Part shown: piece by piece, positions 1-64,000 of the stretch
How the letters are laid out: the number at the start of each line of letters is the position of its first letter
How positions within the stretch are numbered: position 1 is the first letter of the stretch
IMG/VR virus record: IMGVR_UViG_3300029846_000001
Length of the DNA stretch: 64,000 bases
Source: a virus
Taxonomy: Duplodnaviria; Heunggongvirae; Uroviricota; Caudoviricetes
Strand: one strand, 5' to 3'
The notes under the pieces: model-generated
Databases searched by the model: none
Seen by the model: only the letters and a program-made list of their open reading frames with translations
What the model was told of the DNA's origin: nothing
Made by a program: the position numbers and the translations under genes

Positions 1-1
1 C

Positions 2-460
2 GTGCCCGACTCCCAGCGCTCCGCTATTCTGGCTAATATGAACGCCATAGCTGGAAGCAATATAGCCAAGTACATTAACGAAGTAAATTTCAATAACGCA
101 AGGCAAATAAACGAAGCTGATAGATTCAATGAAATGGCTTATGTTCAGACAGACGATAAGAACATAGCGGAAAGGCAACGTTATGAATCCGGGTTATTGA
201 AGGCTATGGCTATAAGGGATGAAAATCTTGCTCGTTATTATGACAGCATAAACAGTGAGATACAGAATAAGTTCAATGTTCGTACATCATTGAATACCAT
301 AGCTTCCATAGCTCCAAATATGAGAATGCTTCCAAGTGGTCAAATTATTTACGTTCAAGGTAATCAGGATGTGATGAATATGGGTGATTATTCCACACCT
401 TACTTGAGAAGTTTAAATGAAGAAGATGATGAAATTAAAAGAAGAAGGAGGACCAAATAG
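2..460 (+). CDS. 3' fragment (152 aa) of a gene starting upstream of the window; hypothetical, probably part of structural block
   Basis: Open frame from window edge, ends 1 nt before the 1019-aa gene (ATG at 460); Asn/Ile-rich composition like neighbours. Confidence 0.5.
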   Translation: MPDSQRSAILANMNAIAGSNIAKYINEVNFNNARQINEADRFNEMAYVQTDDKNIAERQRYESGLLKAMAIRDENLARYYDSINSEIQNKFNVRTSLNTIASIAPNMRMLPSGQIIYVQGNQDVMNMGDYSTPYLRSLNEEDDEIKRRRRTK

Positions 461-3400
461 TGGCTTCACAGTATAGTATTTTAAGGCAATATGCCCCGTA
501 TGTTAGTCCTTACAACATAGATCTTGTTAAGGACGTCATGATGTACAAACAGCAGAAGGTTGATGCTGCTCGTGAAAAGATCTATACCCAGGTAGATTAT
601 CTTATGGGTCAAGAGATAGATAAGCCTGAAGCCCGCGCTTATATGGAAGATAAGATGTCAGGTGTGATTGCTAACATCAATCAAAAATTCAAAGGCGTGG
701 ATCTTTCTTCTGATGGTGTTACGAGAGCCATACAAGGAGAGATAAGTTCGGTGTTAGATGATACGGTCATTAACGCGATTGCCGGCACAAAAGAAGGCAA
801 GAGGGTTATGAAGGAAATAGAATCTATAAAACAGAATCATCCTGAACTTTATTCTCCTATTAATGAATGGCATGCTTTGGACCCTTATTACAAATGGAGG
901 TCAGATGGTAAAGCAGGATCAAGGTTGGGAGGTCTTCATTATTCTCCTTATGTCGATTATACTAAGGAGATAAATAAGCTGGTCAGTGATTTTAGGAAAA
1001 ACAACGAAGGCAAGAAGATTCAGACAACAGAATATGATGTTAAAGGTAATCCTACTGGTGGAATCATAGAAGTCAACGTAGATGAGCTTACTGATTCCCA
1101 GATAAGGAATTTTGTGTCTGCTAACTTATCTGAAAACATGAGGAATCAGATGAGAATAGAAGCATCATACATGGCAGCTACCAATCCGGTGTTCAGTAAT
1201 CCGGATTTGGTTAGTCAATACATTGGGTCTTATGTCGAAAGATACGATAGGCACATAGGAGCATTGGAAGCAAAAAAGAAATCAGTAGGGGATAATAAGG
1301 ATATTATTGATCGTATTGACAGTCAGATACAGGAAGCTAAAAATCAGAAAGCAGAAGCCAAGAGGGAGGCAGATATGATAATAGCTTCATCAGATCCGGT
1401 AGCGGCTGCTAATTTTGTTGTTACCAATAATCTTTTCGATAAGATGACTGATGCATGGAGATACGACAATACAAGTTTTGAAAGGAAGAAAGATGATCTT
1501 TATTTTGCAAGGTTGGCAGAGGATAGGGCTCAGCAAAAGTTTTTGACTGATAATGCTAAGTCTATGGTTGAAATATCGTTGGCAAAAGAGCAACTTGCAC
1601 AGGCTAAGATTGAAACCGAATACATGCGTACTTACGGTTCCAAGATGGGCACTGAAAGCTCATCCGGAGGCACAAGAGGAGCAGGCGGTGTAGGAGTGCC
1701 GATGGCTCCTATGGACGGGCCTACGGCTATCAATTCTGGAACGGGTAAGATAGGATCTGTTAATTTGGCTAATATCCCTTATGAACAACTCACATCTTCT
1801 TCCACAGAGCGTAGAGCAAATTTATTGAAATTATATAATTCATTATCTCCTACAGACAGAAGTAATATCGTTGCAGCATCATACGAAGAAGAAAAAACTG
1901 ACCCAGGATTGTATGCTAATATGACTCCTGAAGAACGGATATATTCTTATTTAAAAAATAATGGAGGTCAGAAAAACGGATATTTTGGACAAGGAAATAA
2001 CAGATTGTCTGAAGCTTATGATGCTTTACTTCTTTCTGATTCTAAGGCAAATGGAGCTACAAAGGCTATAAATAACATAACTGATTATCAAATAGATAAT
2101 ATAGTTACTAAAAAAAATAAGGATATTATCAGTAAAGTTCGTAATGCTAAGTTTATGAAAGGAAATTCTTTTATAAATCTTACCGATACAGATGATAAGG
2201 CTGGAGCCTTCCTGCTCGCCACAGCCATAACAACTGGTGTATCTGATGCCGTAGGGTTCAGAGAATACATGATGGACCCTTCAAGAGGAATAGATATTCT
2301 TAGTGCTATATCTCCGTCATTAGGAGCTAAGGCGAGTGCCGGCAAGTTGGGGAAAAACATATCTGATGCTATTACAAGCGAGAATAATGGTTCTTCTACT
2401 GGTACATTGGCTCTTATTAATGGAATGAAGAAACTCAACGGCGATCCTGATTTTAATATATCAGATTATATGACCATAGATAAGGATGGTGATATAGATT
2501 TAAAAGATTATCAGGAAGGTGAACCATTAACTATTACCCAGCTAAGATATGCTGAGAAAAACAGTAGAGTGTCTGATATGATAGCAGGTCAGATGCAGGA
2601 TGAGATAAAAATGTCTGTATCTCCTGATCAGATTTCTGATAAGTTATCTCAGTATCATTACCTTGATTCTTACAAAAGATACAATTGGAATGCCGATTCA
2701 CCGGAAAAGTCTTTGCAGAAGGCTCAGTTTAGAAGATTGTCTGGTTACATGGCAGGAAAGGTAAATAATCTGGATCCTACTGCTATTAATGCCATTAATA
2801 TGGATGCCGAGATAGATAATGGCACTGTTAGAAGATTCTTGACTGCTCAAGTAGGTTCCGGTAAAAATTCTTATGTTACAGAAAGGGTTGAGATTACGAA
2901 TGACGAGCTTCTTAAGGCGGGTATAGATCCTTCGGTCGAGGAGCGTAATTATCCGGTGGATGGTTACAAATCAAGTTTTGGAACCTGTGATTTTGTAGAT
3001 ACCGGAAAGAAGGAAGGTTATTCTTATGATAAGTATCTTATACGTAATGGTCTTCCCCGTTTGGCTTCTAAGGCTGATGTTAAGAATGATCTTTATGATA
3101 TAGTAAAGGTTCATGGTTCTTACCTTAAGCCAGAAGAAATGAATGTTGTTAAAACCCTTGTTGATAATTTTATTGACATGTCTGATAACATATCAGTTCA
3201 GTTGGAGGGAATGGATGACAGGGGTTCAAGAGAGGTAGCGGTCAATTTCTATGACAAAAGGACTAAAAATTCTAAAAATCCTGCATTGTTGTTCTCGGAT
3301 TTTGTTCCTTTGGATCCAGGTAATGATGAGTATGCGGATTACTGGAATAGCATTCACCAGAAGTGTCCTCAGTACTTCTTTGTAAAATACGTGAAGGAGG

Positions 3401-3519
3401 CTGTTCAAGAACGTCTTGATCAGATGAGGGATCCGTATATGAGAGGAATAAATATCACGCCCAATATGAATGACAAGTTTAGTAAGTTGAACGATTTTTT
3501 GCAGAAAATTTATGGCTGA
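460..3519 (+). CDS. giant hypothetical protein, 1019 aa (virion/structural-associated?)
   Basis: 1019-aa uninterrupted ORF; 8-nt ATGGCTGA start/stop overlap with next giant gene indicates translational coupling; Gly-rich segment GTRGAGGVGVPMAPMDGP. Confidence 0.8.
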   Translation: MASQYSILRQYAPYVSPYNIDLVKDVMMYKQQKVDAAREKIYTQVDYLMGQEIDKPEARAYMEDKMSGVIANINQKFKGVDLSSDGVTRAIQGEISSVLDDTVINAIAGTKEGKRVMKEIESIKQNHPELYSPINEWHALDPYYKWRSDGKAGSRLGGLHYSPYVDYTKEINKLVSDFRKNNEGKKIQTTEYDVKGNPTGGIIEVNVDELTDSQIRNFVSANLSENMRNQMRIEASYMAATNPVFSNPDLVSQYIGSYVERYDRHIGALEAKKKSVGDNKDIIDRIDSQIQEAKNQKAEAKREADMIIASSDPVAAANFVVTNNLFDKMTDAWRYDNTSFERKKDDLYFARLAEDRAQQKFLTDNAKSMVEISLAKEQLAQAKIETEYMRTYGSKMGTESSSGGTRGAGGVGVPMAPMDGPTAINSGTGKIGSVNLANIPYEQLTSSSTERRANLLKLYNSLSPTDRSNIVAASYEEEKTDPGLYANMTPEERIYSYLKNNGGQKNGYFGQGNNRLSEAYDALLLSDSKANGATKAINNITDYQIDNIVTKKNKDIISKVRNAKFMKGNSFINLTDTDDKAGAFLLATAITTGVSDAVGFREYMMDPSRGIDILSAISPSLGAKASAGKLGKNISDAITSENNGSSTGTLALINGMKKLNGDPDFNISDYMTIDKDGDIDLKDYQEGEPLTITQLRYAEKNSRVSDMIAGQMQDEIKMSVSPDQISDKLSQYHYLDSYKRYNWNADSPEKSLQKAQFRRLSGYMAGKVNNLDPTAINAINMDAEIDNGTVRRFLTAQVGSGKNSYVTERVEITNDELLKAGIDPSVEERNYPVDGYKSSFGTCDFVDTGKKEGYSYDKYLIRNGLPRLASKADVKNDLYDIVKVHGSYLKPEEMNVVKTLVDNFIDMSDNISVQLEGMDDRGSREVAVNFYDKRTKNSKNPALLFSDFVPLDPGNDEYADYWNSIHQKCPQYFFVKYVKEAVQERLDQMRDPYMRGINITPNMNDKFSKLNDFLQKIYG

Positions 3520-6500
3520 CAATAATATAGATAGATATAATCCTGCTGCTAAAACCACTTACGAAGATGTGGCAAGGCAAAGGAAATTAGCCGAAGAAGA
3601 GAATTACACTCCGGCTACATTACCAGAGACGACAACGCCTCTGGTTCCTAATTATATGCCTGGTGAAGGTGTGTATGCCCAACCTAAATTTCCGGATTAC
3701 GCATCAAGGATAGCTGCTGTCGAATACGAAGAACCGTATATAGCCAAGGAGATAAGCAACAGCTACTCGGAGGCACTGGCTCGTAACAGCTACAGGGGGG
3801 CTACACCTGCCCCGCCGCCTCTTAATCCCTATGGACCGAAGGTAAGTATCCGTGAAAGTCATCAGATGGGTAATGATGGGGTATGGCGTACAAAATATTC
3901 TAACTATATTCCGGGTATAAACAATGAAGATTATTATGCCAGGAGACAGAGCGGATGGAGTAAGTTTTGGAATGGTGTAGGCAAATTCGCTTTAAAATCC
4001 GCATTGTACGGTGCACAAGGAGTTGTGTCATTGCCTGACAAACTTATCAATATGGCATCTGAGGGAAGTTACAAAGCTGCGTTAAACACTAACATGGATA
4101 AGTTTGTAGGTGATCTTGACCAGCAAATAGACATGCTTCTTCCCCATTATTACAAGAAAGAGGTAGAAGATTATAATTTTGGTCAGAAGCTTTTTAAGGA
4201 TACCGGTAATTTCTTGTGGAATGACGTCCTTGGTAATGGTATGTCTTTTACCGTAGGAGCCATGATATCAGCGTACATGACCGGAGGACTTGGAGTTGGA
4301 TCATTGGGTAATATAGGCGCTAAATTAGGTGGAAGAATCGGAGCTAAGTTAGCAGCAAGGCAAGCTGCCAATAGGGGCATAGGAAGCCTTAAAAGCGTGT
4401 TTAACGACTATGTAAGAAAAGGAGTTGCTACCGGAAGAAATGTAGGGGAGGCGGCTAAGACCATGACGTTGTTGGCTACCAGTGCCGGATTCGAGTCATC
4501 GGTTGAAGCAAATTCTTTTATGAAGCAATCTGAGTCTGATTTCAAGGATTATTATCGTAAGATTTATGGTCGTGATCCCAATGCAGAGGAAATGGCTGTT
4601 TTTCGTAATTCTAATGCTGATGTAGGTAGTGCTATATTTGCCGCCAATATGGGTATCGTAGGATTATCTAACTGGCTTCTTTTTGGTAAGTATATAGGGT
4701 TAGGAGGCAAGGCTATACCAGGGTTGGAAAAGAGGCTCAACAAGCATTTATTTGGATTAGGGACGGAAGTTGCGAAGCCGGGAGAGATGGCTATTAAAAT
4801 AACCAATCCCAATATAGGACAGAAGATAGCAGGCAATGTTTTCAATATCATGAAAAGACCGGTATCTGAAGGCTTATGGGAAGAAGGATCTCAAGGTGCT
4901 GTTCAGAATACGGCTGAGGAATATGTTAAGTCAAGATATGATAATGTCGCCATGAACGGAGCCGTTGATGTTCTTGATGCTATTTCTGAAGGATTTAAAA
5001 AGCAATATACGTCTAAAGAAGGATGGACTGAAATAGGAATCGGTGCTATTATCGGTTCTTTGTTTGGTATGAGAGAAGGCTTCTTTGGGGTGAAAGAGTA
5101 TAGTAATAGTCAGATCTTGCTGGAAAGGCAAGTGAATGAATATAACAAAGCATCTTCTAATCTTAACACGGCGGCTTTGAATACGTTGAAAAAATCAATG
5201 AGTTTAGGGCCTCAAGTTCGTTCCGATGCCCAGTCTATGACTGGTAAGGAGCTTGATGATGCTATGTTTGAAAAGATGTCTATTGACAACCAAATGGGAA
5301 CCTTAGAGGATTCGGCTGAAAATTTCCGGCAGATGATTGATATGATGCCTATTTCGGAAATAGCCGAAGCTAATGGAATGTCTTTGGAAGAGGCAAAGAA
5401 ATACAAGGACTCTATTATTGATAATTATAATAATCGTCTTTCGGATTTCAGATCTGCCCAGAGTTTTGCCGAAGATCTTATAGGTGATGATTCTAAGATT
5501 GAGTTTAGGAAATACGTGGCTCGTAATGCTTTTCTTGGTCTTCAATCGGAATCAAGAATGAAAGACATAGCTTCTGTCATAGAAACGCTTTCGGGGCAGC
5601 CTCGCGTGGCGGATGCTCTAAGTACGTTCTCCCGGCTGTCGGACAGGGCAAGGGAGCGGGCGATGGCTATCCGTGGCATACGGTCAAGAATAGAAGAACT
5701 TGAATCCGAAATAGAAGATCTTGCTACCCGCCCTCGCAACGTAGAAGGGAAAGATCCACAAGCTGAATCCATACAACGAAAAACCAAAGAATTGGAAAGC
5801 CTTAGAACCAATTACAACAATTCGTTGTCTGAGTTATCAACGTTAATAGGAAAAGAGTTTTCGATAGAAGAGCTGGTAAGTAAAACCGAATCTGTTTTAT
5901 CATCTCCTCTTTCTCCCATAAGTTCACAAGATGTGATAGAAGCCTATGATACGCTTGTGGCTTTTGATGATTATTTTAATGTAAAATCAAGACAGGAAAA
6001 GAAGTTTACAGCCAAAGACAAAGCCATGAGATCCTTGGTAAATGAATACCGAAGAAGTTTGATGGACTATAGGAATATGAATAACTTCTTGTCTAAGATG
6101 CTTGATAAAAGATTCTTAGCTGAGGAAAACAGGGGGTTTTCAAAAGCGCTGTCTTCTCTATGGTCTACTCCTTATAAAGGGGATGACAAGGTTCCTGATT
6201 TTGCAGAGTCTAATAAAGTTGGTGAATATGACACTGATGAGGTAGTAGATCAAGCTGTGTCAGAAGGTAAGATTTCGGAAGACGAAGCTTGGACTATCAA
6301 GGCTTTTATGCATGCTCTTGATAAAGTAAGGGAAGATAGGATGAAGGAAGCAGAAGATGATATAAAAGAGTCACCGCTTACGGAGTCTGTATCGGATGAA
6401 GATTATGAGGCTGCTATGGATAATCCTATTATGGTTCCGGCCGTAAGGCAGTCTATAATTGATAAACTATATACAGGTAATGCCGATCTTCTTACTGAGA

Positions 6501-9500
6501 GAGAAAAAGATGTGTATGATAAATACAAACAAGATTTTGATGATTATGTATCGTCTTTGGGTGACAGTCCCGTTAATCTCATAAAATCATTATCTGAAAA
6601 GGCTGATAGGCTTACAAGTCCGAGATCTGTGTATGAGGATAATAAAGCTATTATTGATATGGCTAAATCCAATTTGGAACCAGATCAAAGGAAGGAACTT
6701 GATGATGCTATTTCTTCGTATGTTGATATAATGAACAGACGGGACAAAGGGGAGAAAGTTGACGAAGATAAGCTTGCCGATTCGGTATTTACCATAGAAG
6801 ATCTTGGCCAGGTTGGAAACATCACGGATCTCCTTCCTTATATCGAACAAAACAGGATTATTGATAAAGGTCGTATTTCCGAATCTACGTTAAGTAATTT
6901 TGGGGAGGATGATGCTAATATAGATTCTCTTGTAAATGAATTAGACGAATCTGATAATACGCCGGGAGCCAATATAGATAGCGCCCAGAATCCAGAGACG
7001 TTGATGGTAAGAAGAATCTCCAATGACGGCAATGAAAGGTATGAAATTGCAGGTCTTAGAGCCGATAAATTTATATCTTCTATAAAATCATTGGTTCCTA
7101 TTCAAATAAGCTCTGAAACGAACGCTAATGGTACTAAAAGGTATTCTCTTAACATAGGTGGAGAAACGGCTACTATAATTGAACTGCCTTATCATGCGAG
7201 ATGGTCTATAGACAAAGAATCGGCTCGTGTTCTTAACCGTTACACAGATGTGTCTATTCAGGACGTGGGTAATTCATATTCTTTGGTTTATAAGCGTCTT
7301 GATTCAGACGAATTGGTTCCGTACAGAACAGGTGTTGGATTCGGAGAGAATGAAGTAGATAAAATAGATCAGGAAGCATTATCTTCTTTGAAGAAAGGAG
7401 ATAAGGTTAATCTTGAGATAGATGCAAATGATACCTATAATCAGTCTCTTTTTGCCGAATACAATGATGCTGTTCAGTCCGGTGATAAAAAAAGAATAGA
7501 ATCTGCTGAAAATAAGCTGGTATCCAATATGGTTATCAAGGTCATGAGTGGAAACAGATTCGTTTCTGTTGTAAAAGCTGACACAGGAGGCATAGATGGT
7601 ATAAGTAAGATAAGAAGAACGGCTTTTAACAAGTGGAAGAAGGACGCCGGCCGGTCGGCCACCATCAACGTCGGCACGCATGTTGTTGCCCAGACCCTTC
7701 CTGGAAGACCGGTGTTTAACATGAGAGTAAACGGTCAAGGATATGGTCAGGTAGAAAATCTCCCTATTACCGAAAAAGGAGCTGAAAAAGTATCTGATGT
7801 CGGATATGTATTAAATGGCAAAGTCGTGCTTAAGAACGGATCTAAATACACAGGCTTCCCATTTGCTTATTCTATATTAAATGACAAGGGGAATAATTAC
7901 AAAAATGTAAGAGTTCCGGTAGTTGTCATCAAAGGCAAAAACGGTCTTAATTATCTTTTCCCGGTTAGTCTACGTTCTGTGGAATCAGAGGAAGGAAAGA
8001 AATGGATTTCTTTTATAGATATGCTGCTTGAATCAGGTGACTCTGAATTGTTACAGATGGGTCAAGATGATATACAAGATCTTAATGCGTATCTAACCAA
8101 GTTAGGCCTTGATCCGGCTTCGTATCAAGTATCGTATTTGAATCCTATTTCAGGGCTTAGAAAAGCTCGTGAGGCTATAGAAAAATTATCTACGGTTCCT
8201 GATGTTGTTAAATGGGTAGAAGATGAAAGCAGGAATGTGAAAGACATTGTGATGTCTGAAGTAGAATCTGGAATAGATTTCGAAGGTGAGATGTTTGTCG
8301 CTCCTAAGATCAGGATTCAGTTTGGTAAATCATCTTCCAGACCTAAATCACTTATAGAAGATGATCTCCCTTTCTCCGATGAGGGTAAGACCGTTACTTC
8401 CAAGGAAGATGTGGATATTTACGAAGATGAAATGCCAGAGGAAGACCCTGTCCGGGGGACTCGGCCGGCGCCACCAGCCCAGCCGGCTCCTGCGGCACAA
8501 GCTACGCAGTCCTTACATGGCAAGAAGCGCACCTCCAGAAAAAACTTCTCTCTTATGTTAAACGAAATAGAATCTCATATAGAAAAAGAAGGATTGCCGT
8601 CTTATGCTAATATTTTTGATTTTATAGCAAGGAAGATTGTAGGAGGTGATTTGAGGTTTCTTCGTGAGAGAGGTAATCCTAAAAGCCTTAAGGAAGAAAT
8701 GGGATTAGAACCTAAAGGAACAGTAGGTGATAAAATATCCACTCCTTCTAAAAAGGGAGGTAAGACCTTAGAAGAATATGTTTCTTGGCTTCGTTCTCAA
8801 ACAGATCAGGTGGTGGTTGATTATGTTGGTCCAAGATCTGACGAACAAATTATATCAGAGTTGAAAAACTTTTTGAAATATATTAATTTTGTTCCAAGCA
8901 AGGCTTTGAATTATTCTCTTAGAGTCAATGGCATGGATGCCCTAAAAGAATATGGCACAAAAGAGGAAGTAGAAAAAATGGAATCTGACATCAATAGTTT
9001 GGTTTCTGAAGTTTTGCCTACGGTAGATAATCAAACTGTAGAAGATGTTTCTACTGCAATAGAATTAAATAACCTGCCTGCCATATGGAGACCTATGGAA
9101 AGCCTTGATATGACAAACGAGGAAAAAATAGAGTTTTTGAATAACGTAGCAGATTTCCTTAGCGGCATTCCAGAGTATGATGCTGTTGTGGAGTCTATAG
9201 AGTCAGAATCAGATAATATTTTAAATGATGGAAAAGAAGGAAGTGCAGAAGGCGGTGCAGTACGCGCTGAGGAAGATGGCGATAAAAAGGGAGATGGAAA
9301 AAGAGAAGGACAACCCAGAGATGATGGCAAAGCTGAGGGAGATGTCTATTTACCTGGATCTGAAGAAGGAAGAGTAGATAACTATAAGAAGAACGGAGAT
9401 AAGTTCTCTGATATTGCCGAAGTTACTTTATGGTTACTTAGAAGGGCTGCCGGCATAACCTCTATCCCGGAAGGAGAAGAGGTTTATGTAGAGGGGGATG

Positions 9501-10153
9501 AAGTTAATAGCATTATGACCGATATGGAATCAAGGTACGGGATAGACACCATCAACCACTCGCATACGACTAAGGCTATAAGGGATCTTAACGGCGTATC
9601 AGGTTATAAAGTAGAATACGGCTTAACCTTTTTAACATACGATCCTTTTATTAGAATATCCAATCCAAGGAAAGAATCTAAGGCCGAGAAAGACGAACCT
9701 CGTATATCCGAAGAACCGCTTACTCACATATCAAGGGTAACAACCCCTTATTTCCTGTACGGCGGTGATGAAGCATATACATCTGTTCCGGCTAAGGTAG
9801 AACCTATACCGGAGAAGATAATGGGTCGTAATGGCATTAAATTTGGTATGAGTGTAGTCGAGTTAACCAAATTAGGGTACAAAAAAGCTGGTGGAAACTG
9901 GATATATAAATTCTATATGAACTCAGGTGTGTATGATTTGTATAATATCAGTACCGGTGAAGCGTTTAGGGCAAAACCGAATCTTGGAGTTAAGATAAGT
10001 TCCAGTGCATTCATCCGCTCTTTATCTCAATCTGGTAGAAAAATACAAAATATGATGAGTAATATGAGCCAGGAAGAGATAGACAGGAATAAGAATCTCG
10101 TAGAAGGTTCTGATAATTCGGATTCGATAAATGAGTTAAATAAAGAGTGTTGA
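3512..10153 (+). CDS. giant hypothetical protein, 2213 aa (virion/ejected or tail protein?)
   Basis: 2213-aa uninterrupted ORF; coiled-coil-rich, acidic Gly/Asp-rich tract (AEEDGDKKGDGKREGQPRDDGKAEGD), Pro/Ala linker (RPAPPAQPAPAAQ); size class typical of phage ejected/tail proteins. Confidence 0.85.
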   Translation: MADNNIDRYNPAAKTTYEDVARQRKLAEEENYTPATLPETTTPLVPNYMPGEGVYAQPKFPDYASRIAAVEYEEPYIAKEISNSYSEALARNSYRGATPAPPPLNPYGPKVSIRESHQMGNDGVWRTKYSNYIPGINNEDYYARRQSGWSKFWNGVGKFALKSALYGAQGVVSLPDKLINMASEGSYKAALNTNMDKFVGDLDQQIDMLLPHYYKKEVEDYNFGQKLFKDTGNFLWNDVLGNGMSFTVGAMISAYMTGGLGVGSLGNIGAKLGGRIGAKLAARQAANRGIGSLKSVFNDYVRKGVATGRNVGEAAKTMTLLATSAGFESSVEANSFMKQSESDFKDYYRKIYGRDPNAEEMAVFRNSNADVGSAIFAANMGIVGLSNWLLFGKYIGLGGKAIPGLEKRLNKHLFGLGTEVAKPGEMAIKITNPNIGQKIAGNVFNIMKRPVSEGLWEEGSQGAVQNTAEEYVKSRYDNVAMNGAVDVLDAISEGFKKQYTSKEGWTEIGIGAIIGSLFGMREGFFGVKEYSNSQILLERQVNEYNKASSNLNTAALNTLKKSMSLGPQVRSDAQSMTGKELDDAMFEKMSIDNQMGTLEDSAENFRQMIDMMPISEIAEANGMSLEEAKKYKDSIIDNYNNRLSDFRSAQSFAEDLIGDDSKIEFRKYVARNAFLGLQSESRMKDIASVIETLSGQPRVADALSTFSRLSDRARERAMAIRGIRSRIEELESEIEDLATRPRNVEGKDPQAESIQRKTKELESLRTNYNNSLSELSTLIGKEFSIEELVSKTESVLSSPLSPISSQDVIEAYDTLVAFDDYFNVKSRQEKKFTAKDKAMRSLVNEYRRSLMDYRNMNNFLSKMLDKRFLAEENRGFSKALSSLWSTPYKGDDKVPDFAESNKVGEYDTDEVVDQAVSEGKISEDEAWTIKAFMHALDKVREDRMKEAEDDIKESPLTESVSDEDYEAAMDNPIMVPAVRQSIIDKLYTGNADLLTEREKDVYDKYKQDFDDYVSSLGDSPVNLIKSLSEKADRLTSPRSVYEDNKAIIDMAKSNLEPDQRKELDDAISSYVDIMNRRDKGEKVDEDKLADSVFTIEDLGQVGNITDLLPYIEQNRIIDKGRISESTLSNFGEDDANIDSLVNELDESDNTPGANIDSAQNPETLMVRRISNDGNERYEIAGLRADKFISSIKSLVPIQISSETNANGTKRYSLNIGGETATIIELPYHARWSIDKESARVLNRYTDVSIQDVGNSYSLVYKRLDSDELVPYRTGVGFGENEVDKIDQEALSSLKKGDKVNLEIDANDTYNQSLFAEYNDAVQSGDKKRIESAENKLVSNMVIKVMSGNRFVSVVKADTGGIDGISKIRRTAFNKWKKDAGRSATINVGTHVVAQTLPGRPVFNMRVNGQGYGQVENLPITEKGAEKVSDVGYVLNGKVVLKNGSKYTGFPFAYSILNDKGNNYKNVRVPVVVIKGKNGLNYLFPVSLRSVESEEGKKWISFIDMLLESGDSELLQMGQDDIQDLNAYLTKLGLDPASYQVSYLNPISGLRKAREAIEKLSTVPDVVKWVEDESRNVKDIVMSEVESGIDFEGEMFVAPKIRIQFGKSSSRPKSLIEDDLPFSDEGKTVTSKEDVDIYEDEMPEEDPVRGTRPAPPAQPAPAAQATQSLHGKKRTSRKNFSLMLNEIESHIEKEGLPSYANIFDFIARKIVGGDLRFLRERGNPKSLKEEMGLEPKGTVGDKISTPSKKGGKTLEEYVSWLRSQTDQVVVDYVGPRSDEQIISELKNFLKYINFVPSKALNYSLRVNGMDALKEYGTKEEVEKMESDINSLVSEVLPTVDNQTVEDVSTAIELNNLPAIWRPMESLDMTNEEKIEFLNNVADFLSGIPEYDAVVESIESESDNILNDGKEGSAEGGAVRAEEDGDKKGDGKREGQPRDDGKAEGDVYLPGSEEGRVDNYKKNGDKFSDIAEVTLWLLRRAAGITSIPEGEEVYVEGDEVNSIMTDMESRYGIDTINHSHTTKAIRDLNGVSGYKVEYGLTFLTYDPFIRISNPRKESKAEKDEPRISEEPLTHISRVTTPYFLYGGDEAYTSVPAKVEPIPEKIMGRNGIKFGMSVVELTKLGYKKAGGNWIYKFYMNSGVYDLYNISTGEAFRAKPNLGVKISSSAFIRSLSQSGRKIQNMMSNMSQEEIDRNKNLVEGSDNSDSINELNKEC

Positions 10154-10155
10154 GT

Positions 10156-10698
10156 ATGAGAAGGAGATACGAAGATGTTTCAGGTCTTGTTCAGTATCAG
10201 TTGAAGACCAATCAGCAGGGGAATATAGAGGTTTATGTTGATGACAGGTTTGTTGGAAACGTAAGTGAAGGAGTCTGCAATTGGAAGGATATTGAATACA
10301 AGAGCAAAGTTACTATATCTTTGAAAGGAGTCGAGGATAAGGCTAAAACTTTAAGTAAAAGAGTCGGTCCCTATTGTCACATTTATAGCATATTTGGAGG
10401 AAATGAATCTTATCATGAAGGTCCGGATAGTAATATAAAAAAGAGTCCGGTTACCACCTTTATAATGTATTGTTATAAAAATGGGGATATTACAACTACC
10501 ACCACTTATACTAAAAATTTATCTGGAACTCTTCAGATAGGTAAAACACAATTGACTATCAATTACAAACAAAGTAAAAGTCAGTCTTTTTCTGGTGGTG
10601 ATAAAGATTATGTAACATCCGTATCTGATTTCCCTTTTGTTACTGGTCCAGGAGATAATAGCGTTGAGTTTGAAGGAGAGGGAAGATTAATAGTTTAA
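10156..10698 (+). CDS. small protein with MRRRY N-terminus (MRRR-leader family member 1)
   Basis: ATG 3 nt after stop of 2213-aa gene; ORF track lists GTG start at 10147; N-terminus MRRRYEDVSG shared with three other genes. Confidence 0.6.
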   Translation: MRRRYEDVSGLVQYQLKTNQQGNIEVYVDDRFVGNVSEGVCNWKDIEYKSKVTISLKGVEDKAKTLSKRVGPYCHIYSIFGGNESYHEGPDSNIKKSPVTTFIMYCYKNGDITTTTTYTKNLSGTLQIGKTQLTINYKQSKSQSFSGGDKDYVTSVSDFPFVTGPGDNSVEFEGEGRLIV

Positions 10699-10774
10699 AC
10701 AAAGGCTTCGCATTATGAAATAGAAGTTTCATAATTTCTATTTTTATAGTATTTTGTCTAAAATATTTATCACT

Positions 10775-10801
10775 ATGGGTGTCAAATGTCAGATAGAAAA
10801 A
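10775..10801 (+). repeat. direct repeat of the first 27 nt of the 752-aa gene (atgggtgtcaaatgtcagatagaaaaa; second copy 11425-11451)
   Basis: Identical 27-mer at 10775 and 11425; at 10775 it is fused to the copy of the 3' end of the 2213-aa gene, a recombination junction. Confidence 0.8.
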
Positions 10802-10802
10802 T

Positions 10803-10866
10803 AAGAATCTCGTAGAAGGTTCTGATAATTCGGATTCGATAAATAAGTTAAACAAGGAGTGTTGAG
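10803..10866 (+). repeat. direct repeat: near-identical copy of the last 64 nt of the 2213-aa gene (10090-10153), preserving the reading frame (NKNLVEGSDNSDSINKLNKEC*) but preceded by TAG
   Basis: aagaatctcgtagaaggttctgataattcggattcgataaat(g/a)agttaaa(t/c)aa(a/g)gagtgttgagtatgagaaggagat present at 10090-10170 and 10800-10880. Confidence 0.85.
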
Positions 10867-10867
10867 T

Positions 10868-11398
10868 ATGAGAAGGAGATTTTTTAATGCTGCGGATAAT
10901 TTTATGGGAGGATGTTATAATAAGTTATCCAATGAAGATATAAAAAGGCTTGGAGGAAAAAGACCTTATGTATGTCAGTTTAATAAAATTCATATACATA
11001 TAGGACCTGTATTAAAAGATCATGATTCTGATGTTAGTTACATAATGTTTAATAGTAATTGGAATCAAGGTGGTTATGAATCTATGGTTTATAATCATAG
11101 CAATAATGGTATTTTTATATTAGGTGAAAACAAAATTGGTAACATAGAAGATCATATACAAGATCTAACATATTGGTACGAATATGATCCAAGCATTAAT
11201 GAAAATTATTGTTATTTTTATTATGAGGCTAATAACAGCGGAAATGCTATCAAGTTGAATGGTGAGTTTGGTGATACCAGTACTGTTTTCAACATTCCCA
11301 GCTTGGAAGTCACCACTCTTCGTGATGGCAGTTTGAGTTTTCCGGAGATTTATATAGAAGGAATTTGGGATCCGTCATTGTATAAGTCGGTTTTATAA
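10868..11398 (+). CDS. small protein with MRRRF N-terminus (MRRR-leader family member 2)
   Basis: ORF (track start 10859 is GTG; ATG at 10868); N-terminus MRRRFFNAAD; preceded by duplicated 3' end of the upstream giant gene, so a tandem paralog or cassette of 10156-10698. Confidence 0.6.
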   Translation: MRRRFFNAADNFMGGCYNKLSNEDIKRLGGKRPYVCQFNKIHIHIGPVLKDHDSDVSYIMFNSNWNQGGYESMVYNHSNNGIFILGENKIGNIEDHIQDLTYWYEYDPSINENYCYFYYEANNSGNAIKLNGEFGDTSTVFNIPSLEVTTLRDGSLSFPEIYIEGIWDPSLYKSVL

Positions 11399-11424
11399 TT
11401 AACTTTGCAAAAAAGTTAATTACA

Positions 11425-13683
11425 ATGGGTGTCAAATGTCAGATAGAAAAAAAGGAAAATGAAATAAAACGGGTTAAGGCTCCTAACGGGGAGCCTTCCG
11501 TTCTTTACGAAAGTGCTTTAAAAGTATTAGGAAACAGCGAGCGGGCCCTTCAGGTATGGGCTAAGGCTTACACTCCTGGTTTTTTGTCGTATTACGGTCA
11601 TTGGAATAACCCGGCTCCAGGGGAGATGTTTAACACCGATCCCAATGGCGAACCTCTTTTAGAAGATGTGCTGTCGTATATGAAGCGTCAGACTTATTTT
11701 GCTGATCCTTTAACGGCTCAGGATGTTAAGGATGTAAGGGATTTCCTTTTGTCTACTCATTATTTTTTCAATGCGTCTTCATTGTCTAATGCTATTCTCT
11801 TCGATTTTTATGTAGATGGCAGTTTGATACTGAATGAGCAGAAATTAAGGAGATCCGGTTTGTATGATGAAACAGAAATAAGTCGTATTTTATCCGATCC
11901 TTCTGTTTTAAACGAGGTTTCGACTTCCATGAGAAAGTTAATAGATTCTTCTATTAACGAACATGATAGGGAAAAGGATAATTATTTTATGTCTGTTGAC
12001 TATCAGTATGGTCCTATTGTTTACAAGGAGGGAGTGTTTAACCAATTTGGTAAAAAAGTACCATATAATCCTTCTGAGCTTTATTGGGCTATGGGCAAAA
12101 CAGTAGCCGGCATAAAAAACTTTTCTGAATTTTCATCTGCTTTTGAATCGTTGAGAAACTCATACCCTGAACTGGTTGAGAAATTCGTTTCTGATAAAGA
12201 ATTTGCCGAATCTATGTTTGATGAGTTCTCATCTACGAATAAGATTCCGGTAATAAACATAGAAGGGGATGATGTGGTAGAAGGCAAGAGAAGATCCTTG
12301 TCTAAGCTACAAGATCTGTCTTATTACAATCCTGGCAAAATAGAGTTCCTAAGAGCTCGTATATCAGCTTATTTACATAGGGCTAATGCCGACACCGAAT
12401 CCGATTTAAGAAGCATGATATGGGATATAGAAGAGGCTTGTACGTGGTTTGGCATAGATATAATAGGGACATCGGAAACTTATGATGGCACAGAAGAATC
12501 TTTGAATAAGATAGATAATTTGATGCTGGATCTTGATATTTATGTGGCCAGGCATAATGATGTAAATTATGCTCCAACGCTGGCATCTTCTATAGATGAT
12601 GTTCTTGGTGATAGTACAGACTATTATTTTGGATTATTGCCGGAGTATATGGATAATTTGAATATCGTTTATTCTGAATCCGATATAGACCCAGTAGAGG
12701 CATTTGAGAAACATTCATTGCTTAAGGTAGGAGATAATCTATATCAAAGGATCAGCAAAGATGATCTTAACGAGATGTATCAAATATCAACAGTATTAGC
12801 CAAGCACAACCTAACTCATTTTTCTACTAAAATATATCCTGAATCTTGTTTTAAGAACGGCGTTTTGGATAAAGAGAAAGTACGGAACGTAGATGATAAT
12901 ACGCTCATGGCTTCCATTAAAAAATACGTCAGATCGTTCATGGATTCTCAGAACACAGAGGACATGATAATGACCAGGATGGCGTTTGGGCACCCTGCGG
13001 TACTTGACGTTCCTTACGTGGATGTGGATCGGGAGTATAGTCGATACATGAACAAAAAACAAGATAGCGAAAACCCATTATCCTTATTCGATTTATACCA
13101 ATCTTACCTTGACAACAAACTCCATAAAACAAAATTATATGATAATGCCTATAAGTATCTTGACTTCAAACCTGGTCCATCTTTGGGTCTTATTTCTGAT
13201 GATCCTGATATTTTGAAATCAATAGAATTATCTTTATCTGGAAAAGACAGGTTGATGTTGTTTGATTATAGCATGACCAGTACCGACCCTTCTTTATCAG
13301 AATTGTTTTATTTGGAGAGGTATGACCCTTCGTATGCTGGGAATGATTTTGAACACTATTTTTACACCAGGCACCCGTATTTGTTAAAAGAAAAATCGGG
13401 TTCTAATATCGTAGAGCAAGATGGTGTTATAACAGCAGAAGGTATTTATGATAATTTTATAAGAGTAGGTAATAAGATATGGTCTAAAGTAAGCGAGAGT
13501 AGTTCCGGCTCTATCTACCAAAATCTGACAGGAACCGAATCGGAGGTGAAATACGATTCTACTCAGAAGGCTAAGACGGTAGAAACTGATTACGCTCCAT
13601 ACCAAAACAGATCTGGCTTGACGCAAGACATGACCGTAAGCAAGTCTGAATTGGATGATCTTAACAAATTGGAATGCAGGTAA
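11425..13683 (+). CDS. hypothetical protein, 752 aa (structural-block protein)
   Basis: 752-aa ORF, co-directional with the giant genes, followed by a hairpin terminator. Confidence 0.75.
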   Translation: MGVKCQIEKKENEIKRVKAPNGEPSVLYESALKVLGNSERALQVWAKAYTPGFLSYYGHWNNPAPGEMFNTDPNGEPLLEDVLSYMKRQTYFADPLTAQDVKDVRDFLLSTHYFFNASSLSNAILFDFYVDGSLILNEQKLRRSGLYDETEISRILSDPSVLNEVSTSMRKLIDSSINEHDREKDNYFMSVDYQYGPIVYKEGVFNQFGKKVPYNPSELYWAMGKTVAGIKNFSEFSSAFESLRNSYPELVEKFVSDKEFAESMFDEFSSTNKIPVINIEGDDVVEGKRRSLSKLQDLSYYNPGKIEFLRARISAYLHRANADTESDLRSMIWDIEEACTWFGIDIIGTSETYDGTEESLNKIDNLMLDLDIYVARHNDVNYAPTLASSIDDVLGDSTDYYFGLLPEYMDNLNIVYSESDIDPVEAFEKHSLLKVGDNLYQRISKDDLNEMYQISTVLAKHNLTHFSTKIYPESCFKNGVLDKEKVRNVDDNTLMASIKKYVRSFMDSQNTEDMIMTRMAFGHPAVLDVPYVDVDREYSRYMNKKQDSENPLSLFDLYQSYLDNKLHKTKLYDNAYKYLDFKPGPSLGLISDDPDILKSIELSLSGKDRLMLFDYSMTSTDPSLSELFYLERYDPSYAGNDFEHYFYTRHPYLLKEKSGSNIVEQDGVITAEGIYDNFIRVGNKIWSKVSESSSGSIYQNLTGTESEVKYDSTQKAKTVETDYAPYQNRSGLTQDMTVSKSELDDLNKLECR

Positions 13684-13721
13684 TTTTTGTATATATATAG
13701 TTTTTTCATAGTTATAATTTG

Positions 13722-13756
13722 GGAAGTGAGGCTTGTGAAAGTCTCACTTTTCTTAT
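13722..13756 (+). terminator. putative Rho-independent terminator (aagtgag / ctcactt stem followed by a T-run)
   Basis: 7-bp inverted repeat 13724-13730 / 13743-13749 followed by ttttcttat, 40 nt after the stop of the 752-aa gene. Confidence 0.4.
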
Positions 13757-13903
13757 ATATGCACGTATATCAATAACATACAAGAAAAGTTAGATTTTCA
13801 TTGTTTATGAATTATTTTTATTAAGTTTGCAATATTAGTTTCAGGAAGGGATTATGGAAATAAGGAAAAAGTAAGAACCGAACGTAACTAATAACAGTAG
13901 GAA

Positions 13904-14101
13904 ATGAGAATCAGTACCATCAAACGTAACAACAGCATTCATCTTATGTATAAAAACATTATGAATGATTTAGGTCAATTAAGAACTGTAGTTTCAAAAT
14001 CCTATATTTATAATCTGATACAAAATCAAACCGGATTAAGTATCAGAACTATATCCCATGTCTTGAATCACACAAAAGAACAGGATACAGATTCTTTGTG
14101 A
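13904..14101 (+). CDS. small putative helix-turn-helix DNA-binding protein (65 aa)
   Basis: Segment SKSYIYNLIQNQTGLSIRTISHVLNH resembles a classic HTH; sits alone in a 700-bp AT-rich intergenic island. Confidence 0.3.
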   Translation: MRISTIKRNNSIHLMYKNIMNDLGQLRTVVSKSYIYNLIQNQTGLSIRTISHVLNHTKEQDTDSL

Positions 14102-14183
14102 AAGGCATACATTTTCCTACATTTGTGTGTTCTTTAGTTTTTAGATTTAAGTTTTTCATGGTATTAGTTTAGATTAGTGTAGA

Positions 14184-14222
14184 TCAGGGCTCGCAGTGAT
14201 GCGGGCCCTGGTTTGATTTAAA
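14184..14222 (+). terminator. putative terminator hairpin (cagggc...gccctg) followed by a weak T-run
   Basis: GC-rich 6-7-bp stem cagggctcgcagtgatgcgggccctg, then gtttgattt. Confidence 0.3.
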
Positions 14223-14388
14223 AAGTATTAAAATATTTGCTATTTAAAATCCTGTTCCTATCTTTGCTCCAGAAACAATGAACAACGAGATCCCACCTCT
14301 GGTTGTTTGATGTTGAAAGATATTTTTGGCTCATTAGGGTTTGTCATAGTGGGATCTGACATTCTCTTTTGGGCCTATTTTTTTTATC

Positions 14389-14964
14389 ATGGATAAAGTT
14401 TCTGTTTTTGAAAGTTCGGATTTTGGAGAGCTTAGAATTATTGTAGATCCAAAAGGAGATGTTTGGTTTGTGGCGTCAGATGTGGCTAAATCTCTTGGAT
14501 ATATAAATGCTAAAGATGCGGTAAAAAGACATGTAGATGATGATGATTCTATGCTTTTGCAAGTATCTGATAATCAATGGGGCGTAAAACGATCTATATT
14601 GAAAACCAGATATATAGATAGTATAAGAATAATTAATGAATCTGGTTTATATTCTCTTATATTATCTTCAAAATTAGAGTCTGCTAAGAGATTTAAGAAA
14701 TGGGTAACATCTGAGGTTCTTCCTTCTATTCGTAAAACAGGAGAATATAAAACAAGTTCCGGTGGAAAGGGAATTTTGGTCCCTGACTTTTCTAATCCGG
14801 CAGATGCAGCAAGAGCCTGGGCTGATCAATATGAAGCTGCTCAAAAAGCTATAGCCGAAAAGTCGCAGGCAGAGGCAGAAGCCGTCGTTCTGATGGGACG
14901 TACATGGAGTACGGACATGGGTTCCTTCCTCCTTATGATCATTACGGTATGCATGAGAAGATGA
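14389..14964 (+). CDS. Bro-N / KilA-N-like domain protein (phage antirepressor-like)
   Basis: GELRIIVDPKGDVWFVASDVAKSLGY ... SGLYSLILSSKLESAKRFKKWVTSEVLPSIRKTGEY matches the Bro-N family N-terminal domain; the C-terminus appears to change frame (see 14856-15170). Confidence 0.7.
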   Translation: MDKVSVFESSDFGELRIIVDPKGDVWFVASDVAKSLGYINAKDAVKRHVDDDDSMLLQVSDNQWGVKRSILKTRYIDSIRIINESGLYSLILSSKLESAKRFKKWVTSEVLPSIRKTGEYKTSSGGKGILVPDFSNPADAARAWADQYEAAQKAIAEKSQAEAEAVVLMGRTWSTDMGSFLLMIITVCMRR

Positions 14965-15170
14965 AGGAAATGGAAGAACGCGAAAACGAGCTGGAAGAAA
15001 GGGAAAGAAGGCTCGAAGAGCGCGAACGTCGTCATGAAATGGAGGACCGGGAATACCGGAGGATGGGTTACGAATCCTACCCGACCGATTACTATGGAGA
15101 CGACAGATACTACGGTGACGGACCTCAGATGCGTAGAGGTCGCGGACGTGGCAGAGGTCGTTCTTATTGA
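14856..15170 (+). CDS. Glu/Arg-rich and RG-repeat C-terminal segment in the -1 frame relative to Bro-N (possible frameshifted C-terminal extension)
   Basis: The frame is open from 14856 (PKVAGRGRSRRSDGTYMEYGHG...) through EERENELEERERRLEERERRHEMEDREYRR ... RRGRGRGRGRSY*; it overlaps the last 36 codons of the Bro-N ORF; locally GC-rich. Confidence 0.35.
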   Translation, partial: RKVAGRGRSRRSDGTYMEYGHGFLPPYDHYGMHEKMKEMEERENELEERERRLEERERRHEMEDREYRRMGYESYPTDYYGDDRYYGDGPQMRRGRGRGRGRSY

Positions 15171-15263
15171 GGAGCAGACGCAGAGGATCCAGCTTATCAG
15201 AAATATGTAGATACTTACGGCTACCATTTTTCTAATGCTCTCGCTGATGAGGCGGTAAAGAAG

Positions 15264-15557
15264 ATGGTCAACGTCGATGGATCCAAGAGGATCTGGAAGC
15301 AGCCGGAAATAAAAGATATTTTTGAAAAGTGCGGAGCGAAGAAGCCGGATAAAGCGACATGGGGCGATGTCCAATATGTCTTTGCAATGTACTATTCGGA
15401 TGGTTTTCCGAAGGTCTTCAAATGTGAGAACGAGTTGGTGAAAGCTACGTTAATGTATTTGGATGATCCGGATGCTCCCGAAGGAGTAGCCTTTATAAGA
15501 TGGCTTGCCGTGCAAGATTACCTCGGCGAAAAAATAAACTGGAAGGATCTGACCTGA
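15264..15557 (+). CDS. hypothetical protein, 97 aa
   Basis: ORF in a co-directional island, followed by a terminator-like hairpin. Confidence 0.45.
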   Translation: MVNVDGSKRIWKQPEIKDIFEKCGAKKPDKATWGDVQYVFAMYYSDGFPKVFKCENELVKATLMYLDDPDAPEGVAFIRWLAVQDYLGEKINWKDLT

Positions 15558-15918
15558 GATCCAGATCCAGGTCCTTCCGGTGGTGCGGGAGCCATAGTAA
15601 AAAATATGATTCCCGCATTCCCGTTTTTCCCGTTTGGAAAAAAAGGAATAAAAATATTATACCGGTCGGCGGGCAATAGAATACCCGTGGCCGGTTTGTT
15701 TCACATAACTTTTTTTTGACATGAATATAGCACACGAATCTAAATCGAATAAAACCCCATTGTATTTAATAGGAGAGTTGATTGGCGTACCGAATACGGT
15801 TATGGACTCAGCATTGCATGAACTGAGAGATAGAATAGACAAAGACCCTAAATATAAAGATGTTAAAAATTGGCTCGAGTCTTTACCCAAGATCTGAACC
15901 TGTTTTTTCAATACCAGG

Positions 15919-15950
15919 CCCGATGCGATTTTAACGTATCGGGTTTTTAT
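15919..15950 (+). terminator. putative Rho-independent terminator (cccgat...atcggg followed by ttttta)
   Basis: 6-bp stem 15919-15924 / 15938-15943 followed by a T-run. Confidence 0.4.
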
Positions 15951-16023
15951 TTTAATTCATATTGTTTTATTTCAAATCTAATTAATTCATGAATGTCGTA
16001 CATTTGTTGAAAAAGTATTTTTT

Positions 16024-16251
16024 ATGGAAAATAAGGAAGATTACGTTGGTTACGAAGATCAAGAACTGTGTAACCGGTATTACAAAGAGGCTGAAGCCAT
16101 GAGACAAAAGCAGGACTGGTCTCGGCTTAGGGCTGTCCCTGCTCCGGCTAAGGGAACGCCATCGCCCGGCTGGGGTCAGCTTGGACGTGGAAATGGTGTC
16201 AGTGTTAAGTACGTTAGCATCAATTCAGGATTAGGAGGGGACAGATTATGA
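16024..16251 (+). CDS. hypothetical protein, 75 aa
   Basis: ORF; 4-nt overlap (ATGA) with the next ORF suggests coupling. Confidence 0.35.
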   Translation: MENKEDYVGYEDQELCNRYYKEAEAMRQKQDWSRLRAVPAPAKGTPSPGWGQLGRGNGVSVKYVSINSGLGGDRL

Positions 16252-16463
16252 CTGTAGAAGAATTGGCTAATAAAAGATACGGTGGCGAATTTGTTTTCAT
16301 GTTTGGTCATCTTGAAGGTAGAACAAGATTCGTTTTTGAATGCTTTGATCCAAGACCTGATCATGAAGGTAAAAACACTTATATAGTTTCTTATTTTGAT
16401 AAGGGACTTCGTAGAAGAGATGTGGTAGATGTGCCATGTTATATGAATGTTTTAGCAAAATAA
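16248..16463 (+). CDS. hypothetical protein, 71 aa
   Basis: ORF coupled to the upstream ORF. Confidence 0.4.
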   Translation: MTVEELANKRYGGEFVFMFGHLEGRTRFVFECFDPRPDHEGKNTYIVSYFDKGLRRRDVVDVPCYMNVLAK

Positions 16464-16483
16464 ATTAAAATATTGTAAATATC

Positions 16484-17119
16484 GTGGTTAGAATCGCATA
16501 TTTCGGAACCGATGGCTGCCCCGGTCATCACGTTATTCCAATACGAGGTAAATTTACGGAAGAGGATGTTAAGGTAATAGAATCTGTAGATTGTGATGAT
16601 TTCTATAAGGTGTTTGATGTCATGCGTTTTAAGATAGCTGAGTTTAAAGGATGGACGATATTAGGAATCCCGGCAAGCTTAGACGATCATAGACCTGGAA
16701 GCAAAACCGTTATCTTCATAGAGGGTGAAGCTAACGAAACTGACTTTATGGAAGTTATACAAGAGTATTCTTTTCTTAAAAATAAGGTAAAGAAACTTGC
16801 CGAATTGTATCATGATGGAGAATGGCTTGCGACTGGTAAATTGAATCAAGATCCGCCTACTAACAAGGAGCGGTTTCAATTTACGTTAGACAAGGATGAT
16901 ATTATTAACCTGATTAGGGGAGTCGATTTAGATCCTTATTCTGATGTGGCGAATGAAATGGAGAAAATCGGATTGGGATCATCATCTGATTCTTCATATG
17001 AGGGTCCCACATGGTCTTGGTTTGTTAACAAAGTAGAACTTTGGCAGAAGAATAATGTATGGGATAGTTTCTCCGCTGAGTTTTTGTGGGGTTTGTATTG
17101 TAGGATAAAGAAAGTATAG
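16484..17119 (+). CDS. hypothetical protein, 211 aa
   Basis: ORF (track start may be GTG); no recognisable motif. Confidence 0.5.
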   Translation: MVRIAYFGTDGCPGHHVIPIRGKFTEEDVKVIESVDCDDFYKVFDVMRFKIAEFKGWTILGIPASLDDHRPGSKTVIFIEGEANETDFMEVIQEYSFLKNKVKKLAELYHDGEWLATGKLNQDPPTNKERFQFTLDKDDIINLIRGVDLDPYSDVANEMEKIGLGSSSDSSYEGPTWSWFVNKVELWQKNNVWDSFSAEFLWGLYCRIKKV

Positions 17120-17142
17120 TAACAATTAATTTAAAACAAATC

Positions 17143-18006
17143 ATGGAATTAAAAGATTTTAAAGATGTGGTTAGAGTAATGACAAAAGAAGAGTTCGAAT
17201 CAACAATCGAAGAAGATATTAAATTCGTTGAGGGATTCAAGAATTTCTTAAAACATGATGATGCCACGAGGATAGTAGAGCATATCAAGTCTGTGTTAGA
17301 AGCATCAGTAGATTATTACTATCCTAATCATCCTGAAGTAGAATTTGAAAAAGATTTTAATATACAATACGATGTCAATAATATCTTGAACAAATACGGC
17401 CACACCGAAATGGGTATGTATAAAATACAGCTCTATATAGAGAATATTTTGGGTAGTATTCAAAACAAGAAGCCTGTAGACGTGGGAGAAGTCTCTGACG
17501 GATACCACACTTTCAATGAATTGTATCGGTATCGCATGTTGTATAACGCTGCCTTCTTTAATCTATTAGCCAGAAACGGACAGGTTGAAGTTTGCAAATC
17601 AAGGAGACACAGCGACGGAGAAAAATGCTTCGGTTCTGATGATTGGTTTATTGTGATGGCGATCCTACCTACCGGTCAGGTATCTAATCACTATGAAAGC
17701 AAATACTGGGATTTGTTTGATGTTCCTGAAAGAGAAACTGCTTTCGAATACGATGGCCATACACCAAATGAAGCTGCCGACAGACTTAAAAAGTATCTCA
17801 AATTGCCTCGTCGTGGCATGACATTCGAACAGGCTTTAGAACGGCTTAAATTAGGTCGTAAGATAAAAAGAATCGATTGGGGTAAAAAGTATATCTGTAT
17901 GTTTGACGTAAATATATTGATGGTAGATACAGGTCAAAAAGTAGCATCAAATTGGAATCCAACCGAACATGATATTATGTCTAATGACTGGGAGATTGCG
18001 GGATGA
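17143..18006 (+). CDS. hypothetical protein, 287 aa
   Basis: ORF; C-terminal W/K-rich segment (MTFEQALERLKLGRKIKRIDWGKKYICMFD...DWEI) of unknown function. Confidence 0.55.
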   Translation: MELKDFKDVVRVMTKEEFESTIEEDIKFVEGFKNFLKHDDATRIVEHIKSVLEASVDYYYPNHPEVEFEKDFNIQYDVNNILNKYGHTEMGMYKIQLYIENILGSIQNKKPVDVGEVSDGYHTFNELYRYRMLYNAAFFNLLARNGQVEVCKSRRHSDGEKCFGSDDWFIVMAILPTGQVSNHYESKYWDLFDVPERETAFEYDGHTPNEAADRLKKYLKLPRRGMTFEQALERLKLGRKIKRIDWGKKYICMFDVNILMVDTGQKVASNWNPTEHDIMSNDWEIAG

Positions 18007-18042
18007 GTTTGTATATCCGAAATAACATTAAAACAATATAAT

Positions 18043-18268
18043 TTTATTATAAGGTTTTAATGTACCATAAATGGTCCGGATATTAGCCTAAGCCTTGAAA
18101 CGAAGGCTACGTTATTTAAGAATAGATAGTTACCTACGGATGTTTACCCAAGTCTGTAGCTCTAAGGTAAGTGATTAAACAGTTCTGGTATTCAGGAACG
18201 GTGTTGCTTACTAAAAACCTTAAATAACATTGGCGATGGGTACTAACAGAGTTTTACTCTGACTTATG
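18043..18268 (+). ncRNA. candidate omega RNA (IscB guide RNA scaffold), copy A, directly upstream of iscB
   Basis: About 225-nt noncoding element ending 30 nt before the iscB ATG; a homologous inverted copy at 47930-48170 shows compensatory base changes (e.g. stem ctacgg/ctgtag versus caagga/ttcttg around the conserved loop atgtttacccaagt); small hairpin accataaatggt at its 5' side. Confidence 0.55.
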
Positions 18269-18297
18269 TTGAATAAACATTAAAAACGTTTGTAGAT

Positions 18298-19518
18298 ATG
18301 GTGTACGTACAAGACATAAATGGTAAACCTTTGATGCCCACAACAAGGCATGGTAAGGTTAGACGACTGCTTAAAGACAAAAAGGCAGTTGTTGTAAACC
18401 TATGTCCGTTTACCATCAAATTAATGTACGTTACATCTGATTACAAACAGGAAATTGTTTTAGGCGTTGATGCTGGAACTAAACATGTTGGTCTATCAGC
18501 AACGACGAAAAGCAAAGAACTTTACAGCAGTGAAGTAATTCTTAGAAATGATATCGTAGATCTTTTGTCTACCAGAAGAGAGCTACGGAAAGCAAGACGG
18601 AACAGGTTAAGATATAGAAAACCTCGTTTTGATAACAGAGTAAAAAGCAAGCGTCTAGGATGGATAGCACCTTCGGTGAAATACAAAGTAGACGCCCATA
18701 TTCGTGTTGTTGAAAATGTTTGCTCTATATTACCAATATCTCGTATTGTTATTGAAGTAGCTCAATTCGATACTCAAAAGATTAAGAATCCTGAGATATC
18801 AGGTAAAGAATACCAGGAAGGTGATCAACTTGAGTTGTGGAACACAAGGGAGTATGTTTTAGCAAGAGATGGACATAAATGCCAGTATTGTAAAGGCAAG
18901 TCAAAAGATTCTATACTGAATGTTCATCATATTGAGTCTCGAAAAACCGGAGGGGATTCCCCTTCTAATCTTATAACTTTATGTGAAACATGTCACAAAG
19001 AATACCATAAAGGTAATATAGATTTAAAGATCAGAAGAGGCAAGTCGCTTCGCGACGCAGCCGTAATGGGAATTATGAAATGGAGGTTGTATGAAGAGTT
19101 AAAATCCAGATACGACAGAGTTTTTATGACGTTTGGTTACATTACGAAACATAATCGGATTAAATATGGGATTGAAAAATCCCATACATCCGACGCGTTT
19201 GTCATTTCTAAGAATATTAATGCGAAACGAATCGAACGTCAATATTTAAAACGTTTAATTCGTAGACATAATAGACAAATACATAAAATGAAAATTTTAA
19301 AAGGGGGGAAGAAGAAAAACAATCAAGCTCCTTTTGAGGTTTTCGGTTTTAGGTTGTTTGATAAAGTGTTGTATAACAATAAAATATTCTTTGTTTATGG
19401 AAGGAGAAAATCAGGGAGTTTCAATATCAGGGATTTCAACGGAGAAAATTCAAAAGATGTTTCACGCAAAAAGTTTAAACTCATTAGAGGGAAGAGGCAT
19501 CCGATTATATTAAAGTAA
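18298..19518 (+). CDS. iscB: IscB, an OMEGA-system RNA-guided nuclease (IS200/IS605-associated Cas9 ancestor), 406 aa
   Basis: PLMP motif (DINGKPLMPTTRHGK); RuvC-I (LGVDAGTKHVGLS); Arg-rich bridge helix (RRELRKARRNRLRYRKPRF); RuvC-II (IVIEVAQFD); HNH (CQYCKG...NVHHIESRKTGGDSPSNLITLCETCHKEYH); RuvC-III (KSHTSDAFVIS). Confidence 0.85.
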   Translation: MVYVQDINGKPLMPTTRHGKVRRLLKDKKAVVVNLCPFTIKLMYVTSDYKQEIVLGVDAGTKHVGLSATTKSKELYSSEVILRNDIVDLLSTRRELRKARRNRLRYRKPRFDNRVKSKRLGWIAPSVKYKVDAHIRVVENVCSILPISRIVIEVAQFDTQKIKNPEISGKEYQEGDQLELWNTREYVLARDGHKCQYCKGKSKDSILNVHHIESRKTGGDSPSNLITLCETCHKEYHKGNIDLKIRRGKSLRDAAVMGIMKWRLYEELKSRYDRVFMTFGYITKHNRIKYGIEKSHTSDAFVISKNINAKRIERQYLKRLIRRHNRQIHKMKILKGGKKKNNQAPFEVFGFRLFDKVLYNNKIFFVYGRRKSGSFNIRDFNGENSKDVSRKKFKLIRGKRHPIILK

Positions 19519-19555
19519 ATGAACGGATTTAATAAATTTAATAGAAAAACGTATC

Positions 19556-19861
19556 ATGTATAATAAAGAAATAGTAATATGCGCGGCCATCTGGGTGCAG
19601 GACGGCAAGAAGCGTCCTCATCAGCCCACCAATATACCATCCGGCGCCGTATTTTGTGGATTGAGACATTGTTCTATCATTTCTCAGTTTGCGGCATACG
19701 GTATAGCTCATAAAAACCGCAGTGTTCAAGGATTTTTGACAAGCAAGAACCGGTTTCTGACGAGAGAAGAAGCGTCTGAGCTTGTTAAGAACAATAATCA
19801 GGAGATGGTAGTAGATAGGAATGCTATTAGAGAACAATTGTATTCAGAAGATTTATATTAA
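19556..19861 (+). CDS. hypothetical protein, 101 aa
   Basis: ORF immediately downstream of iscB. Confidence 0.45.
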   Translation: MYNKEIVICAAIWVQDGKKRPHQPTNIPSGAVFCGLRHCSIISQFAAYGIAHKNRSVQGFLTSKNRFLTREEASELVKNNNQEMVVDRNAIREQLYSEDLY

Positions 19862-19878
19862 CTAAAAAACAAAACAAC

Positions 19879-20235
19879 ATGGGGTTTAAAATCAAAAAGT
19901 CAATCATTTATAATATGATGAACGGCAGTCGGGTAGAGTACGAATTTGACAATACCAAGGATTTTGATTATATTACATTTAAGGGTGATGGCAAAGAGTC
20001 TTTTTCATTTAACGTAATCCTTGTTAAACAATTAATTGAAACATTTGAAATCATGTTGCAGGATATATATTCTGATAATTATAAGCTTAAGGTTTATGCT
20101 GGTAATTGCATAGCTCAATTGAACGTAAATCCAAAGGACTCAAGTGAATCCTTTTTTGACGTATATGATAAAGATGAAACGAAACTGATATATGGAATAG
20201 AGATCGGTATTCTGAAAGAAATGTTTGGCATATGA
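19879..20235 (+). CDS. hypothetical protein, 118 aa
   Basis: ORF; ATGA overlap with the next ORF. Confidence 0.5.
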   Translation: MGFKIKKSIIYNMMNGSRVEYEFDNTKDFDYITFKGDGKESFSFNVILVKQLIETFEIMLQDIYSDNYKLKVYAGNCIAQLNVNPKDSSESFFDVYDKDETKLIYGIEIGILKEMFGI

Positions 20236-20552
20236 TTACTAAACAAGATATACAAGCAGCAGCATCGTATATTTTCCGAAGCAGTTTTGTCTCAGAAGAC
20301 CAGGCAAGGAAAGTAACGATAAGAGCCGGTAATAACGCTACCAAGAACCTTGTCAAGACCTTCAGAGGAAAGTTGTTCAAGAAGGCTTTTGGAAGAGCTC
20401 GTAGAGGAAAGGATATCAGTTCTTTTGAAAGACAAGAAAAAGAAAGTGGTTTTAATTTTCTTTATAATCCTAATAATGGTCGTATGCGAAGCGGTCATAT
20501 TATAATAGACGGAATTGGTCTGTTTAAACAAATAATAGAGTCGGGTACGTAA
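20232..20552 (+). CDS. hypothetical basic protein, 106 aa
   Basis: ORF; Lys/Arg-rich (KKAFGRARRGK). Confidence 0.5.
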   Translation: MITKQDIQAAASYIFRSSFVSEDQARKVTIRAGNNATKNLVKTFRGKLFKKAFGRARRGKDISSFERQEKESGFNFLYNPNNGRMRSGHIIIDGIGLFKQIIESGT

Positions 20553-20570
20553 GTTATCCGACTTTTTTAT
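20539..20570 (+). terminator. putative Rho-independent terminator (agtcgg...ccgact followed by tttttta)
   Basis: 6-bp stem overlapping the stop codon, followed by a T6 run. Confidence 0.45.
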
Positions 20571-20581
20571 ATATTTGTGGC

Positions 20582-20905
20582 ATGGCAAGAGGTTATTATT
20601 GGATACCACAAACAGATGAAACGTTAAATGGCAGAAGCTATTACGTGGCTAAGATAGTAGGAGATATCACGTTTGATACTAAACGAAAAAGAATCGTATT
20701 TCAAGCTGATAGGTATTTCCCTGTAGGATCTGTTTTCCATTTTACGCACAATTGCTTCAATTATATCATAACTTGCCGACTTCGTAAGCCGGGGCTTTGG
20801 TTTGAAGCCAGGAGAGAGGATTCGGGCCCTATTTGCCCTGAAGATATTGAGCGCTTTGAATCGGGAAGGTTTATACACCGAGATGGGTACATGCATTACA
20901 TATAA
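20582..20905 (+). CDS. hypothetical protein, 107 aa
   Basis: ORF between two terminator-like hairpins. Confidence 0.45.
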   Translation: MARGYYWIPQTDETLNGRSYYVAKIVGDITFDTKRKRIVFQADRYFPVGSVFHFTHNCFNYIITCRLRKPGLWFEARREDSGPICPEDIERFESGRFIHRDGYMHYI

Positions 20906-20958
20906 GCTGAACTTGACGATTTTTCGTCAGATTATAATTTTTTTATCATATCATTTTT

Positions 20959-20997
20959 AAGCCATCAGACTGAGAAGTTAGATGGCTTTATTTTTTA
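20959..20997 (+). terminator. putative Rho-independent terminator (aagccatc...gatggctt followed by tattttttat)
   Basis: 8-bp perfect stem 20959-20966 / 20981-20988 followed by a T-run. Confidence 0.5.
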
Positions 20998-21048
20998 TGA
21001 TATGCTTGATTTTTAACTACCTTTGTCTCATAACAAAAATGTTTTATC

Positions 21049-24000
21049 ATGGTATCAACGTGTATTATTAAAAGAGATAATAAAAAGAAAGTTGTTTCTG
21101 TCTCTACCAGATCAGGGGACAGGTCTATGTTGTTTGATAAGATAGCATCTATTCCTCTTATGGAGAACAGGGAACGGGCTACTACTGTTTTTAAAACCGT
21201 ATTTTCCAACAAGTTCTTAAAGGCTTTTGGCGACTGGAGAAAGAGAGTGCCTATCAACAAACAGGCTTATAATAAGGTAAAATCCAACATCGATCTTATC
21301 CCAGAAGCCTACAGAGAAAGGGTGCTGGATAAGGCTTCTAAGATGAGTAACCCTGTTCTTGTGTCAAAATCAGATGCACCTTATGAAATCCGAGAATCGG
21401 GCTTTGGATTTTACAGCCAAGATCTGGGTGATAATATTATGTTGGTAGATGCTATGGTCCCGTCAAGTATTTCCGTACCGGAAGAACCAGGAATAGACGC
21501 CGGGCAGTATTTACAAGATGCTATATCTTCGGACTTCACTCCCGTATCTGTGGTACAGGATAAGGGTGTTAATTATATGGTTATAAAAGACGGTCTTAAG
21601 ATATTTAGCCCAGAGGAGTTACCAGAAACAGATTCTAATCCTGTGGGTGTAACGTATCAGACCGGAGAGCCTCGTTTGTTTTTCATGAACGATCGTAGTC
21701 AATTATTTGAAGATTACGGAGAAGCTCTTCGCTCTGGCGGGAATGATATCAGAATAGGGTTCTTATCAGGCACCGTTCAGGAATCTGCCGTGGATGGCGT
21801 GGCAGACATTACTTACAAAGCTGGAAAGTATGTTCTTAATAATCTCAAATCTTTTATACCGGTCATGACCGCTTCTGCTTCTACTTCTTTATCAACAAAA
21901 GGTGGTATAATTAACTACCTTATAAAGAAAGGTCTTTTGTCCGGATCTAAGATATTCGATTCTGAAACAAGAAGCTATTATCTTACAGGAGAAGGTCATA
22001 CAGGACAAATTAGACTTTTCAATTCAGCCTTATCATACACCGAGCTCCGTAATCATTTTGGTTCCGATGTTTCCATGAACGACCAAGGTATGATAACCAT
22101 AAGCTCGTTGGATAATAGTAAGGTAACTATGAGACTCGCCACCGGAGGAACGGAAAGGGTTAGCAAAGAGCAGATAAAGAACGATCTTAAGTCGGGAAGA
22201 TACAATGAATTGGACGCCAAGTACGATCATTTTGATGCGCTTGTAGTTTCATTCATATTAGAAGACAACGATCTTTACGCTGATACTAAAGCTAAGATCG
22301 TATCAGATTATAGCAGGCAGGAACGTGATCAACGAAATTCTATTGTCGAGATACTGAAAACTCTTGGCGTTAGTGTCATAGGTATGACCGATTATATAGA
22401 GAAGTACCAAACCAAATACGGGCATGAACCTTCTGCTAAGGCATTGGCGGATATTGCCAATAACGTAATAGCAGTTGGTGAAGATGCTACTTTATCTGAT
22501 TTAGTAGAAGAAACAGCCCACTTCCTTGTAGAGGCATACAGAGATCAGAATGCTGTTGAGGCTGTTCTGCAAGATGTAGAAGGTACGGAAGAGTGGAACC
22601 AGTATGCAGGTCAGTATTATAATACATACGGTAAAGCGTATGAAGGAGCTGAGCTTGATAATGCTGTTAGGAGAGAAATTCTTGGAAAGATCCTCGCCAG
22701 GGAGATGCAGACCGGCACAGCACAGGCGCCGGTAGAGCCCACCTCCTTCCTGGGGCGCGTCCGGCGGCTTTTCTCTGGAATAGTAAGCTGGCTTAAATCA
22801 GCTTTATCAACCCAAAGACAAGATTTGAATAACGTTATTAAAAACATTCGTGATCTTGCCATTACTGACATAGATAAAGGATTTGACACTTCTCTGTTAA
22901 AGGATAATGACTTTACATTATACTCCCTTTCTTCTATGAACAAGAACAAGTTTCTTGAGTCTAAGATCAGATCGCTAAGAAAAACATTAAGAGACTTACG
23001 TCAGATAAGCTCTGATAGGGCTGTAACTACGTCTATGACCCTTGCGCAGCTTAAGACCATAGAAGATAAGATAAATAAGGTAGAGACCGAAATAGACAAG
23101 AATGAGATGGCGGCTGCCATGAACAGCATGATCTCTACAGCCGAAGCTCAGGTCAGATACTTAAGCAATGTGGTGAACACCATCCTTCATGGTGATACCA
23201 AAGACGGCAAGCTTCATTTCAATACCAATGATCGAAAGAACGTAGATATTATCAACAATCAGGTTCTTCCGATCATGAACGATCTTCGAGGATATATCCG
23301 TAACAGAAGTACCGAATTTGATGAACGTGAAAAGCAGGATTATACAAATAGGATCAATACCGTCATTGCCGACATCAATGGTATTCAGTCTGATATTAAA
23401 TCAGTACAAGACCTTGATGAAAGCACGTTGCTTGATAAGTTAATGAACGAACTTCATGTGCCGGCAGATAAGGTAAAGAGAGTAAAAGAATTTTTCGACA
23501 AGGTTCAACACGATGTTTCTTGGATAAGTAGGTGGTTTGGTATATTAGAGCATTCTTCCAGTCCGTTCAATAACGCTCTTGGAGCTATGATTGCCAAAGA
23601 CAATTACAATGCGATGGTGAATGCCCAGCCCGCCATATCCGATTTCCTGGCATATGCGAAAAAGCATGGTTTTAACAAATCTGAATTTGAAAAACTGCTT
23701 CAGAAAGTAGATGGCAAAACTTCTAATTACCTTCGTAGTGCTCTTGATATGGCTAAATACGATCGTAATAAGAAGCTGGCGCAGATGCGAGCGTTTGCGA
23801 CTGCCATGAACATAGAGATATCAGAAGAAGAAATTGGTGATGTGGTTGACAATAACCGTAATTACGTATTTAAAAGAGAAGTAGTTGACAAGGATGGAAA
23901 TACGGTTACTGAAAACGCTAAATTCAAACCATCGTCTGATAGAGTTAATACCGATATTTTTACCATCGAGCAGGAAAAGATCTATACAGAGCAGATGGAA

Positions 24001-27000
24001 AAGTGGGATGCTGAAAATTCGGAACTGGAATTTAGCGAAAGTTATGCCACAAGAATGGAATCCATATACAAAAAGGCTGAAGAAGAATTAGGGCATCCGG
24101 TTTCTCAAACAACCAAAGAATACCTTAATGCTCTATCCAGGCAAAAACGGATATTGAGGCAGCCTTTTATTGATAGCGGTGGTAATTTTGATGAGGTTGC
24201 CTATTTTAAAAGCAGCAATTACGAAGAAGAAGGACTGCTTCGTAAACAACGTAAGGAAGCAGCTTCAGAATACATATATGTAGGAACCAGGAGAGTGGAA
24301 AAAACCGGCGACCAACTTAAGATGGCTAAAGAAATACAAGCTATAAATGAAGTTTGGAGAAAGGAATCAAATAATGTTACCAATGCCGTATCAGAATCGT
24401 TTTTGCAAAAATTAAGAACGATTCAGAGCGAGTCGGGAGGAGAAGCTGCGCTGAAGACACTTATGTTGGGAGGTCACCTGTCGTTCAATGATCGGTTTTG
24501 GAATGAAGTAGAATCGGAACAGTCGGCGCGTACCGAATCAAATAACAAGGCTTCGTATCTTAAAATGGCGCATGATATCATTAGTTCTACGACAAGTGAT
24601 AGAGATGCGACTGACGTGGATTCGATTGTGAAAGATATAGAAAAAAATAAGGCCATTATCAAGGAAATAATCGGAAACAACCGAGATGTGGCTGATATCG
24701 GAGAAATTAACGAAGCGACATTTACCTCATCTGAAAGAGATGCTTTTAGGGCCGCATCTGAAGCTATTGAAGCTGATTACGCTATCTTAATAGATTATGC
24801 TAAGATGGTGGGTCTTGAAGATATTGATAAGTACCTTACTAAAAGCAGTAAGGCCGAAAACGAAGTAAATCAGTCTTATTTAAATGCTCTTGCTGACTCC
24901 AAGGAAGTGGAATGGAAGTTCGTACAACGTCATACTACGGCGAAGAAAGCAAAAAGGATTCAGGCTTTAAGGGATAAGCTGTTTAAGGCTGCTGATAACC
25001 GATATCTGTTTACCGTATCTGAAACCAACTACCTGTCAGAAAAGCTTGGTATAAGCAAAGAATTAGACGGTAGAGATTTCAGGAATGCTGTTAATGCTAA
25101 GATGGCCAGCTTGTTTTTAAATAATACAAGAGAAGAGGGCATAGAAGAGACCAATGCTATTGTTAATGAATTTGCCAGGAGCCAGGTCTTTTCGTACTAT
25201 AAACGCATGGCGCCTACCGGATATGCGGCCATGATCGACAAAATAGGTCGAGGTGAGATAGATGTGGCGCAGATGGTTAAGGACGTACAAAACGGTACAT
25301 CCACCCAAGATTATGGCATGGACATATCGTACCTGTCTTTCGACCCTGCAAGGGCATGGGTGGCTGAATCTGAAGCCGAAAATAGCGGTCGTAATCCTGA
25401 TTATGTAAAAGATCATGGGTATGGTCATCGCATGCCTAAGAAAAGCCTGTATCGTGATGAATCGTATCTCAATGACTTTGGTATCAAGTATGATGCTGAC
25501 GGTAATGAAGTTGCTACTAAAAACGTAGAGCAGTGGAATATGATTCAAAAACTCAAGGAAATAAAAAGACAATCCCTTGATCTATACAAAGAGCAGAGTC
25601 CCAATTTGTATGCTATTCCACAGATATCAAAACAAGACATAGAACGTATGGAAGGATTGGGTATTAACTTCAAAAATACGGTTCGTAATTTTGTATCAGA
25701 TCTGTGCCTGGACAGAGTAGACGATTCTCTATATGGTAAGACCAGGCAAGGGGAAGTATATGATCCGGAAGACAGACTTAGGTCTATACCTAAATACTAC
25801 ATATATGAGTTGGAGAACCAAGATGATGTATCTCACGATTTTGGCTACTCTTATTCGATGCTTATGATGCAGTCATCGTTATATAACGAAAAGCAGAAGT
25901 CTATAGAGCTTGCCCAAGGACTGGAGCAGATGTTACTGAATAAACAATTTGAAGGCGGTAAGAAGGCTGAAGCAACCCAAGCATATCAGATGTTCAGGGA
26001 CTTCTTCAACGATCATTATTATGGCATTAGGATGAACACCAAAAAACTTACGGTGAACATCGGAGGATATACGGTAGACCTTACAAGAATTATGATGGCT
26101 GTTGAAAGATTTATGTCGGTTATGAACTTGGCACTGTCTCCGTTTGTGGCAGCTACCGGCGCCCTGACAGGTCATATCAACCTCATCATGGAATCTGCCG
26201 TAGGACAGTATATAAGCAAAGACTCCCTTAAATACGCATCGGCTGAGTTTTCACGTCTTGCGCCATCTTGTATAGCAGAAACCGGAGACATAGATAGGAA
26301 AAGCAAATTATATGTCATAGGTGAGAGAATGGGGATATTCAATATCCGAAATCGTATGTATGGTGCCGGATACAATAGAGCAGCCAGGACCTTAATGCGT
26401 TCGCCTATGTATGCTTTTATGGAAATCCTGAACTACCCTCTTGATCCGCAGGTTATGATTGCTACTATGGACAATGTTCGTTATTACAAAGGCCGGTTCT
26501 ATACGTTCCAAGATTTCAAGATGGAAAAAGAACGTAATAAAGAACAGAGTACCATAAAAAGAGAATGGAACGCATTAAAAGATCGTACTTTATGGAGTAT
26601 GGTAGATGTCGTGGATGGGAAGGTGGTTGTAAAGCCCGGATCGGGTGTTACTGTTGAGGAAGTTGAAACCCAGATGGCTATAACCAGAAATCAGGTTCGT
26701 AGCTTGTCACAGATATGTAACGGATCTTTGAATGAAGAAAACCGAACTGCCGCATCGCGCAACTGGATAGCCAGGTTCATGACCGCCCACCGAGGATGGT
26801 TGGTGCTGGCGGCTCAACGTCTGTGGAAAAGACGTGGCTTCAATTTCCAGACAATGCAAGAAGAGGAAGGGTTGTCAATTACGTTAAAGAATATGATAGC
26901 CAAAACATTTAGCCTGGCTTCCGAGTCTGGTATGAAAAACATCATAGATGCCTGGAACGAAAATAAAGACAATATGAATGAGGTAGAAAAAACTAATCTC

Positions 27001-27471
27001 AAACGCCTCAGTGTCTATGCCGGCACGTTTCTTATCATGCAAGCCGTATCTATGCTTCTTGCCGGATGGCGTGATGATGATGAAAACGAAGAAAGTTGGC
27101 TTACTCAATTTGGATCCTATGTCGGATTCAGAACCATAAACGAAATAGCTTCACAGATGCCGTTTATTATGGAGCTTAACGTGGTAGATATCATTAACGA
27201 TCCGTTTGTTATGGGGCGAAAACTGAAGGATCTTACCGATCTTAGGAATTATTCACTTGATAAAGTAACATCCGGTACATACAAGGGAGAGTCTAAGTTA
27301 TTTAGGCAACTCGCCAAACAGACGTTTATCAAACAATGGTATAATATCAAGACGCCGGAAGACGTAGCGCGCGCCTATAATTGGTGGCAGCAGACGAACA
27401 ACAAGTCAATGATGTTCTTCATCGGCGCTACTCCTGATTCGGAAGGGGACGATGATGTTAGCTACAAGTAG
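21049..27471 (+). CDS. giant hypothetical protein, 2140 aa (virion/tail/ejected protein; coiled-coil-rich, hydrophobic C-terminal segments)
   Basis: 2140-aa uninterrupted ORF; long helical/coiled-coil stretches; C-terminal hydrophobic helices (TFLIMQAVSMLLAGW); followed by a strong terminator. Confidence 0.85.
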   Translation: MVSTCIIKRDNKKKVVSVSTRSGDRSMLFDKIASIPLMENRERATTVFKTVFSNKFLKAFGDWRKRVPINKQAYNKVKSNIDLIPEAYRERVLDKASKMSNPVLVSKSDAPYEIRESGFGFYSQDLGDNIMLVDAMVPSSISVPEEPGIDAGQYLQDAISSDFTPVSVVQDKGVNYMVIKDGLKIFSPEELPETDSNPVGVTYQTGEPRLFFMNDRSQLFEDYGEALRSGGNDIRIGFLSGTVQESAVDGVADITYKAGKYVLNNLKSFIPVMTASASTSLSTKGGIINYLIKKGLLSGSKIFDSETRSYYLTGEGHTGQIRLFNSALSYTELRNHFGSDVSMNDQGMITISSLDNSKVTMRLATGGTERVSKEQIKNDLKSGRYNELDAKYDHFDALVVSFILEDNDLYADTKAKIVSDYSRQERDQRNSIVEILKTLGVSVIGMTDYIEKYQTKYGHEPSAKALADIANNVIAVGEDATLSDLVEETAHFLVEAYRDQNAVEAVLQDVEGTEEWNQYAGQYYNTYGKAYEGAELDNAVRREILGKILAREMQTGTAQAPVEPTSFLGRVRRLFSGIVSWLKSALSTQRQDLNNVIKNIRDLAITDIDKGFDTSLLKDNDFTLYSLSSMNKNKFLESKIRSLRKTLRDLRQISSDRAVTTSMTLAQLKTIEDKINKVETEIDKNEMAAAMNSMISTAEAQVRYLSNVVNTILHGDTKDGKLHFNTNDRKNVDIINNQVLPIMNDLRGYIRNRSTEFDEREKQDYTNRINTVIADINGIQSDIKSVQDLDESTLLDKLMNELHVPADKVKRVKEFFDKVQHDVSWISRWFGILEHSSSPFNNALGAMIAKDNYNAMVNAQPAISDFLAYAKKHGFNKSEFEKLLQKVDGKTSNYLRSALDMAKYDRNKKLAQMRAFATAMNIEISEEEIGDVVDNNRNYVFKREVVDKDGNTVTENAKFKPSSDRVNTDIFTIEQEKIYTEQMEKWDAENSELEFSESYATRMESIYKKAEEELGHPVSQTTKEYLNALSRQKRILRQPFIDSGGNFDEVAYFKSSNYEEEGLLRKQRKEAASEYIYVGTRRVEKTGDQLKMAKEIQAINEVWRKESNNVTNAVSESFLQKLRTIQSESGGEAALKTLMLGGHLSFNDRFWNEVESEQSARTESNNKASYLKMAHDIISSTTSDRDATDVDSIVKDIEKNKAIIKEIIGNNRDVADIGEINEATFTSSERDAFRAASEAIEADYAILIDYAKMVGLEDIDKYLTKSSKAENEVNQSYLNALADSKEVEWKFVQRHTTAKKAKRIQALRDKLFKAADNRYLFTVSETNYLSEKLGISKELDGRDFRNAVNAKMASLFLNNTREEGIEETNAIVNEFARSQVFSYYKRMAPTGYAAMIDKIGRGEIDVAQMVKDVQNGTSTQDYGMDISYLSFDPARAWVAESEAENSGRNPDYVKDHGYGHRMPKKSLYRDESYLNDFGIKYDADGNEVATKNVEQWNMIQKLKEIKRQSLDLYKEQSPNLYAIPQISKQDIERMEGLGINFKNTVRNFVSDLCLDRVDDSLYGKTRQGEVYDPEDRLRSIPKYYIYELENQDDVSHDFGYSYSMLMMQSSLYNEKQKSIELAQGLEQMLLNKQFEGGKKAEATQAYQMFRDFFNDHYYGIRMNTKKLTVNIGGYTVDLTRIMMAVERFMSVMNLALSPFVAATGALTGHINLIMESAVGQYISKDSLKYASAEFSRLAPSCIAETGDIDRKSKLYVIGERMGIFNIRNRMYGAGYNRAARTLMRSPMYAFMEILNYPLDPQVMIATMDNVRYYKGRFYTFQDFKMEKERNKEQSTIKREWNALKDRTLWSMVDVVDGKVVVKPGSGVTVEEVETQMAITRNQVRSLSQICNGSLNEENRTAASRNWIARFMTAHRGWLVLAAQRLWKRRGFNFQTMQEEEGLSITLKNMIAKTFSLASESGMKNIIDAWNENKDNMNEVEKTNLKRLSVYAGTFLIMQAVSMLLAGWRDDDENEESWLTQFGSYVGFRTINEIASQMPFIMELNVVDIINDPFVMGRKLKDLTDLRNYSLDKVTSGTYKGESKLFRQLAKQTFIKQWYNIKTPEDVARAYNWWQQTNNKSMMFFIGATPDSEGDDDVSYK

Positions 27472-27607
27472 ACGAAGAATATCGGACTTGCATTGTTTTT
27501 GTATGATTCCAATATGCTATATTAGCATCGTCAAAGAGTAGATTGTACGTTTTTTGTTCTTACTTGAAAGATTATGTAGGTTTAATTTTTTCTGAAATTG
27601 TTTTCTT

Positions 27608-27650
27608 ACCGGTTCTCAGTCATAGATGATAGGGAACCGGTTTCTTTTAT
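27608..27650 (+). terminator. Rho-independent terminator (accggttc...gaaccggt followed by ttcttttat)
   Basis: 8-bp perfect stem 27608-27615 / 27634-27641 followed by a T-run. Confidence 0.5.
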
Positions 27651-27684
27651 GTTGTCAATTATTGCTATCTTGCAAACAAAAATC

Positions 27685-28099
27685 ATGAGACGAAGATTTC
27701 AAATAGGGATGGGGGGTAAATCCCTCGCTTATAATCAATAAAGGCATATATATCCAACATGTAGACGGAGGATTATATACGAAAGAAAATTGGTCTAATA
27801 AAGGATATTCCAATAATCTATGCAATGGAATAGCTCTTGTAGATAAAGTGTGTTTTGTTATAGCCACCGAATATATTGGCACATTTCGTTGGGGTAAGGA
27901 TGGAGAAATAGACAATATATTTGCACAAGATAGTTCTAATATGGGAACTATTAAAAAGGATTATTGGGGGCGTGAAAATCAGAATGCGTATCTTGAATAT
28001 GATACCAGTAATACAGATTACGCTTTTAATAAAGCTAATAGCTATTTATTTAAAAATGGTCAAAATGGATATGTAGGTGGCGCCGGAGAGTTTTTTTGA
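27685..28099 (+). CDS. MRRR-leader family member 3, split by a G6 homopolymer: MRRRFQIGMGGKSLAYNQ* in frame 1; a -1 shift at 27711-27716 joins it to the 27848-28099 ORF (total about 137 aa)
   Basis: ATGAGACGAAGATTT start like the other family members; a 6-G run immediately after codon 9; the downstream frame is open from a TAG that overlaps the G-run through to 28099. Confidence 0.4.
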
Positions 28100-28302
28100 T
28101 ATCATTGTATGCGAATGAAATAAACGAATGCCTTTTAATGGTAGGAGGTACGATAATGAGTAATAGAATGTGGACATCCACTCGAAATACAAAATTTTCC
28201 TATTCGTGGTATTATGATATAAACATCCAAGGAGACCATTTGGATACAGGTTCAAGGGATAGTTCACATTATGTCCGCCCTTTTACTGAATTAATTTTAT
28301 GA
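28096..28302 (+). CDS. hypothetical protein, 68 aa (TTG start in track; internal ATG possible)
   Basis: ORF only. Confidence 0.3.
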   Translation: MISLYANEINECLLMVGGTIMSNRMWTSTRNTKFSYSWYYDINIQGDHLDTGSRDSSHYVRPFTELIL

Positions 28303-28306
28303 AATT

Positions 28307-28756
28307 ATGAGAAGAAGATTTGAAAATATTAAGACAGTTGCCGGCGTCAAGATCCCTGTTTTTGCTTGTTCGATTTCGGCCCCTACAACCACATGGCGAA
28401 ATCCTGTACCTATTCTTGGTTGTAGATACCGATCTAATGGAGCAACTATGGCGGCTTCCTATGTTTTAGATGAAATTAATAATAGCAAGGTATGTACGAT
28501 GGGCGGTAATCCTATAAGTTGTACGATATCAAATTCTGGACAATATATCCAGGCTTACTTTAATGAAGGACAGGTAACAGGTGATATTATATTACAGTTT
28601 ACGATTGGAGACGTTTTTTATTATTTCTTTATTACAGAAGGATCCAATCAAGTACCTCAACTGAAATTAAGTCCAAGTACTCACCTTATTCATTCAATAT
28701 ATAAGATAAGTACAATTGGCAGCTTTGTCCCTATTGATACCTATGTGGAATTATAA
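28307..28756 (+). CDS. small protein with MRRRF N-terminus (MRRR-leader family member 4), 149 aa
   Basis: N-terminus MRRRFENIKT; Cys-containing, beta-rich composition. Confidence 0.55.
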   Translation: MRRRFENIKTVAGVKIPVFACSISAPTTTWRNPVPILGCRYRSNGATMAASYVLDEINNSKVCTMGGNPISCTISNSGQYIQAYFNEGQVTGDIILQFTIGDVFYYFFITEGSNQVPQLKLSPSTHLIHSIYKISTIGSFVPIDTYVEL

Positions 28757-28822
28757 TAAAAGATATAAAAATAGTAATAAAATGTATTAGTATAAGATAA
28801 GACGGTTATTAATCATATATTA

Positions 28823-28867
28823 CAATAATCCCCAACCGTACACCTATTGTATGGCCGGGGATTATTG
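28823..28867. terminator. bidirectional terminator-like hairpin between convergent gene blocks (11-bp perfect inverted repeat caataatcccc / ggggattattg)
   Basis: Lies exactly between the end of the plus-strand block (28756) and the end of the minus-strand block (28871). Confidence 0.4.
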
Positions 28868-28870
28868 TAG

Positions 28871-29128
28871 TTACCATCTTCTCTTGTAACAAGAGTCCAC
28901 TACCTTTACCTTTTCTTCTTTGTTCTTACCATAATTAAATTCATACGCATCTTCGAATGAATAAAAAACAGCATAACGCGCCATGCCAAACATATCGTAT
29001 TTTATTCCGTTTTTCCATTTCCCAAAAATGTTTTGATATTGGCACCAATATTCTACCTCCCCATTAGTTGATTTCCTTTCAACTATTCTAAGAAGAATAT
29101 GAAATAAGTTCCTAAGCATCAACTTCAT
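28871..29128 (-). CDS. hypothetical protein, 85 aa
   Basis: ORF, last gene of the minus-strand block. Confidence 0.45.
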   Translation of the reverse strand: MKLMLRNLFHILLRIVERKSTNGEVEYWCQYQNIFGKWKNGIKYDMFGMARYAVFYSFEDAYEFNYGKNKEEKVKVVDSCYKRRW

Positions 29129-29600
29129 GACCTTCCCTATCTGTGAAAACTAAACCAATACCTTCTATAATATATCCTACTACAGGGGCTTTGTCAAATT
29201 CCTCCTTCGTAGCCCAAGTAGCATTATCAGGCATCAGATCCTTAAATGCATCCGAAACATCACCCTGACACCAGCAATTGTTTGATGCAACAATGCCTTT
29301 CCCTTCGATATTGATATACATTTTTCTTCCACCACATCCAAGGCTGTTCCATCCACTCGGTACGTTTTCCACCATAGGCTTAAGCACCCAGCTTTCACCG
29401 TCTATCCTAACCCATCCCGGATCGTCTTTGTGTTTGTCGTACATATTTTGCCAAAAAGAGCATTCGTAGCACCATCCCTTGTCTTCCATGATAGTTCTTA
29501 TCTCACACCTTTCAAATCCATCTGCATCCATCGTGTGCGGAGAATGAGGCTGGTGAGGGGTGCCACATTTTGGGCATACGAGTTTTAAATTATTTTCCAT
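29112..29600 (-). CDS. hypothetical Cys-rich protein, 162 aa
   Basis: CPKCG...C.YEC motifs suggest metal binding. Confidence 0.5.
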   Translation of the reverse strand: MENNLKLVCPKCGTPHQPHSPHTMDADGFERCEIRTIMEDKGWCYECSFWQNMYDKHKDDPGWVRIDGESWVLKPMVENVPSGWNSLGCGGRKMYINIEGKGIVASNNCWCQGDVSDAFKDLMPDNATWATKEEFDKAPVVGYIIEGIGLVFTDREGHEVDA

Positions 29601-29601
29601 A

Positions 29602-29838
29602 TTATTTCACTTTTACGATCTTAATAGAATCTCCGATATTGTATTCCCCTTGGCGTCCAACGAATTTTATAAGCCTATTATTATAAAATATTGAAATTCT
29701 TTCGTCTTCACCATAATACATTATACATCCATCTTCTAAAGGACGTAGATCATATATAACCCATCCGTTATTAACCTGACTATCATCATGCGAACATGAT
29801 GATAACACAAGTGCCATCAATAAAATAAAATACCTCAT
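29602..29838 (-). CDS. putative lipoprotein, 78 aa
   Basis: N-terminus MRYFILLMALVLSSC resembles a lipoprotein signal peptide with lipobox Cys. Confidence 0.5.
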   Translation of the reverse strand: MRYFILLMALVLSSCSHDDSQVNNGWVIYDLRPLEDGCIMYYGEDERISIFYNNRLIKFVGRQGEYNIGDSIKIVKVK

Positions 29839-29844
29839 ATTTTT

Positions 29845-30036
29845 TCAACATAAAAATTTATAACCTGTTTTTACTGCTTCCGCTTCTTCTCTTGTATCAA
29901 ACATTAAGGTAGTGACAGCTCCTATGCCTTCACAAACGTAAGATACTTTTACCCACCACCTAAAAATCCCAGAGCCGTAATCATCATAGTACGGCTCGGA
30001 AAGAACTTCTTCTACATACCCATCCAAATAATTCAC
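29845..30036 (-). CDS. hypothetical protein, 63 aa
   Basis: ORF tiled in block. Confidence 0.4.
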   Translation of the reverse strand: MNYLDGYVEEVLSEPYYDDYGSGIFRWWVKVSYVCEGIGAVTTLMFDTREEAEAVKTGYKFLC

Positions 30037-30755
30037 GATTGCTCCTCCTTATTTTTAGATTCTGCCTCTTCGAGTATGTTGATCACCTTATCGACAATAT
30101 CCGAATCAGACATTTTCTCAATAAAAACATCCATTGCCTTAGTTATGTCATTGGCTTCTTTTTCTTCAAGAGCTATTTCTCCACCGGTAATAGCATCAGA
30201 TAATGATGTAGATAAGTGTCTTATCTTATCAATGCTCATAAACGTAAATGGATTACCACCCCAGCCACCACCCATTTCTTTCATGATCTGATATCCACCT
30301 GAGATAAGTCTGCCTGATGTCGTAGCCAAGGAGGATACGATTAGGGACAGTACCGCCGCTTCCGTCCGCTCCTCGGACACACCCCTCGACCACACGGCTG
30401 CCCTTATAGCGCCGGCCAGGTCGTTTATGTATGGCATGAGGCAATCTTCCATCGCTTGTGTTATATCAGCTATAACCTCACTACGCTCTTTATTTATGTA
30501 GTAGATAGAAGCATTGTACCTCTTTATCTCTTTGTCCATGTCATTTAAAAGACGCTTGATATTGTGCTTATACATAGGACCGCCTTTAACCACTCCCTTC
30601 AGCTTAAGAATGTAATTATAAGCCTGGTCGTTTACGAACAACGTCATGGTCTCAACCGTTGAATGAAGCGTGTTAAGACTGTTAAGAATCTTATCGAAAT
30701 TATTTATCAAATAAGCTTTTCTGGTTTTTGCTGCGTAATTAATCATCGCATTCAA
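30033..30755 (-). CDS. hypothetical protein, 240 aa
   Basis: ORF tiled in block (ATGA-type overlaps with neighbours). Confidence 0.55.
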   Translation of the reverse strand: MNAMINYAAKTRKAYLINNFDKILNSLNTLHSTVETMTLFVNDQAYNYILKLKGVVKGGPMYKHNIKRLLNDMDKEIKRYNASIYYINKERSEVIADITQAMEDCLMPYINDLAGAIRAAVWSRGVSEERTEAAVLSLIVSSLATTSGRLISGGYQIMKEMGGGWGGNPFTFMSIDKIRHLSTSLSDAITGGEIALEEKEANDITKAMDVFIEKMSDSDIVDKVINILEEAESKNKEEQS

Positions 30756-31269
30756 ATTTTAGATTTTCAAGTTCATTCAATTGTTTCTTAATAGATTCGA
30801 TCAGGTGCGCTCTCCGTTCCTCTGCATGTTTTAAAGCTTCTTCTTTGCTCTCAAAAGCATCCATTCCTATTTCATAAGGAGTGAACCTATCAGGGATGTC
30901 GGCTAACAAAAGACCACCATACTCTTCTATTTTAGCTTTTACTTTTCTTATTATACCGTCTCTCAGGCACGCATCCGTAACCCATATAAATCTATCACAT
31001 TCTTCTAATTCCCTTTCGTACAATTCATACCATTTCGGCTTAGGGAATCTTAATGTGAATCTAATTTCGGTATCTTTCTCTAAGACATTAATATCATACG
31101 CCTCCGGCCACAGTTCTTTTATACTGTCTTCGTCTTCAGCATACGCCACCAATACAAATGAATTACTGGATTCTGCGCTACACCAATATGGATATTTTAT
31201 AGGCCATTTGACTGGACGGTGGTCGTTACCGCAGTCGGATTTTTTAATGTAAAATCTTGCTCTAATCAT
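30739..31269 (-). CDS. hypothetical protein, 176 aa
   Basis: ORF tiled in block. Confidence 0.5.
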   Translation of the reverse strand: MIRARFYIKKSDCGNDHRPVKWPIKYPYWCSAESSNSFVLVAYAEDEDSIKELWPEAYDINVLEKDTEIRFTLRFPKPKWYELYERELEECDRFIWVTDACLRDGIIRKVKAKIEEYGGLLLADIPDRFTPYEIGMDAFESKEEALKHAEERRAHLIESIKKQLNELENLKFECDD

Positions 31270-32519
31270 GATTCTTTTATTCTTTTAAGTATATGTTCAA
31301 TAACTTTAATAGTCCACCCGTTTCCCAACATCTTGTACTGTTGGGTTTCGCTGCATTCCCATTTATACCAATCTGGTACAGTCTGTAACCTGGAGCACTC
31401 TGTAGGGGTTAATCTTCTTATTCTGAAATCGCCATGTAATGCTCTCTGTATGATAAAATTGTTTCTATCATATGAATTACAAGATAATGTTGGAGCCTTA
31501 TCTTCATGAAATCCACCTTTGTTAAATCCTCTTGGTATTTGGAAAATAAGATTATCTTTCTGAACTGTTGTGAGACAATTGGATTTTCCATCGTTTTTAA
31601 ATTCAATCATCTGAACTGTTTTAAGACCAGATTCTCTACATGTAGGTTTTTCTGGATTCCTACCTCTCATTGCTACACAAATAAGATCGTACATGTATTT
31701 ACCCTTTACGGTAACAGTATTGGATTTTTCATCTTTTGTTTTAATATTAGCTCCATAATAATTTCCCTTGTCGTGATTTCTTTTTAAGTGAAAAGCTAAA
31801 TTGTTTAAAACTTTTTCAGATAAGTAATATTTTTCATCTACTTCATATTTCGCTATATCACTTATAGTCAAACCTTCGTCTTTAGGTTGAGGGATAATGC
31901 CGCCTTGAATATTAGTCCAATAAATACGTTTCCTGGTTTGAGCGGAAACAAGTGCTGAATTAATATGATTGCCTTTACACCCTATAGCATCATCAAATAC
32001 CGGCTCCCATTTCTTTCCCATCTTAACGTTCTCAAGAAGAAATAATACATCAGGATTAGTTTTTCTTACATCATTCAAAATACGAATAAACTCCCAGAAT
32101 AAGTAAGACTGACCGGCAAATTCAAATCCTTGTTTTTTTAATTCAAGATACTCATTAAGTGATTTGATTTCTATTCCTTCTACGGTAGACAACCCTTTTC
32201 TTTTTCCAGAAAAGGACATATCCGTACATGGGCTGCCGGCTAAAATAAGATCTATGTGTCCAAGATCTTCTACATTCAAATCCCTTACATCTCCTACTTG
32301 TATAGTATTAGGGAAATTTAATTGCGTTTGTTTAATAGCAAACTTATCTATTTCTGATGCATAATATACTTCAGGTGTGATCCCTATTTTTTTTAACGCT
32401 ATTTGACCACATGACATTCCGTCAAATAAACTTAACACTCTCATGGCATTATACACATTTTTCAATTTTAATTGATTTTGATGATAGATACATATTCCAT
32501 GTTCCTCTGCCTTTGTCAC
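31266..32519 (-). CDS. DNA (cytosine-5)-methyltransferase
   Basis: Motif I LFDGMSCG; motif IV GSPCTDMS (catalytic Pro-Cys); motif VI ENV (LLENVKMG); motif X MLGNGWTIKV; the real start may be the internal Met at about 32444. Confidence 0.85.
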   Translation of the reverse strand: MTKAEEHGICIYHQNQLKLKNVYNAMRVLSLFDGMSCGQIALKKIGITPEVYYASEIDKFAIKQTQLNFPNTIQVGDVRDLNVEDLGHIDLILAGSPCTDMSFSGKRKGLSTVEGIEIKSLNEYLELKKQGFEFAGQSYLFWEFIRILNDVRKTNPDVLFLLENVKMGKKWEPVFDDAIGCKGNHINSALVSAQTRKRIYWTNIQGGIIPQPKDEGLTISDIAKYEVDEKYYLSEKVLNNLAFHLKRNHDKGNYYGANIKTKDEKSNTVTVKGKYMYDLICVAMRGRNPEKPTCRESGLKTVQMIEFKNDGKSNCLTTVQKDNLIFQIPRGFNKGGFHEDKAPTLSCNSYDRNNFIIQRALHGDFRIRRLTPTECSRLQTVPDWYKWECSETQQYKMLGNGWTIKVIEHILKRIKES

Positions 32520-32757
32520 CTTTTTCGTTTTGTTTTTGGATTGTCAAGTACAGATCTCCGTCTTCACATACTTCAACTTTTTTCAAGAAGCCTATCATTT
32601 CATCTCCTGTTTCGTGTAAAATACGGATCTTATCTCCTTCTTTTAACCCATAATTGGAATCAAAATATTCTTTTTTGATTCTATCAATATTGTCTTTATG
32701 TTTTTTTATAGCATAAAGCTCTTCTCTTAATAAATAATTTAGTTGTTCTATTGTCAT
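32449..32757 (-). CDS. hypothetical protein, 102 aa
   Basis: ORF; overlaps only the questionable N-terminal extension of the methyltransferase. Confidence 0.45.
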   Translation of the reverse strand: MTIEQLNYLLREELYAIKKHKDNIDRIKKEYFDSNYGLKEGDKIRILHETGDEMIGFLKKVEVCEDGDLYLTIQKQNEKGDKGRGTWNMYLSSKSIKIEKCV

Positions 32758-33320
32758 TTCTTTTCCTCCTTATTTAATGGTATCAACCCTTTTCCATGCT
32801 TGTCATACCACAGCATAGCTATGCAGTTCCATGCACATTGTGCAAGATGAAAACATCCTGTATCGGAATCCACTCTTTCTCCTTTCATGTATTCCATCAG
32901 GTGTCGAAACATTGCAGCTCGATACCGCTCAAATCCGTTGTCAAGATTCTGCCAATTATTAGACCCATATTTTTTGGCTCCGGCATGATAGACTTTTACA
33001 ATGTCCTCAATTTCTTCCATCGGAAGCAAATCCCATCGTAGTTTGTCGTCAATGATGTCATTTTTCACTGATTTTATTGAAGTACTTTTTTCTGGATCTC
33101 CTACACGAATAAGTTCCATAATGTCTGTTTCTATAATAATTGCGTCTCCATTGTAATAAACTTCAGCAAACTTGTCATTTTCTTTTATGTTTGTTGCTGA
33201 AGTCACTAAAGATCCTTTGTATATTATAGTGTTTTTATCTATCTTATCATCTTTCAGTGTTTGAAAAATAGATCCTTTTGGATAAAGGATGTTTTTAGTA
33301 TTATTGTCCATTTTTTCCAT
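32754..33320 (-). CDS. hypothetical protein, 188 aa (C-terminal region YHAGAKKYGSNNW...RHLMEYMKGE is reminiscent of phage dNTP pyrophosphohydrolase-like domains; weak)
   Basis: ORF; motif recognition from memory only. Confidence 0.45.
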   Translation of the reverse strand: MEKMDNNTKNILYPKGSIFQTLKDDKIDKNTIIYKGSLVTSATNIKENDKFAEVYYNGDAIIIETDIMELIRVGDPEKSTSIKSVKNDIIDDKLRWDLLPMEEIEDIVKVYHAGAKKYGSNNWQNLDNGFERYRAAMFRHLMEYMKGERVDSDTGCFHLAQCAWNCIAMLWYDKHGKGLIPLNKEEKK

Positions 33321-33364
33321 CGTTTTATCGTTGTTTTAATCAATTAGTATAATGATATAGTCCA

Positions 33365-33736
33365 TTATTTTTCTTCTTCGCCTATAAAGCGATCAAATTC
33401 TTCTCCGCTCATAACAATGCGGTTAATGATAATTATGCCGTTATTGCTATAATCATCATCTTTAACTCCCATATCATCAAGCTCCTTCTTTAATTCTTCA
33501 AATGTGGAACCTGTCTTGCTTTTAAAAAATAAAGTAGCATGTACAACCTTTCCGTTGTTTAGTTTTACTCTCACGGTATAGACATATCCTTTTTCCTCTT
33601 CATCCTTTTTGTTGACACCATCAAGGATGCTATTTATCATGTTCTTATCCTCACGTGATAGGTTAGATATGGCTATTCTGCCCTTCAACCTAAATATTTC
33701 GTTTTCGTTCATGACTTTCTGTTTTATTGTTTTCAA
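33365..33736 (-). CDS. hypothetical protein, 123 aa
   Basis: ORF tiled in block. Confidence 0.45.
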   Translation of the reverse strand: MKTIKQKVMNENEIFRLKGRIAISNLSREDKNMINSILDGVNKKDEEEKGYVYTVRVKLNNGKVVHATLFFKSKTGSTFEELKKELDDMGVKDDDYSNNGIIIINRIVMSGEEFDRFIGEEEK

Positions 33737-33995
33737 AATATTGTCTTACGGCTTCTATGGCTTTATCGTCATCAAAAGCTTCTTCAAACTCCGTGTAGAA
33801 CCTATCTCGCTCCATGCAGAATGTGTTTTTCCCTTCCGGTATAGGACGGAACACAACCACCCTCTCTTCAGCGTGATCGGTTCCTATTATGTTATTATCT
33901 AAGATAATAGAATACCTTCTTGAACTTTTGTTGATAACAACATCATGTTGAAGACCATACAATTTAAGTATTTCCCTTAATTCACTTGTTTCCAT
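33690..33995 (-). CDS. hypothetical protein, 101 aa
   Basis: ORF tiled in block. Confidence 0.4.
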   Translation of the reverse strand: METSELREILKLYGLQHDVVINKSSRRYSIILDNNIIGTDHAEERVVVFRPIPEGKNTFCMERDRFYTEFEEAFDDDKAIEAVRQYFENNKTESHERKRNI

Positions 33996-34352
33996 TTATA
34001 TTATTCCTTCCAAATTTACTTTAATAGAACCATTTATAGTTTTAATGCTCCCATCTATGGTTGAAATCACATCATCTAAATCGTTTATAATGCCTTCCAT
34101 GTCATCAACCACCTCTTCCATATCAGCTACAGCCTGATCTGATTCCCAATATTTTTCTGAGTCTTGTAACGATTCCGGTATATTATCTCTCGCCTCAGTC
34201 TCTTCGTCTAAAATCATATCAACATCATCTTTGGCTGAATTTATGTTATACTTCAACTCCGATAACTTTGATTTGATGTATTCAAAATCTGTTTTATACT
34301 TATCTACGTTTTTAATAACACCCAATATTTTTTTTCTTCTCTTGTCGTTCAT
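33996..34352 (-). CDS. hypothetical acidic protein, 118 aa
   Basis: ORF; Asp/Glu-rich. Confidence 0.45.
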   Translation of the reverse strand: MNDKRRKKILGVIKNVDKYKTDFEYIKSKLSELKYNINSAKDDVDMILDEETEARDNIPESLQDSEKYWESDQAVADMEEVVDDMEGIINDLDDVISTIDGSIKTINGSIKVNLEGII

Positions 34353-35770
34353 GCTTTTATTCTATTATAATATTCGATAATCTTTTCTTTTCTATCTCCT
34401 GGTTTTACTGCCATATTCTCAGCCAAGAACCTAAAATACGACACCGGTATGTCCTTGAATCTAATTCCTTCATATTTTCCAAACCACATTATTATACTGT
34501 CAAGATCGTCTTCTCTCCTACCATCTCCATTCACAGATTTAAGCGAGGCTGCCCGGCGAAGGATTTCGTCTTTGGTAATAATATCACCCATCCTTATATT
34601 GGACAGAAGTTGATCGCCGGCAAACATACACCAGCCTTTAGAAGGGAATTGTTCGATTGTCAAGTCTTCTATCCGACCGAAACGCCTCATGTTGTCGCAG
34701 CAATCAACTATCAGTGCCTCTTTCTTGTCAGGATGGATGCGAACGGCACGGCCTACAATCTGGTAAAATACTGAATATGAGAATGTTGGACGCCCAAACA
34801 TCACACAGTCAAGTTCAGGAAAGTCAAATCCGGTAGCAAGCGTTGAATAATTAAAAACCACCTTCAACTTGCCTTCTTTGAAATCGGATATGATTTGTTC
34901 TCTTTTCTTTTTGGTTGTTAGCGATGTTACGACACCGGTTATGGCTCCCATCTTGGCATTCATGAACTCTGATATTCTATTACATGATTCAATAGAATCC
35001 ATGCAAACCAAAATGGCTTTACGTTCGTTCATAAGTTGAAGAAGGCGCTTGTAGATAGAGTTGTTTAAGCCATTTCGTACAATACTTTCTTTAATAGATT
35101 CGTTGGTGTATTCAGCTCCGGTGCTGTTCAATATCAGAGCCGATTCATCAAAAGACCATCGTTCGTACTTAAGTGGACACCAAAACCCTTGAGAAGTTAA
35201 TTCTTGTATTTGAGTCACATGAACTATTTTCTTGAAGAAATTATGCTCGTCTTTCGTCAGCATATTGAGCTTGCTGTAGTTTCCTTCCAGCATGGAACTG
35301 TAGGTTCGGAGGCGGCAGGGAGTGGCGGTGAAGCCCAGCACCTTCGCCTCTGGGAACCTGTTCATAAACTCCATAAATTCAGAACCTTCTTCAGGAGAAT
35401 ACCCGCTATGCACCTCATCTATCAATAATGTGTCTATCCCTATATCTTTCAACCTTGCTACGTCTTTCTTTATGCTTTTAAGTGTAGCATAAGTCATAGC
35501 CGATAACTCTTTTTTTTTACATGAAGCAGAATATATGGTAGGTTTAGAACCGAATGATACAGCCTTCGCATAATTCTGCTCCAGAATCTCTTTAGATGGC
35601 TGTAATACAAGGATAGGTCTTTTTAATTCATGAGCTATCTTGCTAATTATCAAAGACTTCCCCGCTGCACACGGCAAGACTTCTATGCCAGGCTTCTTAG
35701 ATCTTCCTGTAAGGAACTTAAGCCCGGCATCTACTGCCTCTTTTTGGTAAGGTCTAAGTTCAAAGCCCAT
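34349..35770 (-). CDS. superfamily-2 DEAD/DEAH-box type DNA helicase, 473 aa
   Basis: RPYQKEAV (Q-motif-like); motif I LPCAAGKS; motif II LIDEVH; motif III GFTATP; C-terminal W/F-rich domain (MWFGKYEGIRFKDIPVSYFRFL). Confidence 0.75.
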   Translation of the reverse strand: MGFELRPYQKEAVDAGLKFLTGRSKKPGIEVLPCAAGKSLIISKIAHELKRPILVLQPSKEILEQNYAKAVSFGSKPTIYSASCKKKELSAMTYATLKSIKKDVARLKDIGIDTLLIDEVHSGYSPEEGSEFMEFMNRFPEAKVLGFTATPCRLRTYSSMLEGNYSKLNMLTKDEHNFFKKIVHVTQIQELTSQGFWCPLKYERWSFDESALILNSTGAEYTNESIKESIVRNGLNNSIYKRLLQLMNERKAILVCMDSIESCNRISEFMNAKMGAITGVVTSLTTKKKREQIISDFKEGKLKVVFNYSTLATGFDFPELDCVMFGRPTFSYSVFYQIVGRAVRIHPDKKEALIVDCCDNMRRFGRIEDLTIEQFPSKGWCMFAGDQLLSNIRMGDIITKDEILRRAASLKSVNGDGRREDDLDSIIMWFGKYEGIRFKDIPVSYFRFLAENMAVKPGDRKEKIIEYYNRIKA

Positions 35771-36137
35771 CGCAATCTATTTTACTGTTTTTTGAAAGTT
35801 CTATTATCGCCTCTTTCAACATCTCCCTTGCTTTATCTTCGTTATCTTCAAGCAAGCATACACTGCACGATATGCCCATACGATCCCCATAAGCCTCGGC
35901 ATTACCTAATGTGAATGCGCAGCAGTAATCATAATCCATGTTTTTTGCTACGGCAATAAACTGATTATCTTCTATCAGTACAGCATATTCAGCATCAGTT
36001 TCACACATGATAATGGCTTTATCTTTTTTTATAGACAACACCTTGTTTCTGAAAAGTCCGTTATAAATCCATAGTTCTTTTCCTGTATTTTTATAAAGCA
36101 CAGCCATATCTTCCTTGATTGTGACTTCTTTTTTCAT
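35760..36137 (-). CDS. hypothetical protein, 125 aa
   Basis: ORF tiled in block. Confidence 0.45.
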   Translation of the reverse strand: MKKEVTIKEDMAVLYKNTGKELWIYNGLFRNKVLSIKKDKAIIMCETDAEYAVLIEDNQFIAVAKNMDYDYCCAFTLGNAEAYGDRMGISCSVCLLEDNEDKAREMLKEAIIELSKNSKIDCDGL

Positions 36138-36140
36138 GAC

Positions 36141-36470
36141 TTACTTGTGTTTAACATCAGTAATTAAAATGTATTTTTTAACAATATCTTCAAGACTCAC
36201 AGAAGAACGTATATATGGTTTTTCTTCGTACTCATATAGAACGTACCCTTCTTTTATGTCTAATATCTTAATCACATGCTTGCCTCTTTCAAATGGATCC
36301 TCAAAGTAGTTCTTATGTTCGTATCTTTGACCTACTTTGATTTTGTCAGTTTTCTTCTTCATCTTATAACGATCTACTGCTCTACCTGTTTTTATGAAAG
36401 CTGTCGTGAGCAAGTATAATAAAACTAAATACAAAAGGATCGCTACTCCACATATTAGATCTTCTTTCAT
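36141..36470 (-). CDS. hypothetical membrane-anchored protein, 109 aa
   Basis: N-terminal hydrophobic helix ILLYLVLLYLLTTAFI. Confidence 0.45.
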   Translation of the reverse strand: MKEDLICGVAILLYLVLLYLLTTAFIKTGRAVDRYKMKKKTDKIKVGQRYEHKNYFEDPFERGKHVIKILDIKEGYVLYEYEEKPYIRSSVSLEDIVKKYILITDVKHK

Positions 36471-36636
36471 TGGACTCCCTTTAAGTAGTTAAACCATATA
36501 TCCTCCAGCTTCTCCTGAAGTTCAAATGCTTTCTTGAAATTCCCACATCTTACAGCAACGTCTCTCATGTATTCTACGTTTATAACTTCCGGATCTTGCC
36601 GGTATTTTGTTCTTAACTTTTGAACGTCCTCGTATT

Positions 36637-37656
36637 TCATCGTTTTATCTTTTTAGACGGATCCCAATCCGAAGAGAAAGGGCATTCGTTTTTGTTATGT
36701 AATCCAAAGTCACAATAATAACACAGTGCTGACGGGCAGGGTAGCTTGTTTTGCGAAACAGGCTGGCTTAGGGTGGCACGCCGCTTGCTATACCTGGCTC
36801 CTTCTGCTCCCTGGATGTACGCTTGAAATGATTTTACACTATTATCTTCAAAATCATACATTTTAGACAAAGTGTCATTTAGCATCTCTATAGATTTTGT
36901 TTTACGTTCCTCATCTACCTTAACCTTTTGGTACTGCCTGGTCCTGGTAAAGAAATAGATGTTCATATCTGGTAGAACCCCACCATATCTTCTATAGATG
37001 TAAAATGAATATATAGGATGCTGTAAATTTGTTTCCAACTTCTTAGAATCAAAAACCTTATTACCTGATTTCCAATCTATGACATAATGGTGAACTACGT
37101 TCTTGCTTTTTATAGCCAGATGAAGGTCTACCGATCCTACTATGTACACATGAGTATGAATTACTCCATTTATGTTAACAGGCTTAGGAAGACGGTACGG
37201 CAGCACAAAATCTTCTTCGACTCCAACTATAGCGCTGTGTCTGATAAGTTTCTCGCAGGGATTAAGATCACTATCAGCTATCATAAACCTATTGCCGTCT
37301 TTTTTGAACAGATCCACAATCCAAGCAAGAAGCTCCCCGGATTGCTTCATGGCTATCATCATATTTTCCGGTGATTGCCAAGGTATGTCTTCTTGGTAAG
37401 CATAGTAACTTATAGCTTCCCCCAGGTCTTTTCCAGAAGGCTGTCTTCCGTTCTTAAAGAAGTATTCCAGTGTCTTATGGATAACCGTACCATAAGACGT
37501 AGCTTCTTGTTTTTCCGTAGACCTTTTGCCCTCTACGTAAGTCTTATACCATTTCATTGGACAAGTAAGAAACGTGTCTATCTGGGAATAAGATATGGCA
37601 AGACGTTTCACGCCATTAAACTCCTTATATAGCAAATGCGTTTCCGGGACCATCAT
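36637..37656 (-). CDS. Cas4/RecB-like PD-(D/E)XK nuclease with Fe-S cysteine cluster, 339 aa
   Basis: N-terminal Cys (TCPMKWY); core VDLHLAIK...IDWKSG; C-terminal CPSALCYYCDFGLHNKNECPF gives the C...C-x2-C-x(n)-C pattern of Cas4/AddB-type nucleases. Confidence 0.55.
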   Translation of the reverse strand: MMVPETHLLYKEFNGVKRLAISYSQIDTFLTCPMKWYKTYVEGKRSTEKQEATSYGTVIHKTLEYFFKNGRQPSGKDLGEAISYYAYQEDIPWQSPENMMIAMKQSGELLAWIVDLFKKDGNRFMIADSDLNPCEKLIRHSAIVGVEEDFVLPYRLPKPVNINGVIHTHVYIVGSVDLHLAIKSKNVVHHYVIDWKSGNKVFDSKKLETNLQHPIYSFYIYRRYGGVLPDMNIYFFTRTRQYQKVKVDEERKTKSIEMLNDTLSKMYDFEDNSVKSFQAYIQGAEGARYSKRRATLSQPVSQNKLPCPSALCYYCDFGLHNKNECPFSSDWDPSKKIKR

Positions 37657-38012
37657 AAGTCATTGTCTTTAAATCCTTCCGGGTAATATACGACATACTT
37701 CTTACCGTCCTCCGGCGTCATGGCGAACTGCATGTAGTTATTACGATTACGATGCTTGCCATCCAATCCTCGTTTCCAATACAGGATACCGTCTATATCC
37801 ACATAAGACCGTCCGCGTTCGGCTCTAACCACGTCCGTGTGTAGCAGATACCCGTCGGAAGACACGATCCACACTTTATCCCCTTTGTTTAAATAAGATA
37901 TTCTTTTTCTTACAACAACCTTTTTCTTATTATCCAATACAAATTCCTCATCCGTCATATTCTTCATCCTCCTCTTCTTCTGTTTCAAAATCAATTCCAT
38001 AACACTGATCAT
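37653..38012 (-). CDS. hypothetical protein, 119 aa
   Basis: ORF tiled in block. Confidence 0.45.
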   Translation of the reverse strand: MISVMELILKQKKRRMKNMTDEEFVLDNKKKVVVRKRISYLNKGDKVWIVSSDGYLLHTDVVRAERGRSYVDIDGILYWKRGLDGKHRNRNNYMQFAMTPEDGKKYVVYYPEGFKDNDL

Positions 38013-38055
38013 AATGTCCGGTCAGTTCTTCTGGTTCTAAATCTTGTCCAAAATC

Positions 38056-38097
38056 CATATTAAAAATATATTAATACATATTAAAAATATATTAATC
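38056..38097. repeat. perfect tandem direct repeat, 2 x 21 bp (catattaaaaatatattaat) upstream of the flotillin gene
   Basis: Seen directly; AT-rich intergenic region ahead of the flotillin/NfeD/ACP genes. Confidence 0.7.
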
Positions 38098-38196
38098 AAT
38101 AAAGCACTAAAAATCACTATTCCTGCTGGCATGAAATCTATAAATGCTGCTTTTGCTTCTTCAATTAGGCCCAAGTGTAACCTTGGGCCATTGTAT

Positions 38197-39897
38197 TTAT
38201 TTTTTGTCATCTCCTTTTAACTTCTTTAAAGTATCTGCAATCGGAAGCTGATCAATGACTCCCAATGCCGGAGCGACGGTCTTAACAACATTGTTAAGGA
38301 AATTACCGGTACTGTTCTGACCGCCGTCAAATACCGTGATATTTCCGAGGTTAATGTGCTCGAACGCCTTAACCTGTTCTCCAGCAATTTCTTTCCACTG
38401 ATTAACCATCTTGTACTGGATGGCTATCTGAGGATTGGATTCTGCTGCTTCCACCATAGCCTTAAATCCGTCGGCTTCTGCCATCAACGACTTTTTCTTA
38501 CCTTCGGCTTCTGCCTCCAGCTTCATCTGAATAGCTTTTGCTTCCGCTTCTGCTTTTGCCAAATGTGCTGCTGCTTCGGCATCAGCCCGACGTTTGATTT
38601 TCTCAGCTTCAGCATCAGCTTGCAACATAGCCTCCTGCTTCTGAATTTCAGCCGGCACAATCTTTTCAGCTTTAAGCGCAGCTTGAACCTTCTTAGCTTT
38701 AGCTTCTTCCACTTCTTTATCAGCAAGCTCTTTTGCCGTTTTCACAGCCGCTTCCGATTTAACTCTCTCTTCTCCGGCTTTCTTTTCTGATTGAGCTTTG
38801 ATAACCTGTAGCTCTGATTCTGATACAGCAACCTCTTTCTGGGCATTGTTATAACCCACAGATGCGTTTTTCTCAGCTTCAGCTTTCTTGATCTGAGCTT
38901 CGGAATCTTGGATTGCTATAGCTGCCTGTTTATCAGCTTCAGCTTTATTCTTCCCGACTTCTTCCATTCTTTCGGCTTCAGCTTTGTTTACTTCAAGTTC
39001 TGCCTTAGATTTTGCGATCGCTGATTCCTTATCAGTCAAAGTCTTTGCAATAACCGCAGCCCTATCTCTATCGGCTTGAGCTACACCGATCTGTTTTTCT
39101 TTATCGGTTAAAGCCAAAGCTACTTCTTTTTCTTTCTTTGTTTCAGCTACTACCGTTTCCTTTTCTTTTTCAGTATAGGCAATTTGAATCTCTTGCTCTT
39201 TTTGGGTATTAGCTACAGCCGTTTCTTTTTCCTTTTGCTGTACAGCAATCTTAATAGCACCCAGCTTTTCCTGTTCTTCGATATTAGCCTGTGCTTCGTT
39301 CAGGGCCTTACTTTCAGCTTCTTTGCCAAGATTCATGATATAGCCGGCTTCGTCTCTGATGTCACTGATGTTGATATTTAGGAGGTAAAGACCTAACTTA
39401 TTAAGTTCGTTATCAATGTTTTTTCTTGCCTTATCCAAAAACTCATCCCTGTCAGAATTAAGTTTTTCAATCGTCATTTCAGCAATGATCAAACGCATTT
39501 GGCCATAAACAATATCCGTAATAAGATTTTCAGTAGATTCAGTATCCATCCCCAAAAGCCTTTCTGCTGCATTCTGCATAATTTCAGGATTTGTGCTGAT
39601 TGCTACTGTAATAGTAGTAGGTACATCCACTCTGATATTTTGAGACGACAAAGCACCGGTGAGCCTACAATCTATTTGCATAGGCTCCATAGACAAAATA
39701 TCATAGCTTTGAATAATAGGCAAGACGAATGCCGCTCCACCATGATATAATTTCGCCGATTTCTTTTCCCCACCTGTCTTACCATAAACGACCAAGACTT
39801 GATTAGGCTTACATCTACGATACCTTGATAAGACTCCGATGATTGTCAAAATAATCACTACAGCTAAAATAGCTGACACGTACATGATTGTTGTCAT
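38197..39897 (-). CDS. flotillin-like SPFH/band-7 protein (YqiK/FloT family), 566 aa
   Basis: N-terminal TM helix; SPFH core; very long Glu/Ala-rich coiled coil (KAEAEKNAS, ADAEAAAHLAKAEAEAKA), the characteristic flotillin EA-repeat region. Confidence 0.75.
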   Translation of the reverse strand: MTTIMYVSAILAVVIILTIIGVLSRYRRCKPNQVLVVYGKTGGEKKSAKLYHGGAAFVLPIIQSYDILSMEPMQIDCRLTGALSSQNIRVDVPTTITVAISTNPEIMQNAAERLLGMDTESTENLITDIVYGQMRLIIAEMTIEKLNSDRDEFLDKARKNIDNELNKLGLYLLNINISDIRDEAGYIMNLGKEAESKALNEAQANIEEQEKLGAIKIAVQQKEKETAVANTQKEQEIQIAYTEKEKETVVAETKKEKEVALALTDKEKQIGVAQADRDRAAVIAKTLTDKESAIAKSKAELEVNKAEAERMEEVGKNKAEADKQAAIAIQDSEAQIKKAEAEKNASVGYNNAQKEVAVSESELQVIKAQSEKKAGEERVKSEAAVKTAKELADKEVEEAKAKKVQAALKAEKIVPAEIQKQEAMLQADAEAEKIKRRADAEAAAHLAKAEAEAKAIQMKLEAEAEGKKKSLMAEADGFKAMVEAAESNPQIAIQYKMVNQWKEIAGEQVKAFEHINLGNITVFDGGQNSTGNFLNNVVKTVAPALGVIDQLPIADTLKKLKGDDKK

Positions 39898-39928
39898 AAC
39901 TTTTAAAATTTAATTGCTGATAAAAAAA

Positions 39929-40423
39929 TTAGATACTTAATTCTCCTTCTTCGTATTTTATATTCACCTTGTCACCGTTTTTGTAATTTTTTCCAGACAA
40001 GCACCTCACTCTCATCTGTTCCTGTCTTCCATTTTTCGAAATATTTACCATATAATGATTCTTCCCTGATCTAAATACTATCTCCACTTCTCTGCCATTT
40101 AAATCTTCCGGACATTCGTACACCATTTCTTGCTTTAACTTAAGAAGTAACTTATATACGTAAAACAAAACGATAAAGAAAAACGACCCTATTACGACCC
40201 CTATTAAATGGGAACCCGAAAAGTATGTGGTCCAGCTATATCCAAGAATAAAATGTGTTATGCCTTTGAATGATATGATGTCCGACAAAGACATGCTTAA
40301 ATCAGAAGCGTTATCAATGTCAATATCCGTATCCAGATCAGATCCTAATATCGACAATAAAAACTGTATAACAAAAGCAAATGACGCTATTAAAGCCATG
40401 CATAAAATTATGTCACTTCCCAT
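39929..40423 (-). CDS. NfeD-like membrane protein (YqiJ/YuaF family), 164 aa
   Basis: N-terminal hydrophobic helices plus C-terminal beta-rich soluble domain; immediately upstream of and co-directional with the flotillin gene, the conserved NfeD-flotillin pairing. Confidence 0.6.
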   Translation of the reverse strand: MGSDIILCMALIASFAFVIQFLLSILGSDLDTDIDIDNASDLSMSLSDIISFKGITHFILGYSWTTYFSGSHLIGVVIGSFFFIVLFYVYKLLLKLKQEMVYECPEDLNGREVEIVFRSGKNHYMVNISKNGRQEQMRVRCLSGKNYKNGDKVNIKYEEGELSI

Positions 40424-40664
40424 ACCCTTCTGTTATTATTTTGTAAACAAGATCAGTCATATCTTTGATGGATTCTGTATCATAATCAATAATAACGATA
40501 TTGAATTTTTGTTCCACCATCGCATCAAGCTCAATTCGATCAATAGAATCTAATCCAAGTTCTTTAAACGTCACATCTTCTTCATGAACTATATCCATTT
40601 CCGAATTAAGAAACTGAGTAATAATTATATCCTCTATTATCTTTCTAATTCTTACTTTTTCCAT
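40413..40664 (-). CDS. acyl carrier protein-like, 83 aa
   Basis: KELGLDSIDRIELDAMVEQKF matches the ACP phosphopantetheine-attachment signature (LGxDSLDxVEL, Ser in DS); acidic and small. Confidence 0.6.
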   Translation of the reverse strand: MEKVRIRKIIEDIIITQFLNSEMDIVHEEDVTFKELGLDSIDRIELDAMVEQKFNIVIIDYDTESIKDMTDLVYKIITEGYGK

Positions 40665-41365
40665 TGCTTTCTAATTTTGTTAAATAAATATGTTTTTATG
40701 TTTTTCAATCGTTCTTTGTCTGTTTCCGCACTTCCGGTAAACAAATAATCCGGATTGCCTTTAGCCGGCGGCGTAGGCAATTTAGATACGGCAAACAACC
40801 AATCCATTTCCTTATTCTTCTTAGGCTCCAAATAAGGCTCGGTAGCGATCTTAAATTTTTCAGCTATTAAGTCAAAGAGCTTTGAGTTTTTAAGGTTCAT
40901 ATGGACTGAAAAAGCCTGAGAAGGCGGTTTCCATATGAAGTTACATAAGCTCATTGTGTAATCTCCTGACTCTGCTATATAAGATTCCGTTACTTGAAGT
41001 ATGACCTCTTTCTTAAATGAAGTATTACCCATAAACCAACACAATCTGGATTCCGCTTCTTTTCTGCTGACACCTATGTCTTTTGAATATGATTCGTACA
41101 TTCCTATCATAATCTTCAACGTTTCCAGAACCTCGTCTGTCATTTCCGGTGTCTCTATATAATTCACAAAAGACGTTCCTTTGTTGGTCAATCTCATCAC
41201 GCCTGATTTTAATTTCTCAACCAGGCCAAGCTCTATATATCTACCAGCATCTTCTTCCTGCATGGCTTCGATCATAACCGAATCCTTCTGTCTTATGGCA
41301 AGAAGATTAGCGAGATCATTAGGAGTCATGTCTGATGCTGTAAGTTGTCTGAAATTGATGTACAT
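40652..41365 (-). CDS. hypothetical protein, 237 aa
   Basis: ORF tiled in block. Confidence 0.5.
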   Translation of the reverse strand: MYINFRQLTASDMTPNDLANLLAIRQKDSVMIEAMQEEDAGRYIELGLVEKLKSGVMRLTNKGTSFVNYIETPEMTDEVLETLKIMIGMYESYSKDIGVSRKEAESRLCWFMGNTSFKKEVILQVTESYIAESGDYTMSLCNFIWKPPSQAFSVHMNLKNSKLFDLIAEKFKIATEPYLEPKKNKEMDWLFAVSKLPTPPAKGNPDYLFTGSAETDKERLKNIKTYLFNKIRKQWKK

Positions 41366-41367
41366 TC

Positions 41368-41574
41368 CTAATCAGCTTTAATGAAAATAACATCTCTATT
41401 ATCCTCCCTCTCCGCGTGACTACACGGACCTGCAATCACATGCACTGCCCCGCATGTAAAGTAATTGAATATACATCCTTCACATCCTGCATTTGGCGCC
41501 GTAGGTTCCACACATTTTAATCTCACAAGTCCGGCATCAAACACTTCTCCTACTTTAAATTCCTTCTTTTCCAT
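41368..41574 (-). CDS. hypothetical Cys-rich small protein, 68 aa
   Basis: CVEPTAPNAGCEGCIFNYFTCGAVHVIAGPC. Confidence 0.4.
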   Translation of the reverse strand: MEKKEFKVGEVFDAGLVRLKCVEPTAPNAGCEGCIFNYFTCGAVHVIAGPCSHAEREDNRDVIFIKAD

Positions 41575-41589
41575 ATTTCCTCCTTGTTT

Positions 41590-42192
41590 TTAACTGTTGT
41601 ACCCTTCTTTGATAATCGAATTTCTACCGGTAGACACCGACTGACGGAGATCATCATGTACAGAATCTACCGTAGAATACTTGTTTCTGGTTGTAAAAAT
41701 AACTTCCAGCATCTCCTTGTAATCACCTAAAGCCACTTCGTATCTTGGATCCACTTTGGCTTTTCTTTCAGCCTCGGCATTACTTTTAGCCAGCTCTCGG
41801 TCGAGAAGGTCTTCTTTGATCCGGTCAGCAATCATATCAAGTTCTTTTTTAATAACTTCTCCTGCTGCCCGAAGTTGACCTTCTACGTCACCAAGCTGGT
41901 CTTGGACGGTACCTATTTCTTTCTTTAGACGATCGTATTCGTTAATCATACCCATATCACCTGCATAGCCGGAAAAGTCCTTGATTATTCTGGTTCCTTC
42001 TTTAAGGAGCTCAATGACTCGTCTTTTGCGTTCTCTGCTTATTAAAGACGGAAGACGATAATTCATATCCGCTACTGCTTTATCATGTATGGAGTTGATT
42101 AAAAACATCTCTCTTTCATCCCCTGCGAACTCAGTAAGAACCAAAAGGAACTTACTTATCAGGTATTCGTTTTCTTCTACGGTAAGTCTCAT
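41590..42192 (-). CDS. hypothetical coiled-coil protein, 200 aa
   Basis: ORF tiled in block. Confidence 0.5.
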   Translation of the reverse strand: MRLTVEENEYLISKFLLVLTEFAGDEREMFLINSIHDKAVADMNYRLPSLISRERKRRVIELLKEGTRIIKDFSGYAGDMGMINEYDRLKKEIGTVQDQLGDVEGQLRAAGEVIKKELDMIADRIKEDLLDRELAKSNAEAERKAKVDPRYEVALGDYKEMLEVIFTTRNKYSTVDSVHDDLRQSVSTGRNSIIKEGYNS

Positions 42193-42205
42193 ACGTTTCT
42201 TTTTT

Positions 42206-43339
42206 TTAATATACTGACTGTTCTTCCTTTACCTCTTGTTCTTGATCTTGATTGTTCGTAACGTCTTCCACAGTATAGAGCTTGGGCGGCGTCGGCGGCT
42301 GGTTGGGGTTCACGAACTTCGTCCCTCCCTCCCCGTACATCCATCCATGCCCCGGCAGGATCTCTGGGTGGATTGTATTAGTAAGCTCTTCCATACTAAC
42401 TTGCCTTACCTTCAGTATATGATGAAACACCAGTCCGGCTGTCCTGAATGATGTTTTGTTTTCAGTTTTAAACCGGTCAAGAGTCTGATACCAGTCTTTC
42501 CCAAATATCATATACTTGTCCAGCCCGTATCTGCGAGGATTATGCAAACCTATCATTAACGTACATAGTTGCCCCAGCGTATCAGACTGATAAAAGTCAG
42601 AAAGACGGGGAGGCTGCTCTTGAGGGCTTTTTATCCTTCCTTCTATCTCTCTGTTGAATTGGGATATGATGAGGAAAAATATGTTTTTATATACTAATTT
42701 AGCCTCGTTCATAATCGCCACCAAATCATCTATAGCCGACTTAGGATCCAATCCCATTCTTTTTATCAAAGCAATATGATCGACTTTAAATATTATAAGA
42801 CGTTTGTCTTTATGCTTAGTAGCTATATGATATACAGCCGCCTCAAACTCTTTTACCGTACACGGAGCGTCGATGTATATTATATTATTTCTGATTTCAC
42901 CTTGAAGGATTTCAAACATCCTCATCTCTTCTACTGTATTAGAATCTTGCCTTCTTAATATTTCAGGAGCCCGCTTTTTCATATCCTGGCTCATTCTGCG
43001 AAGAAGAAGATCCTGAGGATTCATTTCGAACTCGCAATTAACAAGAAAATAATCTTCTGCCTGCGGGTTGATCATCGGATTCATCACATTTTCCAATATC
43101 TTTTGGGCCACATACGATTTACCTACAGATGGCCGGGCTCCTATGGCAATAGCGTGCTGAGGGAAAATACCTCCAAGCAAAGCCTCATCAATATAATCGT
43201 ATCCGGTTTTAGCGGGGATAAGCTCTCCCCGCCTGTATTTCAAGATATTCTCATACGCCTCTTCCATAACCTGTTTAGAGGTTTTGAATATCCTTCTAAT
43301 ATCTATCCTATTTGCTATCTCCTCGTGCATTTTTGTCAC
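42206..43339 (-). CDS. DnaB-like replicative helicase (RecA-fold C-terminal domain), 377 aa
   Basis: Walker A GARPSVGKSYVA; Walker B-like hydrophobic strand followed by D (LIIFKVDHIAL); overall DnaB C-terminal domain arrangement. Confidence 0.65.
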   Translation of the reverse strand: MTKMHEEIANRIDIRRIFKTSKQVMEEAYENILKYRRGELIPAKTGYDYIDEALLGGIFPQHAIAIGARPSVGKSYVAQKILENVMNPMINPQAEDYFLVNCEFEMNPQDLLLRRMSQDMKKRAPEILRRQDSNTVEEMRMFEILQGEIRNNIIYIDAPCTVKEFEAAVYHIATKHKDKRLIIFKVDHIALIKRMGLDPKSAIDDLVAIMNEAKLVYKNIFFLIISQFNREIEGRIKSPQEQPPRLSDFYQSDTLGQLCTLMIGLHNPRRYGLDKYMIFGKDWYQTLDRFKTENKTSFRTAGLVFHHILKVRQVSMEELTNTIHPEILPGHGWMYGEGGTKFVNPNQPPTPPKLYTVEDVTNNQDQEQEVKEEQSVY

Positions 43340-43619
43340 CTTTTGTATCCGATTTGGATCCCCTATTAGCTTTTACTGATTTATACCTAAGACCGTTCTT
43401 GGTATGAGAACAATCCTTGCCTTTTCTCCAGCCCTTACCCTTCTTCTTGTCCGTTTCGTAGTTTTTACGACCAAGCTCCCGGCGTTTGGCTTTCTGTTCC
43501 GGTCTGGCATTTATCTCCTTGTCTTTTTTAGCCTTTTTCTTCCTGGCTTCGGGATGAGTCCTGTAGTACTCTGTTGATCTGCCCATCTTCTTACATTTTT
43601 TTGATTGATAATAGCACAA
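43308..43619 (-). CDS. highly basic Lys/Arg-rich small protein, 103 aa (histone-like/DNA-binding?)
   Basis: Composition about 40% K+R (KKKAKKDKEINARPEQKAKRRELGRKNYETDKKKGKGWRKGK). Confidence 0.4.
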   Translation of the reverse strand: MCYYQSKKCKKMGRSTEYYRTHPEARKKKAKKDKEINARPEQKAKRRELGRKNYETDKKKGKGWRKGKDCSHTKNGLRYKSVKANRGSKSDTKGDKNARGDSK

Positions 43620-43637
43620 AGATAGGCAATTCTCGCC

Positions 43638-44204
43638 CTATTTCAACCTGCCGTAACTCATATCAGGATCACACCAGACATACCCGTCTTTCTCATCATG
43701 AAGATACTCAGGACATCCTCTACATGCGCTACTTCCTGACACTATTTGATTGTTTTTATTAGGGCACTTATCTCCAGGTTTATGCCATTCTATTCTCGAA
43801 CCTGATCGCTCTTTGTTTACATGACAGAATTGAAATACTTTTCCCATCGTCTTCTCGCCAAACATACCTATATGTGTGTACTCTTCCGGTATAGATAGAA
43901 ATTCAGATAAATCTTTATACATCCTTTCCCGTTCCTCCGGCGTAGACCATAATCTGTCAAGTTCGGCATGGACTCTTATCTTAAGAGACCTCAGTGATGG
44001 CCCCGCAAGCCGGCCTTTAGCTTTTCCCTTATTCGGCCCTGATTCATGAACACCGACATAAGCGTTGCATGGTTTGCACATCATAACCATCCCTAAGCCT
44101 TTTCTGCTATATATTTTATCGGCATTTACCAGCTCAGTTTCTCTTCCGCAATAAGGACAAATTTCACCTCTTAAAACCCGTTGTCGGCGCTCATTAAGTT
44201 CCAT
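43638..44204 (-). CDS. hypothetical zinc-ribbon protein, 188 aa
   Basis: CPYCG...CKPCNAYVG Cys pairs. Confidence 0.45.
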   Translation of the reverse strand: MELNERRQRVLRGEICPYCGRETELVNADKIYSRKGLGMVMMCKPCNAYVGVHESGPNKGKAKGRLAGPSLRSLKIRVHAELDRLWSTPEERERMYKDLSEFLSIPEEYTHIGMFGEKTMGKVFQFCHVNKERSGSRIEWHKPGDKCPNKNNQIVSGSSACRGCPEYLHDEKDGYVWCDPDMSYGRLK

Positions 44205-44446
44205 ACCCTATTCTTTTGTTTTTCTTTAAACTTTTCATACAAACTGCTTTCAGTTTCCATTTCTGAGATCTCTACCTCTACGTCCTCTCTTTTGAAAATT
44301 ACTTTCTTGGCTGTCGGATACGCACATTTAGAGATACGAATAGCATTACGAATAGCGTAAACAAAATACGTTTCTGGTGACGATTCGATCACCACTACCT
44401 CATTTAAAGTGTTTTTGTAATTTTCCATATTATCTACTTGCTTCAA
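44171..44446 (-). CDS. hypothetical protein, 91 aa
   Basis: ORF tiled in block. Confidence 0.4.
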   Translation of the reverse strand: MKQVDNMENYKNTLNEVVVIESSPETYFVYAIRNAIRISKCAYPTAKKVIFKREDVEVEISEMETESSLYEKFKEKQKNRVWNLMSADNGF

Positions 44447-44783
44447 TTATATAACCCGGATGATCTTCGCACGCCTCTTTATATTCGATAAGAAACTTAA
44501 GAAATGAATCATAAGACCCCCATCCATTTTCTGGCTCGTATTTCAAAAGACTTTTTCTCTTGGAGATCATAATACATATACCTTTTGTAAGTACATTCTT
44601 CATCTCATTGGTATATATTTCTCTATACAATTCTTCTGGTCTCCAAACATAATCGTACAGCGTTTCTTTATTTTCTGATACGAATATTCTTTGTGCCATC
44701 TTGTTCATGTTGTGGGTGATGTTTGCAACCCATTCACGATCCTCTTCTTTCTTCTTACTTTTAATATAAACGTCCAGGCTCAT
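44430..44783 (-). CDS. hypothetical protein, 117 aa
   Basis: ORF tiled in block. Confidence 0.45.
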   Translation of the reverse strand: MSLDVYIKSKKKEEDREWVANITHNMNKMAQRIFVSENKETLYDYVWRPEELYREIYTNEMKNVLTKGICIMISKRKSLLKYEPENGWGSYDSFLKFLIEYKEACEDHPGYIIEASR

Positions 44784-45774
44784 ACTGTTTTTCTTTTACC
44801 TTGTTATTGATTATCAAATCTGCCACATCATCTCCGTCTCCTACATTTTCAACATTTTGAAGATAGTCCGATACTTTTATCCTTGACTTCATCATCATCC
44901 CATCTATCTTTTTACTCCATGTCTCAAATGCTTGTCCTTTGTCCGGAAAAGCTACAGTCTTTCTATCTTTTAAAACATCTATCACTTCCGGCCTTAGATT
45001 CTGCAACCCACCGGTAGCTACAAATAACTCATCTGGTTTATTCACAGCGCATATAATAGCCGTCTTTTCTGATTCCACCAGATTAACCACCTTATCCGGA
45101 TACTGGCTTAGAAGATGCTCTCCGAACAGGCATTGCCTAAACAAGAAGTCTCTTGCATGCAACGAGTGATAAAACATAACATGAGGCCGCTCATTGTCAC
45201 CGTCTTTTTCCTTCACTCTTTTTACATCAATCTCATTCCCCTGGCTGTCGGTCTTTATATAAAAGTCCATGATCTTGCCGGTTCTACATACAAAATCTTT
45301 GTCTATCTGCCAGAATATACAACATCCTTTCCATCCCCATAAGTCCATTGTTCCTACATGATACCTCCTGAATACATCAGACACCCTTTCTTTTCCCCAT
45401 AGAGATGATAAAAATCTAAATACAGTGTTTCTATCGTCTGGAACTACAGTCCTCTCAAACTCGCTAAAAGGTATGTAATTTACAACGTCAGGATTTACAG
45501 GAGGGCGATAAGCTCTTATACACTTGTTTCCTGAAATCCAAAGATCTTTGTCACCTACATCCTTACCAGTAGGTCGTTTATCGTAACCGCAAGTCCGTTC
45601 ATGATCGCATCTTCCGAACTCGTTGCCAACAACCTGACCTGTTGCCACATCAATATAAGGAGTGAGGCACCGGCTTTTTCCGCAAGCCGGGCAGGTCAGC
45701 TTCAGTCGGCTCCTTCCGGGCCTGCGGTCAAGTTGAAACCGAGGTACGTTTTCGTATCTTCTGAAATCAAGCAT
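44761..45774 (-). CDS. putative DNA primase (zinc ribbon + TOPRIM-like domain), 337 aa
   Basis: CPACGKSRCLTP...CDHERTCGY zinc ribbon; TOPRIM-like Glu (LVESEKTAIICAV) and D-x-G (AFPDKGQAFE); located next to the helicase. Confidence 0.55.
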   Translation of the reverse strand: MLDFRRYENVPRFQLDRRPGRSRLKLTCPACGKSRCLTPYIDVATGQVVGNEFGRCDHERTCGYDKRPTGKDVGDKDLWISGNKCIRAYRPPVNPDVVNYIPFSEFERTVVPDDRNTVFRFLSSLWGKERVSDVFRRYHVGTMDLWGWKGCCIFWQIDKDFVCRTGKIMDFYIKTDSQGNEIDVKRVKEKDGDNERPHVMFYHSLHARDFLFRQCLFGEHLLSQYPDKVVNLVESEKTAIICAVNKPDELFVATGGLQNLRPEVIDVLKDRKTVAFPDKGQAFETWSKKIDGMMMKSRIKVSDYLQNVENVGDGDDVADLIINNKVKEKQYEPGRLY

Positions 45775-46117
45775 TTTGAACTCCTCTCATTGCTTCTATG
45801 ATTCTATCTGCTATAGTTATAGACCATGACACCACATCTGGTACATATACTCCGCAATCTATCTCTCCTTTTCTATGCAGTGTTTTGATAAACTCAATAG
45901 AATAAGCCTTAACAAGATCGAATCTACGTTGTTCCCAGTCTACATCTTTGTTTTCATCATCCACAGGAAGGGTATCAAGATAATAATTTAAACTCCCATT
46001 TATCACACTTCCGTTGCTGTCATAGAATTGTATTTTGTCATAGTCGCTTCTTATGGTTGAACCACTGAAGGTGATTACGTCTATTACCTCCCCGGTTCTT
46101 CTAATTTTTCTTTTCAT
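45767..46117 (-). CDS. hypothetical protein, 116 aa
   Basis: ORF tiled in block. Confidence 0.45.
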   Translation of the reverse strand: MKRKIRRTGEVIDVITFSGSTIRSDYDKIQFYDSNGSVINGSLNYYLDTLPVDDENKDVDWEQRRFDLVKAYSIEFIKTLHRKGEIDCGVYVPDVVSWSITIADRIIEAMRGVQNA

Positions 46118-46347
46118 ACTCTTCTTGTGTTTCTAACCAGTATAGGCATTATTACATTAACATTCTTGCCATATTTCTCATAAGATGTGAGTATGCATAT
46201 TGCATACTTATCCCCTATCTTCAAATCTTTCGATAATCTTAATCTTGACCCCCTTTTGATGTTAATAAAATAATCACCAAAAGGATTGATACATATCGGT
46301 TTTACGATTTCCACATAATCTCCTTCAGGAATAACAATATCACTCAT
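46114..46347 (-). CDS. hypothetical protein, 77 aa
   Basis: ORF tiled in block. Confidence 0.4.
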   Translation of the reverse strand: MSDIVIPEGDYVEIVKPICINPFGDYFINIKRGSRLRLSKDLKIGDKYAICILTSYEKYGKNVNVIMPILVRNTRRV

Positions 46348-47663
46348 ATTACGAATCTTTTAGACATTTCCTCAGCAATATCATATACAACAATATGATC
46401 CTCTTCATTGTATGGCTTATTGATATTCAGCACTCCTTTTCTTACCTTAAACCTCTTATCTTTTCTAAGGTGATTCAACATCCCTTGTTGGAATACACAG
46501 TCTGCCTTCTCCATAGCAGCATTTTTATCAGACCATTCTTTTAGCGTATAACCTTTACTGTTCGTGCTTTTTGGAGAAAAATTCATAATGCGTGCGTCAA
46601 TTCCGTACCAGTTTTTAACCATTCTCCTTTCAGCCTCCAATTGAAAAGCATGTTCATTTCGTATGTCACCCGATTTAAAATCTAAGATAACAATCTCTTC
46701 TTTCTCCACTTCTCTCACTTCCTTCTTCGGATCGCCTTTTTTGAACTGCCCCGTAGCCCTTTGATACACGGCTCCAAAATAACCTTCTTCTTTGTACTTG
46801 AATGTCATTTTAACCATCGCATCTATCGGCGTAGCTACCAAATAATCTTCTAATGATAATATTCTTTCAATCATCATCGGCTTAACCTTATACTCCGAAC
46901 AAAATTTAGCAAACTTCATAACTCTGACAATCATATCGTCAAGATCATCTATGCTACCAAAGAATTTGTCAAGATTCTTTTTTGATATTTTAAGCTTGCC
47001 TTCTTGCACTGTCTTAACTATAAAACTTCGATTTAAGACCATATCTCTACCCGTCAAGTACAATCCGTATAGGTAGTGCATGATCGTTCCTTTATCTGCA
47101 TCATATTCTGATACTTCTTCCGGATTGCGACCAATCATCCTCATCTCCTGTCTCCATTCTTGAAGAGCCGTCTTGTCATCTACGAATCCGTCTCTAATCA
47201 TGGTTGTTACCGAGGCGTATATCTTGGCTGTCCCATCGTCCATCTTTCTTACATAAAAACGATTACCGTCTAATGTCAATCTTACGAATTTGGGAGTCTC
47301 AATCTTCTTTAACTCATCACAGATATAAAACGGCTCTAACGTTTCCTGATTTTCTGTAAACGGATTCGAATCCTCTTCTCCAGGGTTAGAAGCGGCTTCC
47401 TCCGCCGGAGCTTCCGGTTCCTCCTTCTGGGCCTGCTCTGGCTCAGGCGCCGGCTCTTCAACTATTGGAACCTGCCCGCCTCTTTCTGCTATGTCTCTGT
47501 TCTTTATTAAAGACATAACCTCCTTCTTCAACTGCTCTGGTGTTTGATTAGGATTTGACACCGACATCACAACATCGTTCATTCTAAACAACGTATTCCC
47601 TTCTCCTTCCACCATAGGAACAAATCCTAAATCTGTCAATATTTTTATTTTCTGTTCTATCAT
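46344..47663 (-). CDS. hypothetical protein, 439 aa; possible nuclease/recombination protein (weak PD-(D/E)XK-like ILDFKSGD...QLEAER)
   Basis: Large ORF; Pro/Glu-rich acidic linker (PAPEPEQAQKEEPEAPAEEAASNPGEED). Confidence 0.5.
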   Translation of the reverse strand: MIEQKIKILTDLGFVPMVEGEGNTLFRMNDVVMSVSNPNQTPEQLKKEVMSLIKNRDIAERGGQVPIVEEPAPEPEQAQKEEPEAPAEEAASNPGEEDSNPFTENQETLEPFYICDELKKIETPKFVRLTLDGNRFYVRKMDDGTAKIYASVTTMIRDGFVDDKTALQEWRQEMRMIGRNPEEVSEYDADKGTIMHYLYGLYLTGRDMVLNRSFIVKTVQEGKLKISKKNLDKFFGSIDDLDDMIVRVMKFAKFCSEYKVKPMMIERILSLEDYLVATPIDAMVKMTFKYKEEGYFGAVYQRATGQFKKGDPKKEVREVEKEEIVILDFKSGDIRNEHAFQLEAERRMVKNWYGIDARIMNFSPKSTNSKGYTLKEWSDKNAAMEKADCVFQQGMLNHLRKDKRFKVRKGVLNINKPYNEEDHIVVYDIAEEMSKRFVI

Positions 47664-47836
47664 CGCAATTCCCCAATTAATGCTTCTTTAATATAATACA
47701 ATACAGTTTCAGCCTCATCCACATCTGCGGCTGCTCCCTCAAAATCAATTTCTCTCTCACTCTCTCCTCTTTTTACGTTGGCAATGAAAATAATTTCATC
47801 GTCAGCTTCTATTGTAACCTTATATTTTTTTCTCAT
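47660..47836 (-). CDS. small hypothetical protein (about 58 aa), coupled by ATGA overlap to the 439-aa gene
   Basis: Hand-translated MRKKYKVTIEADDEIIFIANVKRGESEREIDFEGAAADVDEAETVLYYIKEALIGELR*; below the ORF-track length cutoff. Confidence 0.3.
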   Translation of the reverse strand: MRKKYKVTIEADDEIIFIANVKRGESEREIDFEGAAADVDEAETVLYYIKEALIGELR

Positions 47837-47929
47837 ATCCCATATTCTATTAAATATATTTAAAGCTATTCATCCGTTTTAATACATCCCCTCGGAGACC
47901 TTTCGGTCTCCTTGGTAGATGTAAATCCC

Positions 47930-48170
47930 GTTAGGGATAAGTCAGGATTTCTCCTGTAAGTACCCATCGCCAATGTTATTTTGAGGTTTTATATAATGGC
48001 AACACTGTTTCGTCAAATACACTACTCCTGTTTAATCACCATTCTTAGAGCAAGAAACTTGGGTAAACATTCCTTGGTAACTATTTATTCTCAAATAACG
48101 TAGCCTTTGTTTCAAGGCTTAGGCTAATAACCCGATCTCTGAAAGAGATGTATTAAACTTTTATAATAGA
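47930..48170 (-). ncRNA. omega-RNA-like structured element, copy B (solo, inverted relative to copy A at 18043-18268)
   Basis: Reverse complement aligns with copy A across about 230 nt with compensatory substitutions in predicted stems; 5' variable hairpin atctctttcagagat; followed (in transcript direction) by the strong hairpin GGAGACC-GAAA-GGTCTCC (plus coords 47893-47910); no nuclease gene adjacent. Confidence 0.5.
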
Positions 48171-48187
48171 ATTATATTAGTTTAATA

Positions 48188-48709
48188 CTATTTGGGGTTA
48201 TATCTGTCAATTATTTCAATAATCAACCTACCTCTTTCTTTAATCATTCCCCTGCTTTCCATATCCAGTACCTTCTTTACCGCATACTTCCACACAAAAG
48301 GAAATTCTGTTTCAAGTTTATCAAATTCCATCCGGTCAAGATACATGTCGAATACCGTATGCTCCGATTCATGAAGGAAAACTATATTATCCCTGCAAGT
48401 AGCAACCGACTTATATATCCTTTTCGGAAGTATGTGACAGACGTTACATACTGTAGGAAAATGAATAGCCTTACCGGTCATAGACATTCGAATAGTACTC
48501 AACTCCTCCAACATAAGACGAAAAAACCCGGATAAATCCGGGTTCTCTAACTTTTTCTTCTTGCTGCTGTTTTTAATGGATGTAATTCTGTCTTTTTTCT
48601 TCGGAGTCAACTCTTTGCTCCTGCAAGCCTGGCATAAGCCATGACTTCTTATCATTACTTTTCGTCCGCATTTTTCGCAGACGTATAGCTTCTTTTCCTT
48701 GCTTTCCAT
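48188..48709 (-). CDS. hypothetical zinc-ribbon protein, 173 aa
   Basis: CEKCGRKV...CQACR N-terminal Cys pairs; basic linker. Confidence 0.5.
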   Translation of the reverse strand: MESKEKKLYVCEKCGRKVMIRSHGLCQACRSKELTPKKKDRITSIKNSSKKKKLENPDLSGFFRLMLEELSTIRMSMTGKAIHFPTVCNVCHILPKRIYKSVATCRDNIVFLHESEHTVFDMYLDRMEFDKLETEFPFVWKYAVKKVLDMESRGMIKERGRLIIEIIDRYNPK

Positions 48710-48894
48710 TCGAATAATAATGATATTATTGAAAAGAATAATCCCGCTGAAGCCAGTAGATAAGGTACGTTCATTAATAATTTATATACCTCGTCTGTCT
48801 TAATCACTATCAGAAGGAAAGCGCCTGCTGAAAGCAATGATATTATCGCCACAACAAGCGCTATGTTGGAAACTACATCAGCCTTACTCTTCAC
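48655..48894 (-). CDS. small membrane protein, 79 aa
   Basis: Two hydrophobic helices (IALVVAIISLLSAGAFLLIVI, LLASAGLFFSIISLLF). Confidence 0.4.
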   Translation of the reverse strand: MKSKADVVSNIALVVAIISLLSAGAFLLIVIKTDEVYKLLMNVPYLLASAGLFFSIISLLFEWKARKRSYTSAKNADEK

Positions 48895-49354
48895 TCTTCT
48901 TCTCGCCTAATTTTTCAGCTCCCTTCTGAAGATCGTATTTAAACACTTCAATGATTTTCGTTTCCACAATAGACTCGCAATTCCAGTCTCCTAACGTACC
49001 CTGCATACCTTTAGTCAACACAGCTTCGGCATCCTTAGGATTGCCGGCCTGGATATACATATAGCATGGAGTTTTCTTTTCTTTACCTTTCTTTTCATCC
49101 AGTGTAATGTAATTCACCTTACACTTATACCAGTACTCAGCTTCTCCGTTGAAGAAGATTTCCGACACTTTAATAGGATTAATTTTTACAACCTCGAAAG
49201 AATTGTACAAATCCTTGAAGATCTCCAACGATCTTGATTCTGCCTCTGTGTAAGACAAGGCATCCACTAAATACTTTTCAGTTACTTTCTTTTTTTTGCC
49301 GTTCTCGATATTATCAATCTCGGCTTTTACCGTAATTTCAAACCATCTATTCAT
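48884..49354 (-). CDS. hypothetical protein, 156 aa
   Basis: ORF tiled in block. Confidence 0.5.
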   Translation of the reverse strand: MNRWFEITVKAEIDNIENGKKKKVTEKYLVDALSYTEAESRSLEIFKDLYNSFEVVKINPIKVSEIFFNGEAEYWYKCKVNYITLDEKKGKEKKTPCYMYIQAGNPKDAEAVLTKGMQGTLGDWNCESIVETKIIEVFKYDLQKGAEKLGEKKSEE

Positions 49355-49365
49355 TGTATTAATAT

Positions 49366-49620
49366 TTAATTAGTTGATTTCTTTCCTTTCTCTATACTAT
49401 TTTTAAATCTTTCAGAACACCACTGCAAAACGTCCATCATCATCATCTCATTGTTGGATAAGATACCTTTTATAATTAACGCCAATTGATGCTGTGACAT
49501 TCTTTGACTCATATCAAATCTTCTTTCCTCTTCATTTACTATCGTAGCCACGAAATACTTACACCCCTCTAAGTGCGTTAGGGCTTCAATCATAGCTTCT
49601 TTTATCTCTTTTTCTTCCAT
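49366..49620 (-). CDS. hypothetical protein, 84 aa
   Basis: ORF tiled in block. Confidence 0.45.
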   Translation of the reverse strand: MEEKEIKEAMIEALTHLEGCKYFVATIVNEEERRFDMSQRMSQHQLALIIKGILSNNEMMMMDVLQWCSERFKNSIEKGKKSTN

Positions 49621-49692
49621 CCTGTTTGTTTTTTGGACAAAGATATGTCTTTTGATAATAAAAAAGATTCAAAATGATTTAATTTAGCTTAA

Positions 49693-50361
49693 TTACTGCT
49701 CTTTTGATTCTTCCGGTATAGGCATGTCAAACTTTTTTCTGATAAACGACTCTGTTTCTTCATTAAACGGATAGGCCTCCTTGATAAATTTCATAGCTAC
49801 TTCCAGGTCGCCGTCTGCTATATCTTTATACCTTTCAAAGATACCAACCAGGTCATTGTTATATGAACGCTCTTGTTTTATGTTGTACACGTATTTCAAC
49901 ACCCTGTCTTTAATTTCATTGGCTTTTTTCACAGTATCATTGAAGGAATTTATACTTTCCAATTCTGGATCTTTGTTTTCCTTGTTTACCTTATCAAACT
50001 CTTCCTTGCTATATCCTGCTTCTCCTGTAATGGCTGGGCAAACACTTTCCCCTATGATCCGAAATTGTTCATACGAGCCTGTCAGAAACCTTGATTCTGT
50101 TTTAAATGCATTATATTTAACAAGCAAATTAGCCACCTCTGTTGCACCTTCTATGGTTCTAAAACCGATGCCGATATCTTTTAACATAAATACTGGAACT
50201 CCTGTTCTTGGATACACGACTTCTTTTTCGTTCTTTATATTCCAGTTTTTAGCTTCAATTGGAATACCTTTACCAGCAAGCTCTTTGTCTATATACAGAT
50301 ATATCTCTTTGCATGTCAATGACACAATCTCATCTCTGCTTAAATCAAAAACTGTTTTCAT
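49693..50361 (-). CDS. hypothetical protein, 222 aa
   Basis: ORF; the antisense 200-aa ORF 49781-50383(+) is judged spurious. Confidence 0.55.
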   Translation of the reverse strand: MKTVFDLSRDEIVSLTCKEIYLYIDKELAGKGIPIEAKNWNIKNEKEVVYPRTGVPVFMLKDIGIGFRTIEGATEVANLLVKYNAFKTESRFLTGSYEQFRIIGESVCPAITGEAGYSKEEFDKVNKENKDPELESINSFNDTVKKANEIKDRVLKYVYNIKQERSYNNDLVGIFERYKDIADGDLEVAMKFIKEAYPFNEETESFIRKKFDMPIPEESKEQ

Positions 50362-50561
50362 TTCTTTTTATTTATTAAATTAAACAATCTACTTCTTTGT
50401 TCGGGCTCCGTATATTCAACCCATATATCGGCTGCCACATTTCTAAGAAATTCCATAAAGTCTTGATGATCCCTGTATTCAGCAGAATCAACTTTTCTCA
50501 CAAAACTTAGAATTTCCTTTAACATCTTATTGTTTTCTTCAAGAAGTTCTCTGTCGGTCAT
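50358..50561 (-). CDS. hypothetical protein, 67 aa
   Basis: ORF tiled in block. Confidence 0.4.
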   Translation of the reverse strand: MTDRELLEENNKMLKEILSFVRKVDSAEYRDHQDFMEFLRNVAADIWVEYTEPEQRSRLFNLINKKK

Positions 50562-50567
50562 AACCTT

Positions 50568-50777
50568 TCATATTTTCTTCTTATGGTGTTGATTCTTTAC
50601 CGCTCCGGCTACCTCCGACAACTCCACGTCCCTTTCCATTGTTACCCGAAAATCTTCTTCTGTTAAAGAAAAAGACATAGTTAATGTAGGAGTATCCTTA
50701 AAATACCAATCACATAATTCTTTTAACTCTTTACGTTCATCCTCGTTTTTACATTTATGAATGGTAAGGTAATTCAT
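50568..50777 (-). CDS. hypothetical protein, 69 aa
   Basis: ORF tiled in block. Confidence 0.4.
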   Translation of the reverse strand: MNYLTIHKCKNEDERKELKELCDWYFKDTPTLTMSFSLTEEDFRVTMERDVELSEVAGAVKNQHHKKKI

Positions 50778-50850
50778 TCTTTCCTCTTTTTCTTTGTCTG
50801 TTAAATCTTTTTTTCATAATTCTAACTTTTAAAATTGAGTATATAATTAC

Positions 50851-51117
50851 CTAAGGTAATAGATCATCCAAATAAGCCCATGATTCCATTTCATCTAATC
50901 TGCATAAAATACATCCTGGACGGCTGGATATAAAAGTTCTGTTCTCTTCCAATATACCCATAATTGGATTCTTTGATCCTATTGTTGATTTCTTAGGGAG
51001 AAACACAATAAAACGGTGGCAATCTGGAATTACTGTTATAGAATGCCACACGCTGTTAATGCGCCATTCTGCACCAGCTTTAAAAAGAGGAACAGCAAAT
51101 TCTATATCTTGTTTCAT
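50851..51117 (-). CDS. hypothetical protein, 88 aa
   Basis: ORF tiled in block. Confidence 0.4.
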   Translation of the reverse strand: MKQDIEFAVPLFKAGAEWRINSVWHSITVIPDCHRFIVFLPKKSTIGSKNPIMGILEENRTFISSRPGCILCRLDEMESWAYLDDLLP

Positions 51118-51161
51118 GTCTTATTATTGTTTAATTAATTTAAATATTTTTAGTTTTGAAA

Positions 51162-51407
51162 TTATTTAATATGCTTATCGGCTGGATTGATTATCAATCC
51201 ATCGTCACATGAAGGGAATGATATGTTAGATTCTCCATTATCAAGATTAGTCAGTTTAACCGTTCCAGCATATTCATCATCCACAAAAAACAATTGACCC
51301 GAAGAAACCACAAACCTGCATTGATATGCATTCATCATTGCTCCAAGTTGTCTAATCTTAGTTTTAATCTCTAAAAGTTGAGCGTTGTTGATTATATTCT
51401 TATTCAT
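51162..51407 (-). CDS. hypothetical protein, 81 aa
   Basis: ORF tiled in block. Confidence 0.4.
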   Translation of the reverse strand: MNKNIINNAQLLEIKTKIRQLGAMMNAYQCRFVVSSGQLFFVDDEYAGTVKLTNLDNGESNISFPSCDDGLIINPADKHIK

Positions 51408-51560
51408 ATTTTATTAAAGTTTATCTATTATTTTGTCACCCATTTCCTGCCATTCATCACTCACGCTTATAACCAATCCTATGACAGTTGATGATAATAA
51501 CAATGTAAAAATAAGCCATAACAGAAAGCAGATAAAAACACATACATACCTCATGATTTT

Positions 51561-52307
51561 TTAGTTGTTAGATAAAAGCAAAATCGGTTCATTTGACTCC
51601 GCAATTGCTTTTATTTGTTCTGGATTGACAAAACTCTTAACTTGTTCGCTTATATTACAAATGGACTTGATCATATCAACGAATAATTTCGAGGTACATT
51701 CGTTACACTCCACTTCCATTACCTGTTTATATCTATTGTATGATATGCTCGTTACACAATTCAGCCAGTGCGCATAAGTTCCTTTTTCTGTATTTAACCT
51801 GCCGTATTCTACTTTTGTCTCTCCATTTCCATATTCAATTACTCTTTTTAGAAATGGTTTTGCATAAACACTAAAACCGAAAGGTTGGGTGTTTAAGGCA
51901 TCTAAACGGGAAGTTCCATCTCTCCATTTTCCATTTTCATCGCCTCCTGTCCATTCCTTAGAGGGGTTAGGGACAATATTTCCGTTTTTGTCATAGGAAA
52001 ACATGCAATTCGTTTCCAGTTGATACTTAATAACAGGCACTTCTTCTACTATTTTACAACTCAAACATCTCTTTAAAACTTCCCTGATTTGACTTTCCAA
52101 ATCAGAAAGTGCTATACTATTAAAATATCCTTCGTTGCCTAATCTGTTTGCAGGTAATTTGATCCCATAAGAATGAATCTTATCCACATCTTCTTTTGAT
52201 AAAGTAGTGGTAAACACTCCTTCTTTGGTGACATTCACTTTAGCAGTTACAGATAAACTGTTATTGGTATTCTTTTCCGTTATATTTAGTGTTGTTAATG
52301 CTGCCAT
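51561..52307 (-). CDS. hypothetical protein, 248 aa
   Basis: ORF tiled in block. Confidence 0.55.
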   Translation of the reverse strand: MAALTTLNITEKNTNNSLSVTAKVNVTKEGVFTTTLSKEDVDKIHSYGIKLPANRLGNEGYFNSIALSDLESQIREVLKRCLSCKIVEEVPVIKYQLETNCMFSYDKNGNIVPNPSKEWTGGDENGKWRDGTSRLDALNTQPFGFSVYAKPFLKRVIEYGNGETKVEYGRLNTEKGTYAHWLNCVTSISYNRYKQVMEVECNECTSKLFVDMIKSICNISEQVKSFVNPEQIKAIAESNEPILLLSNN

Positions 52308-52325
52308 AATCAGATCTTTTTTAAA

Positions 52326-52577
52326 TCAATTTGAATAAATATAATGCATTCCTGCTTCATATACCTTATGTACATCAGGGTCATTCTTGTCTTCCGGTTC
52401 CAATTCACTCTCTTCACAAGTATAATCCCATTCAGAGTTGTAGTACATATCCTCGTCTGTTTTCTCCAAGGAACAATCTTTCATTAGATTCATATTTTCT
52501 CCCCATACTGCAACTTCTTGTCGTTGCTCTTCTTCTGTCATAAGGGATATTTTGTCTTTTAATTCTTTCCAGGTCAT
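52326..52577 (-). CDS. hypothetical acidic protein, 83 aa
   Basis: ORF tiled in block. Confidence 0.4.
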   Translation of the reverse strand: MTWKELKDKISLMTEEEQRQEVAVWGENMNLMKDCSLEKTDEDMYYNSEWDYTCEESELEPEDKNDPDVHKVYEAGMHYIYSN

Positions 52578-52601
52578 GATTTCTAAAATATGATCAATAA
52601 T

Positions 52602-52985
52602 TCATTCTACATCAAAAAGTTGATCTAACACCAATAATTCTGCATCCATATCTTCATCTTTCGGGAAACGAACTTTTATGTTTCCGAACTTAGATGTCTT
52701 AAACAAGATGTAGGGGTTCATGTCTTCGGCGGTCACCGGTTTATATTCCTTGATTTCCGACATCTTGAGATACCAGTCGCCTATTTTCACAAATCCGGAG
52801 AAGACAGAACACAGATGCGCTTTTACAGACTGTATCTCCTTTTTATCTTTGAAAGGTATAATTTCCTCCTTCCCTCTTATCCTGATTGACAGGAAAGGAC
52901 AAATATTATCTGTTTCATTTTGGAACTTAAAGCCTGTTATAGCCTGCTTTGGGATTCTTCTCCCCATTAATACAAAATAGCTCAT
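52602..52985 (-). CDS. hypothetical protein, 127 aa
   Basis: ORF tiled in block. Confidence 0.45.
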   Translation of the reverse strand: MSYFVLMGRRIPKQAITGFKFQNETDNICPFLSIRIRGKEEIIPFKDKKEIQSVKAHLCSVFSGFVKIGDWYLKMSEIKEYKPVTAEDMNPYILFKTSKFGNIKVRFPKDEDMDAELLVLDQLFDVE

Positions 52986-52997
52986 TGTTGAAAATAT

Positions 52998-53795
52998 TTA
53001 ATTGGACATAAATATACAAGTTTTACTAAGATATCCTTCTGTCATCTCTATGAAATTCACACAATCTAATTTGCTTAATTTGTAAATCAATGCCGGATTG
53101 TGTATTATGGCTATAATTTGTGTTTGTGGTTTATGGAATGATAATACATTATAAATTTGCATTATATTGTCAATGTCAAGATTCCTGTCTGGCTCATCCA
53201 TGAGAACCGTGTATTCAAAACTGCTTTCTGCTAATGTTATGCGGTTTCTTTTATAATACTTCAACAGATTATCAATCCTTTTAATCCAAAACGCATTTGA
53301 TTTTTTCTTGTATTCTACAAGATCTTGTATTGGAAACGTATAATCCTTTTGACCGAACATTAAATTGAAAAGTGATTCCAATGATAACACCACTTTCTCT
53401 CCATAAGATCTTCTAATATTATTCACATACAAATCTAAGTTGCTGATGTTTTTCAATACACTATCTCGATTCATCTCCGCCGATGGCAATAAACGGAATA
53501 CTTTCCCTGCATAATCGGATGATATGTCAATCCCATCAAGAACCTTGTCATCATCATCAAATATAGGTGGAAAATCCAGTGCCTCGGTCGGCATTTCAGA
53601 GCACATGGATTTCTCGCATAACGCATACATTGATATGATGTTAAGTAAGGTTGATTTTCCACTACCGTTTTTACCTATAATTACATTCACTCCTGACTTG
53701 AAAATAAATTCTCTGCCATTTTCAAATGCTTCTATATCCGAAACATATTCAAATGGAGTTTTTGTATTGTCTTTTATTTTTACTGATGTTATCAT
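52998..53795 (-). CDS. stand-alone ABC-type ATPase (AAA_15/AAA_21-like), 265 aa
   Basis: Walker A GKNGSGKST; signature-like SYGEK; Walker B VLMDEPDRNLD; no fused nuclease or transporter domain. Confidence 0.7.
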   Translation of the reverse strand: MITSVKIKDNTKTPFEYVSDIEAFENGREFIFKSGVNVIIGKNGSGKSTLLNIISMYALCEKSMCSEMPTEALDFPPIFDDDDKVLDGIDISSDYAGKVFRLLPSAEMNRDSVLKNISNLDLYVNNIRRSYGEKVVLSLESLFNLMFGQKDYTFPIQDLVEYKKKSNAFWIKRIDNLLKYYKRNRITLAESSFEYTVLMDEPDRNLDIDNIMQIYNVLSFHKPQTQIIAIIHNPALIYKLSKLDCVNFIEMTEGYLSKTCIFMSN

Positions 53796-53813
53796 TGTAA
53801 TCCTTTTTAAAAA

Positions 53814-54083
53814 TCAATTACCGTCCGAACCATGTCTCCGATGTGCTTGTTGCCGGTGCCCGTGAGGCCACTGGAGAAGACCACGTACCACGCGGCGGCC
53901 TGGCTGCTCTGCCCACTCCCTGTATCCTACGTTAAAACCAATAGGATCATACCTTTTGATCATAGTACCATAATTCTCTCTACCGCAATACCTGTTCTTT
54001 CCTCCAATGATCCATGCCTCATCGTCTCTATCTGGAGATATGGAGTTAAGAAACTTCTCATAATCTTTTCTACTCTTTCCCAT
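53814..54083 (-). CDS. hypothetical protein, 89 aa; the C-terminal 30 aa are encoded by a strongly GC-rich patch
   Basis: ORF; the 3' end (53814-53930) is about 60% GC against an AT-rich background. Confidence 0.4.
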   Translation of the reverse strand: MGKSRKDYEKFLNSISPDRDDEAWIIGGKNRYCGRENYGTMIKRYDPIGFNVGYREWAEQPGRRVVRGLLQWPHGHRQQAHRRHGSDGN

Positions 54084-54438
54084 CTTTGTCTTGATTTAAG
54101 CAATAGTTAATAAAATAAGCAACCTGTTCATTTTCCCCTGTATTATCAAAATCACCTAAAGTCATATCATCATAGTCCAGCAGAACCATACGAAAATCGT
54201 TTTTTTTGACATACACCTCCGTTAAAAACATAGGAATCCCAGCAATTTCTATTATCACCGGAAACTGATCATCGAAGTCAAACGCATCATTAGTTTCTTT
54301 AAACTCTTTAAATTCTTTGAATTTTAGCTTTATACTTCCACCGTTCTCCACTAATGCCTCTTTGATGTACTTTAATCTTTTTGCATTCAGATCAACCTCT
54401 GCTTTTTCTATTTCTTTGTACAATTCATTCAGATCCAT
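54070..54438 (-). CDS. hypothetical protein, 122 aa
   Basis: ORF tiled in block. Confidence 0.45.
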   Translation of the reverse strand: MDLNELYKEIEKAEVDLNAKRLKYIKEALVENGGSIKLKFKEFKEFKETNDAFDFDDQFPVIIEIAGIPMFLTEVYVKKNDFRMVLLDYDDMTLGDFDNTGENEQVAYFINYCLNQDKDGKE

Positions 54439-54940
54439 ATTCCACTATATTTATGTTATCGAATTTTTCTTTTATAACATCCAAGGCACCACACTCGTTT
54501 GTTACCATAACATACTTTCCTGGCTTCATTCTCCACAGATTGAAATACCTTGTCACATTTATAATGTTATTAAATAATGATATTTCGTATCTTGTGTTCC
54601 CATTTTCATCATGTCCCGCTTTTTTAAAATAACATAGGGTCGGCTTGTATTTGAAATAATTAAAAAGCCTATACCATCCCTTCCCGTTACATGTTTCACG
54701 ATTCCATATTCCAGTAAGCTTCCTATATCCCCTTACCGGTATTTTCTCTATTTTTTTTGGTACGATCTTGACATACTCTCCTTCTCCGATTGGTATAGTC
54801 ATATTACCTGTCTCTTCCGTGCAAAAGTATTCTATTTCAGATGCCATGTCTTTATATACATAGAACCGGTATAGGTTCCCGTCAGGGTCTACCCGATCCA
54901 TGTAATATAATATCACTTTGTCTACTTTTATCTTTTTCAT
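54425..54940 (-). CDS. hypothetical protein, 171 aa
   Basis: ORF tiled in block. Confidence 0.5.
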   Translation of the reverse strand: MKKIKVDKVILYYMDRVDPDGNLYRFYVYKDMASEIEYFCTEETGNMTIPIGEGEYVKIVPKKIEKIPVRGYRKLTGIWNRETCNGKGWYRLFNYFKYKPTLCYFKKAGHDENGNTRYEISLFNNIINVTRYFNLWRMKPGKYVMVTNECGALDVIKEKFDNINIVEYGSE

Positions 54941-55248
54941 TCCTTTATTCTCCTTATCTTTAAATCGTTATTCCCACAGTATTCCTTCAACCAACTATCC
55001 GTTAGATAACGATTAACTCTATCGTATTTCTTTTTCGGACCCTTGCTCCAGAATTTCCATTCGTTTGTGATATTGTACCCATATTTATCAAACCAATGGA
55101 TATAATACACTACGTTACCGTACAAATCCACTCTTTTTCTTTCCTGTATGACTACCTCGTAAGGTATCTTCTTGTCTCTTTTCTCCATCTTTGTCCTCCT
55201 TTCTTGAATAAAAAAACGGCACCTATCTTCGCAGACCAGTGCCGGCAA
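54937..55248 (-). CDS. hypothetical protein, 103 aa
   Basis: ORF tiled in block. Confidence 0.45.
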   Translation of the reverse strand: MPALVCEDRCRFFIQERRTKMEKRDKKIPYEVVIQERKRVDLYGNVVYYIHWFDKYGYNITNEWKFWSKGPKKKYDRVNRYLTDSWLKEYCGNNDLKIRRIKE

Positions 55249-55265
55249 CTAACTCGCATGGAAAA

Positions 55266-55676
55266 CTACTTAACCTCAACTAATTCTACAGAGCTGTAGA
55301 ATTTAGTGAAGCTACCAACAAATTCTCTTATATCTTTATATTCTTCTGGTCGTTTTCTGTTACCGTCTTTTATATAATTTACCCACAGTCTATCTTCTAT
55401 GCTCTTAATCGCATTTTCTATAGTAAATTCGTCGCTGACACACATTAAACACGAAGACCCTGTTTTCTTATGTGGTTTATATACCCTTGAAAAAGACCAC
55501 ATTTTTATCCTGTCGTATATATATCCGTTGTTTGGATAAACGAATCCTATCCGGCTGTCACCTTCTTTGGCATAAAATACACCTGGCTCCTTCCCGCCCT
55601 TTCTATATACTACGAATCCTTTTTCTTTTAGGATCTTAACCACTTTATTTAATTTATTTTCTACGTTCATTTTCAT
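55266..55676 (-). CDS. hypothetical protein, 136 aa
   Basis: ORF tiled in block. Confidence 0.45.
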   Translation of the reverse strand: MKMNVENKLNKVVKILKEKGFVVYRKGGKEPGVFYAKEGDSRIGFVYPNNGYIYDRIKMWSFSRVYKPHKKTGSSCLMCVSDEFTIENAIKSIEDRLWVNYIKDGNRKRPEEYKDIREFVGSFTKFYSSVELVEVK

Positions 55677-56127
55677 GCAAAAATTTAAAAACGACCTTCA
55701 TTACATTTCCAAAGTTCTCCACCTTAACCCACTCGTGAGCTACTGCTCTAAGTACGGATGTTTCGTATGTCGGAATATCGTCTTCTTCAACCACCTTACA
55801 AGAAGCCAGAACTCCTTCTGTCGGCTTTAGTCCGAGGTCATGCAGCTCGCAGAGACCGCCCGGCTGGCGGAATGCGCACCACCCGTCTTTCTCTGTTGGC
55901 TGGATCATCGCTATTGGTTTTTCTTTCACTGCAAGATACCCTACCATCCACATTGTTTCTTTTAACCTGTCAGCGTATCCGGCATCTATGATAGCCTCTA
56001 TGTCTTTTGGCGTACCAATACAAGGAACTTTACACATGTTTTTACATTTATCACATGTACAAGGTTGCTCCCATCTGTTATGATCTATGCCTACCAACTT
56101 CTTTATCCGTTCTACTTCTTCTTTCAT
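55654..56127 (-). CDS. hypothetical Cys-rich protein, 157 aa
   Basis: CTCDKCKNMCKVPC cluster. Confidence 0.5.
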   Translation of the reverse strand: MKEEVERIKKLVGIDHNRWEQPCTCDKCKNMCKVPCIGTPKDIEAIIDAGYADRLKETMWMVGYLAVKEKPIAMIQPTEKDGWCAFRQPGGLCELHDLGLKPTEGVLASCKVVEEDDIPTYETSVLRAVAHEWVKVENFGNVMKVVFKFLHENERRK

Positions 56128-56128
56128 A

Positions 56129-56410
56129 TTATACTATCTCTGCTAGTTTTTCATAATACAACTTCATTTCCGGTGAAGCATATTCCATGAATGCTTCGAA
56201 TAAGTAGGGTACCTCTATTATCATATTCACATTACAACCTTCTGCCTGTGAAAGAGATTCAAGATCATTGCTGTATGAACACGTTACATGAGCTCCTACA
56301 TTAAACACATGTAAATCTAATCTTACATATTCCATACATAAATCTAACGCTTTAAACAAGTTCTCTACCTCAATCTCCTGAAATAGGTCTATAAACATCC
56401 TTAAATCCAT
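56129..56410 (-). CDS. hypothetical protein, 93 aa
   Basis: ORF tiled in block. Confidence 0.4.
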   Translation of the reverse strand: MDLRMFIDLFQEIEVENLFKALDLCMEYVRLDLHVFNVGAHVTCSYSNDLESLSQAEGCNVNMIIEVPYLFEAFMEYASPEMKLYYEKLAEIV

Positions 56411-56793
56411 TATTTTACCACCCTTTCTACATGTTTAATTAATACTACTGCTATTCCATTGCCGGTTTTTATCGCACATTCCGATCCCCTTATCCATTCT
56501 ACACACCCTACATACTTTTCCGTAGCATGAAATCCGGGATTGTATTTTCCAGATGTACTGAACTCTACCGTATCCCCTACCTTCAGATCATCAAAAGCGA
56601 CAGACCATGTGGTCCAAATTCTATCATGTCTCCCAGGCTGAATGGCCCCAATTACGCCCTTCTTACGACCGTTTTTTATTGCCCTTAGTATTATCTTTCT
56701 ATCACCTTCGATAAGGCTGCAAAAGCGCCCGTAAAAGGTCAAATCAACCTGTTTTCCTCCTATTTCTTCTCTTATTTTTGTTATTCTGTTCAT
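56410..56793 (-). CDS. hypothetical protein, 127 aa
   Basis: ORF tiled in block. Confidence 0.45.
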   Translation of the reverse strand: MNRITKIREEIGGKQVDLTFYGRFCSLIEGDRKIILRAIKNGRKKGVIGAIQPGRHDRIWTTWSVAFDDLKVGDTVEFSTSGKYNPGFHATEKYVGCVEWIRGSECAIKTGNGIAVVLIKHVERVVK

Positions 56794-57037
56794 TTTCTGA
56801 TTTTGTTTTATTTTTTTCTCTGTTTTTTCTATCTTCTATAGAAGATGATAATAACATTATCTTTTCTATGTTACTTTTTGACTGTAAAAAAGAATCGCAT
56901 TTCATTACTACTACCACCTTCTTAAGTTCCCCATTATCGTATAGCGATACACGCATCATGTTTTGCACCTCGTCCACTATCAGACCTGGAGTAGTCTTAG
57001 CCATTTTGCGTAGCTTATTATACTCCGGTCTTTCCAT
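56744..57037 (-). CDS. hypothetical protein, 97 aa (basic C-terminus)
   Basis: ORF; overlaps its neighbour by 50 nt, so the start is uncertain. Confidence 0.35.
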   Translation of the reverse strand: MERPEYNKLRKMAKTTPGLIVDEVQNMMRVSLYDNGELKKVVVVMKCDSFLQSKSNIEKIMLLSSSIEDRKNREKNKTKSENEQNNKNKRRNRRKTG

Positions 57038-57302
57038 TTCCTCTGTTTATTACTCTATAGTATTTATCCTTATCCCCTTCTTTCAACTTCTCCAGATAGA
57101 AAATTCCATCATGTAAATGAGACAAACAAAACCTGTATCCGTATTTCTGTACTCTTCTTACATGATCCCGCAGTCTTATCTCTTCACTTTTGTCTTGTAC
57201 TTTGATTTTAATACTGTCTCCTTCTTTGATTGTGTATAAAATAGTTTGAATCTCTTCTTTTTTCATCTTATAAAATATTTTAACGGCAGCACCTATACTC
57301 AC
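57018..57302 (-). CDS. hypothetical protein, 94 aa
   Basis: ORF tiled in block. Confidence 0.4.
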   Translation of the reverse strand: MSIGAAVKIFYKMKKEEIQTILYTIKEGDSIKIKVQDKSEEIRLRDHVRRVQKYGYRFCLSHLHDGIFYLEKLKEGDKDKYYRVINRGNGKTGV

Positions 57303-57329
57303 GCACCACTACTGCCTTATGTTTAACAA

Positions 57330-58139
57330 TTAAATACTTAACTCTTCAATGGTCAAGCCTTTTTCTTTTGCCCACTTTAGCATCGCGCATAATTCTGTTT
57401 CTGACTTATATTTCGGATCACGCCACGCCCATCCGAATTTATCCAGGACATGATGATATAATTCGTCGGCCTTTGCCGTGTAAATGTCTTTGAATAAATG
57501 CTCCGAACCTTCCGGTATAAGCATCTCTGTTGTTGCAAAATCGGAATACGATAAACATCCGTAAGCATATTCTGTTATTTCACTCCATGCTTCTCCGGCT
57601 TTAAATCCAAATTCTTTTACAAAAGCCAAAGTTAGATACATATTTAATAATATTGTTACATCATATCCGGAATCCGACTTTCTTTCTATTATTTCCTTTT
57701 CAAATTCCTTTAAATCTTCAGGTCCTAAAAAGATGTATCCTGATACCGACCGGTAATTAGTCTCCGCATACTTCTTGCATTTATCATCATTGACAATCTT
57801 ACTAATGTTAGATAACATCTTTTGCCTCCATTCATCACAAAACTCTACCTCTACGTTCATCCAATCAGTACCATAATTATATTCTTTCGGATATCCGACC
57901 GATGTTACCTTTATACTATTCACGCCATATCCGTAAAGGCGTTCACTTACCTCATTCGCCCATTCCTGTACAAAAGGAATAAACTTATTGTAATAAGAAT
58001 CAAAATCAAAATCCGATTCCTCCTCATATTCTGGCATCTCTTCATAATCCTGTTCAAAGAAATGACGAGGATCTGCTATTGTTTCGTAGAAACTTACGTT
58101 AATGAAACAAAACTCGTTGGTTGTCGTTTTTAATATCAT
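57330..58139 (-). CDS. hypothetical protein, 269 aa
   Basis: ORF tiled in block. Confidence 0.55.
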   Translation of the reverse strand: MILKTTTNEFCFINVSFYETIADPRHFFEQDYEEMPEYEEESDFDFDSYYNKFIPFVQEWANEVSERLYGYGVNSIKVTSVGYPKEYNYGTDWMNVEVEFCDEWRQKMLSNISKIVNDDKCKKYAETNYRSVSGYIFLGPEDLKEFEKEIIERKSDSGYDVTILLNMYLTLAFVKEFGFKAGEAWSEITEYAYGCLSYSDFATTEMLIPEGSEHLFKDIYTAKADELYHHVLDKFGWAWRDPKYKSETELCAMLKWAKEKGLTIEELSI

Positions 58140-58390
58140 AACTTTTTGTATTTACGTACATTTTTCTTGCCATAGAATCTACACATGGCACGAATCTGAC
58201 TATAAAATACTTTTGTCCTCCTGGCCTCAAAGTATTTAAACATTTCTTCATTCTTTGTTTCCCAAACGTAATCCGTTTGGGAACTCATGCGATCTTTCTC
58301 CTTGCGTGAATAATGGTAATATGATACCACAACACGTTTCATACCATTCTTTACAGGTACGATATTTACGTCTATACTATTCTCTGTCAT
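58136..58390 (-). CDS. hypothetical protein, 84 aa
   Basis: ORF tiled in block. Confidence 0.4.
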   Translation of the reverse strand: MTENSIDVNIVPVKNGMKRVVVSYYHYSRKEKDRMSSQTDYVWETKNEEMFKYFEARRTKVFYSQIRAMCRFYGKKNVRKYKKL

Positions 58391-58509
58391 ATTATTATTG
58401 TTTTATGCATTATACAAATACAAAGAGCGCATACCTTCACAGGCCGGCGCTCCTTTCAATAAAAATGAAAAAACTAATATTACATAAACATATTGTTTTC
58501 TACTCTTTA

Positions 58510-58743
58510 TTACAATACTTTTGTTCCGCAATTATTATATCTTCCGTACTCTTTTTTCGTATCATTCAAGATTTCAAAAACCATCTTCTTGTGATCTTCG
58601 TTTGGTAACCTATCCTTAACAGCCGATATTACGCCCGCTATAGACGTGAATCCTGAATCTGTTATTGAACACAGCAACACACCTCTGTTGGCGCCGGTGC
58701 TTATTGCTGACGCCTTTATAATATCATTTTTATATATTCTCAT
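58510..58743 (-). CDS. hypothetical protein, 77 aa
   Basis: ORF tiled in block. Confidence 0.4.
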   Translation of the reverse strand: MRIYKNDIIKASAISTGANRGVLLCSITDSGFTSIAGVISAVKDRLPNEDHKKMVFEILNDTKKEYGRYNNCGTKVL

Positions 58744-58764
58744 AACTCTTTTGTTTTATTGTTT

Positions 58765-58857
58765 GTGAGATGCCCAGAATCGAACCAGGACCGGCACATA
58801 CATACCGGCACGCCGCGCCATCCCTCTATGATACACAAATAGACATGCCTATTCTCA
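58765..58857 (-). tRNA. tRNA-like element A (canonical T-arm; long, possibly type II or intron-containing; cloverleaf not verified)
   Basis: Minus-strand reading gives ...cctgg-TTCGATT-ctggg-catctca-c with a 5' partner tgagaat 5 bp from the inner end; lies in a 170-bp noncoding gap. Confidence 0.3.
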
Positions 58858-58917
58858 CGAACCGACATGCCAAAACCCAAAACTTAATTTGATGAATAAA
58901 ATAGATTAACAAAAATA

Positions 58918-59232
58918 CTATTCTAACTCTTTTATAATATCTTTCACAATATTCAGCCTTACCTCCTTCGTTTCTGGACTAATACAACCAAACCACCCAT
59001 AAAACGTTCTTGTTTCCTCTGGTTCTGTGGCCATACTTATCTTCTCTTCCAATTCCGGGAAATATATTCTCACCATTTCGTCTGAACGAAACTCATAGAT
59101 ATTTTTATGTGTTTTGAAATACATAAACACTACATTTCTTAACGCAACACATATGTATTCCCCATCCTCTAACCTATCAATCATCTCATATACCTTTTTC
59201 CATATGAATAATCGCTCTTCTTTTGTAAACAT
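58918..59232 (-). CDS. hypothetical protein, 104 aa
   Basis: ORF tiled in block. Confidence 0.45.
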   Translation of the reverse strand: MFTKEERLFIWKKVYEMIDRLEDGEYICVALRNVVFMYFKTHKNIYEFRSDEMVRIYFPELEEKISMATEPEETRTFYGWFGCISPETKEVRLNIVKDIIKELE

Positions 59233-59240
59233 ATTCTTCT

Positions 59241-59588
59241 TTATTTTTGTGGTATTATTTGACTGTACGCAGACTTTTCCATGTACACAATACTATGCTC
59301 CTGTCCAAGTATTTTCTTTGCTGCTTCTTTCTTTATCGCGCAATATCTCCCTGTACGATACGGATTCTTTTGATCTGATCCATCCTCAACTTCGATAATA
59401 AAACAACCTCCGTCATCTATTATCTTTTTGCAATTGTCACATATTTCTCCCGTGCATATATGATGCGGCGCCTGCCCTTTGATGTTATTCCCTAATAAAG
59501 CAATCCCCATCTCTTCACCGCATACTATGCATAGTTCTATGGATGGATTCAACCCATGCTCTGGATGCAATACAATACCGTCTTTCAT
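59241..59588 (-). CDS. hypothetical zinc-binding protein, 115 aa
   Basis: CIVCGEE...HHICTGEICDNCKK Cys/His clusters. Confidence 0.45.
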   Translation of the reverse strand: MKDGIVLHPEHGLNPSIELCIVCGEEMGIALLGNNIKGQAPHHICTGEICDNCKKIIDDGGCFIIEVEDGSDQKNPYRTGRYCAIKKEAAKKILGQEHSIVYMEKSAYSQIIPQK

Positions 59589-59989
59589 TTTCTATCCTCC
59601 TTTATTAATTCTATTATAAACTTTTTATCTTGTTCCCACAATGGCAGCCCTTCTTTTACTGTGTATGCCACTGTTTCCCTCTCTCCTATTAATCGCACGG
59701 CAATCTCTCTTGCTTTCAAGTCATCCTCCTCATGCGATTTGTTTATTAAATCATAGGCACATGATTCCACCTTTTGCCTTTCGATTATTATCGAACCCAT
59801 TAACTCGCTTATATGCGATCCTAAAAACGATAAGACATTAATAGCTTTCCCAATATCATTTGAAATAGCACTTGCTAAATACATCTTATCCATATACTCC
59901 GGCAAAGCCTCGTATGCCGTTTCTATGTTTTTATACTGATTTTCGTTTACCTCCCTTTTAATCAGTTCTTCAAATTCTTCTTTTAACAT
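59585..59989 (-). CDS. hypothetical protein, about 135 aa (start trimmed to the internal Met MLKEEFEEL)
   Basis: The ORF-track N-terminal 49 codons read through the tRNA-like element B and are unlikely to be coding. Confidence 0.5.
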   Translation of the reverse strand: MLKEEFEELIKREVNENQYKNIETAYEALPEYMDKMYLASAISNDIGKAINVLSFLGSHISELMGSIIIERQKVESCAYDLINKSHEEDDLKAREIAVRLIGERETVAYTVKEGLPLWEQDKKFIIELIKEDRK

Positions 59990-60012
59990 GTTCTTCCCTA
60001 TTTTAATGTTGT

Positions 60013-60079
60013 GTGAGATCGCCGGAATCGAACCGACTTGCTGCACCATGAATCCCATAAAGCAAGTGCTCCGATCTTC
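60013..60079 (-). tRNA. tRNA-like element B (canonical T-arm gtcgg-TTCGATT-ccggc, acceptor-like pairing gaagatc/gatctca; short D-arm, non-canonical)
   Basis: Minus-strand T-arm plus 3' acceptor strand with a 5-bp complementary 5' strand; total about 67 nt; not foldable into a standard cloverleaf by eye. Confidence 0.3.
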
Positions 60080-60325
60080 GCAGACGGGAGCACTCTGTCT
60101 AAAGCATAAGAAAATTAATGAAGAAATTTTTCTCACTTACGCCATAGCATCTAAAATAGCTATCAGCACTATTTCTATGACAAACATAATAGAAAATATC
60201 TTAAATGCCTTTTTCATATCGCTATCTCCTCCTTTTTATTTTTTTTTAGTTCCACAATAAACTGTTCCGGCTCTGCTCCGACCTACGTTCCACCTACAAC
60301 CGCAGGCCTTAGCCCAAGGCGCCGC

Positions 60326-60586
60326 CTACTCCCCCTCTATGGCAGCCTGTTCGTACCTACAAAGCCAGTCTCCATCTACACAACTAACACTACGCGATAA
60401 TAAACATTTATCCTTATAACAATCATTAAAAATACACCCCTCACAACTGTAATCCTTAACTTCTTCACAGCTAACTACCTTAGCATATACTATACCATCA
60501 CCGTCTTCTATTCCTTTTACCCCAAAAATAGAACCTTCTTCCTCCTTACTCAAATCTAAGTCAGGCGCAAAATCATATACGGGCAT
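60326..60586 (-). CDS. hypothetical Cys-rich protein, 86 aa
   Basis: CEEVKDYSCEGCIFNDCYKDKCLLSRSVSCVDGDWLC. Confidence 0.45.
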   Translation of the reverse strand: MPVYDFAPDLDLSKEEEGSIFGVKGIEDGDGIVYAKVVSCEEVKDYSCEGCIFNDCYKDKCLLSRSVSCVDGDWLCRYEQAAIEGE

Positions 60587-60685
60587 GTTGGTTATGTTTT
60601 AATTGTTATACATTCCGATTACTACTAATCTATAGAATATAGTTTTCAACTCTCAACCTATTGAATTTTGTAGAATAAACTCACA

Positions 60686-61200
60686 TTATGCTGTTTTAAA
60701 GCACTGTAAGTCTTAATTTTGTAGGAAAACCCTACATAATGCTGTTTTAAAACGCTGATCTGTTGAATTTTGTGGGAAGGGACTATAGAACGCTGTTTTA
60801 AAACGCTGATAGTCTTAATCTTGTTGAATAGTCTTAATTTTGTTGAGCTGATAGTCTTAATTTTGTTGAGAAGGGACTATAGAACGCTGTTTTAAAACGC
60901 TGATAGTCTTAATCTTGTTGAATAGTCTTAATTTTGTTGAGAGGAAGTGCCCTATTTTGTTGAGAAGGGACTATAGAACGCTGTTTTAAAACGCTGATCT
61001 GTTGAATTTTGGGGGAAGGGACTATAGAACGCTGTTTTAAAACGCTGATAGTCTTAATCTTGTTGAATAGTCTTAATTTTGTTGAGAGGAAGTGCCCTAT
61101 TTTGTTGAGAAGGGACTATAGAACGCTGTTTTAAAACGCTGATAGTCTTAATTTTGTTGAGAGGAAGTGCCCTATTTTGTTGAGAGGAAGTGCCCTCCCT
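60686..61200. repeat. complex iteron array: about 7 copies of aagggactatagaacgctgttttaaaacgctgat, about 9 of agtcttaat(c/t)ttgttga(a/g) and 4 of aggaagtgccctattttgttgag (candidate replication origin or regulator-binding array)
   Basis: Seen directly; the core gttttaaaac is a perfect 10-bp palindrome; sits in a 780-bp noncoding gap inside the minus-strand early block. Confidence 0.85.
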
Positions 61201-61365
61201 CTCCCCAACCCCGGCTGATCCTCCGACTTTCCGCATAGAACCTGCGCTCTGGAGCCTCACTACAGGCATACGGAGAACGCTACTGAGCTATACTATGGCA
61301 TGGGATATGGGGTGTTTGGAGATAATATCATTCCATAGAGAAAATAGAGACCTTCAGCCCACGCC

Positions 61366-61551
61366 CTACCGTCTGCTTCTCCTATCAAGATAGATATTCA
61401 AGCCTATAATCAAAGCCAATAAGGAAAAGCAAAAGACCATTACAATATTATACTGATCCGGTCCGTACTCCAACATAGAACGAATACCAACCGACAGAAA
61501 ATAAAAGTCAGCTACTAATAAAAACCACCACATAAAATAAAAAAAATACAA
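61366..61551 (-). CDS. small membrane protein, 61 aa
   Basis: Two hydrophobic helices; ORF just above the length cutoff. Confidence 0.3.
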   Translation of the reverse strand: MYFFYFMWWFLLVADFYFLSVGIRSMLEYGPDQYNIVMVFCFSLLALIIGLNIYLDRRSRR

Positions 61552-61904
61552 TAAGTATGTCCGAAAATACGGGTATTATAAAACCTAACTAATTGATAAT
61601 CAAGCATACCTCATTTTTAAAAAAAATACAATAAGCCTAATTTTCAATCCATAGAGACGAAAAAGGCGGCATCCGACGCCCTATTTTGGGTCAGAAAACC
61701 GCCTAAAGTTTCGTTTTAGACCAATTTTAACGGCATGATATAGACAAAATACCGGCATTATATCCAAACTATCCTATTTTAGTTTCGTTTTAGACCAATA
61801 TAGCTCACATCCGCCGTTCACTCTCAGAATATCTTACCCTTAAATTGAAAGGATAGGATACGAAAATAGGGCTGCTCCGATATTCGGAACAACCCTACTC
61901 CTGT

Positions 61905-62111
61905 TTAAATACTGTTTATGTTTTCTTTCACGTATGTTCGTGATGTATGGACTTTGCGTTTGCATTTGTCCTTTCCTGTATCGGCATGATACGCTTCTTT
62001 GAGATCACGATACAACATAAATTCACGATACGCTCTTTTCCGCTTTTCTTTAGCTTCTTTCCTGGACAGACCGCGGACGTCTACCATATGAGATTTAAAT
62101 TTCCTTTCCAT
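61905..62111 (-). CDS. small basic protein, 68 aa
   Basis: Lys/Arg-rich (SRKEAKEKRKRAYREF). Confidence 0.35.
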   Translation of the reverse strand: MERKFKSHMVDVRGLSRKEAKEKRKRAYREFMLYRDLKEAYHADTGKDKCKRKVHTSRTYVKENINSI

Positions 62112-62130
62112 TTTCTTTATGCTTTAATTA

Positions 62131-62304
62131 TGATTAACTCCAGCGGTTAAGAGCTTCGATATAGAAACCCTCCGCCTCTTTATACTCACTTTCGCTCAAT
62201 GTTTCCACCGTCTCGATATAGTTACGCAATGTTATTTTTACGCAACTGTTTTTAGATTTATTGAACGCTTCAATTAAAGCGTTGATCATTGCTTTCTTTT
62301 CCAT
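62131..62304 (-). CDS. small hypothetical protein, about 57 aa (MEKKAMINALIEAFNKSKNSCVKITLRNYIETVETLSESEYKEAEGFYIEALNRWS)
   Basis: Hand-translated; below the ORF-track cutoff. Confidence 0.3.
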
Positions 62305-62320
62305 GCTATTATATTATTTA

Positions 62321-62384
62321 GAGGTTGCTCCGGAATCGAACCGGACGCGCATTCCTATCCTATAGAGATTTTATGCTACAACCA
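62321..62384 (-). tRNA. tRNA-like element C (perfect T-arm tccgg-TTCGATT-ccgga plus acceptor-like gcaacct; the 5' half cannot be placed, so a fragment or intron-containing gene)
   Basis: The minus-strand T-arm is a perfect 5-bp stem with a canonical T-loop; the nearest complementary 5' strand (tggttgt) is only 63 nt away, too close for a full tRNA; lies in a 570-bp noncoding region. Confidence 0.25.
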
Positions 62385-62881
62385 ACAGCCCGTAATTAGT
62401 ACGTAGTTCTTGCGTACAGGCTCGTACTATGTTGTTATTATATTTTCCGTCTGCTACACAACTTAGCCACAAATAAAGGCGATTGTGTCCTTGCGTTTTG
62501 ATACGGCACGTCCCTACATGGTAGGCTACATGCTTGTACCCTGTAATTTAATCTACAGCCTTGTTCTATTTTTCGTGTAAGCAAGTAAGACACGTTTCGA
62601 TCTGGAGATAAACCTCGTACAACGGCATGTTTTCCAAACTGTAATCACATACCTAACATAAACCATACCTATTCGGATAGTCCATGCAGTAATACCAGCC
62701 CTTTAATTGCCAACGGCAAGGGCAACGGTATATCTATCTCCAATATGTAAAATAACTCTCTATTTTGTCAGCTTCAGTCTAAAGCATACGCGGGACGTGC
62801 ACCCACTGACAACGGCGTACAGACGCGTTTAACGGTACGCGTCAAACCTTTGGAGAGCTTAACGGCGCTCTCCGTGCCTTG

Positions 62882-63421
62882 TTACTGCTGGTTGCTTTCA
62901 TGTGCGAGGTATTCACTTACACACTTTGCCACAGTGCGAATAGAATAAGATTTGATCTTAACAGCCACATAAGTAGATTTGTACTCGTCGGTTTCTTTTA
63001 CCAACCATTTAGTACTTTTTTTATTCTCCAATGATTCGGCAGTAGTAAAACCAAATGCTTTATATTCGCTACCGTAAACCACATTCTCAGCGCACCAATC
63101 AGCCGTTTTAGCTTCAATTCCTTTTTCTTTGTCCGCATTGGTATCCTTATATACTTTAGAGTATAAAGCAAATTTAACAAAGGTATTATCAACTTTCGGT
63201 AACATTTGGCTACACACGGCTACCAGGCTTTTTTTATCCTTGGCGAGGGCTGCAACCTTTACGGCGTATTCTGCCGGTATTTCCAAAGCCTTGCAAATAG
63301 CCTTTAGATCAGCTCCATTAGCAAATAGAGCGTTGTACAGTTTAACAGCACCTACCAAATTTGCAGCATTTTCTTTGATAACGGCATTCTGTAGTTTGTT
63401 TACATTTTTTTTCGTAATCAT
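62882..63421 (-). CDS. hypothetical protein, about 180 aa (start trimmed to MITKKNV)
   Basis: ORF; Ala/Lys-rich. Confidence 0.5.
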   Translation of the reverse strand: MITKKNVNKLQNAVIKENAANLVGAVKLYNALFANGADLKAICKALEIPAEYAVKVAALAKDKKSLVAVCSQMLPKVDNTFVKFALYSKVYKDTNADKEKGIEAKTADWCAENVVYGSEYKAFGFTTAESLENKKSTKWLVKETDEYKSTYVAVKIKSYSIRTVAKCVSEYLAHESNQQ

Positions 63422-63479
63422 ATCCCAATATATTTTAATTGTTAAACAAATGATATTCAAATTAATGACCCACAACGCA

Positions 63480-63830
63480 GGCAATTACAGATACATATAT
63501 AGTTAGCCCAACGGGTACACTATATAGGTTCACTATGTTAACTCGTAATCTCTCTCGATCACGACGCAAATATACGACAGTTATCAATACTACAAATATA
63601 TATGCTATCTTTTTTTTGTTAATTTGTATTAATTTCGATTATATTATCTGATTATCAGCAAGTTATAAAACGAACGAGAGCAGTGTTATACGCGTACATT
63701 AATATGTAGGATATATGCTTATTTAAGTGGCTTATAATCAATATGTTATAATAACACATTGATTATCAATAATTTAAATAAGTGGTTGATAATCAGAGAG
63801 TTTATATATTTGAGATAAAAACGCGTTTCC
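63480..63830. promoter_or_regulatory. AT-rich control region with repeated TGATTATCA / TGATAATCA motifs (4 copies, both orientations)
   Basis: Motifs at about 63646, 63760 and 63790 plus a degenerate copy at 63730; upstream of the first minus-strand gene. Confidence 0.3.
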
Positions 63831-63874
63831 GGTTTTCCAGCGAAGGGGGTGTGGGGAAGAAAACGCGTTTCGGG
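63827..63874. promoter_or_regulatory. two copies of the palindrome AAAACGCGTTTC spaced about 32 bp apart, in a locally G-rich stretch
   Basis: aaaacgcgtttcc at 63827-63839 and gaaaacgcgtttcggg at 63859-63874. Confidence 0.3.
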
Positions 63875-63900
63875 GGCGGGAGGTTCGTGATAGGTACCCC

Positions 63901-64000
63901 CTCTCTCCCATCACATAAACATCTTTCATATCCCTCATCACATAAACCTCTTTCTCATATCTCTCCCATCACATAAACATCTTTCATATCCCTCATCACA
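63901..64000. repeat. tandem direct repeats, about 58-60 bp period (ctctcccatcacataaacatctttcatatccctcatcacataaacctctttctcatat), running off the window edge
   Basis: At least 1.7 units visible; each unit is itself two diverged roughly 29-bp sub-repeats. Confidence 0.8.

What the first reader, a model, noticed from the sequence alone, without database searches (positions are those of the whole stretch)
10090..11451. Recombination footprint: the 3' end of the 2213-aa gene and the 5' end of the 752-aa gene are duplicated around paralogous cassette genes
The last 64 nt of the 2213-aa gene, still in frame, and the first 27 nt of the 752-aa gene are repeated and fused at 10775-10866. They lie between the two MRRR-family paralogs (10156-10698 and 10868-11398). 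The arrangement is: gene3-end, cassette1, [gene6-start + gene3-end], cassette2, gene6-start. Homologous recombination between the repeats would delete either cassette or generate tandem arrays, a mechanism for swapping or amplifying a variable cargo or tip gene.
Basis: seen in the sequence. Interest (0 to 1): 0.55.

Follow-up and report, generated by a model that had tools for sequence, protein, structure and literature searches.

The report
Two alternative phage genes joined in tandem
In this crAss-like gut phage, a variable slot between two conserved virion genes normally holds one of two unrelated small genes; here a past recombination accident left both side by side, and relatives show the slot is repeatedly reshuffled and hit by TnpB insertion elements.

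Summary
An 81-nt copy of the gene-3 end (10088-10168 vs 10800-10880, 96%) and an exact 29-nt copy of the gene-6 start (10775-10803 vs 11425-11453) bracket two small genes; chance expectation is 0. It is not an assembly artefact: the same junction occurs in 11 other independently assembled contigs.

The two genes are not paralogs. BLASTP and profile-profile comparison align only the N-terminal MRRR. About 90 related genomes usually carry one gene or the other. The window is an F2-type and an F1-type arrangement joined by one microhomology-level illegitimate event (junction J1, single origin). A second, independent junction (J2) gives the reverse order. One F1 allele was later swapped by crossovers at the conserved borders.

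Across more distant relatives the slot holds 0, 1, 2 or 4-5 genes and is a hotspot for three TnpB elements.

Unexpectedly, unrelated slot genes all start with MRRR[F/Y]. The tag is conserved at protein level and also marks small genes next to other giant virion genes. Its function is unknown, and so are the functions of F1 and F2.

The footprint is an ordinary kind of phage mosaicism, unusually well documented. The tag, and a possible TnpB-guided break at the gene-6 start, are the parts worth following up.

The parts
3512..10153 (+). Gene 3: 2213-aa giant virion protein; its 3' end forms the left conserved border of the slot
   Evidence: ORF. PHROG 32390 hit. The ortholog in csAssE-Sib is annotated 'structural protein'. 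The C-terminus ..NK[EPD]C* is conserved down to relatives with 43% gene-6 identity.
10088..10168 (+). Repeat A, original copy: last 64-66 nt of gene 3, stop, GT spacer, and ATG + MRRR codons of the cassette
10156..10698 (+). Cassette 1 = allele F2 (180 aa here, 192 aa in relatives; premature TAA at 10696-10698)
   Evidence: 98% aa identity to the single cassette of csAssE-Sib. ORFan, close relatives only. dN/dS 0.30.
10713..10734 (+). Hairpin TTATGAAA-TAGAAG-TTTCATAA at the 192-aa F2 stop; insertion site of TnpB element IS-B in relatives (between TTTC and ATAA)
   Evidence: Sequence. Insertion boundaries in L078 vs L001.
10775..10803 (+). Repeat B, junction copy: first 27-29 nt of gene 6; reads MGVKCQIEK* with a stop created by the join
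10800..10880 (+). Repeat A', junction copy of the gene-3 tail plus the MRRR start of cassette 2. The join lies at about 10801-10804 in an A-run, with AGATAGA microhomology. It carries a J1-private G>A change (AATAAG) and an F1-linked AAAC variant
10868..11398 (+). Cassette 2 = allele F1 (176 aa), the commoner single-cassette allele
   Evidence: ORFan: only its own cluster among 1.84e9 representatives. dN/dS 0.18.
11393..11425 (+). F1-type ('alpha') intergenic hairpin TTATAATTAACTTT/AAAGTTAATTACAA. In relatives TnpB element IS-A inserts right at its 3' edge, at the gene-6 ATG
   Evidence: Inverted repeat I4. IS-A boundaries.
11425..13683 (+). Gene 6: 752-aa conserved protein of unknown function. 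Its first 29 nt are repeat B (original copy) and form the right border of the slot
   Evidence: Full-length in all 80 relatives. N-terminus MG[VLI][KA]CQ conserved to 43% identity.
28307..28756 (+). Third MRRR-tagged ORF of the window (149 aa, MRRRFENIKT), downstream of the 2140-aa giant virion gene (21049..27471)
   Evidence: Ortholog in Sib at 110324.
27685..27741 (+). Decayed MRRR-tagged gene (MRRRFQIGMGG.. then stop); intact 205-aa ortholog in Sib at 109702

Best explanation
The region is a hyperplastic accessory-gene slot between two conserved virion-module genes of a crAss-like gut phage (csAssE-Sib lineage, about 150 kb). In the population the slot normally holds one of two unrelated, lineage-restricted genes: F1 (176 aa) or F2 (192 aa). 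Both sit between the same borders. The left border is the 3' end of gene 3 plus the translation start and the MRRR[F/Y] N-terminus. The right border is the 5' end of gene 6. The window carries both genes because of one illegitimate, microhomology-level join (shared AGATAGA, then an A-run). The join linked about nt 25-27 of gene 6 in an F2-type genome to nt -64 of gene 3 in an F1-type genome, presumably during co-infection or within replicating concatemers. The result is F2-[B|A']-F1. This junction (J1) arose once and has been inherited and spread. Ordinary homologous recombination at the conserved borders later exchanged the downstream F1 allele. The direct repeats (81 nt and 29 nt) should allow reversion to either single-cassette form. 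Shown: the repeats, the population polymorphism, the single origin of J1, an independent second junction, and the allele swap bounded by the borders. Inferred: the two-genome crossover scenario, the deletion potential of the repeats, and any function of the cassettes.
For: Repeats are real and non-random. csAssE-Sib has F2 alone with an uninterrupted F2-to-gene-6 sequence identical to the window up to the join. Eight architectures occur among 80 close relatives. J1 is identical in 8 IMG/VR and 3 metagenome contigs. A' in J1 carries the AAAC tail variant, seen only upstream of F1 in single-cassette genomes (6/56 vs 0/28), plus a private G>A in 9/9 J1 copies. That indicates a two-parent event with a single origin. 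J2 (F1-J2-F2) has a shorter A copy lacking both variants, so it is an independent event. The F1 divergence block (5-14 mismatches per 100 nt) starts after A' and ends at B, while F2+J1 differ by 0-4 per 100 nt. The 169-nt J1 segment is 100% identical while flanks differ by 1-8%. Cassette state is mixed within 1%-divergence flank clusters. F1 and F2 are genuine genes (dN/dS 0.18 and 0.30) but are unrelated to each other. The slot holds 0, 1, 2 or 4-5 genes in more distant relatives.
Against: No reads were available, so junction support in the window's own sample is not shown directly. Direction is inferred from the truncated gene fragments at the junction, not observed. The window's flanks are closest to an F1-only genome upstream (L030) and an F2-only genome downstream (L003). 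This is the opposite of a naive single-crossover product, so further recombination after the join must be assumed. No arrays of three or more units and no F1-J-F1 or F2-J-F2 forms were found, so recombination between the short repeats may be infrequent.
Confidence: 0.8

Rival explanations
1. RNA-guided break as the trigger (this would add to the best explanation rather than replace it). In about 12 of 90 relatives a TnpB element (IS-A) sits exactly at the gene-6 start. By the IS200/IS605 rule its guide is the sequence flanking its right end, i.e. repeat B. In a mixed infection, TnpB from an IS-A-carrying phage would cut IS-free genomes about 20 nt into gene 6. Mis-repair of that break onto the gene-3 tail of another genome copy would create the B|A junctions.
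For: Three Pfam-confirmed TnpB genes lie in the slot of relatives. The IS-A right end abuts (ATG)GGTGTCAAATGTCAGATAG; the left flanks are ATTAT, ACTAT and TTTAT-like, resembling the TTTAT TAM of ISGst2 TnpB. The donor joint, TAM plus RE flank, is the documented TnpB target (PMC10055086). Two independent junctions (J1, J2) both end the B copy at nt 25-27 of gene 6. That is within a few nt of a cut 15-21 nt from the TAM, the distance I recall for ISDra2 TnpB (own knowledge, not checked here). Both junction B copies are preceded by TAM-type variants that are also seen at occupied IS-A sites. The commonest empty site has ACAAT and is never occupied.
Against: The window has no TnpB element. There are only two events, so the coincidence (roughly 3% if breaks were spread uniformly over about 150 nt) is weak statistics. 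The break lies in an A7 homopolymer, which is itself prone to slippage and template switching. The retained B copy is 1-6 nt longer than the predicted cut would leave. Rfam found no omega-RNA. TAM, guide and cut site are inferred by analogy, not measured.
Confidence: 0.2
2. Assembly artefact: a mixed F1/F2 strain population was mis-joined by the assembler.
For: F1-type and F2-type strains clearly co-exist in human gut data. No reads were available for the window.
Against: The junction sequence is novel and the two parents share only about 7 nt at the join, far below any assembler k-mer. An identical junction occurs in 11 other contigs from different studies and assemblers, with diverged flanks and 80-342x coverage. 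J1 also carries a private mutation.
Confidence: 0.02
3. Intragenomic tandem duplication of one cassette, followed by divergence into two paralogs.
For: Similar length (176 vs 180-192 aa), both predicted beta-rich, shared MRRR start.
Against: No similarity beyond residues 1-4 by BLASTP or hhalign, while the flanking repeats are 96-100% identical. Both alleles exist alone in many genomes. The A' copy carries an F1-parent-specific variant. The structure models were too poor (pLDDT 32) to test for a shared fold.
Confidence: 0.03
4. A programmed cassette-switching system (integron-, shufflon- or homing-like) with dedicated sites and an enzyme.
For: Conserved borders around variable genes; a four-gene array of MRRR-tagged genes in L100; an HNH endonuclease gene 7 kb downstream.
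Against: No recombinase or integrase next to the slot. No attC-like or inverted repeats at the borders. Only two junction types exist in very large collections. The borders are simply the coding ends of the neighbouring genes.
Confidence: 0.05

Closest known systems
Hyperplastic regions and PeSL-mediated modular shuffling in T4-type phages (Arbiol et al. 2010, PMC2839356; Comeau et al. 2014, PMC4122927)
   Same: Non-essential ORFan genes between conserved core genes are inserted, deleted and replaced by recombination at short conserved border sequences. Closely related phages differ by such cassettes.
   Different: Here the borders are the coding ends of the flanking genes plus a protein-level N-terminal tag, not promoter/stem-loop cassettes. 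No promoter or terminator excess was found, though the scan covers sigma-70-type promoters only. No mini-circles were tested.
T-even internal-protein (IP) locus with a shared capsid-targeting N-terminal sequence (own knowledge: Repoila, Tetart, Bouet and Krisch 1994; Mullaney and Black 1996; not checked in the library)
   Same: A polymorphic locus where unrelated small proteins share only a short N-terminal tag and lie in the virion-protein module. Alleles differ between close relatives.
   Different: The tag sequence (MRRR[F/Y]) is different and only 5 residues long. Packaging into virions and proteolytic removal of the tag are untested here. The phage is crAss-like, not a T4-like myovirus.
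IS200/IS605-family TnpB elements acting as RNA-guided homing nucleases (Meers et al. 2023, PMC10055086)
   Same: Relatives carry TnpB-only elements with OrfB_IS605 and TNB domains, inserted after a TTTAT-like motif. The vacant site (TAM + right-end flank) is the expected TnpB target and coincides with repeat B.
   Different: No TnpA was seen. The window has no TnpB element. No omega-RNA model matched. Any role in making the junctions is inferred.
Phage morons / mosaic accessory genes (own knowledge: Juhala et al. 2000; Hendrix et al.)
   Same: Dispensable extra genes sit between conserved neighbours; presence varies among relatives.
   Different: No autonomous promoter/terminator is evident. 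The genes share the upstream gene's end as their translation-initiation context, together with a common N-terminal tag.
crAss-like virion cargo module (Bayfield et al. 2023, PMC10172136)
   Same: The slot lies among genes for giant virion proteins, comparable in size to the packaged, ejected RNAP-associated proteins of PhicrAss001 (155-277 kDa). csAssE-Sib is annotated with ring, muzzle and adaptor proteins.
   Different: Homology of gene 3 or gene 6 to specific PhicrAss001 cargo proteins was not tested. Small MRRR-tagged proteins are not described there.

Membership tests
Tandem duplication producing paralogs | The duplicated units are homologous along their whole length | tested here: not met
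   Only the borders (81 nt, 29 nt) are repeated. The cassette bodies show no similarity (BLASTP E 0.55; hhalign aligns residues 1-6 only).
Hyperplastic / accessory-gene slot of a phage genome | Variable gene content between conserved flanking genes across related genomes | tested here: met
   Eight architectures among close relatives. The slot holds 0, 1 or 4-5 genes, ANT-domain genes or TnpB in relatives with 43-76% gene-6 identity.
Hyperplastic / accessory-gene slot of a phage genome | Content is dispensable | tested here: met
   L097/L098 have a 27-nt spacer and no gene. About 22% of F1 copies and 14% of F2 copies are frameshifted or truncated, while gene 6 is always intact.
PeSL-type regulatory cassette borders | Strong promoter plus terminator stem-loop at each cassette border | tested here: inconclusive
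   Hairpins follow both cassettes. The consensus scan found 5 promoter-like sites vs 7.7 expected, and no terminator in the intergenic spaces. Bacteroidota-type promoters are not covered by the tool.
Integron-like gene cassette array | Integrase gene and attC-type imperfect inverted repeats at cassette ends | tested here: not met
   No Pfam or PHROG recombinase in the adjacent genes. No inverted repeats at the borders.
IS200/IS605 TnpB element (insertions in relatives, not in the window) | TnpB with OrfB_IS605 (RuvC) and Cas12f1-like TNB domains | tested here: met
   All three proteins exceed the Pfam cut-offs for PF01385 and PF07282.
IS200/IS605 TnpB element (insertions in relatives, not in the window) | Insertion 3' of a fixed 4-5-nt TAM without target-site duplication; the same element at several sites | tested here: met
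   IS-A is found at two loci with left flanks ATTAT, ACTAT and TTTAT(A). IS-B and IS-C occur at several loci with conserved ends. Empty sites are scarless. Exact ends are ambiguous by 1-3 nt.
IS200/IS605 TnpB element (insertions in relatives, not in the window) | Omega-RNA at the 3' end whose guide matches the right-end flank; cleavage of the vacant site | not testable with these tools
   Rfam has no match at gathering threshold. Cleavage needs experiments.
N-terminal targeting-tag protein set (T4 CTS-like) | Unrelated proteins share a short N-terminal motif conserved at protein level | tested here: met
   Eleven distinct genes start with MRRR[F/Y], with synonymous Arg-codon variation and unrelated upstream DNA. 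In Sib only 1 RRR[FY] lies outside N-termini in about 48,000 ORF residues.
N-terminal targeting-tag protein set (T4 CTS-like) | Tagged proteins are incorporated into virions and the tag directs this | not testable with these tools
   Needs virion proteomics and tag-swap experiments. The only support is genomic position next to giant virion genes.

The most novel reading that the evidence does not exclude
MRRR[F/Y] is a short N-terminal address tag that marks otherwise unrelated small proteins for a common fate. The most plausible fate is incorporation into the virion as exchangeable cargo delivered with the giant ejected proteins, as with the capsid-targeting sequence of T4 internal proteins. 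The slots next to the giant virion genes would then be plug-in sites where crAss-like phages swap such effectors. Because the tag codons and the neighbouring gene ends supply the homology, any tagged gene can be exchanged or stacked. TnpB elements that use the slot border as their guide target may add double-strand breaks that accelerate this exchange.
Probability: 0.2. Interest if true: 0.75.

Novelty: new variant of a known kind. Interest (0 to 1): 0.5.

Why it matters
crAss-like phages are the most abundant viruses of the human gut, yet their strain-level variation is poorly understood. This locus gives a clean, population-backed example of how two non-homologous accessory genes compete for, and occasionally share, one slot. 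The recombination joints are mapped to the nucleotide. If the MRRR[F/Y] tag proves to be a targeting signal, it would identify a new class of exchangeable phage effectors directly from sequence. It would also offer a handle for loading foreign proteins into crass-type virions. If TnpB guides really aim at slot borders, this would be a natural case of RNA-guided homing shaping phage mosaicism.

Tried and rejected
(1) Structure prediction of F1 and F2 from shallow alignments gave pLDDT 31.7 and 31.9. Both models are unusable, so no fold searches were run.

(2) Pfam and PHROGs gave no hits for F1, F2 or gene 6.

(3) Homolog searches for F1 and F2 found only close relatives. An exhaustive HMMER profile search of 1.84e9 representatives with F1 found only its own cluster and fragments.

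(4) Rfam at gathering threshold on three TnpB-bearing loci found nothing.

(5) The promoter/terminator scan showed no excess.

(6) The literature search for 'csAssE' returned only irrelevant hits. Searches for MRRRF/MRRRY returned nothing relevant.

(7) I searched for genome pairs with near-identical flanks (<=0.3% divergence over 1.5 kb each side) but different cassettes. None were found. The population is too mosaic, so exchange is shown by mixed 1%-divergence clusters and by the bounded divergence block instead.

(8) I considered that J2 derives from J1 by a 33-nt deletion plus reshuffling. I rejected this because J2's gene-3 tail copy lacks both J1-specific variants, and each junction type is strictly tied to one gene order.

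(9) I considered a Tat or lipoprotein signal for the MRRRF tag. I rejected it by inspection: F2 and several others have no hydrophobic segment after the tag.

(10) The first flank alignment timed out and was re-run with faster settings.

Full report
OBSERVATION

An 81-nt stretch at 10088-10168 recurs at 10800-10880 with 96% identity. It comprises the last 64-66 nt of the 2213-aa gene, its TGA, a GT spacer and ATG AGA AGG AGA T. The first 29 nt of the 752-aa gene (11425-11453) recur exactly at 10775-10803. Each core occurs exactly twice in the 64-kb window, against 0 in 100 shuffles. The layout is: gene-3 end, cassette 1 (10156-10698), [gene-6 start | gene-3 end], cassette 2 (10868-11398), gene-6 start.

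One detail needs correcting. The gene-6-start copy reads MGVKCQIEK and stops at a TAA created by the join. The gene-3 tail copy keeps an open frame, but in another phase and without a start codon. So nothing is fused in frame.

THE CASSETTES ARE NOT PARALOGS

BLASTP between the two products gives E = 0.55. Profile-profile comparison of their families aligns only residues 1-6, at 1% probability. The shared MRRR lies inside repeat A.

Both are nevertheless real genes. Intact alleles show a median dN/dS of 0.18 (F1, the window's cassette 2) and 0.30 (F2, the window's cassette 1). Both are ORFans:
- no Pfam or PHROG family matches either;
- word-indexed searches find only close relatives;
- an exhaustive HMMER scan of 1.84 billion representatives with the F1 profile finds only its own cluster and fragments.

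AlphaFold models were unusable (pLDDT about 32), so no fold-based inference is offered.

GENOMIC CONTEXT

The only GenBank relative is phage csAssE-Sib (OR575929, 151 kb, human gut). Its annotation uses crassvirus virion terms: ring, muzzle and adaptor proteins, BACON domains, a DGR. The window encodes three giant virion proteins (1019, 2213 and 2140 aa). In PhicrAss001, proteins of this size class are packaged cargo that is ejected into the host (PMC10172136). The slot therefore lies inside the virion/cargo module.

POPULATION EVIDENCE

csAssE-Sib has F2 alone. Its sequence runs uninterrupted from F2 into gene 6 and matches the window up to the join. Eighty IMG/VR relatives with 94-100% gene-6 identity show eight architectures:
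- F1 alone: 41 or more;
- F2 alone: 15, plus 3 frameshifted;
- F1 then F2: 6;
- F2 then F1: the window and L065;
- a cassette plus a TnpB gene: about 12;
- partial deletions.

Targeted scans of 2.9 million viral contigs found just two junction geometries. J1 is the window type, always in the order F2-J1-F1, in 8 contigs. J2 is always in the order F1-J2-F2, in about 7 contigs. Two scans of 241 million metagenome records found no intermediate geometry and three more J1 contigs from other studies, at 80x and 342x coverage. This rules out an assembly artefact: the junction k-mers exist in neither parent type, and homology at the join is only about 7 nt.

ORIGIN OF THE JUNCTIONS

J1 joins ...CAGATAGAAAAA (gene 6, nt about 25-27) to TAAGAATCTCG... 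(gene 3, nt -64). The two parental sequences share AGATAGA and a few further bases.

The gene-3 tail copy in J1 carries an AAAC variant. In single-cassette genomes this variant is seen only upstream of F1 (6/56, against 0/28 upstream of F2). It also carries a G>A change present in all 9 J1 copies and nowhere else. J1 was therefore made once, from an F2-type left parent and an F1-type right parent.

J2 joins the same A-run of gene 6 to TTCGATAAATGAG... (nt -31 of gene 3). It lacks both J1 variants. Together with the strict link between junction type and gene order, this makes J2 an independent event.

LATER HOMOLOGOUS EXCHANGE

Among J1 contigs, F2 and the 169-nt junction segment are 98-100% identical. 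F1, however, comes in two alleles only 91% identical to each other. The divergent block begins just after A' and ends at B, so F1 was replaced by crossovers in or next to the conserved borders.

Cassette state is also mixed within flank clusters at 1% divergence. Rearrangement is frequent: an in-frame F1::F2 chimera (P0036), internal in-frame deletions and read-through into IS ends all occur.

THE SLOT IN DISTANT RELATIVES

Gene-6 homologs reach down to about 40% identity. Between the giant-gene ortholog and the gene-6 ortholog these genomes carry:
- nothing, only a 27-nt spacer (L097/L098);
- F1 disrupted by a TnpB element (L096);
- a different 152-aa ORF (L103/L104);
- alternative ANT-domain genes (L101 vs L102);
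- four or five genes (L099/L100).

The slot content is thus dispensable and highly plastic.

TWO UNEXPECTED FEATURES

The first is the MRRR[F/Y] tag. The unrelated slot genes all begin with this motif: F1, F2, the 152-aa ORF, four consecutive genes in L100 and an inverted one in L099. The Arg codons vary synonymously and the upstream DNA is unrelated. The motif is therefore selected at protein level and is not merely part of the DNA repeat.

In the window the only other MRR-initiated ORF is at 28307 (149 aa). A decayed one lies at 27685. Both are just downstream of the 2140-aa virion gene. In the complete Sib genome exactly four genes start this way, all beside giant virion genes. Only one RRR[F/Y] occurs elsewhere in about 48,000 ORF residues. 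I found no literature on this tag. The closest analogue I know is the capsid-targeting sequence shared by polymorphic T-even internal proteins (own knowledge). A targeting role here is a hypothesis, not a result.

The second feature is that the slot is a hotspot for three different TnpB-only IS200/IS605-type elements, confirmed by Pfam. They insert at three sites within about 300 nt, and they also occur elsewhere in relatives but not in the window. Element IS-A sits exactly at the gene-6 ATG. Its left flanks (ATTAT, ACTAT, TTTAT-like) resemble the TTTAT TAM of a characterised TnpB, and the sequence flanking its right end is repeat B. By the published rule, that sequence is the guide target at vacant sites (PMC10055086).

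Both independent junctions break the gene-6 copy at nt 25-27. That is within a few nucleotides of where such an enzyme would be expected to cut. This suggests, but does not show, that TnpB-guided breaks seeded the illegitimate joins. The alternative is that the A7 run is simply slippage-prone. With only two events I rate the TnpB idea at about 0.2.

COMPARISON WITH KNOWN SYSTEMS AND VERDICT

The footprint belongs to the known class of phage mosaicism at hyperplastic regions. PeSL-mediated shuffling in T4-type phages (PMC2839356) is the best-documented analogue. Here, however, the borders are coding ends plus an N-terminal tag rather than promoter/terminator cassettes.

It is not a paralog-generating duplication. 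It is not an integron-like array, since there is no integrase and no attC-like repeats. And it is not a programmed switch, since only two junctions exist in very large collections.

I rate interest as moderate. The footprint itself is ordinary but unusually well resolved. The MRRR[F/Y] tag and the TnpB hotspot are new leads.

Noticed in passing
Relatives: L027:4595-6000 (IS-A, + strand), L078:4716-5953 (IS-B, - strand), L037:4641-5987 (IS-C, - strand), L096:2449-3672; equivalent window positions about 11424/11425, 10730/10731 and inside F1: Three different TnpB-only IS200/IS605-type elements insert within about 300 nt of this slot in about 14 of 90 relatives. Some come with adjacent deletions of cassette sequence (L007, L037, L096). 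The same elements occur at other sites 2-8 kb downstream in relatives. The window has none.
   Followed up: partly
window 28307-28756 and 27685-27741; csAssE-Sib record positions 63285, 109702, 110324; L100:1086, 1749, 2269, 3064; L099:2112 (- strand); L103:3489: Unrelated small ORFs all begin with MRRR[F/Y], with synonymous codon variation. They lie beside giant virion genes. L100 has four such genes in a row. This is a protein-level N-terminal tag of unknown function, and I found no literature on it.
   Followed up: partly
window 10880-10885 (T6 run at F1 codons 5-6) and the A5 run near F1 codon 31: About 8 of 69 F1 copies in relatives have T7 or T5 at this run, giving an immediate stop or frameshift. 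Three more copies have +1 in an A-run. Overall about 22% of F1 copies and 14% of F2 copies are disrupted, while gene 6 is always intact. This could be real on/off variation or relaxed selection; sequencing error is not excluded.
   Followed up: partly
window 10696-10698: The window's F2 has a premature TAA where relatives have GAA, removing the last 12 residues (180 vs 192 aa).
   Followed up: yes
Sequence immediately 5' of every gene-6 start copy, e.g. window 11420-11424 (ACAAT) and 10770-10774 (ACTAT): The 5 nt before GGGTG come in the variants ACAAT (33 genomes, never occupied by IS-A), ATTAT and ACTAT (both found at occupied IS-A sites) and ATAAT. ACAAT might be a TAM-escape variant.
   Followed up: no
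Protein P0036 (115 aa); also P0021, P0027, P0053, P0059: P0036 is an in-frame chimera of the F1 N-terminus (residues 1-63) and the F2 C-terminus. The others are in-frame internal deletions of F1 or F2, or F2 reading through into a TnpB element end.
   Followed up: partly
L101:2906-3934 vs L102:2951-3934: In a lineage with 47% gene-6 identity, the same slot holds alternative anti-repressor-like genes (KilA-N+ANT vs Bro-N+ANT). These do not carry the MRRR tag.
   Followed up: no
window 18298-19518: A 406-aa HNH endonuclease gene (PHROG 119, E 2e-66) lies 7 kb downstream of the slot, between the anti-repressor region and the 2140-aa virion gene. I did not check whether it is present in relatives or acts as a homing endonuclease.
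   Followed up: no
window 460-3519 (1019-aa protein), residue 674: The protein contains a DKDGD motif, reminiscent of the DxDGD catalytic motif of RNA polymerases. It may be part of a crass-type virion RNAP. Not tested.
   Followed up: no
window 9400-9700 and 11700-12400 compared with L089, L091 and others: Sharp blocks of 25-70% mismatch alternate with near-identity inside gene 3 and gene 6 among close relatives. This shows dense mosaic recombination within these large genes as well.
   Followed up: no

Follow-up and report, generated by a model that had tools for sequence, protein, structure and literature searches.

A recurrent MRRR(F/Y) start on exchangeable late genes in epsilon crAss-like phages, and its possible role as a virion docking tag

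Why should four genes of a single phage, whose proteins resemble each other nowhere else, begin with the same five amino acids? The question arises from a 64,000-nucleotide stretch of viral DNA (IMG/VR record IMGVR_UViG_3300029846_000001), here called the window. The source phage is an Epsilonunovirus crAss-like phage (epsilon group) of the human gut, 93-97% identical to crAssE-Sib. Among the phages that live in the human gut, crassviruses are the most abundant; to our knowledge, those of the epsilon group are uncultured. An earlier note on this DNA had interpreted the shared start as a targeting peptide, either for packaging into the capsid or virion or for export. No paper was found in which MRRRF or MRRRY appears in a relevant sense, and the paper on crAssE-Sib gives no description of the family.

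The shared start is readily confirmed. The pattern ATGAGAMGRAGATW matches the window four times, at 10156, 10868, 27685 and 28307, on the plus strand only (mean in shuffled sequence, 0.01). ATG-MRRR occurs four times over all six frames, against about 0.001 expected, and outside these four sites the six frames of the window hold no further ATG followed by RRR. The amino-acid composition of the window predicts about 1e-3 occurrences of RRR[FY] at residues 2-5 in every 100 genes. The four sites are exactly those which the note had named, far above chance expectation. Its further statement that the genes are otherwise unrelated is accurate for the proteins, since pairwise BLASTP of the four window proteins minus their first 8 residues returned no similarity (E > 1), but not for the DNA, where the first two genes have an 81-nt repeat in common. 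Hidden paralogy of the four proteins is rejected on the same empty comparison.

The genes lie close to large structural genes of the late module, which we list first:

3512..10153, plus strand: giant virion gene of 2213 aa, upstream of array 1 (phrog_32390, 2e-54)
11425..13683, plus strand: conserved gene of 752 aa, right border of array 1 (258 relatives in IMG/VR)
21049..27471, plus strand: giant virion gene of 2140 aa, upstream of array 2 (phrog_37651 'virion structural protein', 2e-76)

The 2213-aa giant is syntenic with gp39 of Cellulophaga phage phi17:2, annotated 'structural protein'. The 2140-aa giant, the final large gene of the plus-strand late module, has phi17:2 gp36 and cr52_1 gp35 as its tblastn matches. 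Sequence searches of the PDB with both giants gave no matches, and the 752-aa gene has no match in Pfam or PHROG.

The first pair of MRRR genes, with the repeats around it, forms array 1:

10156..10698, plus strand: MRRR gene 1 (MRRRYEDV allele), 180 aa, start 2 nt past the stop of the 2213-aa gene
10868..11398, plus strand: MRRR gene 2 (MRRRFFNA allele), 176 aa, in tandem behind gene 1
10088..10168, plus strand: left flank repeat D1, copy 1 (end of the giant gene, TGA, ATGAGAAGGAGAT)
10800..10880, plus strand: left flank repeat D1, copy 2 (duplicated 3′ end of the giant, ahead of gene 2)
10775..10804, plus strand: start stump of the 752-aa gene (MGVKCQIEK, followed by a stop), at the junction of the stacked alleles
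10741-10807 and 11391-11457: right flank repeat D2, with the 752-aa start stump as its core

The 2-nt gap after the stop codon of the giant suggests that gene 1 may be translationally coupled to it. Gene 1 measures 180 aa in the window, where a TAA at 10696 cuts it short, and 192 aa in relatives; its searches against Pfam and PHROG gave no match. Gene 2, which carries a T6 run immediately 3′ of the motif, is an ORFan: when 1.84 billion representatives were searched exhaustively with HMMER, one full-length relative (90% identical) and fragments came up. The two copies of D1 (81 nt, 96% identity) include the final 66 nt of the 2213-aa gene and end immediately after the MRRR codons. On sequence comparison, gene 2 is an alternative allele of the gene 1 locus, and the two genes have D1 in common because two such alleles are stacked in tandem. 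In 80 relatives the locus holds FFNA alone, YEDV alone, both in either order, or FFNA with a TnpB element; FFNA (gene 2) is the sole occupant in most of them, and YEDV (gene 1) stands alone in crAssE-Sib and about 17 of the 80. The junction lies at a different place in L014, which shows that tandem arrays arose more than once.

Array 2 follows the other giant:

27608..27650, plus strand: terminator-like hairpin in the gap that separates gene 3 from the 2140-aa gene (ACCGGTTC, 18-nt loop, GAACCGGT, T-rich tail)
27685..28302, plus strand: MRRR gene 3 (MRRRFQIGMG), 205 aa if intact, inactivated in the window
28307..28756, plus strand: MRRR gene 4 (MRRRFENIK), 149 aa, start 4 nt past the end of gene 3

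Read by eye from the sequence, the stem-loop of the hairpin spans 27608-27641 and the T-rich tail runs to 27650. The consensus terminator scanner missed it because its loop is long; promoter and terminator scans gave nothing above shuffled expectation. Gene 3 begins 213 nt past the 2140-aa gene, on the far side of this hairpin, and genes 2 and 4 are each preceded by another MRRR gene and not by a giant. Direct placement after a giant, which had been claimed for all four genes, thus applies to gene 1 only. Array 2 is empty in 14 of 80 relatives. Otherwise gene 3 is paired with gene 4 or with one of several alleles of 235-245 aa, gene 4 stands alone, or three MRRR genes lie in tandem.

Set against the intact gene (205 aa) that crAssE-Sib and many relatives possess, gene 3 of the window carries one additional G within the run 27711-27716 and lacks one T within the run 28091-28097. 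The site at 27685 is therefore a gene in relatives, but in the window a frameshifted remnant with an 18-codon ORF. Such lesions are frequent: 26 of 55 copies examined are frameshifted, nearly always at the G5 and T8 runs (8 copies have G5 +1 and 3 have G5 +4; 14 have T8 +1 or -1). The A6 and A7 tracts of the adjacent giant gene, used as controls, are invariant (47-80 scorable loci each), and since they stay constant in the same contigs, sequencing error is an unlikely cause. As in a contingency gene, a frame-shifting tract lies inside the ORF and its length varies among near-identical genomes. Campylobacter phages possess hypermutable poly-G tracts in receptor-binding protein genes, and bacterial contingency loci are akin. 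Homopolymer length variants of MRRR genes are likewise common among near-identical genomes, but the tracts are G5 and T6-T8 instead of long poly-G, and this between-genome comparison is compatible with both fixed pseudogenes and reversible switching.

Beyond the window, about 240 related loci carry the motif on at least ten sequence-unrelated protein types of 149 to 772 aa. The genes are grouped in three hypervariable arrays. One follows the 2213-aa giant, a second the 2140-aa giant, and the third precedes the giant muzzle gene, where as many as four MRRR genes occur. Array content varies between genomes whose flanking genes are 94-100% identical. TnpB and HNH elements are inserted within or close to the arrays. 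All members are on the late, structural strand, and the replication module has none. Some similarity exists within the collection: the 241-245-aa alleles have an N-domain common among themselves only (BLASTP), and gene 3 weakly resembles a 218-aa member (BLASTP, E = 0.023). Recurrence of the motif in homologous phages extends throughout the close clade but not to the examined parts of distant relatives; no MRRR genes were present in the examined regions of phi17:2, of cr52_1 or of an epsilon-like contig whose giant protein is 47% identical. When reference genomes were searched for prophage or host copies, the sole match was an 8.7-kb 'Vibrio olivae' contig, which ends within the giant gene. 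Taken at the level of sequence, the MRRR genes are a lineage-specific family of exchangeable accessory late genes in Epsilonunovirus crAss-like phages.

Is the conserved element a peptide or a nucleic acid signal? The consensus is M(S)RRR[F/Y/L], commonly followed by E and N/D. The codons used for RRR[F/Y] include AGA AGG AGA TTT, AGA CGA AGA TTT, AGG CGT CGT TTC, CGT AGA CGT TTT, AGG AGG AGA TTC and others, with Tyr as TAC or TAT, whereas the only amino-acid changes across the ~240 loci are R2K and F/Y/L at position 5. A peptide that stays constant through many synonymous codon sets implies that selection acts at the protein level. A motif at the RNA or DNA level (the Shine-Dalgarno-like AAGGAG in ATGAGAAGGAGAT, a promoter or a shared leader) is rejected because AGGAG is restricted to genes 1 and 2, the upstream contexts of members are wholly different, and codons vary while residues are fixed.

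The motif is also a site of recombination. Cassette deletions have their junctions exactly at the 15-nt motif: in L143 and L107, the upstream DNA and the CGA-containing motif of gene 3 are joined to the body of gene 4 or of a 245-aa allele. P0101 is the protein-level counterpart of this junction, and P0063 and P0064 are further chimeras. As read from these junctions, the 15-nt coding sequence of the motif and the conserved flanks are shown to provide the homology for cassette stacking and deletion. One could then suppose that the start is no address label at all. It would be a by-product of in-frame cassette acquisition, kept for efficient initiation or early elongation, next to giant genes which are merely stable borders tolerating insertions. 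The repeat of genes 1 and 2 that stops exactly past the MRRR codons, the deletion junctions inside the motif, the common chimeras and the mobile elements in or near the arrays all agree with such an origin. A nucleotide-level constraint, however, does not account for fixed residues encoded by widely varying codons (AGA, AGG, CGA, CGT; TTT, TTC; TAC, TAT), nor for starts set in wholly different upstream contexts, and the motif is retained in three separate arrays and on proteins of 149 to 772 aa. We regard this explanation as unlikely.

An export signal can be judged by what follows the motif. In Tat signals, the twin arginine is followed by an uncharged hydrophobic h-region of about 12-20 residues and then by a cleavage region. 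The RRxF of the MRRR proteins does resemble the Tat core S/T-R-R-x-F-L-K, one allele even reading MRRRFLIK, and the start could alternatively belong to a Sec or lipoprotein signal, as its charged n-region, and direct the proteins to the host envelope; in gene 4, a weakly hydrophobic stretch ends in VFAC, loosely similar to a lipobox. While the twin arginine is present within RRRF in all members, none has an uncharged hydrophobic region behind it: charged residues follow at once (e.g. NRELEDF), and over 12 residues the Kyte-Doolittle mean peaks at 0.18-0.62 in the four members measured (genes 1 and 2, the Gly-rich member and an MSRRRY member). The structural model of gene 4 makes its weakly hydrophobic stretch the first strand of a sandwich. 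Tat, Sec and lipoprotein signals are thus rejected on hydropathy, and the earlier proposal of a Tat-like export motif fails with them; we consider export highly improbable.

What do the proteins carry behind the motif? Their general layout comprises the motif, about 10-15 residues, and then a globular, mostly β-rich domain specific to each member. Most members are without a recognisable domain. A member of array 3 in relatives, and none of the four window genes, contains a tail-fibre-like Gly_rich_2 domain (PF21722; residues 22-234, 60.3 bits where the cut-off is 24.3, E = 3.6e-16); it also matches the C-terminal part of a PHROG 'minor tail protein' family (2.7e-6). The 772-aa member (L250) has three DUF5977 (156 bits, 3e-46) and two BACON domains (45.5 bits, 7e-12), above the gathering score; both kinds are of a carbohydrate-binding type. 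In the model of gene 4, a disordered N-terminal stretch of 16 residues precedes a β-sandwich, for which fold searches gave generic Ig-like matches only. For gene 3 the AF2 model (pLDDT 32) is unusable for fold matching. Gene 3 (10.4 bits, E = 0.81) and the 218-aa member (14.9 bits, E = 0.034) match Lcl_C/DUF1566 of Pfam under the gathering score of 34.9 bits, so that a lectin-like domain in these two is only a lead. Taken together, the classifiable members (Gly_rich_2, BACON with DUF5977, modelled Ig-like) look like surface-binding modules.

This content bears on the analogy with phage T4. The T4 internal proteins (IPI, IPII, IPIII and Alt) carry an N-terminal capsid targeting sequence of about 10 residues, which the prohead protease cuts off at a defined site, and are encoded at an IP locus that is hyperplastic among T4-type phages. 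MRRR genes are similar in that a conserved short N-terminal peptide heads unrelated small proteins at a variable locus, where shuffling is aided by conserved flanking sequence; the two peptides are unrelated in sequence. By analogy, the pentapeptide might send small proteins into the lumen of the capsid or tail together with the ejected giants, to be injected as early effectors such as anti-defence proteins. Hyperplastic loci beside the giants, a common N-terminus, the lack of a recognisable domain in most members, and presence/absence polymorphism with fast turnover would suit arms-race effectors of this kind; moreover, the giants are syntenic with the ejected RNAP-associated block of crassviruses (PMC10172136). 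Against it, the T4 proteins reside inside the head, whereas the classifiable MRRR members bear BACON, DUF5977 or Gly_rich_2 domains or a modelled Ig-like fold, of the sort usual in proteins that bind externally, with five such domains in the 772-aa member. The known ejected cargo of crassviruses, as in PhicrAss001, is α-helical and must unfold for a tail lumen of <50 Angstrom (PMC10172136). In addition, array 3 adjoins the external muzzle protein, no prohead protease or cleavage consensus was identified, and the annotation of the crAssE-Sib structural module lists no protease gene. A T4-like capsid-cargo tag is accordingly possible but less favoured than a docking tag, and we hold it to be quite unlikely. 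The packaged-cargo analogy of the earlier note is not supported in the form given; what stands of its targeting peptide is a true, recurrent peptide motif on unrelated late proteins.

The interpretation we favour, tentatively, is that the MRRR start may serve exchangeable surface-binding modules as a common tag for docking on, or assembly into, the virion. The MRRR proteins would be virion-associated binding modules, such as fibre tips, decoration proteins or adhesins, and the pentapeptide would dock any of them onto one common putative particle site or chaperone. A population of the phage could thereby alter the displayed proteins while the conserved virion scaffold stays constant. Homopolymer length changes often silence individual copies. 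The disordered N-terminus in the gene 4 model is as expected of a linear tag. Five residues are, in turn, very few for a docking element. Frequent loss and inactivation imply that MRRR genes are individually dispensable, which also fits anti-defence or other non-structural accessory genes. Finally, absence of the motif from the examined parts of distant relatives that retain the giants implies that the conserved virion scaffold has no need of it.

Known systems offer partial parallels for such docking. Exchangeable tail fibres and tailspikes (the T7 gp17 N-domain; multi-tailspike phages such as K1-5, SP6, CBA120) have conserved N-terminal anchor regions, which join variable receptor-binding parts to a constant position on the virion. 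MRRR proteins, with their putative attachment, are similar in having a constant N-terminus and variable distal parts that recombination swaps at the border of the conserved part. The known anchors, however, are folded domains that measure from tens of residues up to about 150, while MRRR has about 5-7 conserved residues that are predicted to be disordered. Encapsulins, which form HK97-fold shells, recruit diverse cargo by short loading peptides, which suffice for binding, are usually C-terminal and target the shell interior. Short linear peptides on diverse proteins are common to both systems, but the encapsulin consensus differs from the N-terminal MRRR, for which capsid binding would be by analogy only. 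Within crassviruses, the PhicrAss001 head fibre proteins gp21 and gp29 are small virion proteins that attach by an N-terminal part and carry an Ig-like sandwich at the C-terminus; other crassvirus groups are without homologues, and uncharacterised proteins may fill the role there (PMC10172136). Their layout is similar to that proposed for MRRR proteins, yet no sequence similarity was found and the motif is not reported in that paper.

The strongest form of the idea would be a plug-and-play system in which fMet-Arg-Arg-Arg-Phe/Tyr alone suffices to incorporate any protein into the epsilon crassvirus particle, with recombination at the motif codons exchanging modules and homopolymer slippage turning them on and off. 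Virions would then differ in the binding or effector proteins they bear. We consider this version doubtful. If the docking interpretation holds, a minimal tag would explain how near-identical genomes come to have different sets of binding proteins, would imply a docking site or chaperone on the particle, and would offer a handle for the display or packaging of foreign proteins in gut phages. Even if the start has no tag function, the three arrays are hotspots of strain-level variation, of use for strain tracking and for the study of arms races in metagenomes.

Four genes of the window begin with the same N-terminus, MRRR[F/Y], and lie among the following large genes:

3512..10153, 2213-aa giant gene
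10156 (+), gene 1, MRRRYEDV (YEDV allele)
10868 (+), gene 2, MRRRFFNA (FFNA allele)
11425..13683, 752-aa gene
21049..27471, 2140-aa giant gene
27685 (+), gene 3, MRRRFQIG
28307 (+), gene 4, MRRRFENI

These start sites are exact, and no frame of the window has a further ATG-RRR; from the amino-acid composition, such starts would be expected about 1e-3 times in 100 genes. The earlier note described the genes as otherwise unrelated and placed directly after the giants. Without their first eight residues the proteins indeed show no detectable pairwise similarity, but genes 1 and 2 have an 81-nt DNA repeat in common. The placement holds for gene 1 only: gene 3 begins 213 nt past the 2140-aa gene, behind a terminator-like hairpin, and genes 2 and 4 both have an MRRR gene in front of them. 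The 81-nt repeat (96% identical) runs from the 3′ end of the giant gene across its stop codon into the small gene, where it takes in the first 13 nt and stops right behind the MRRR codons. A second repeat copies the start of the downstream 752-aa gene, of which a nine-codon stump is left at 10775-10804. Since both flanks are duplicated and the relative crAssE-Sib carries gene 1 only at this position, gene 2 is an additional allele of the gene 1 locus, placed in tandem after gene 1. The stop codon of gene 1 is a TAA (10696-10698) where relatives have GAA, so that the window protein lacks the last 12 residues (180 versus 192 aa).

The family is larger than these four genes and is located in three variable arrays. 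For each of three anchor genes, 80 relatives were fetched from IMG/VR (anchors 94-100% identical). Array 1 is bordered by the 2213-aa and 752-aa genes, array 2 follows the 2140-aa gene, and array 3, a tandem of as many as four members, stands immediately before the muzzle giant, outside the window.

Contents of the three arrays
Array 1: FFNA allele alone (majority of relatives fetched)
Array 1: YEDV allele alone
Array 1: FFNA-YEDV order (six loci, junction unlike that of the window)
Array 1: YEDV-FFNA order (window and L066)
Array 1: FFNA, then a TnpB element
Array 2: empty (14/80)
Array 2: gene 3 and gene 4
Array 2: gene 3 and one of several 235-245-aa alleles (MRRRFENNA, MRRRYQNNA, MRRRYENDI, MRRRFETSL)
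Array 2: gene 4 alone
Array 2: three tandem MRRR genes (L169; 153, 241 and 244 aa)
Array 3: MSRRRYFEE, 153-157 aa
Array 3: several Gly-rich alleles, 247-261 aa, one with Leu at position 5
Array 3: MRRRFENVN, 169 aa
Array 3: MRRRFEFDN, 218 aa
Array 3: 772-aa protein (one genome)

In the empty type of array 2, both genes past the giant are deleted (L090:5200-5260), and what is left of a 242-aa allele, its final nine codons (TKQLRYEFK), stands immediately 3′ of the terminator-like hairpin. Throughout the crAssE-Sib genome, all MRRR starts are on the late strand and none is in the replication module.

At the sequence level, genes of the arrays are gained, lost and stacked like cassettes, and the junctions fall at the motif and in the flanking DNA. 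The loci L143 and L107 combine the DNA preceding gene 3, together with that gene's CGA-containing motif, with a body taken from gene 4 or from a 245-aa allele; these fusions are precise deletions between two copies of the 15-nt motif. The protein P0101 has the same junction, and P0063 and P0064 are chimeras between members. The motif codons also serve as recombination points. In or close to the arrays there are TnpB elements and an RRXRR-HNH endonuclease. The TnpB/IS605-type elements are inserted within the cassette arrays: one stands behind the FFNA gene in nine relatives (L028, at 2702-3934, L035, L054, L063-L065, L077, L078 and L081), and another (crAssE-Sib 64017-65413) truncates the MRRRFENVN gene to 32 codons, while the L173 copy is intact at 169 aa. 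The 406-aa endonuclease (18298-19518, +; RRXRR, Pfam E = 5e-61; HNH, 5e-11), between the two giants, is probably a mobile homing-type enzyme; crAssE-Sib has no annotated CDS of comparable size at this site, and L169 carries a copy at a different position.

The motif is selected as a peptide. The RRR[F/Y] codons vary widely (AGA AGG AGA TTT; AGA CGA AGA TTT; AGA AGA AGA TTT; AGG CGT CGT TTC/TTT; AGG AGG AGA TTC; CGT AGA CGT TTT; AGA AGG CGT TTT) while at the amino-acid level only Arg2 (Lys in a few copies) and position 5 (Phe, Tyr or Leu) are seen to change. The N-terminal pentapeptide is therefore under purifying selection and defines a lineage-specific family. Apart from the flank that genes 1 and 2 share by duplication, the sequences ahead of the start codons have nothing in common; together with the varied codons, this makes a shared RNA or DNA signal unlikely. 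AAGGAG within the motif was considered as a common signal and discarded, as it occurs in genes 1 and 2 and not in other members. A purely historical origin, with cassettes taking over a start region already in place, would account for the junctions but not for amino-acid conservation with free codon choice, and we regard it as rather unlikely. A Tat-like signal, the second proposal of the earlier note, is rejected along with other export signals because no hydrophobic region follows the motif.

Recurrence in related phages, suggested earlier as a check, is found throughout the close clade, even in species with no more than 59% identity in the gene 4 homologue. Three more distant relatives gave no instance of the motif in the regions covered: the initial 50 kb of Cellulophaga phage phi17:2, a phage that has the syntenic giants; a 50-kb stretch of crAss phage cr52_1 with most of its structural module; and a 16.6-kb epsilon-like phage contig with 47% identity in the giant protein. 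The family thus seems restricted to part of the epsilon group. It is apparently undescribed so far, as a search of the accessible literature found no description. The only reference-genome match to the giant C-terminus (48% identity) is an 8.7-kb contig of 'Vibrio olivae' (L252, NZ_JBHMEP010000023.1), a short piece of the assembly ending within the giant gene, which may be contamination or a distant marine relative.

MRRR genes are frequently frameshifted at homopolymers. Window gene 3 loses its frame after 18 codons at a G6 run (27711-27716) and regains it at a T7 run (28091-28097); with G5 and T8 it is intact (205 aa) in crAssE-Sib and many other relatives. Frameshifting indels affect 26 of 55 copies, nearly all at these two runs. 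The FFNA allele is often broken within a T6 run behind the motif. Breaks are frequent in the 245-aa alleles as well, at a G run in the single copy examined (L168). In the neighbouring giant gene, A6 and A7 runs show no length change in the 47-80 loci where each is scorable, so generic assembly error is an unlikely cause. The frameshifts represent either reversible phase variation or decay.

The source of the window can be assigned to the epsilon crAss-like phages. Positions 8000-14000 and 26000-29500 are 92.8% and 97.3% identical to crAssE-Sib (OR575929.1, L083), a 151-kb human gut phage of the proposed genus Epsilonunovirus (Babkin et al. 2024, PMC11054128). Genes are on the + strand up to ~28.8 kb and then on the − strand; where these modules converge lies a probable bidirectional terminator, a near-perfect palindrome (28821-28869) that has a 5-nt loop and 22-nt arms with 86% complementarity. 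The 1019-aa, 2213-aa and 2140-aa proteins match PHROG virion structural families and are syntenic with phi17:2 gp40, gp39 and gp36 (annotated structural or virion structural); a PDB sequence search with the two giants gave no match for either. By synteny, the three genes would occupy the position of the PhicrAss001 block for RNA-polymerase-associated cargo proteins (PMC10172136). The gene at 17143-18006 (+), which may be an anti-defence gene within the late region, encodes 287 aa with a WDGH domain (1e-36) and a Tad2-like one (6e-11), a name taken from the Thoeris anti-defence protein. A Bro-N protein (14389-14964, +; 6.5e-27) fits the anti-repressor-like genes reported for the genus (PMC11054128).

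Genes 1 and 2 match nothing in Pfam or PHROG, and gene 2 is an ORFan even when 1.84 billion representatives are searched exhaustively. Genes 3 and 4 have homologues in this phage lineage only, and these are very diverse (56-98% identity); gene 3 has a sub-threshold resemblance to the Lcl_C lectin-like domain. Gly-rich members of relatives match Pfam Gly_rich_2 strongly, as well as the C-terminal part of PHROG minor tail proteins, and the 772-aa member contains three DUF5977 and two BACON domains. In both types the first recognisable domain begins at residue 17-22, which leaves ~16-21 residues for tag and linker.

Tentatively, the peptide could function as a common docking or assembly tag on exchangeable surface-binding modules. 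This reading is favoured because the classifiable members have domains typical of fibres and adhesins, because the family is late-expressed inside the structural module and because such variability is typical of host-interaction proteins. The capsid-cargo tag of the earlier note fits the domain content less well and is improbable. Small head-fibre proteins whose C-domain is Ig-like are present in PhicrAss001, and the authors of that work noted that other crassvirus groups may have unrecognised proteins in this role (PMC10172136). Apart from the cassettes, the lineage has a mutagenic route to vary binding proteins, since a tail-fibre-like gene of crAssE-Sib has an annotated DGR (45751-47816; reverse transcriptase, TR and VR; PMC11054128). 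The MRRR feature is real and its population-level behaviour is clear. It is best regarded as a case of a known arrangement, exchangeable phage accessory proteins that share a short tag at the N-terminus, and the function predicted here is plausible.

What the first reader, a model, noticed from the sequence alone, without database searches (positions are those of the whole stretch)
13684..21048. Accessory island inserted between structural genes, bounded by terminators, carrying regulator, Bro-N and IscB modules
The giant structural genes (up to 13683 and from 21049) are interrupted by a 7.3-kb segment of about 14 small same-strand genes punctuated by at least 5 hairpin terminators. The segment holds an HTH protein, a Bro-N antirepressor-like protein, IscB with its omega RNA, and several orphans. 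This looks like a hotspot for acquired moron, anti-defence or competition genes. An 8-bp inverted repeat gatcccac / gtgggatc (14288-14295 and 14350-14357) lies just ahead of the Bro gene, possibly an operator.
Basis: partly seen in the sequence, partly recalled or inferred. Interest (0 to 1): 0.5.

Follow-up and report, generated by a model that had tools for sequence, protein, structure and literature searches.

The report
Hypervariable accessory island in gut phage
A 7.4-kb stretch of small genes between two giant virion genes of a crAss-like gut phage is a real, dispensable and extremely variable region, but it is old and shaped by deletions and selfish RNA-guided nuclease elements, not a recent import of foreign genes.

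Summary
The window is an epsilon crAss-like phage, 95% identical to crAssE-Sib. The segment 13684-21048 is as described: 14 same-strand ORFs, six or seven hairpin terminators, a Bro-N protein, and IscB with its omega RNA.

Among 74 relatives whose flanking genes are 94-100% identical, the island runs from 1.5 to 9.9 kb and shows 70 architectures. A distant relative has the flanking genes almost adjacent. So it is accessory.

It is not freshly acquired. Its composition matches the backbone. The same collinear gene series occurs in relatives down to 43% flank identity. Most variation is deletion, about 88 events. The window's Bro-N is a remnant of a 2.6-kb deletion between 13-nt repeats.

At least 33 of 74 islands carry IscB, TnpB or IS607 elements. 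IscB (18013-19555) keeps one right flank but has at least 11 different guide-side junctions. Each is followed by ATG in IscB-less genomes, which looks like a TAM.

- a conserved FopS-like small RNA (14149-14222);
- a WDGH plus Tad2-like (anti-Thoeris) fusion protein.

The 9-bp inverted repeat is at chance level. The HTH call is only weakly supported.

The parts
11425..13683 (+). Upstream anchor gene (752 aa). Babkin et al. 2024 call it a DNA-dependent RNA polymerase.
   Evidence: It is conserved from 23 to 100% identity and was used to fetch relatives.
13721..13752 (+). Hairpin terminator that closes the 752-aa gene; left edge of the island.
   Evidence: -19.3 kcal/mol, z -5.8.
13904..14101 (+). 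65-aa conserved first gene, a putative three-helix DNA-binding protein. A TAAGTTTG promoter-like box lies at 13822.
   Evidence: Present in 69 of 74 genomes. It is 68% identical in relatives with 47-53% flank identity. The HTH evidence is weak. The gene is frameshifted in crAssE-Sib.
14149..14222 (+). FopS-like small RNA: seed GUUUUUCAUGGUAUUAG, a 15-bp terminator hairpin (14182-14211) and a U tract. A TACATTTG box lies at 14118.
   Evidence: Rfam RF04319 at 32.2 bits, below the gathering score of 56. Found at the same place in 83 of 87 relatives, down to 43% flank identity. Five hairpin pairs show compensatory changes.
14310..14964 (+). Bro-N antirepressor remnant. The ORF is 14389-14964. The ancestral start at 14310 is out of frame here because of the T run at 14376-14385. 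The KilAC/ANT domain has been deleted.
14867..14879 (.). Junction of a 2.6-kb deletion between 12-13-nt direct repeats (GGCAGAGGCAGA). It removed the Bro C-terminus, the 354-, 137- and 162-aa genes and the start of the 125-aa gene. The same deletion is in L031, L043 and L046.
14904..15170 (+). 88-aa remnant of the 125-aa Arg/Gly/Glu-rich gene (GC 0.51).
15264..15557 (+). 97-aa DUF7841 protein.
   Evidence: E 3.8e-9. Conserved in L084 and L086.
15721..15946 (+). 58-aa ORF followed by a terminator at 15916-15946. In 8 relatives a 1.35-kb TnpB element is inserted inside this ORF.
16024..17119 (+). Orphan ORFs of 75, 71 and 211 aa. A TACATTTG box lies at 15999. The 211-aa gene is absent from crAssE-Sib.
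17143..18006 (+). 287-aa fusion of a WDGH domain and a Tad2-like (DUF2829) domain.
   Evidence: Pfam E 1.3e-36 and 6.4e-11. Weak match to SPO1 Tad2, 8sme, E 0.007. Alleles are 62-100% identical. The two domains are split into separate genes in L088.
17997..18012 (+). Guide position of the omega RNA (TGCGGGATGAGTTTGT), taken from the flank. It carries a 4-nt deletion relative to the ancestral junction GGATGAGTTTGTTTGT.
   Evidence: The rule that the guide is the 5' flank comes from Meers et al..
18013..19555 (+). IscB (OMEGA, IS200/605-type) element. The omega RNA scaffold runs from 18013 to about 18262, with stem P1 formed by ATATCCG/CGGATAT. The iscB gene is 18298-19518. The end of the element is at 19555.
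19556..19560 (+). TAM-like ATGTA immediately after the element. It is also the start codon of the 101-aa gene.
19556..20565 (+). ORFs of 101 aa (phrog_839), 118 aa and 106 aa, then a terminator at 20537-20565. Alleles diverge to 66-88% identity.
20582..20988 (+). 107-aa gene present in all 74 genomes (TATATTTG box at 20570), followed by two terminators at 20913-20930 and 20959-20988. Right edge of the island.
21049..27471 (+). Downstream anchor gene (2140 aa), a virion structural protein. A TACCTTTG box lies at 21018.

Best explanation
The segment is a long-standing, lineage-specific accessory region of epsilon crAss-like phages. It is a same-strand array of small, individually dispensable genes placed between two virion-protein genes. 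It appears to be organised in about four promoter-to-terminator units.

It probably works as a set of host-takeover, competition and counter-defence add-ons:
- a conserved small DNA-binding protein;
- a FopS-like small RNA that would mimic host regulators of SusC-type transporters;
- a Bro/KilAC antirepressor, truncated here;
- a Tad2-like nucleotide-sponge domain;
- orphans.

The region does not diversify by importing new cargo. It changes in three ways:
1. Frequent illegitimate deletions.
2. Exchange of divergent alleles between co-circulating phages.
3. Repeated invasion by RNA-guided nuclease transposons (IscB, TnpB, IS607).

The window's IscB element sits between a flank-derived guide and an ATG motif. 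Its omega RNA must be made by read-through from the upstream genes. In the population its guide-proximal end has been joined again and again to new upstream sites. Each event deletes what lay between and re-programmes the guide.

Shown: the anatomy, the variability, the junctions and the domain assignments.
Inferred: the functions, the promoters, and the enzyme that makes the junctions.
For: Identity of the phage:
- 94.6% DNA identity to crAssE-Sib, an epsilon crAss-like phage of the proposed genus Epsilonunovirus.

Variability:
- Island length is 1,500-9,864 bp, with 70 architectures in 74 genomes. Flanking genes stay 94-100% identical.
- About 88 distinct indel events are seen against one reference. 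Most are private, pure deletions with breakpoints inside genes.
- The window's own deletion lies between 12-13-nt repeats.

Age and lineage specificity:
- The same gene order is present at 53% and 43% flank identity.
- The island is about 2 kb at 70% flank identity.
- It is absent at 23% flank identity.
- Composition is like the backbone, and there are no bounding repeats.

Content:
- Domain matches.
- FopS-like RNA. FopS biology comes from PMC11697453.

Transcription units:
- Terminators.
- TAnnTTTG boxes in the spacers.

Mobile elements:
- At least 33 of 74 islands carry one.

IscB:
- The scaffold starts at 18013, and stem P1 shows compensatory changes between two alleles.
- There are at least 11 independent guide-side junctions. 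In IscB-less genomes each is followed by ATG[A/T/G]T.
- The right flank is constant (ATGTAT).
- A second genomic locus has both flanks new, and its right flank is again ATGTT.
- IscB and the 91-aa gene never occur together.
- The literature rule is that the scaffold is the transposon right end, the guide is the 5' flank, and read-through transcription is needed.
Against: - No function in the island has been tested. Ten of the 14 proteins have no significant family match. PADLOC finds nothing.
- Only one domain (Tad2-like) points to counter-defence. It is fused to an uncharacterised WDGH domain.
- The FopS match is below Rfam's gathering score.
- The TAnnTTTG motif is not enriched in the window as a whole: 80 matches against 69 expected.
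- A five-gene block (354, 137, 162, 125 and 97 aa) is retained across deep divergence. It may have a more than optional role.
- No Y1 TnpA transposase was found in the window or in any locus, so the enzyme behind the precise IscB junctions is unknown.
- Most relatives come from one large metagenome collection. They are assemblies, not isolates.
Confidence: 0.75

Rival explanations
1. The island is a recently acquired foreign block, or a discrete mobile island, that inserted between two structural genes.
For: - The anchor genes are adjacent in the distant relative L087.
- GC is locally high in the 88-aa, DUF7841 and 75-aa ORFs, at 0.45-0.51.
- Individual IscB and TnpB elements are clearly insertions.
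Against: - Overall composition equals the backbone.
- There is no integrase and no att-like repeat.
- Homologous, collinear islands lie at the same site in relatives with only 43-53% flank identity. Any acquisition therefore predates the split of the epsilon genera.
- The gene pool is closed, at about 25 families.
Confidence: 0.08
2. The island is a core lysis-lysogeny control module (repressor plus antirepressor), as proposed for crAssE-Sib by Babkin et al. 2024.
For: - The 65-aa gene is conserved and possibly DNA-binding.
- A Bro-N/KilAC protein follows it in many relatives.
- The paper annotates them as repressor and antirepressor.
Against: - The antirepressor is intact in only about a third of close relatives. 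Coverage of the window's 191-aa Bro product reaches 80% or more in 23 of 74. It is truncated in the window.
- The 'repressor' is frameshifted in crAssE-Sib itself.
- It has no significant HTH family match.
- There is no integrase in the island.
- The rest of the island has no link to lysogeny.
Confidence: 0.1
3. The guide-side IscB and TnpB junctions are not made by a transposase. Random microhomology deletions next to the omega RNA create new guides. Only those whose new target is followed by a TAM in rival phages spread, because the nuclease then cuts the rivals and the break is repaired from the deleted allele. This is an RNA-guided gene drive in co-infections.
For: - No TnpA was found.
- The scaffold starts with AT, so every junction has 2-nt microhomology with ATG.
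- Small 4-10-nt deletions recur right at the guide-scaffold border, in the window, L065 and L099.
- Changes are one-sided: at least 11 guide-side junction types for IscB and 5 for one TnpB (4 beyond the standard site), against none on the TAM side.
- The same junction occurs in different island backgrounds, for example L040 and L045.
- TnpA-independent, TnpB-dependent spread of IS605 in plasmid populations is reported.
Against: - Breakpoints fall on exactly the first scaffold base in every independent event. That is what a site-specific strand transfer gives.
- A copy at a second locus has both flanks new, so true transposition did occur.
- Host IS200/605 TnpA could act in trans.
Confidence: 0.25
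4. The variability is an artefact of metagenome assembly: strain mixtures collapsed into chimeric contigs.
For: Most loci come from one IMG/VR dataset, 3300045988.
Against: - The same junctions recur in contigs from different datasets and in the separately sequenced crAssE-Sib genome.
- Deletions have clean repeat-bounded junctions.
- Elements have precise ends.
- ENA and Logan assemblies show the same pattern.
Confidence: 0.03

Closest known systems
Phage moron loci and hyperplastic or accessory regions (lambda morons, T4 hyperplastic regions, accessory or anti-defence hotspots between conserved genes). This comparison rests on general knowledge.
   Same: - Small dispensable genes with their own promoter-like and terminator signals, set between conserved virion genes.
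- Content differs between near-identical genomes.
- Contains a counter-defence-type domain and a host-mimicking regulator.
   Different: - The gene pool is closed and collinear over deep divergence.
- Turnover is dominated by loss and by selfish nuclease elements, not by new cargo.
- Breakpoints are inside genes, not at cassette borders.
IS200/IS605-type OMEGA elements encoding IscB with a HEARO/omega RNA (Altae-Tran 2021, from general knowledge; Meers et al. 2023, PMC10055086).
   Same: - RuvC (RRXRR) and HNH domains.
- HEARO RNA directly upstream.
- The scaffold starts at the element boundary, and the guide is the 5' flank.
- The upstream gene is on the same strand.
- No tnpA next to it, as in about 98% of iscB loci.
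- A short motif (ATG) abuts the other end.
   Different: - It resides in a virulent-type phage genome.
- Many junction variants share one TAM-side flank, so changes are anchored at the guide end and go with deletions of neighbouring genes.
- The window's guide carries a 4-nt deletion that shifts it out of register with the TAM.
FopS family of paralogous small RNAs of Bacteroides (Rfam RF04319; Ruettiger et al. 2025, PMC11697453).
   Same: - The 5' single-stranded R1 seed GUUUUUCAUGGUAUUAG matches the family consensus over 17 nt.
[quoted passage not shown]
- A TAnnTTTG box lies upstream.
- The authors already noted one copy in a Caudovirales phage.
   Different: - It scores 32 bits against a gathering score of 56.
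- The middle part and the hairpin sequence differ.
- In the window the promoter-like box is 23 nt from the seed, against 9 nt in L084 and L086.
Tad2 (DUF2829) anti-Thoeris sponge of phage SPO1 (PDB 8sme), and AcrIIA7.
   Same: The C-terminal 62 residues match Pfam Tad2-like over the whole model (E 6.4e-11) and weakly match solved Tad2 chains.
   Different: - It is fused to a 100-residue WDGH domain and an N-terminal extension, whereas Tad2 is a small stand-alone protein.
- Sequence similarity to characterised Tad2 is marginal (E 0.007).
Free-standing homing-endonuclease islands of T-even phages (seg and mob genes, localised marker exclusion).
   Same: - Selfish nuclease genes sit between conserved phage genes.
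- They are mutually exclusive with the allele they replace. Here IscB replaces the 91-aa gene.
- They are expected to spread in co-infection.
   Different: - Target recognition would be by a guide RNA taken from the flank, so any adjacent rearrangement re-programmes it.
- Homing was not tested here.

Membership tests
IscB / OMEGA element | RuvC-like (RRXRR) and HNH nuclease domains in one protein of about 400 aa | tested here: met
   Pfam RRXRR E 4.8e-61 over 174 of 174 model positions; HNH E 4.7e-11.
IscB / OMEGA element | HEARO/omega RNA immediately upstream on the same strand | tested here: met
   Rfam RF02033 at 107.7 bits, above the gathering score of 83, at 18038-18247. The true 5' end is 18013. 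Stem P1 shows compensatory changes between alleles.
IscB / OMEGA element | The guide lies outside the element and varies with the insertion site; a fixed motif (TAM) abuts the target | tested here: met
   17 different 16-nt flanks in 56 copies. These represent at least 11 independent junction sites in the island plus one second locus. In IscB-less genomes the island junction sites are followed by ATG. Cleavage itself was not tested.
IscB / OMEGA element | Mobilised by a Y1 TnpA transposase | tested here: not met
   No TnpA-like ORF in the window or in 81 loci (tblastn with IS608 TnpA). None is annotated in crAssE-Sib. The element would be non-autonomous, as most iscB loci are.
Bro-N / KilAC phage antirepressor | N-terminal Bro-N domain | tested here: met
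   Pfam E 6.5e-27, residues 14-112.
Bro-N / KilAC phage antirepressor | C-terminal KilAC/ANT domain | tested here: not met
   Present in relatives' 294-321-aa proteins (ANT E 2.2e-12). In the window it is removed by the 2.6-kb deletion.
Tad2 anti-Thoeris sponge | DUF2829 / Tad2-like domain | tested here: met
   Pfam PF11195 E 6.4e-11, model positions 1-72 of 73.
Tad2 anti-Thoeris sponge | Binds and sequesters the Thoeris signal (gcADPR) | not testable with these tools
   Only weak similarity to solved Tad2 (8sme E 0.007). The WDGH fusion is uncharacterised.
FopS small RNA family (RF04319) | Reaches Rfam's gathering score | tested here: not met
   32.2 bits against 56.
FopS small RNA family (RF04319) | [quoted passage not shown] | tested here: met
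   17-nt match to the family consensus. A 15-bp hairpin with 5 covarying pairs. Conserved in 83 of 87 relatives.
FopS small RNA family (RF04319) | Binds RbpB and represses susC-like mRNAs | not testable with these tools
   Known for B. thetaiotaomicron FopS. There are no host or expression data here.
HTH transcription regulator (65-aa protein) | Recognisable helix-turn-helix domain | tested here: inconclusive
   Pfam Trp_repressor E 0.038. Three-helix model with pLDDT 79. The best Foldseek hits are HTH proteins, but with E above 1.
Phage moron / accessory hotspot | Dispensable, with presence or absence differing between near-identical genomes | tested here: met
   70 architectures in 74 genomes. 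The minimum island is 1.5 kb, holding three genes.
Phage moron / accessory hotspot | Foreign composition or recent horizontal origin of the cargo | tested here: not met
   GC 0.368 against 0.378. Homologous collinear islands occur in relatives with 43-53% flank identity.
Integrative genomic island | Integrase or recombinase and flanking att-like direct repeats | tested here: not met
   No such gene in the window's island. No bounding repeats.

The most novel reading that the evidence does not exclude
The IscB and TnpB elements are the engine of this island's instability. They act as RNA-guided gene drives between co-infecting epsilon crAss-like phages. Each rearrangement at the guide-proximal end deletes neighbouring accessory genes and, in the same step, re-programmes the guide. 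The new guide targets the intact allele, which sits next to an ATG TAM and is still carried by competitor phages. The competitors are cut and converted to the deleted, nuclease-bearing allele. This would be a natural case of guide retargeting by deletion, and of OMEGA nucleases shaping a virus's accessory genome.
Probability: 0.2. Interest if true: 0.75.

Novelty: new member of a known kind. Interest (0 to 1): 0.5.

Why it matters
Epsilon crAss-like phages are abundant, uncultured human-gut viruses, and their published description does not mention this region. Three points follow from the analysis.

1. It locates the part of the genome that can be lost. That is useful for engineering, and it is the place to look for host-interaction genes.

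2. It gives two concrete, testable candidates:
- a phage copy of the FopS small RNA, whose host relatives silence SusC-type outer-membrane transporters;
- a Tad2-like fusion protein.

3. It provides a natural population record of one IscB element with many different guides and an inferred ATG TAM. The junctions are exact. That makes the question of how OMEGA elements move and retarget inside viruses directly testable.

Tried and rejected
- Solved structures. Searches with both giant proteins found nothing, even at E 10. I could not confirm which gene is the virion RNA polymerase. No DxDxD motif occurs in the 752-, 2213- or 2140-aa proteins.
- GenBank phages. The collection holds only crAssE-Sib and one 5-kb fragment of this lineage. 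Synteny had to come from IMG/VR, ENA, Logan and NCBI contigs.
- Family searches. Pfam at relaxed thresholds, PHROGs and PADLOC gave nothing usable for the 58-, 71-, 75-, 88-, 106-, 107-, 118- and 211-aa ORFs. A ZorA hit (E 4e-4) on the relatives' 354-aa protein covers a low-complexity or coiled region, so I ignored it.
- 'WDGH' returned no relevant paper.
The single-sequence model of the 65-aa protein gave no significant fold match.
- The sigma-70 promoter scan showed no excess over shuffles: 66 against 63.
- I rejected the inverted repeat as an operator.
- I rejected an att-bounded island.
- The empty site of the second IscB locus is not in this window.
- The TAM-like pattern for the 407-aa TnpB element (T-rich, TTTTRTA-like) rests on only 3-4 junctions. 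I do not claim it.

Full report
**What the window is.**
- Bases 9000-26000 match phage crAssE-Sib (OR575929, 151 kb, human gut) at 94.6% identity over 82% of the query.
- That phage was described as an epsilon crAss-like phage, proposed genus Epsilonunovirus (PMC11054128).
- The paper annotates the 752-aa gene as a DNA-dependent RNA polymerase, the small first island gene as a repressor and the Bro protein as an antirepressor.
- It does not mention a variable region, IscB or Thoeris.

**Checking the observation.**
- The 752-aa ORF ends at 13683 and the 2140-aa ORF starts at 21049. Fourteen plus-strand ORFs of 58-406 aa lie between them.
- The flanking 1019-aa and 2140-aa proteins match PHROG 'virion structural protein' families.
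- Hairpins followed by U tracts lie at 13721-13752, 14182-14211, 15916-15946, 20537-20565, 20913-20930 and 20959-20988. Their fold z-scores run from -3.9 to -7.3. A weaker one lies at 15661-15695.
- Bro-N (E 6.5e-27), IscB (RRXRR E 4.8e-61, HNH E 4.7e-11) and the HEARO/omega RNA (107.7 bits, gathering score 83) are confirmed.
- New assignments are DUF7841 (15264-15557) and a WDGH plus Tad2-like fusion (17143-18006; E 1.3e-36 and 6.4e-11). The fusion has a weak match to SPO1 Tad2 structures.
- The 65-aa 'HTH' protein has only weak support. Pfam gives Trp_repressor at E 0.038. The model is a three-helix bundle with pLDDT 79. Foldseek gives HTH-type hits with E above 1.

**The inverted repeat.**
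- It is real but is 9 bp, at 14288-14296 and 14349-14357.
- It is one of 27 comparable pairs in the island, and the region does not fold unusually well (z -1.16).
- Its right arm lies in the ancestral Bro reading frame. That frame starts at 14310 in relatives and is thrown out of frame here by a T run.
- I treat it as chance.

**Is the region accessory?**
- Using the 752-aa protein I fetched 80 IMG/VR loci with 94-100% identity.
- In the 74 genomes where both anchors are present (72 IMG/VR loci, crAssE-Sib and the window), the island is 1,500-9,864 bp, median 7,334 bp.
- There are 70 different gene architectures among the 74 genomes. All 74 island sequences differ.
- Only the last 107-aa gene is present in all 74. 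The 65-aa gene is in 69. The Bro-N product is matched over at least 80% of its length in 23, the 211-aa gene in 27, the Tad2 fusion in 42, and IscB in 13 full copies plus fragments.
- Gene order is strictly collinear: 65 aa, Bro/KilAC, 354, 137, 162, 125, DUF7841, 58, 75, 71, (67), 165/211, WDGH-Tad2, 91 or IscB, 101, 116, 105, 56, 107.
- Against one full-length reference there are about 88 distinct indel events. Most are private, pure deletions with breakpoints inside genes.
- Against crAssE-Sib the window lacks 2.6 kb. The junction at 14867-14879 lies between 12-13-nt repeats. This deletion removed the KilAC domain and three and a half genes.
- Against crAssE-Sib the window also has the 211-aa gene extra, carries IscB in place of the 91-aa gene, and lacks a 56-aa gene.

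**Is it acquired?**
- More distant relatives were reached through homologues of the 752-aa protein.
  - At 70% identity the island is about 2 kb.
  - At 76% it is 5.2 kb, with the Tad2-like domain as a separate 62-aa gene.
  - At 53% and 43% it exceeds 10 kb and keeps the same series of genes: 65, Bro/ANT, 340, 129, 162, 121, DUF7841, 58, 75, then IscB or TnpB. The 53% relative also has extra genes, a 1067-aa protein and a glycosyltransferase.
  - At 23% the order is 996, 2148, 730, one unrelated 133-aa ORF, 1935 aa. The 1935-aa protein is an orthologue of the 2140-aa protein (E 3e-25).
- So the backbone is contiguous outside the epsilon group, but within it the island is ancient.
- Composition agrees. 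GC is 0.368 against 0.378 for the window, and only a few ORFs are outliers.
- There are no bounding repeats.

**Selfish elements.**
- Insertions relative to the reference fall into these classes:
  - the IscB element;
  - four non-autonomous TnpB families (396, 402, 379/380 and 407 aa);
  - one IS607, with a serine recombinase of 193 aa and a fifth TnpB family of 392 aa;
  - an HNH/NUMOD4-type homing endonuclease.
- At least 33 of 74 islands hold one or more.

**The IscB element.**
- The scaffold starts at 18013, not at 18038 as the Rfam alignment suggests. ATATCCG pairs with CGGATAT at 18069-18075. A second allele has ATAATCG/CGATTAT, which is compensatory.
- Everything upstream of 18013 differs between copies. 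With 42 further IMG/VR copies I count 17 different 16-nt flanks.
- At least 11 independent junction sites lie inside the island. In IscB-less genomes each continues with ATG (ATGAAT, ATGTTT, ATGATT, ATGTTC, ATGGTA, ATGATG, ATGATA, ATGACT and others).
- The other end of the element is constant. It abuts ATGTAT, the start of the 101-aa gene.
- A copy at another genomic locus has both flanks new, and its right flank again begins ATGTT.
- This fits the published rule for IscB. The scaffold is the transposon right end, the guide is the 5' flank, transcription must read in from upstream, and the TAM abuts the target.
- The ancestral form of the window's junction (GGATGAGTTTGTTTGT|ATATCC) exists in four relatives. 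The window has lost 4 nt of it, which moves the guide out of register with the TAM.
- IscB and the 91-aa gene never co-occur.
- A 407-aa TnpB element on the minus strand shows the same asymmetry. It has one constant flank and five different flanks on the omega RNA side.
- No Y1 TnpA was found.
- I favour a site-specific strand transfer by a host TnpA. This could be a one-ended reaction, or a local hop followed by recombination between the two copies.
- The alternative is deletion plus RNA-guided drive. I keep it as a rival and as the novel case.

**A small RNA.**
- Between the 65-aa gene and Bro, bases 14149-14222 match the Bacteroides FopS family (32.2 bits, gathering score 56). The E-value is 0.0018 for the 171-nt search and 0.097 for the 9-kb search.
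- The 17-nt 5' seed matches the family consensus and is followed by the strongest terminator in the island.
- The element is at the same place in 83 of 87 relatives, including those with 43-53% flank identity. That is better conserved than any protein gene of the island.
- Five hairpin pairs covary.
- FopS RNAs repress SusC-like transporters and bind RbpB. The authors noted one phage copy (PMC11697453).

**How it probably works.**
- Terminators and TAnnTTTG boxes are placed 12-82 nt upstream of the 65-aa gene, the ancestral Bro start at 14310, the 75-aa gene, the 107-aa gene and the 2140-aa gene. One more box at 14118 sits upstream of the small RNA.
- This suggests four units: 65 aa; small RNA; Bro to the 58-aa ORF; and the 75-aa to the 106-aa ORF, which includes the omega RNA and IscB. 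A separate unit holds the 107-aa gene. This is inference, because the motif is not enriched window-wide.

**Verdict.**
- 'Acquired island' and 'operator' are not supported.
- The kind of feature is known.
- The population record of IscB retargeting and the conserved FopS-like RNA are the parts worth following up.

Noticed in passing
window 14149-14222 (+): FopS-like small RNA. It has the Bacteroides R1 seed GUUUUUCAUGGUAUUAG and a strong terminator. It is conserved at this site in 83 of 87 relatives, down to 43% flank identity. It scores below Rfam's gathering threshold (32 bits against 56).
   Followed up: yes
window 18013-19555, and IscB-bearing loci among L009-L077 and L089-L130: The IscB omega RNA scaffold starts at 18013, 25 nt upstream of the Rfam match. 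Copies share one right flank but have at least 11 independent guide-side junctions. Each is followed by ATG in IscB-less genomes. The window's guide has a 4-nt deletion. L065 and L099 have similar small deletions at the same border.
   Followed up: yes
L008, L017, L022, L024, L026, L027, L040, L042, L047, L050 (island coordinate about 4820 of L028; equivalent to window about 15850): A 1,348-bp element with imperfect terminal inverted repeats of about 25 bp and a 407-aa TnpB on the minus strand, inserted inside the 58-aa ORF. L012, L018, L026 and L047 have different flanks on its omega RNA side only.
   Followed up: partly
L008 13900-15780: A complete IS607-type element in one relative's island. 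It has a 193-aa serine recombinase and a 392-aa TnpB.
   Followed up: partly
window 10147-11424: A second, smaller variable spot between the 2213-aa and 752-aa genes. The window has 183- and 179-aa ORFs, and the latter is absent from crAssE-Sib. L007, L078 and L088 have a TnpB there. L084 has eight extra genes, L085 a KilA-N/ANT gene, and L083 and L087 nothing.
   Followed up: partly
window 14310-14391: The Bro gene has an upstream in-frame start in relatives, giving a hydrophobic 27-aa leader (MLKDIFGSLGFVIVGSDILFWAYFF). In the window and in crAssE-Sib, the length of a T run (14376-14385) puts the leader out of frame. This could be homopolymer-length variation or a sequencing error.
   Followed up: partly
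L001 14242-14466 (crAssE-Sib 95,129-95,353): The protein published as the crAssE-Sib 'repressor' is frameshifted after about residue 36, compared with the window and with relatives at 47-53% flank identity. It lacks the conserved C-terminal helices.
   Followed up: partly
relatives only: L001 15722-18153, L084 14037-16419, L086 13062-15488: A four-gene block deleted or truncated in the window, conserved down to 43% flank identity. It holds a 340-355-aa Gly/Asn/Cys-rich protein with a hydrophobic segment, a 129-157-aa protein, a 162-aa coiled-coil protein and a 121-125-aa Arg/Gly/Glu-rich protein. Its function is unknown. The 'spike glycoprotein' label in GenBank is not supported by Pfam.
   Followed up: partly
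L075 15058-15792 (-): A 245-aa NUMOD4/HNH-type homing endonuclease gene sitting among TnpB fragments in one relative's island.
   Followed up: no
window 28500-64000 (minus-strand genes): GC skew and coding strand flip near 28.5 kb, at the start of the replication and nucleotide-metabolism module. In crAssE-Sib this module is annotated with a helicase, a cytosine methyltransferase and a dATP/dGTP diphosphohydrolase.
   Followed up: no
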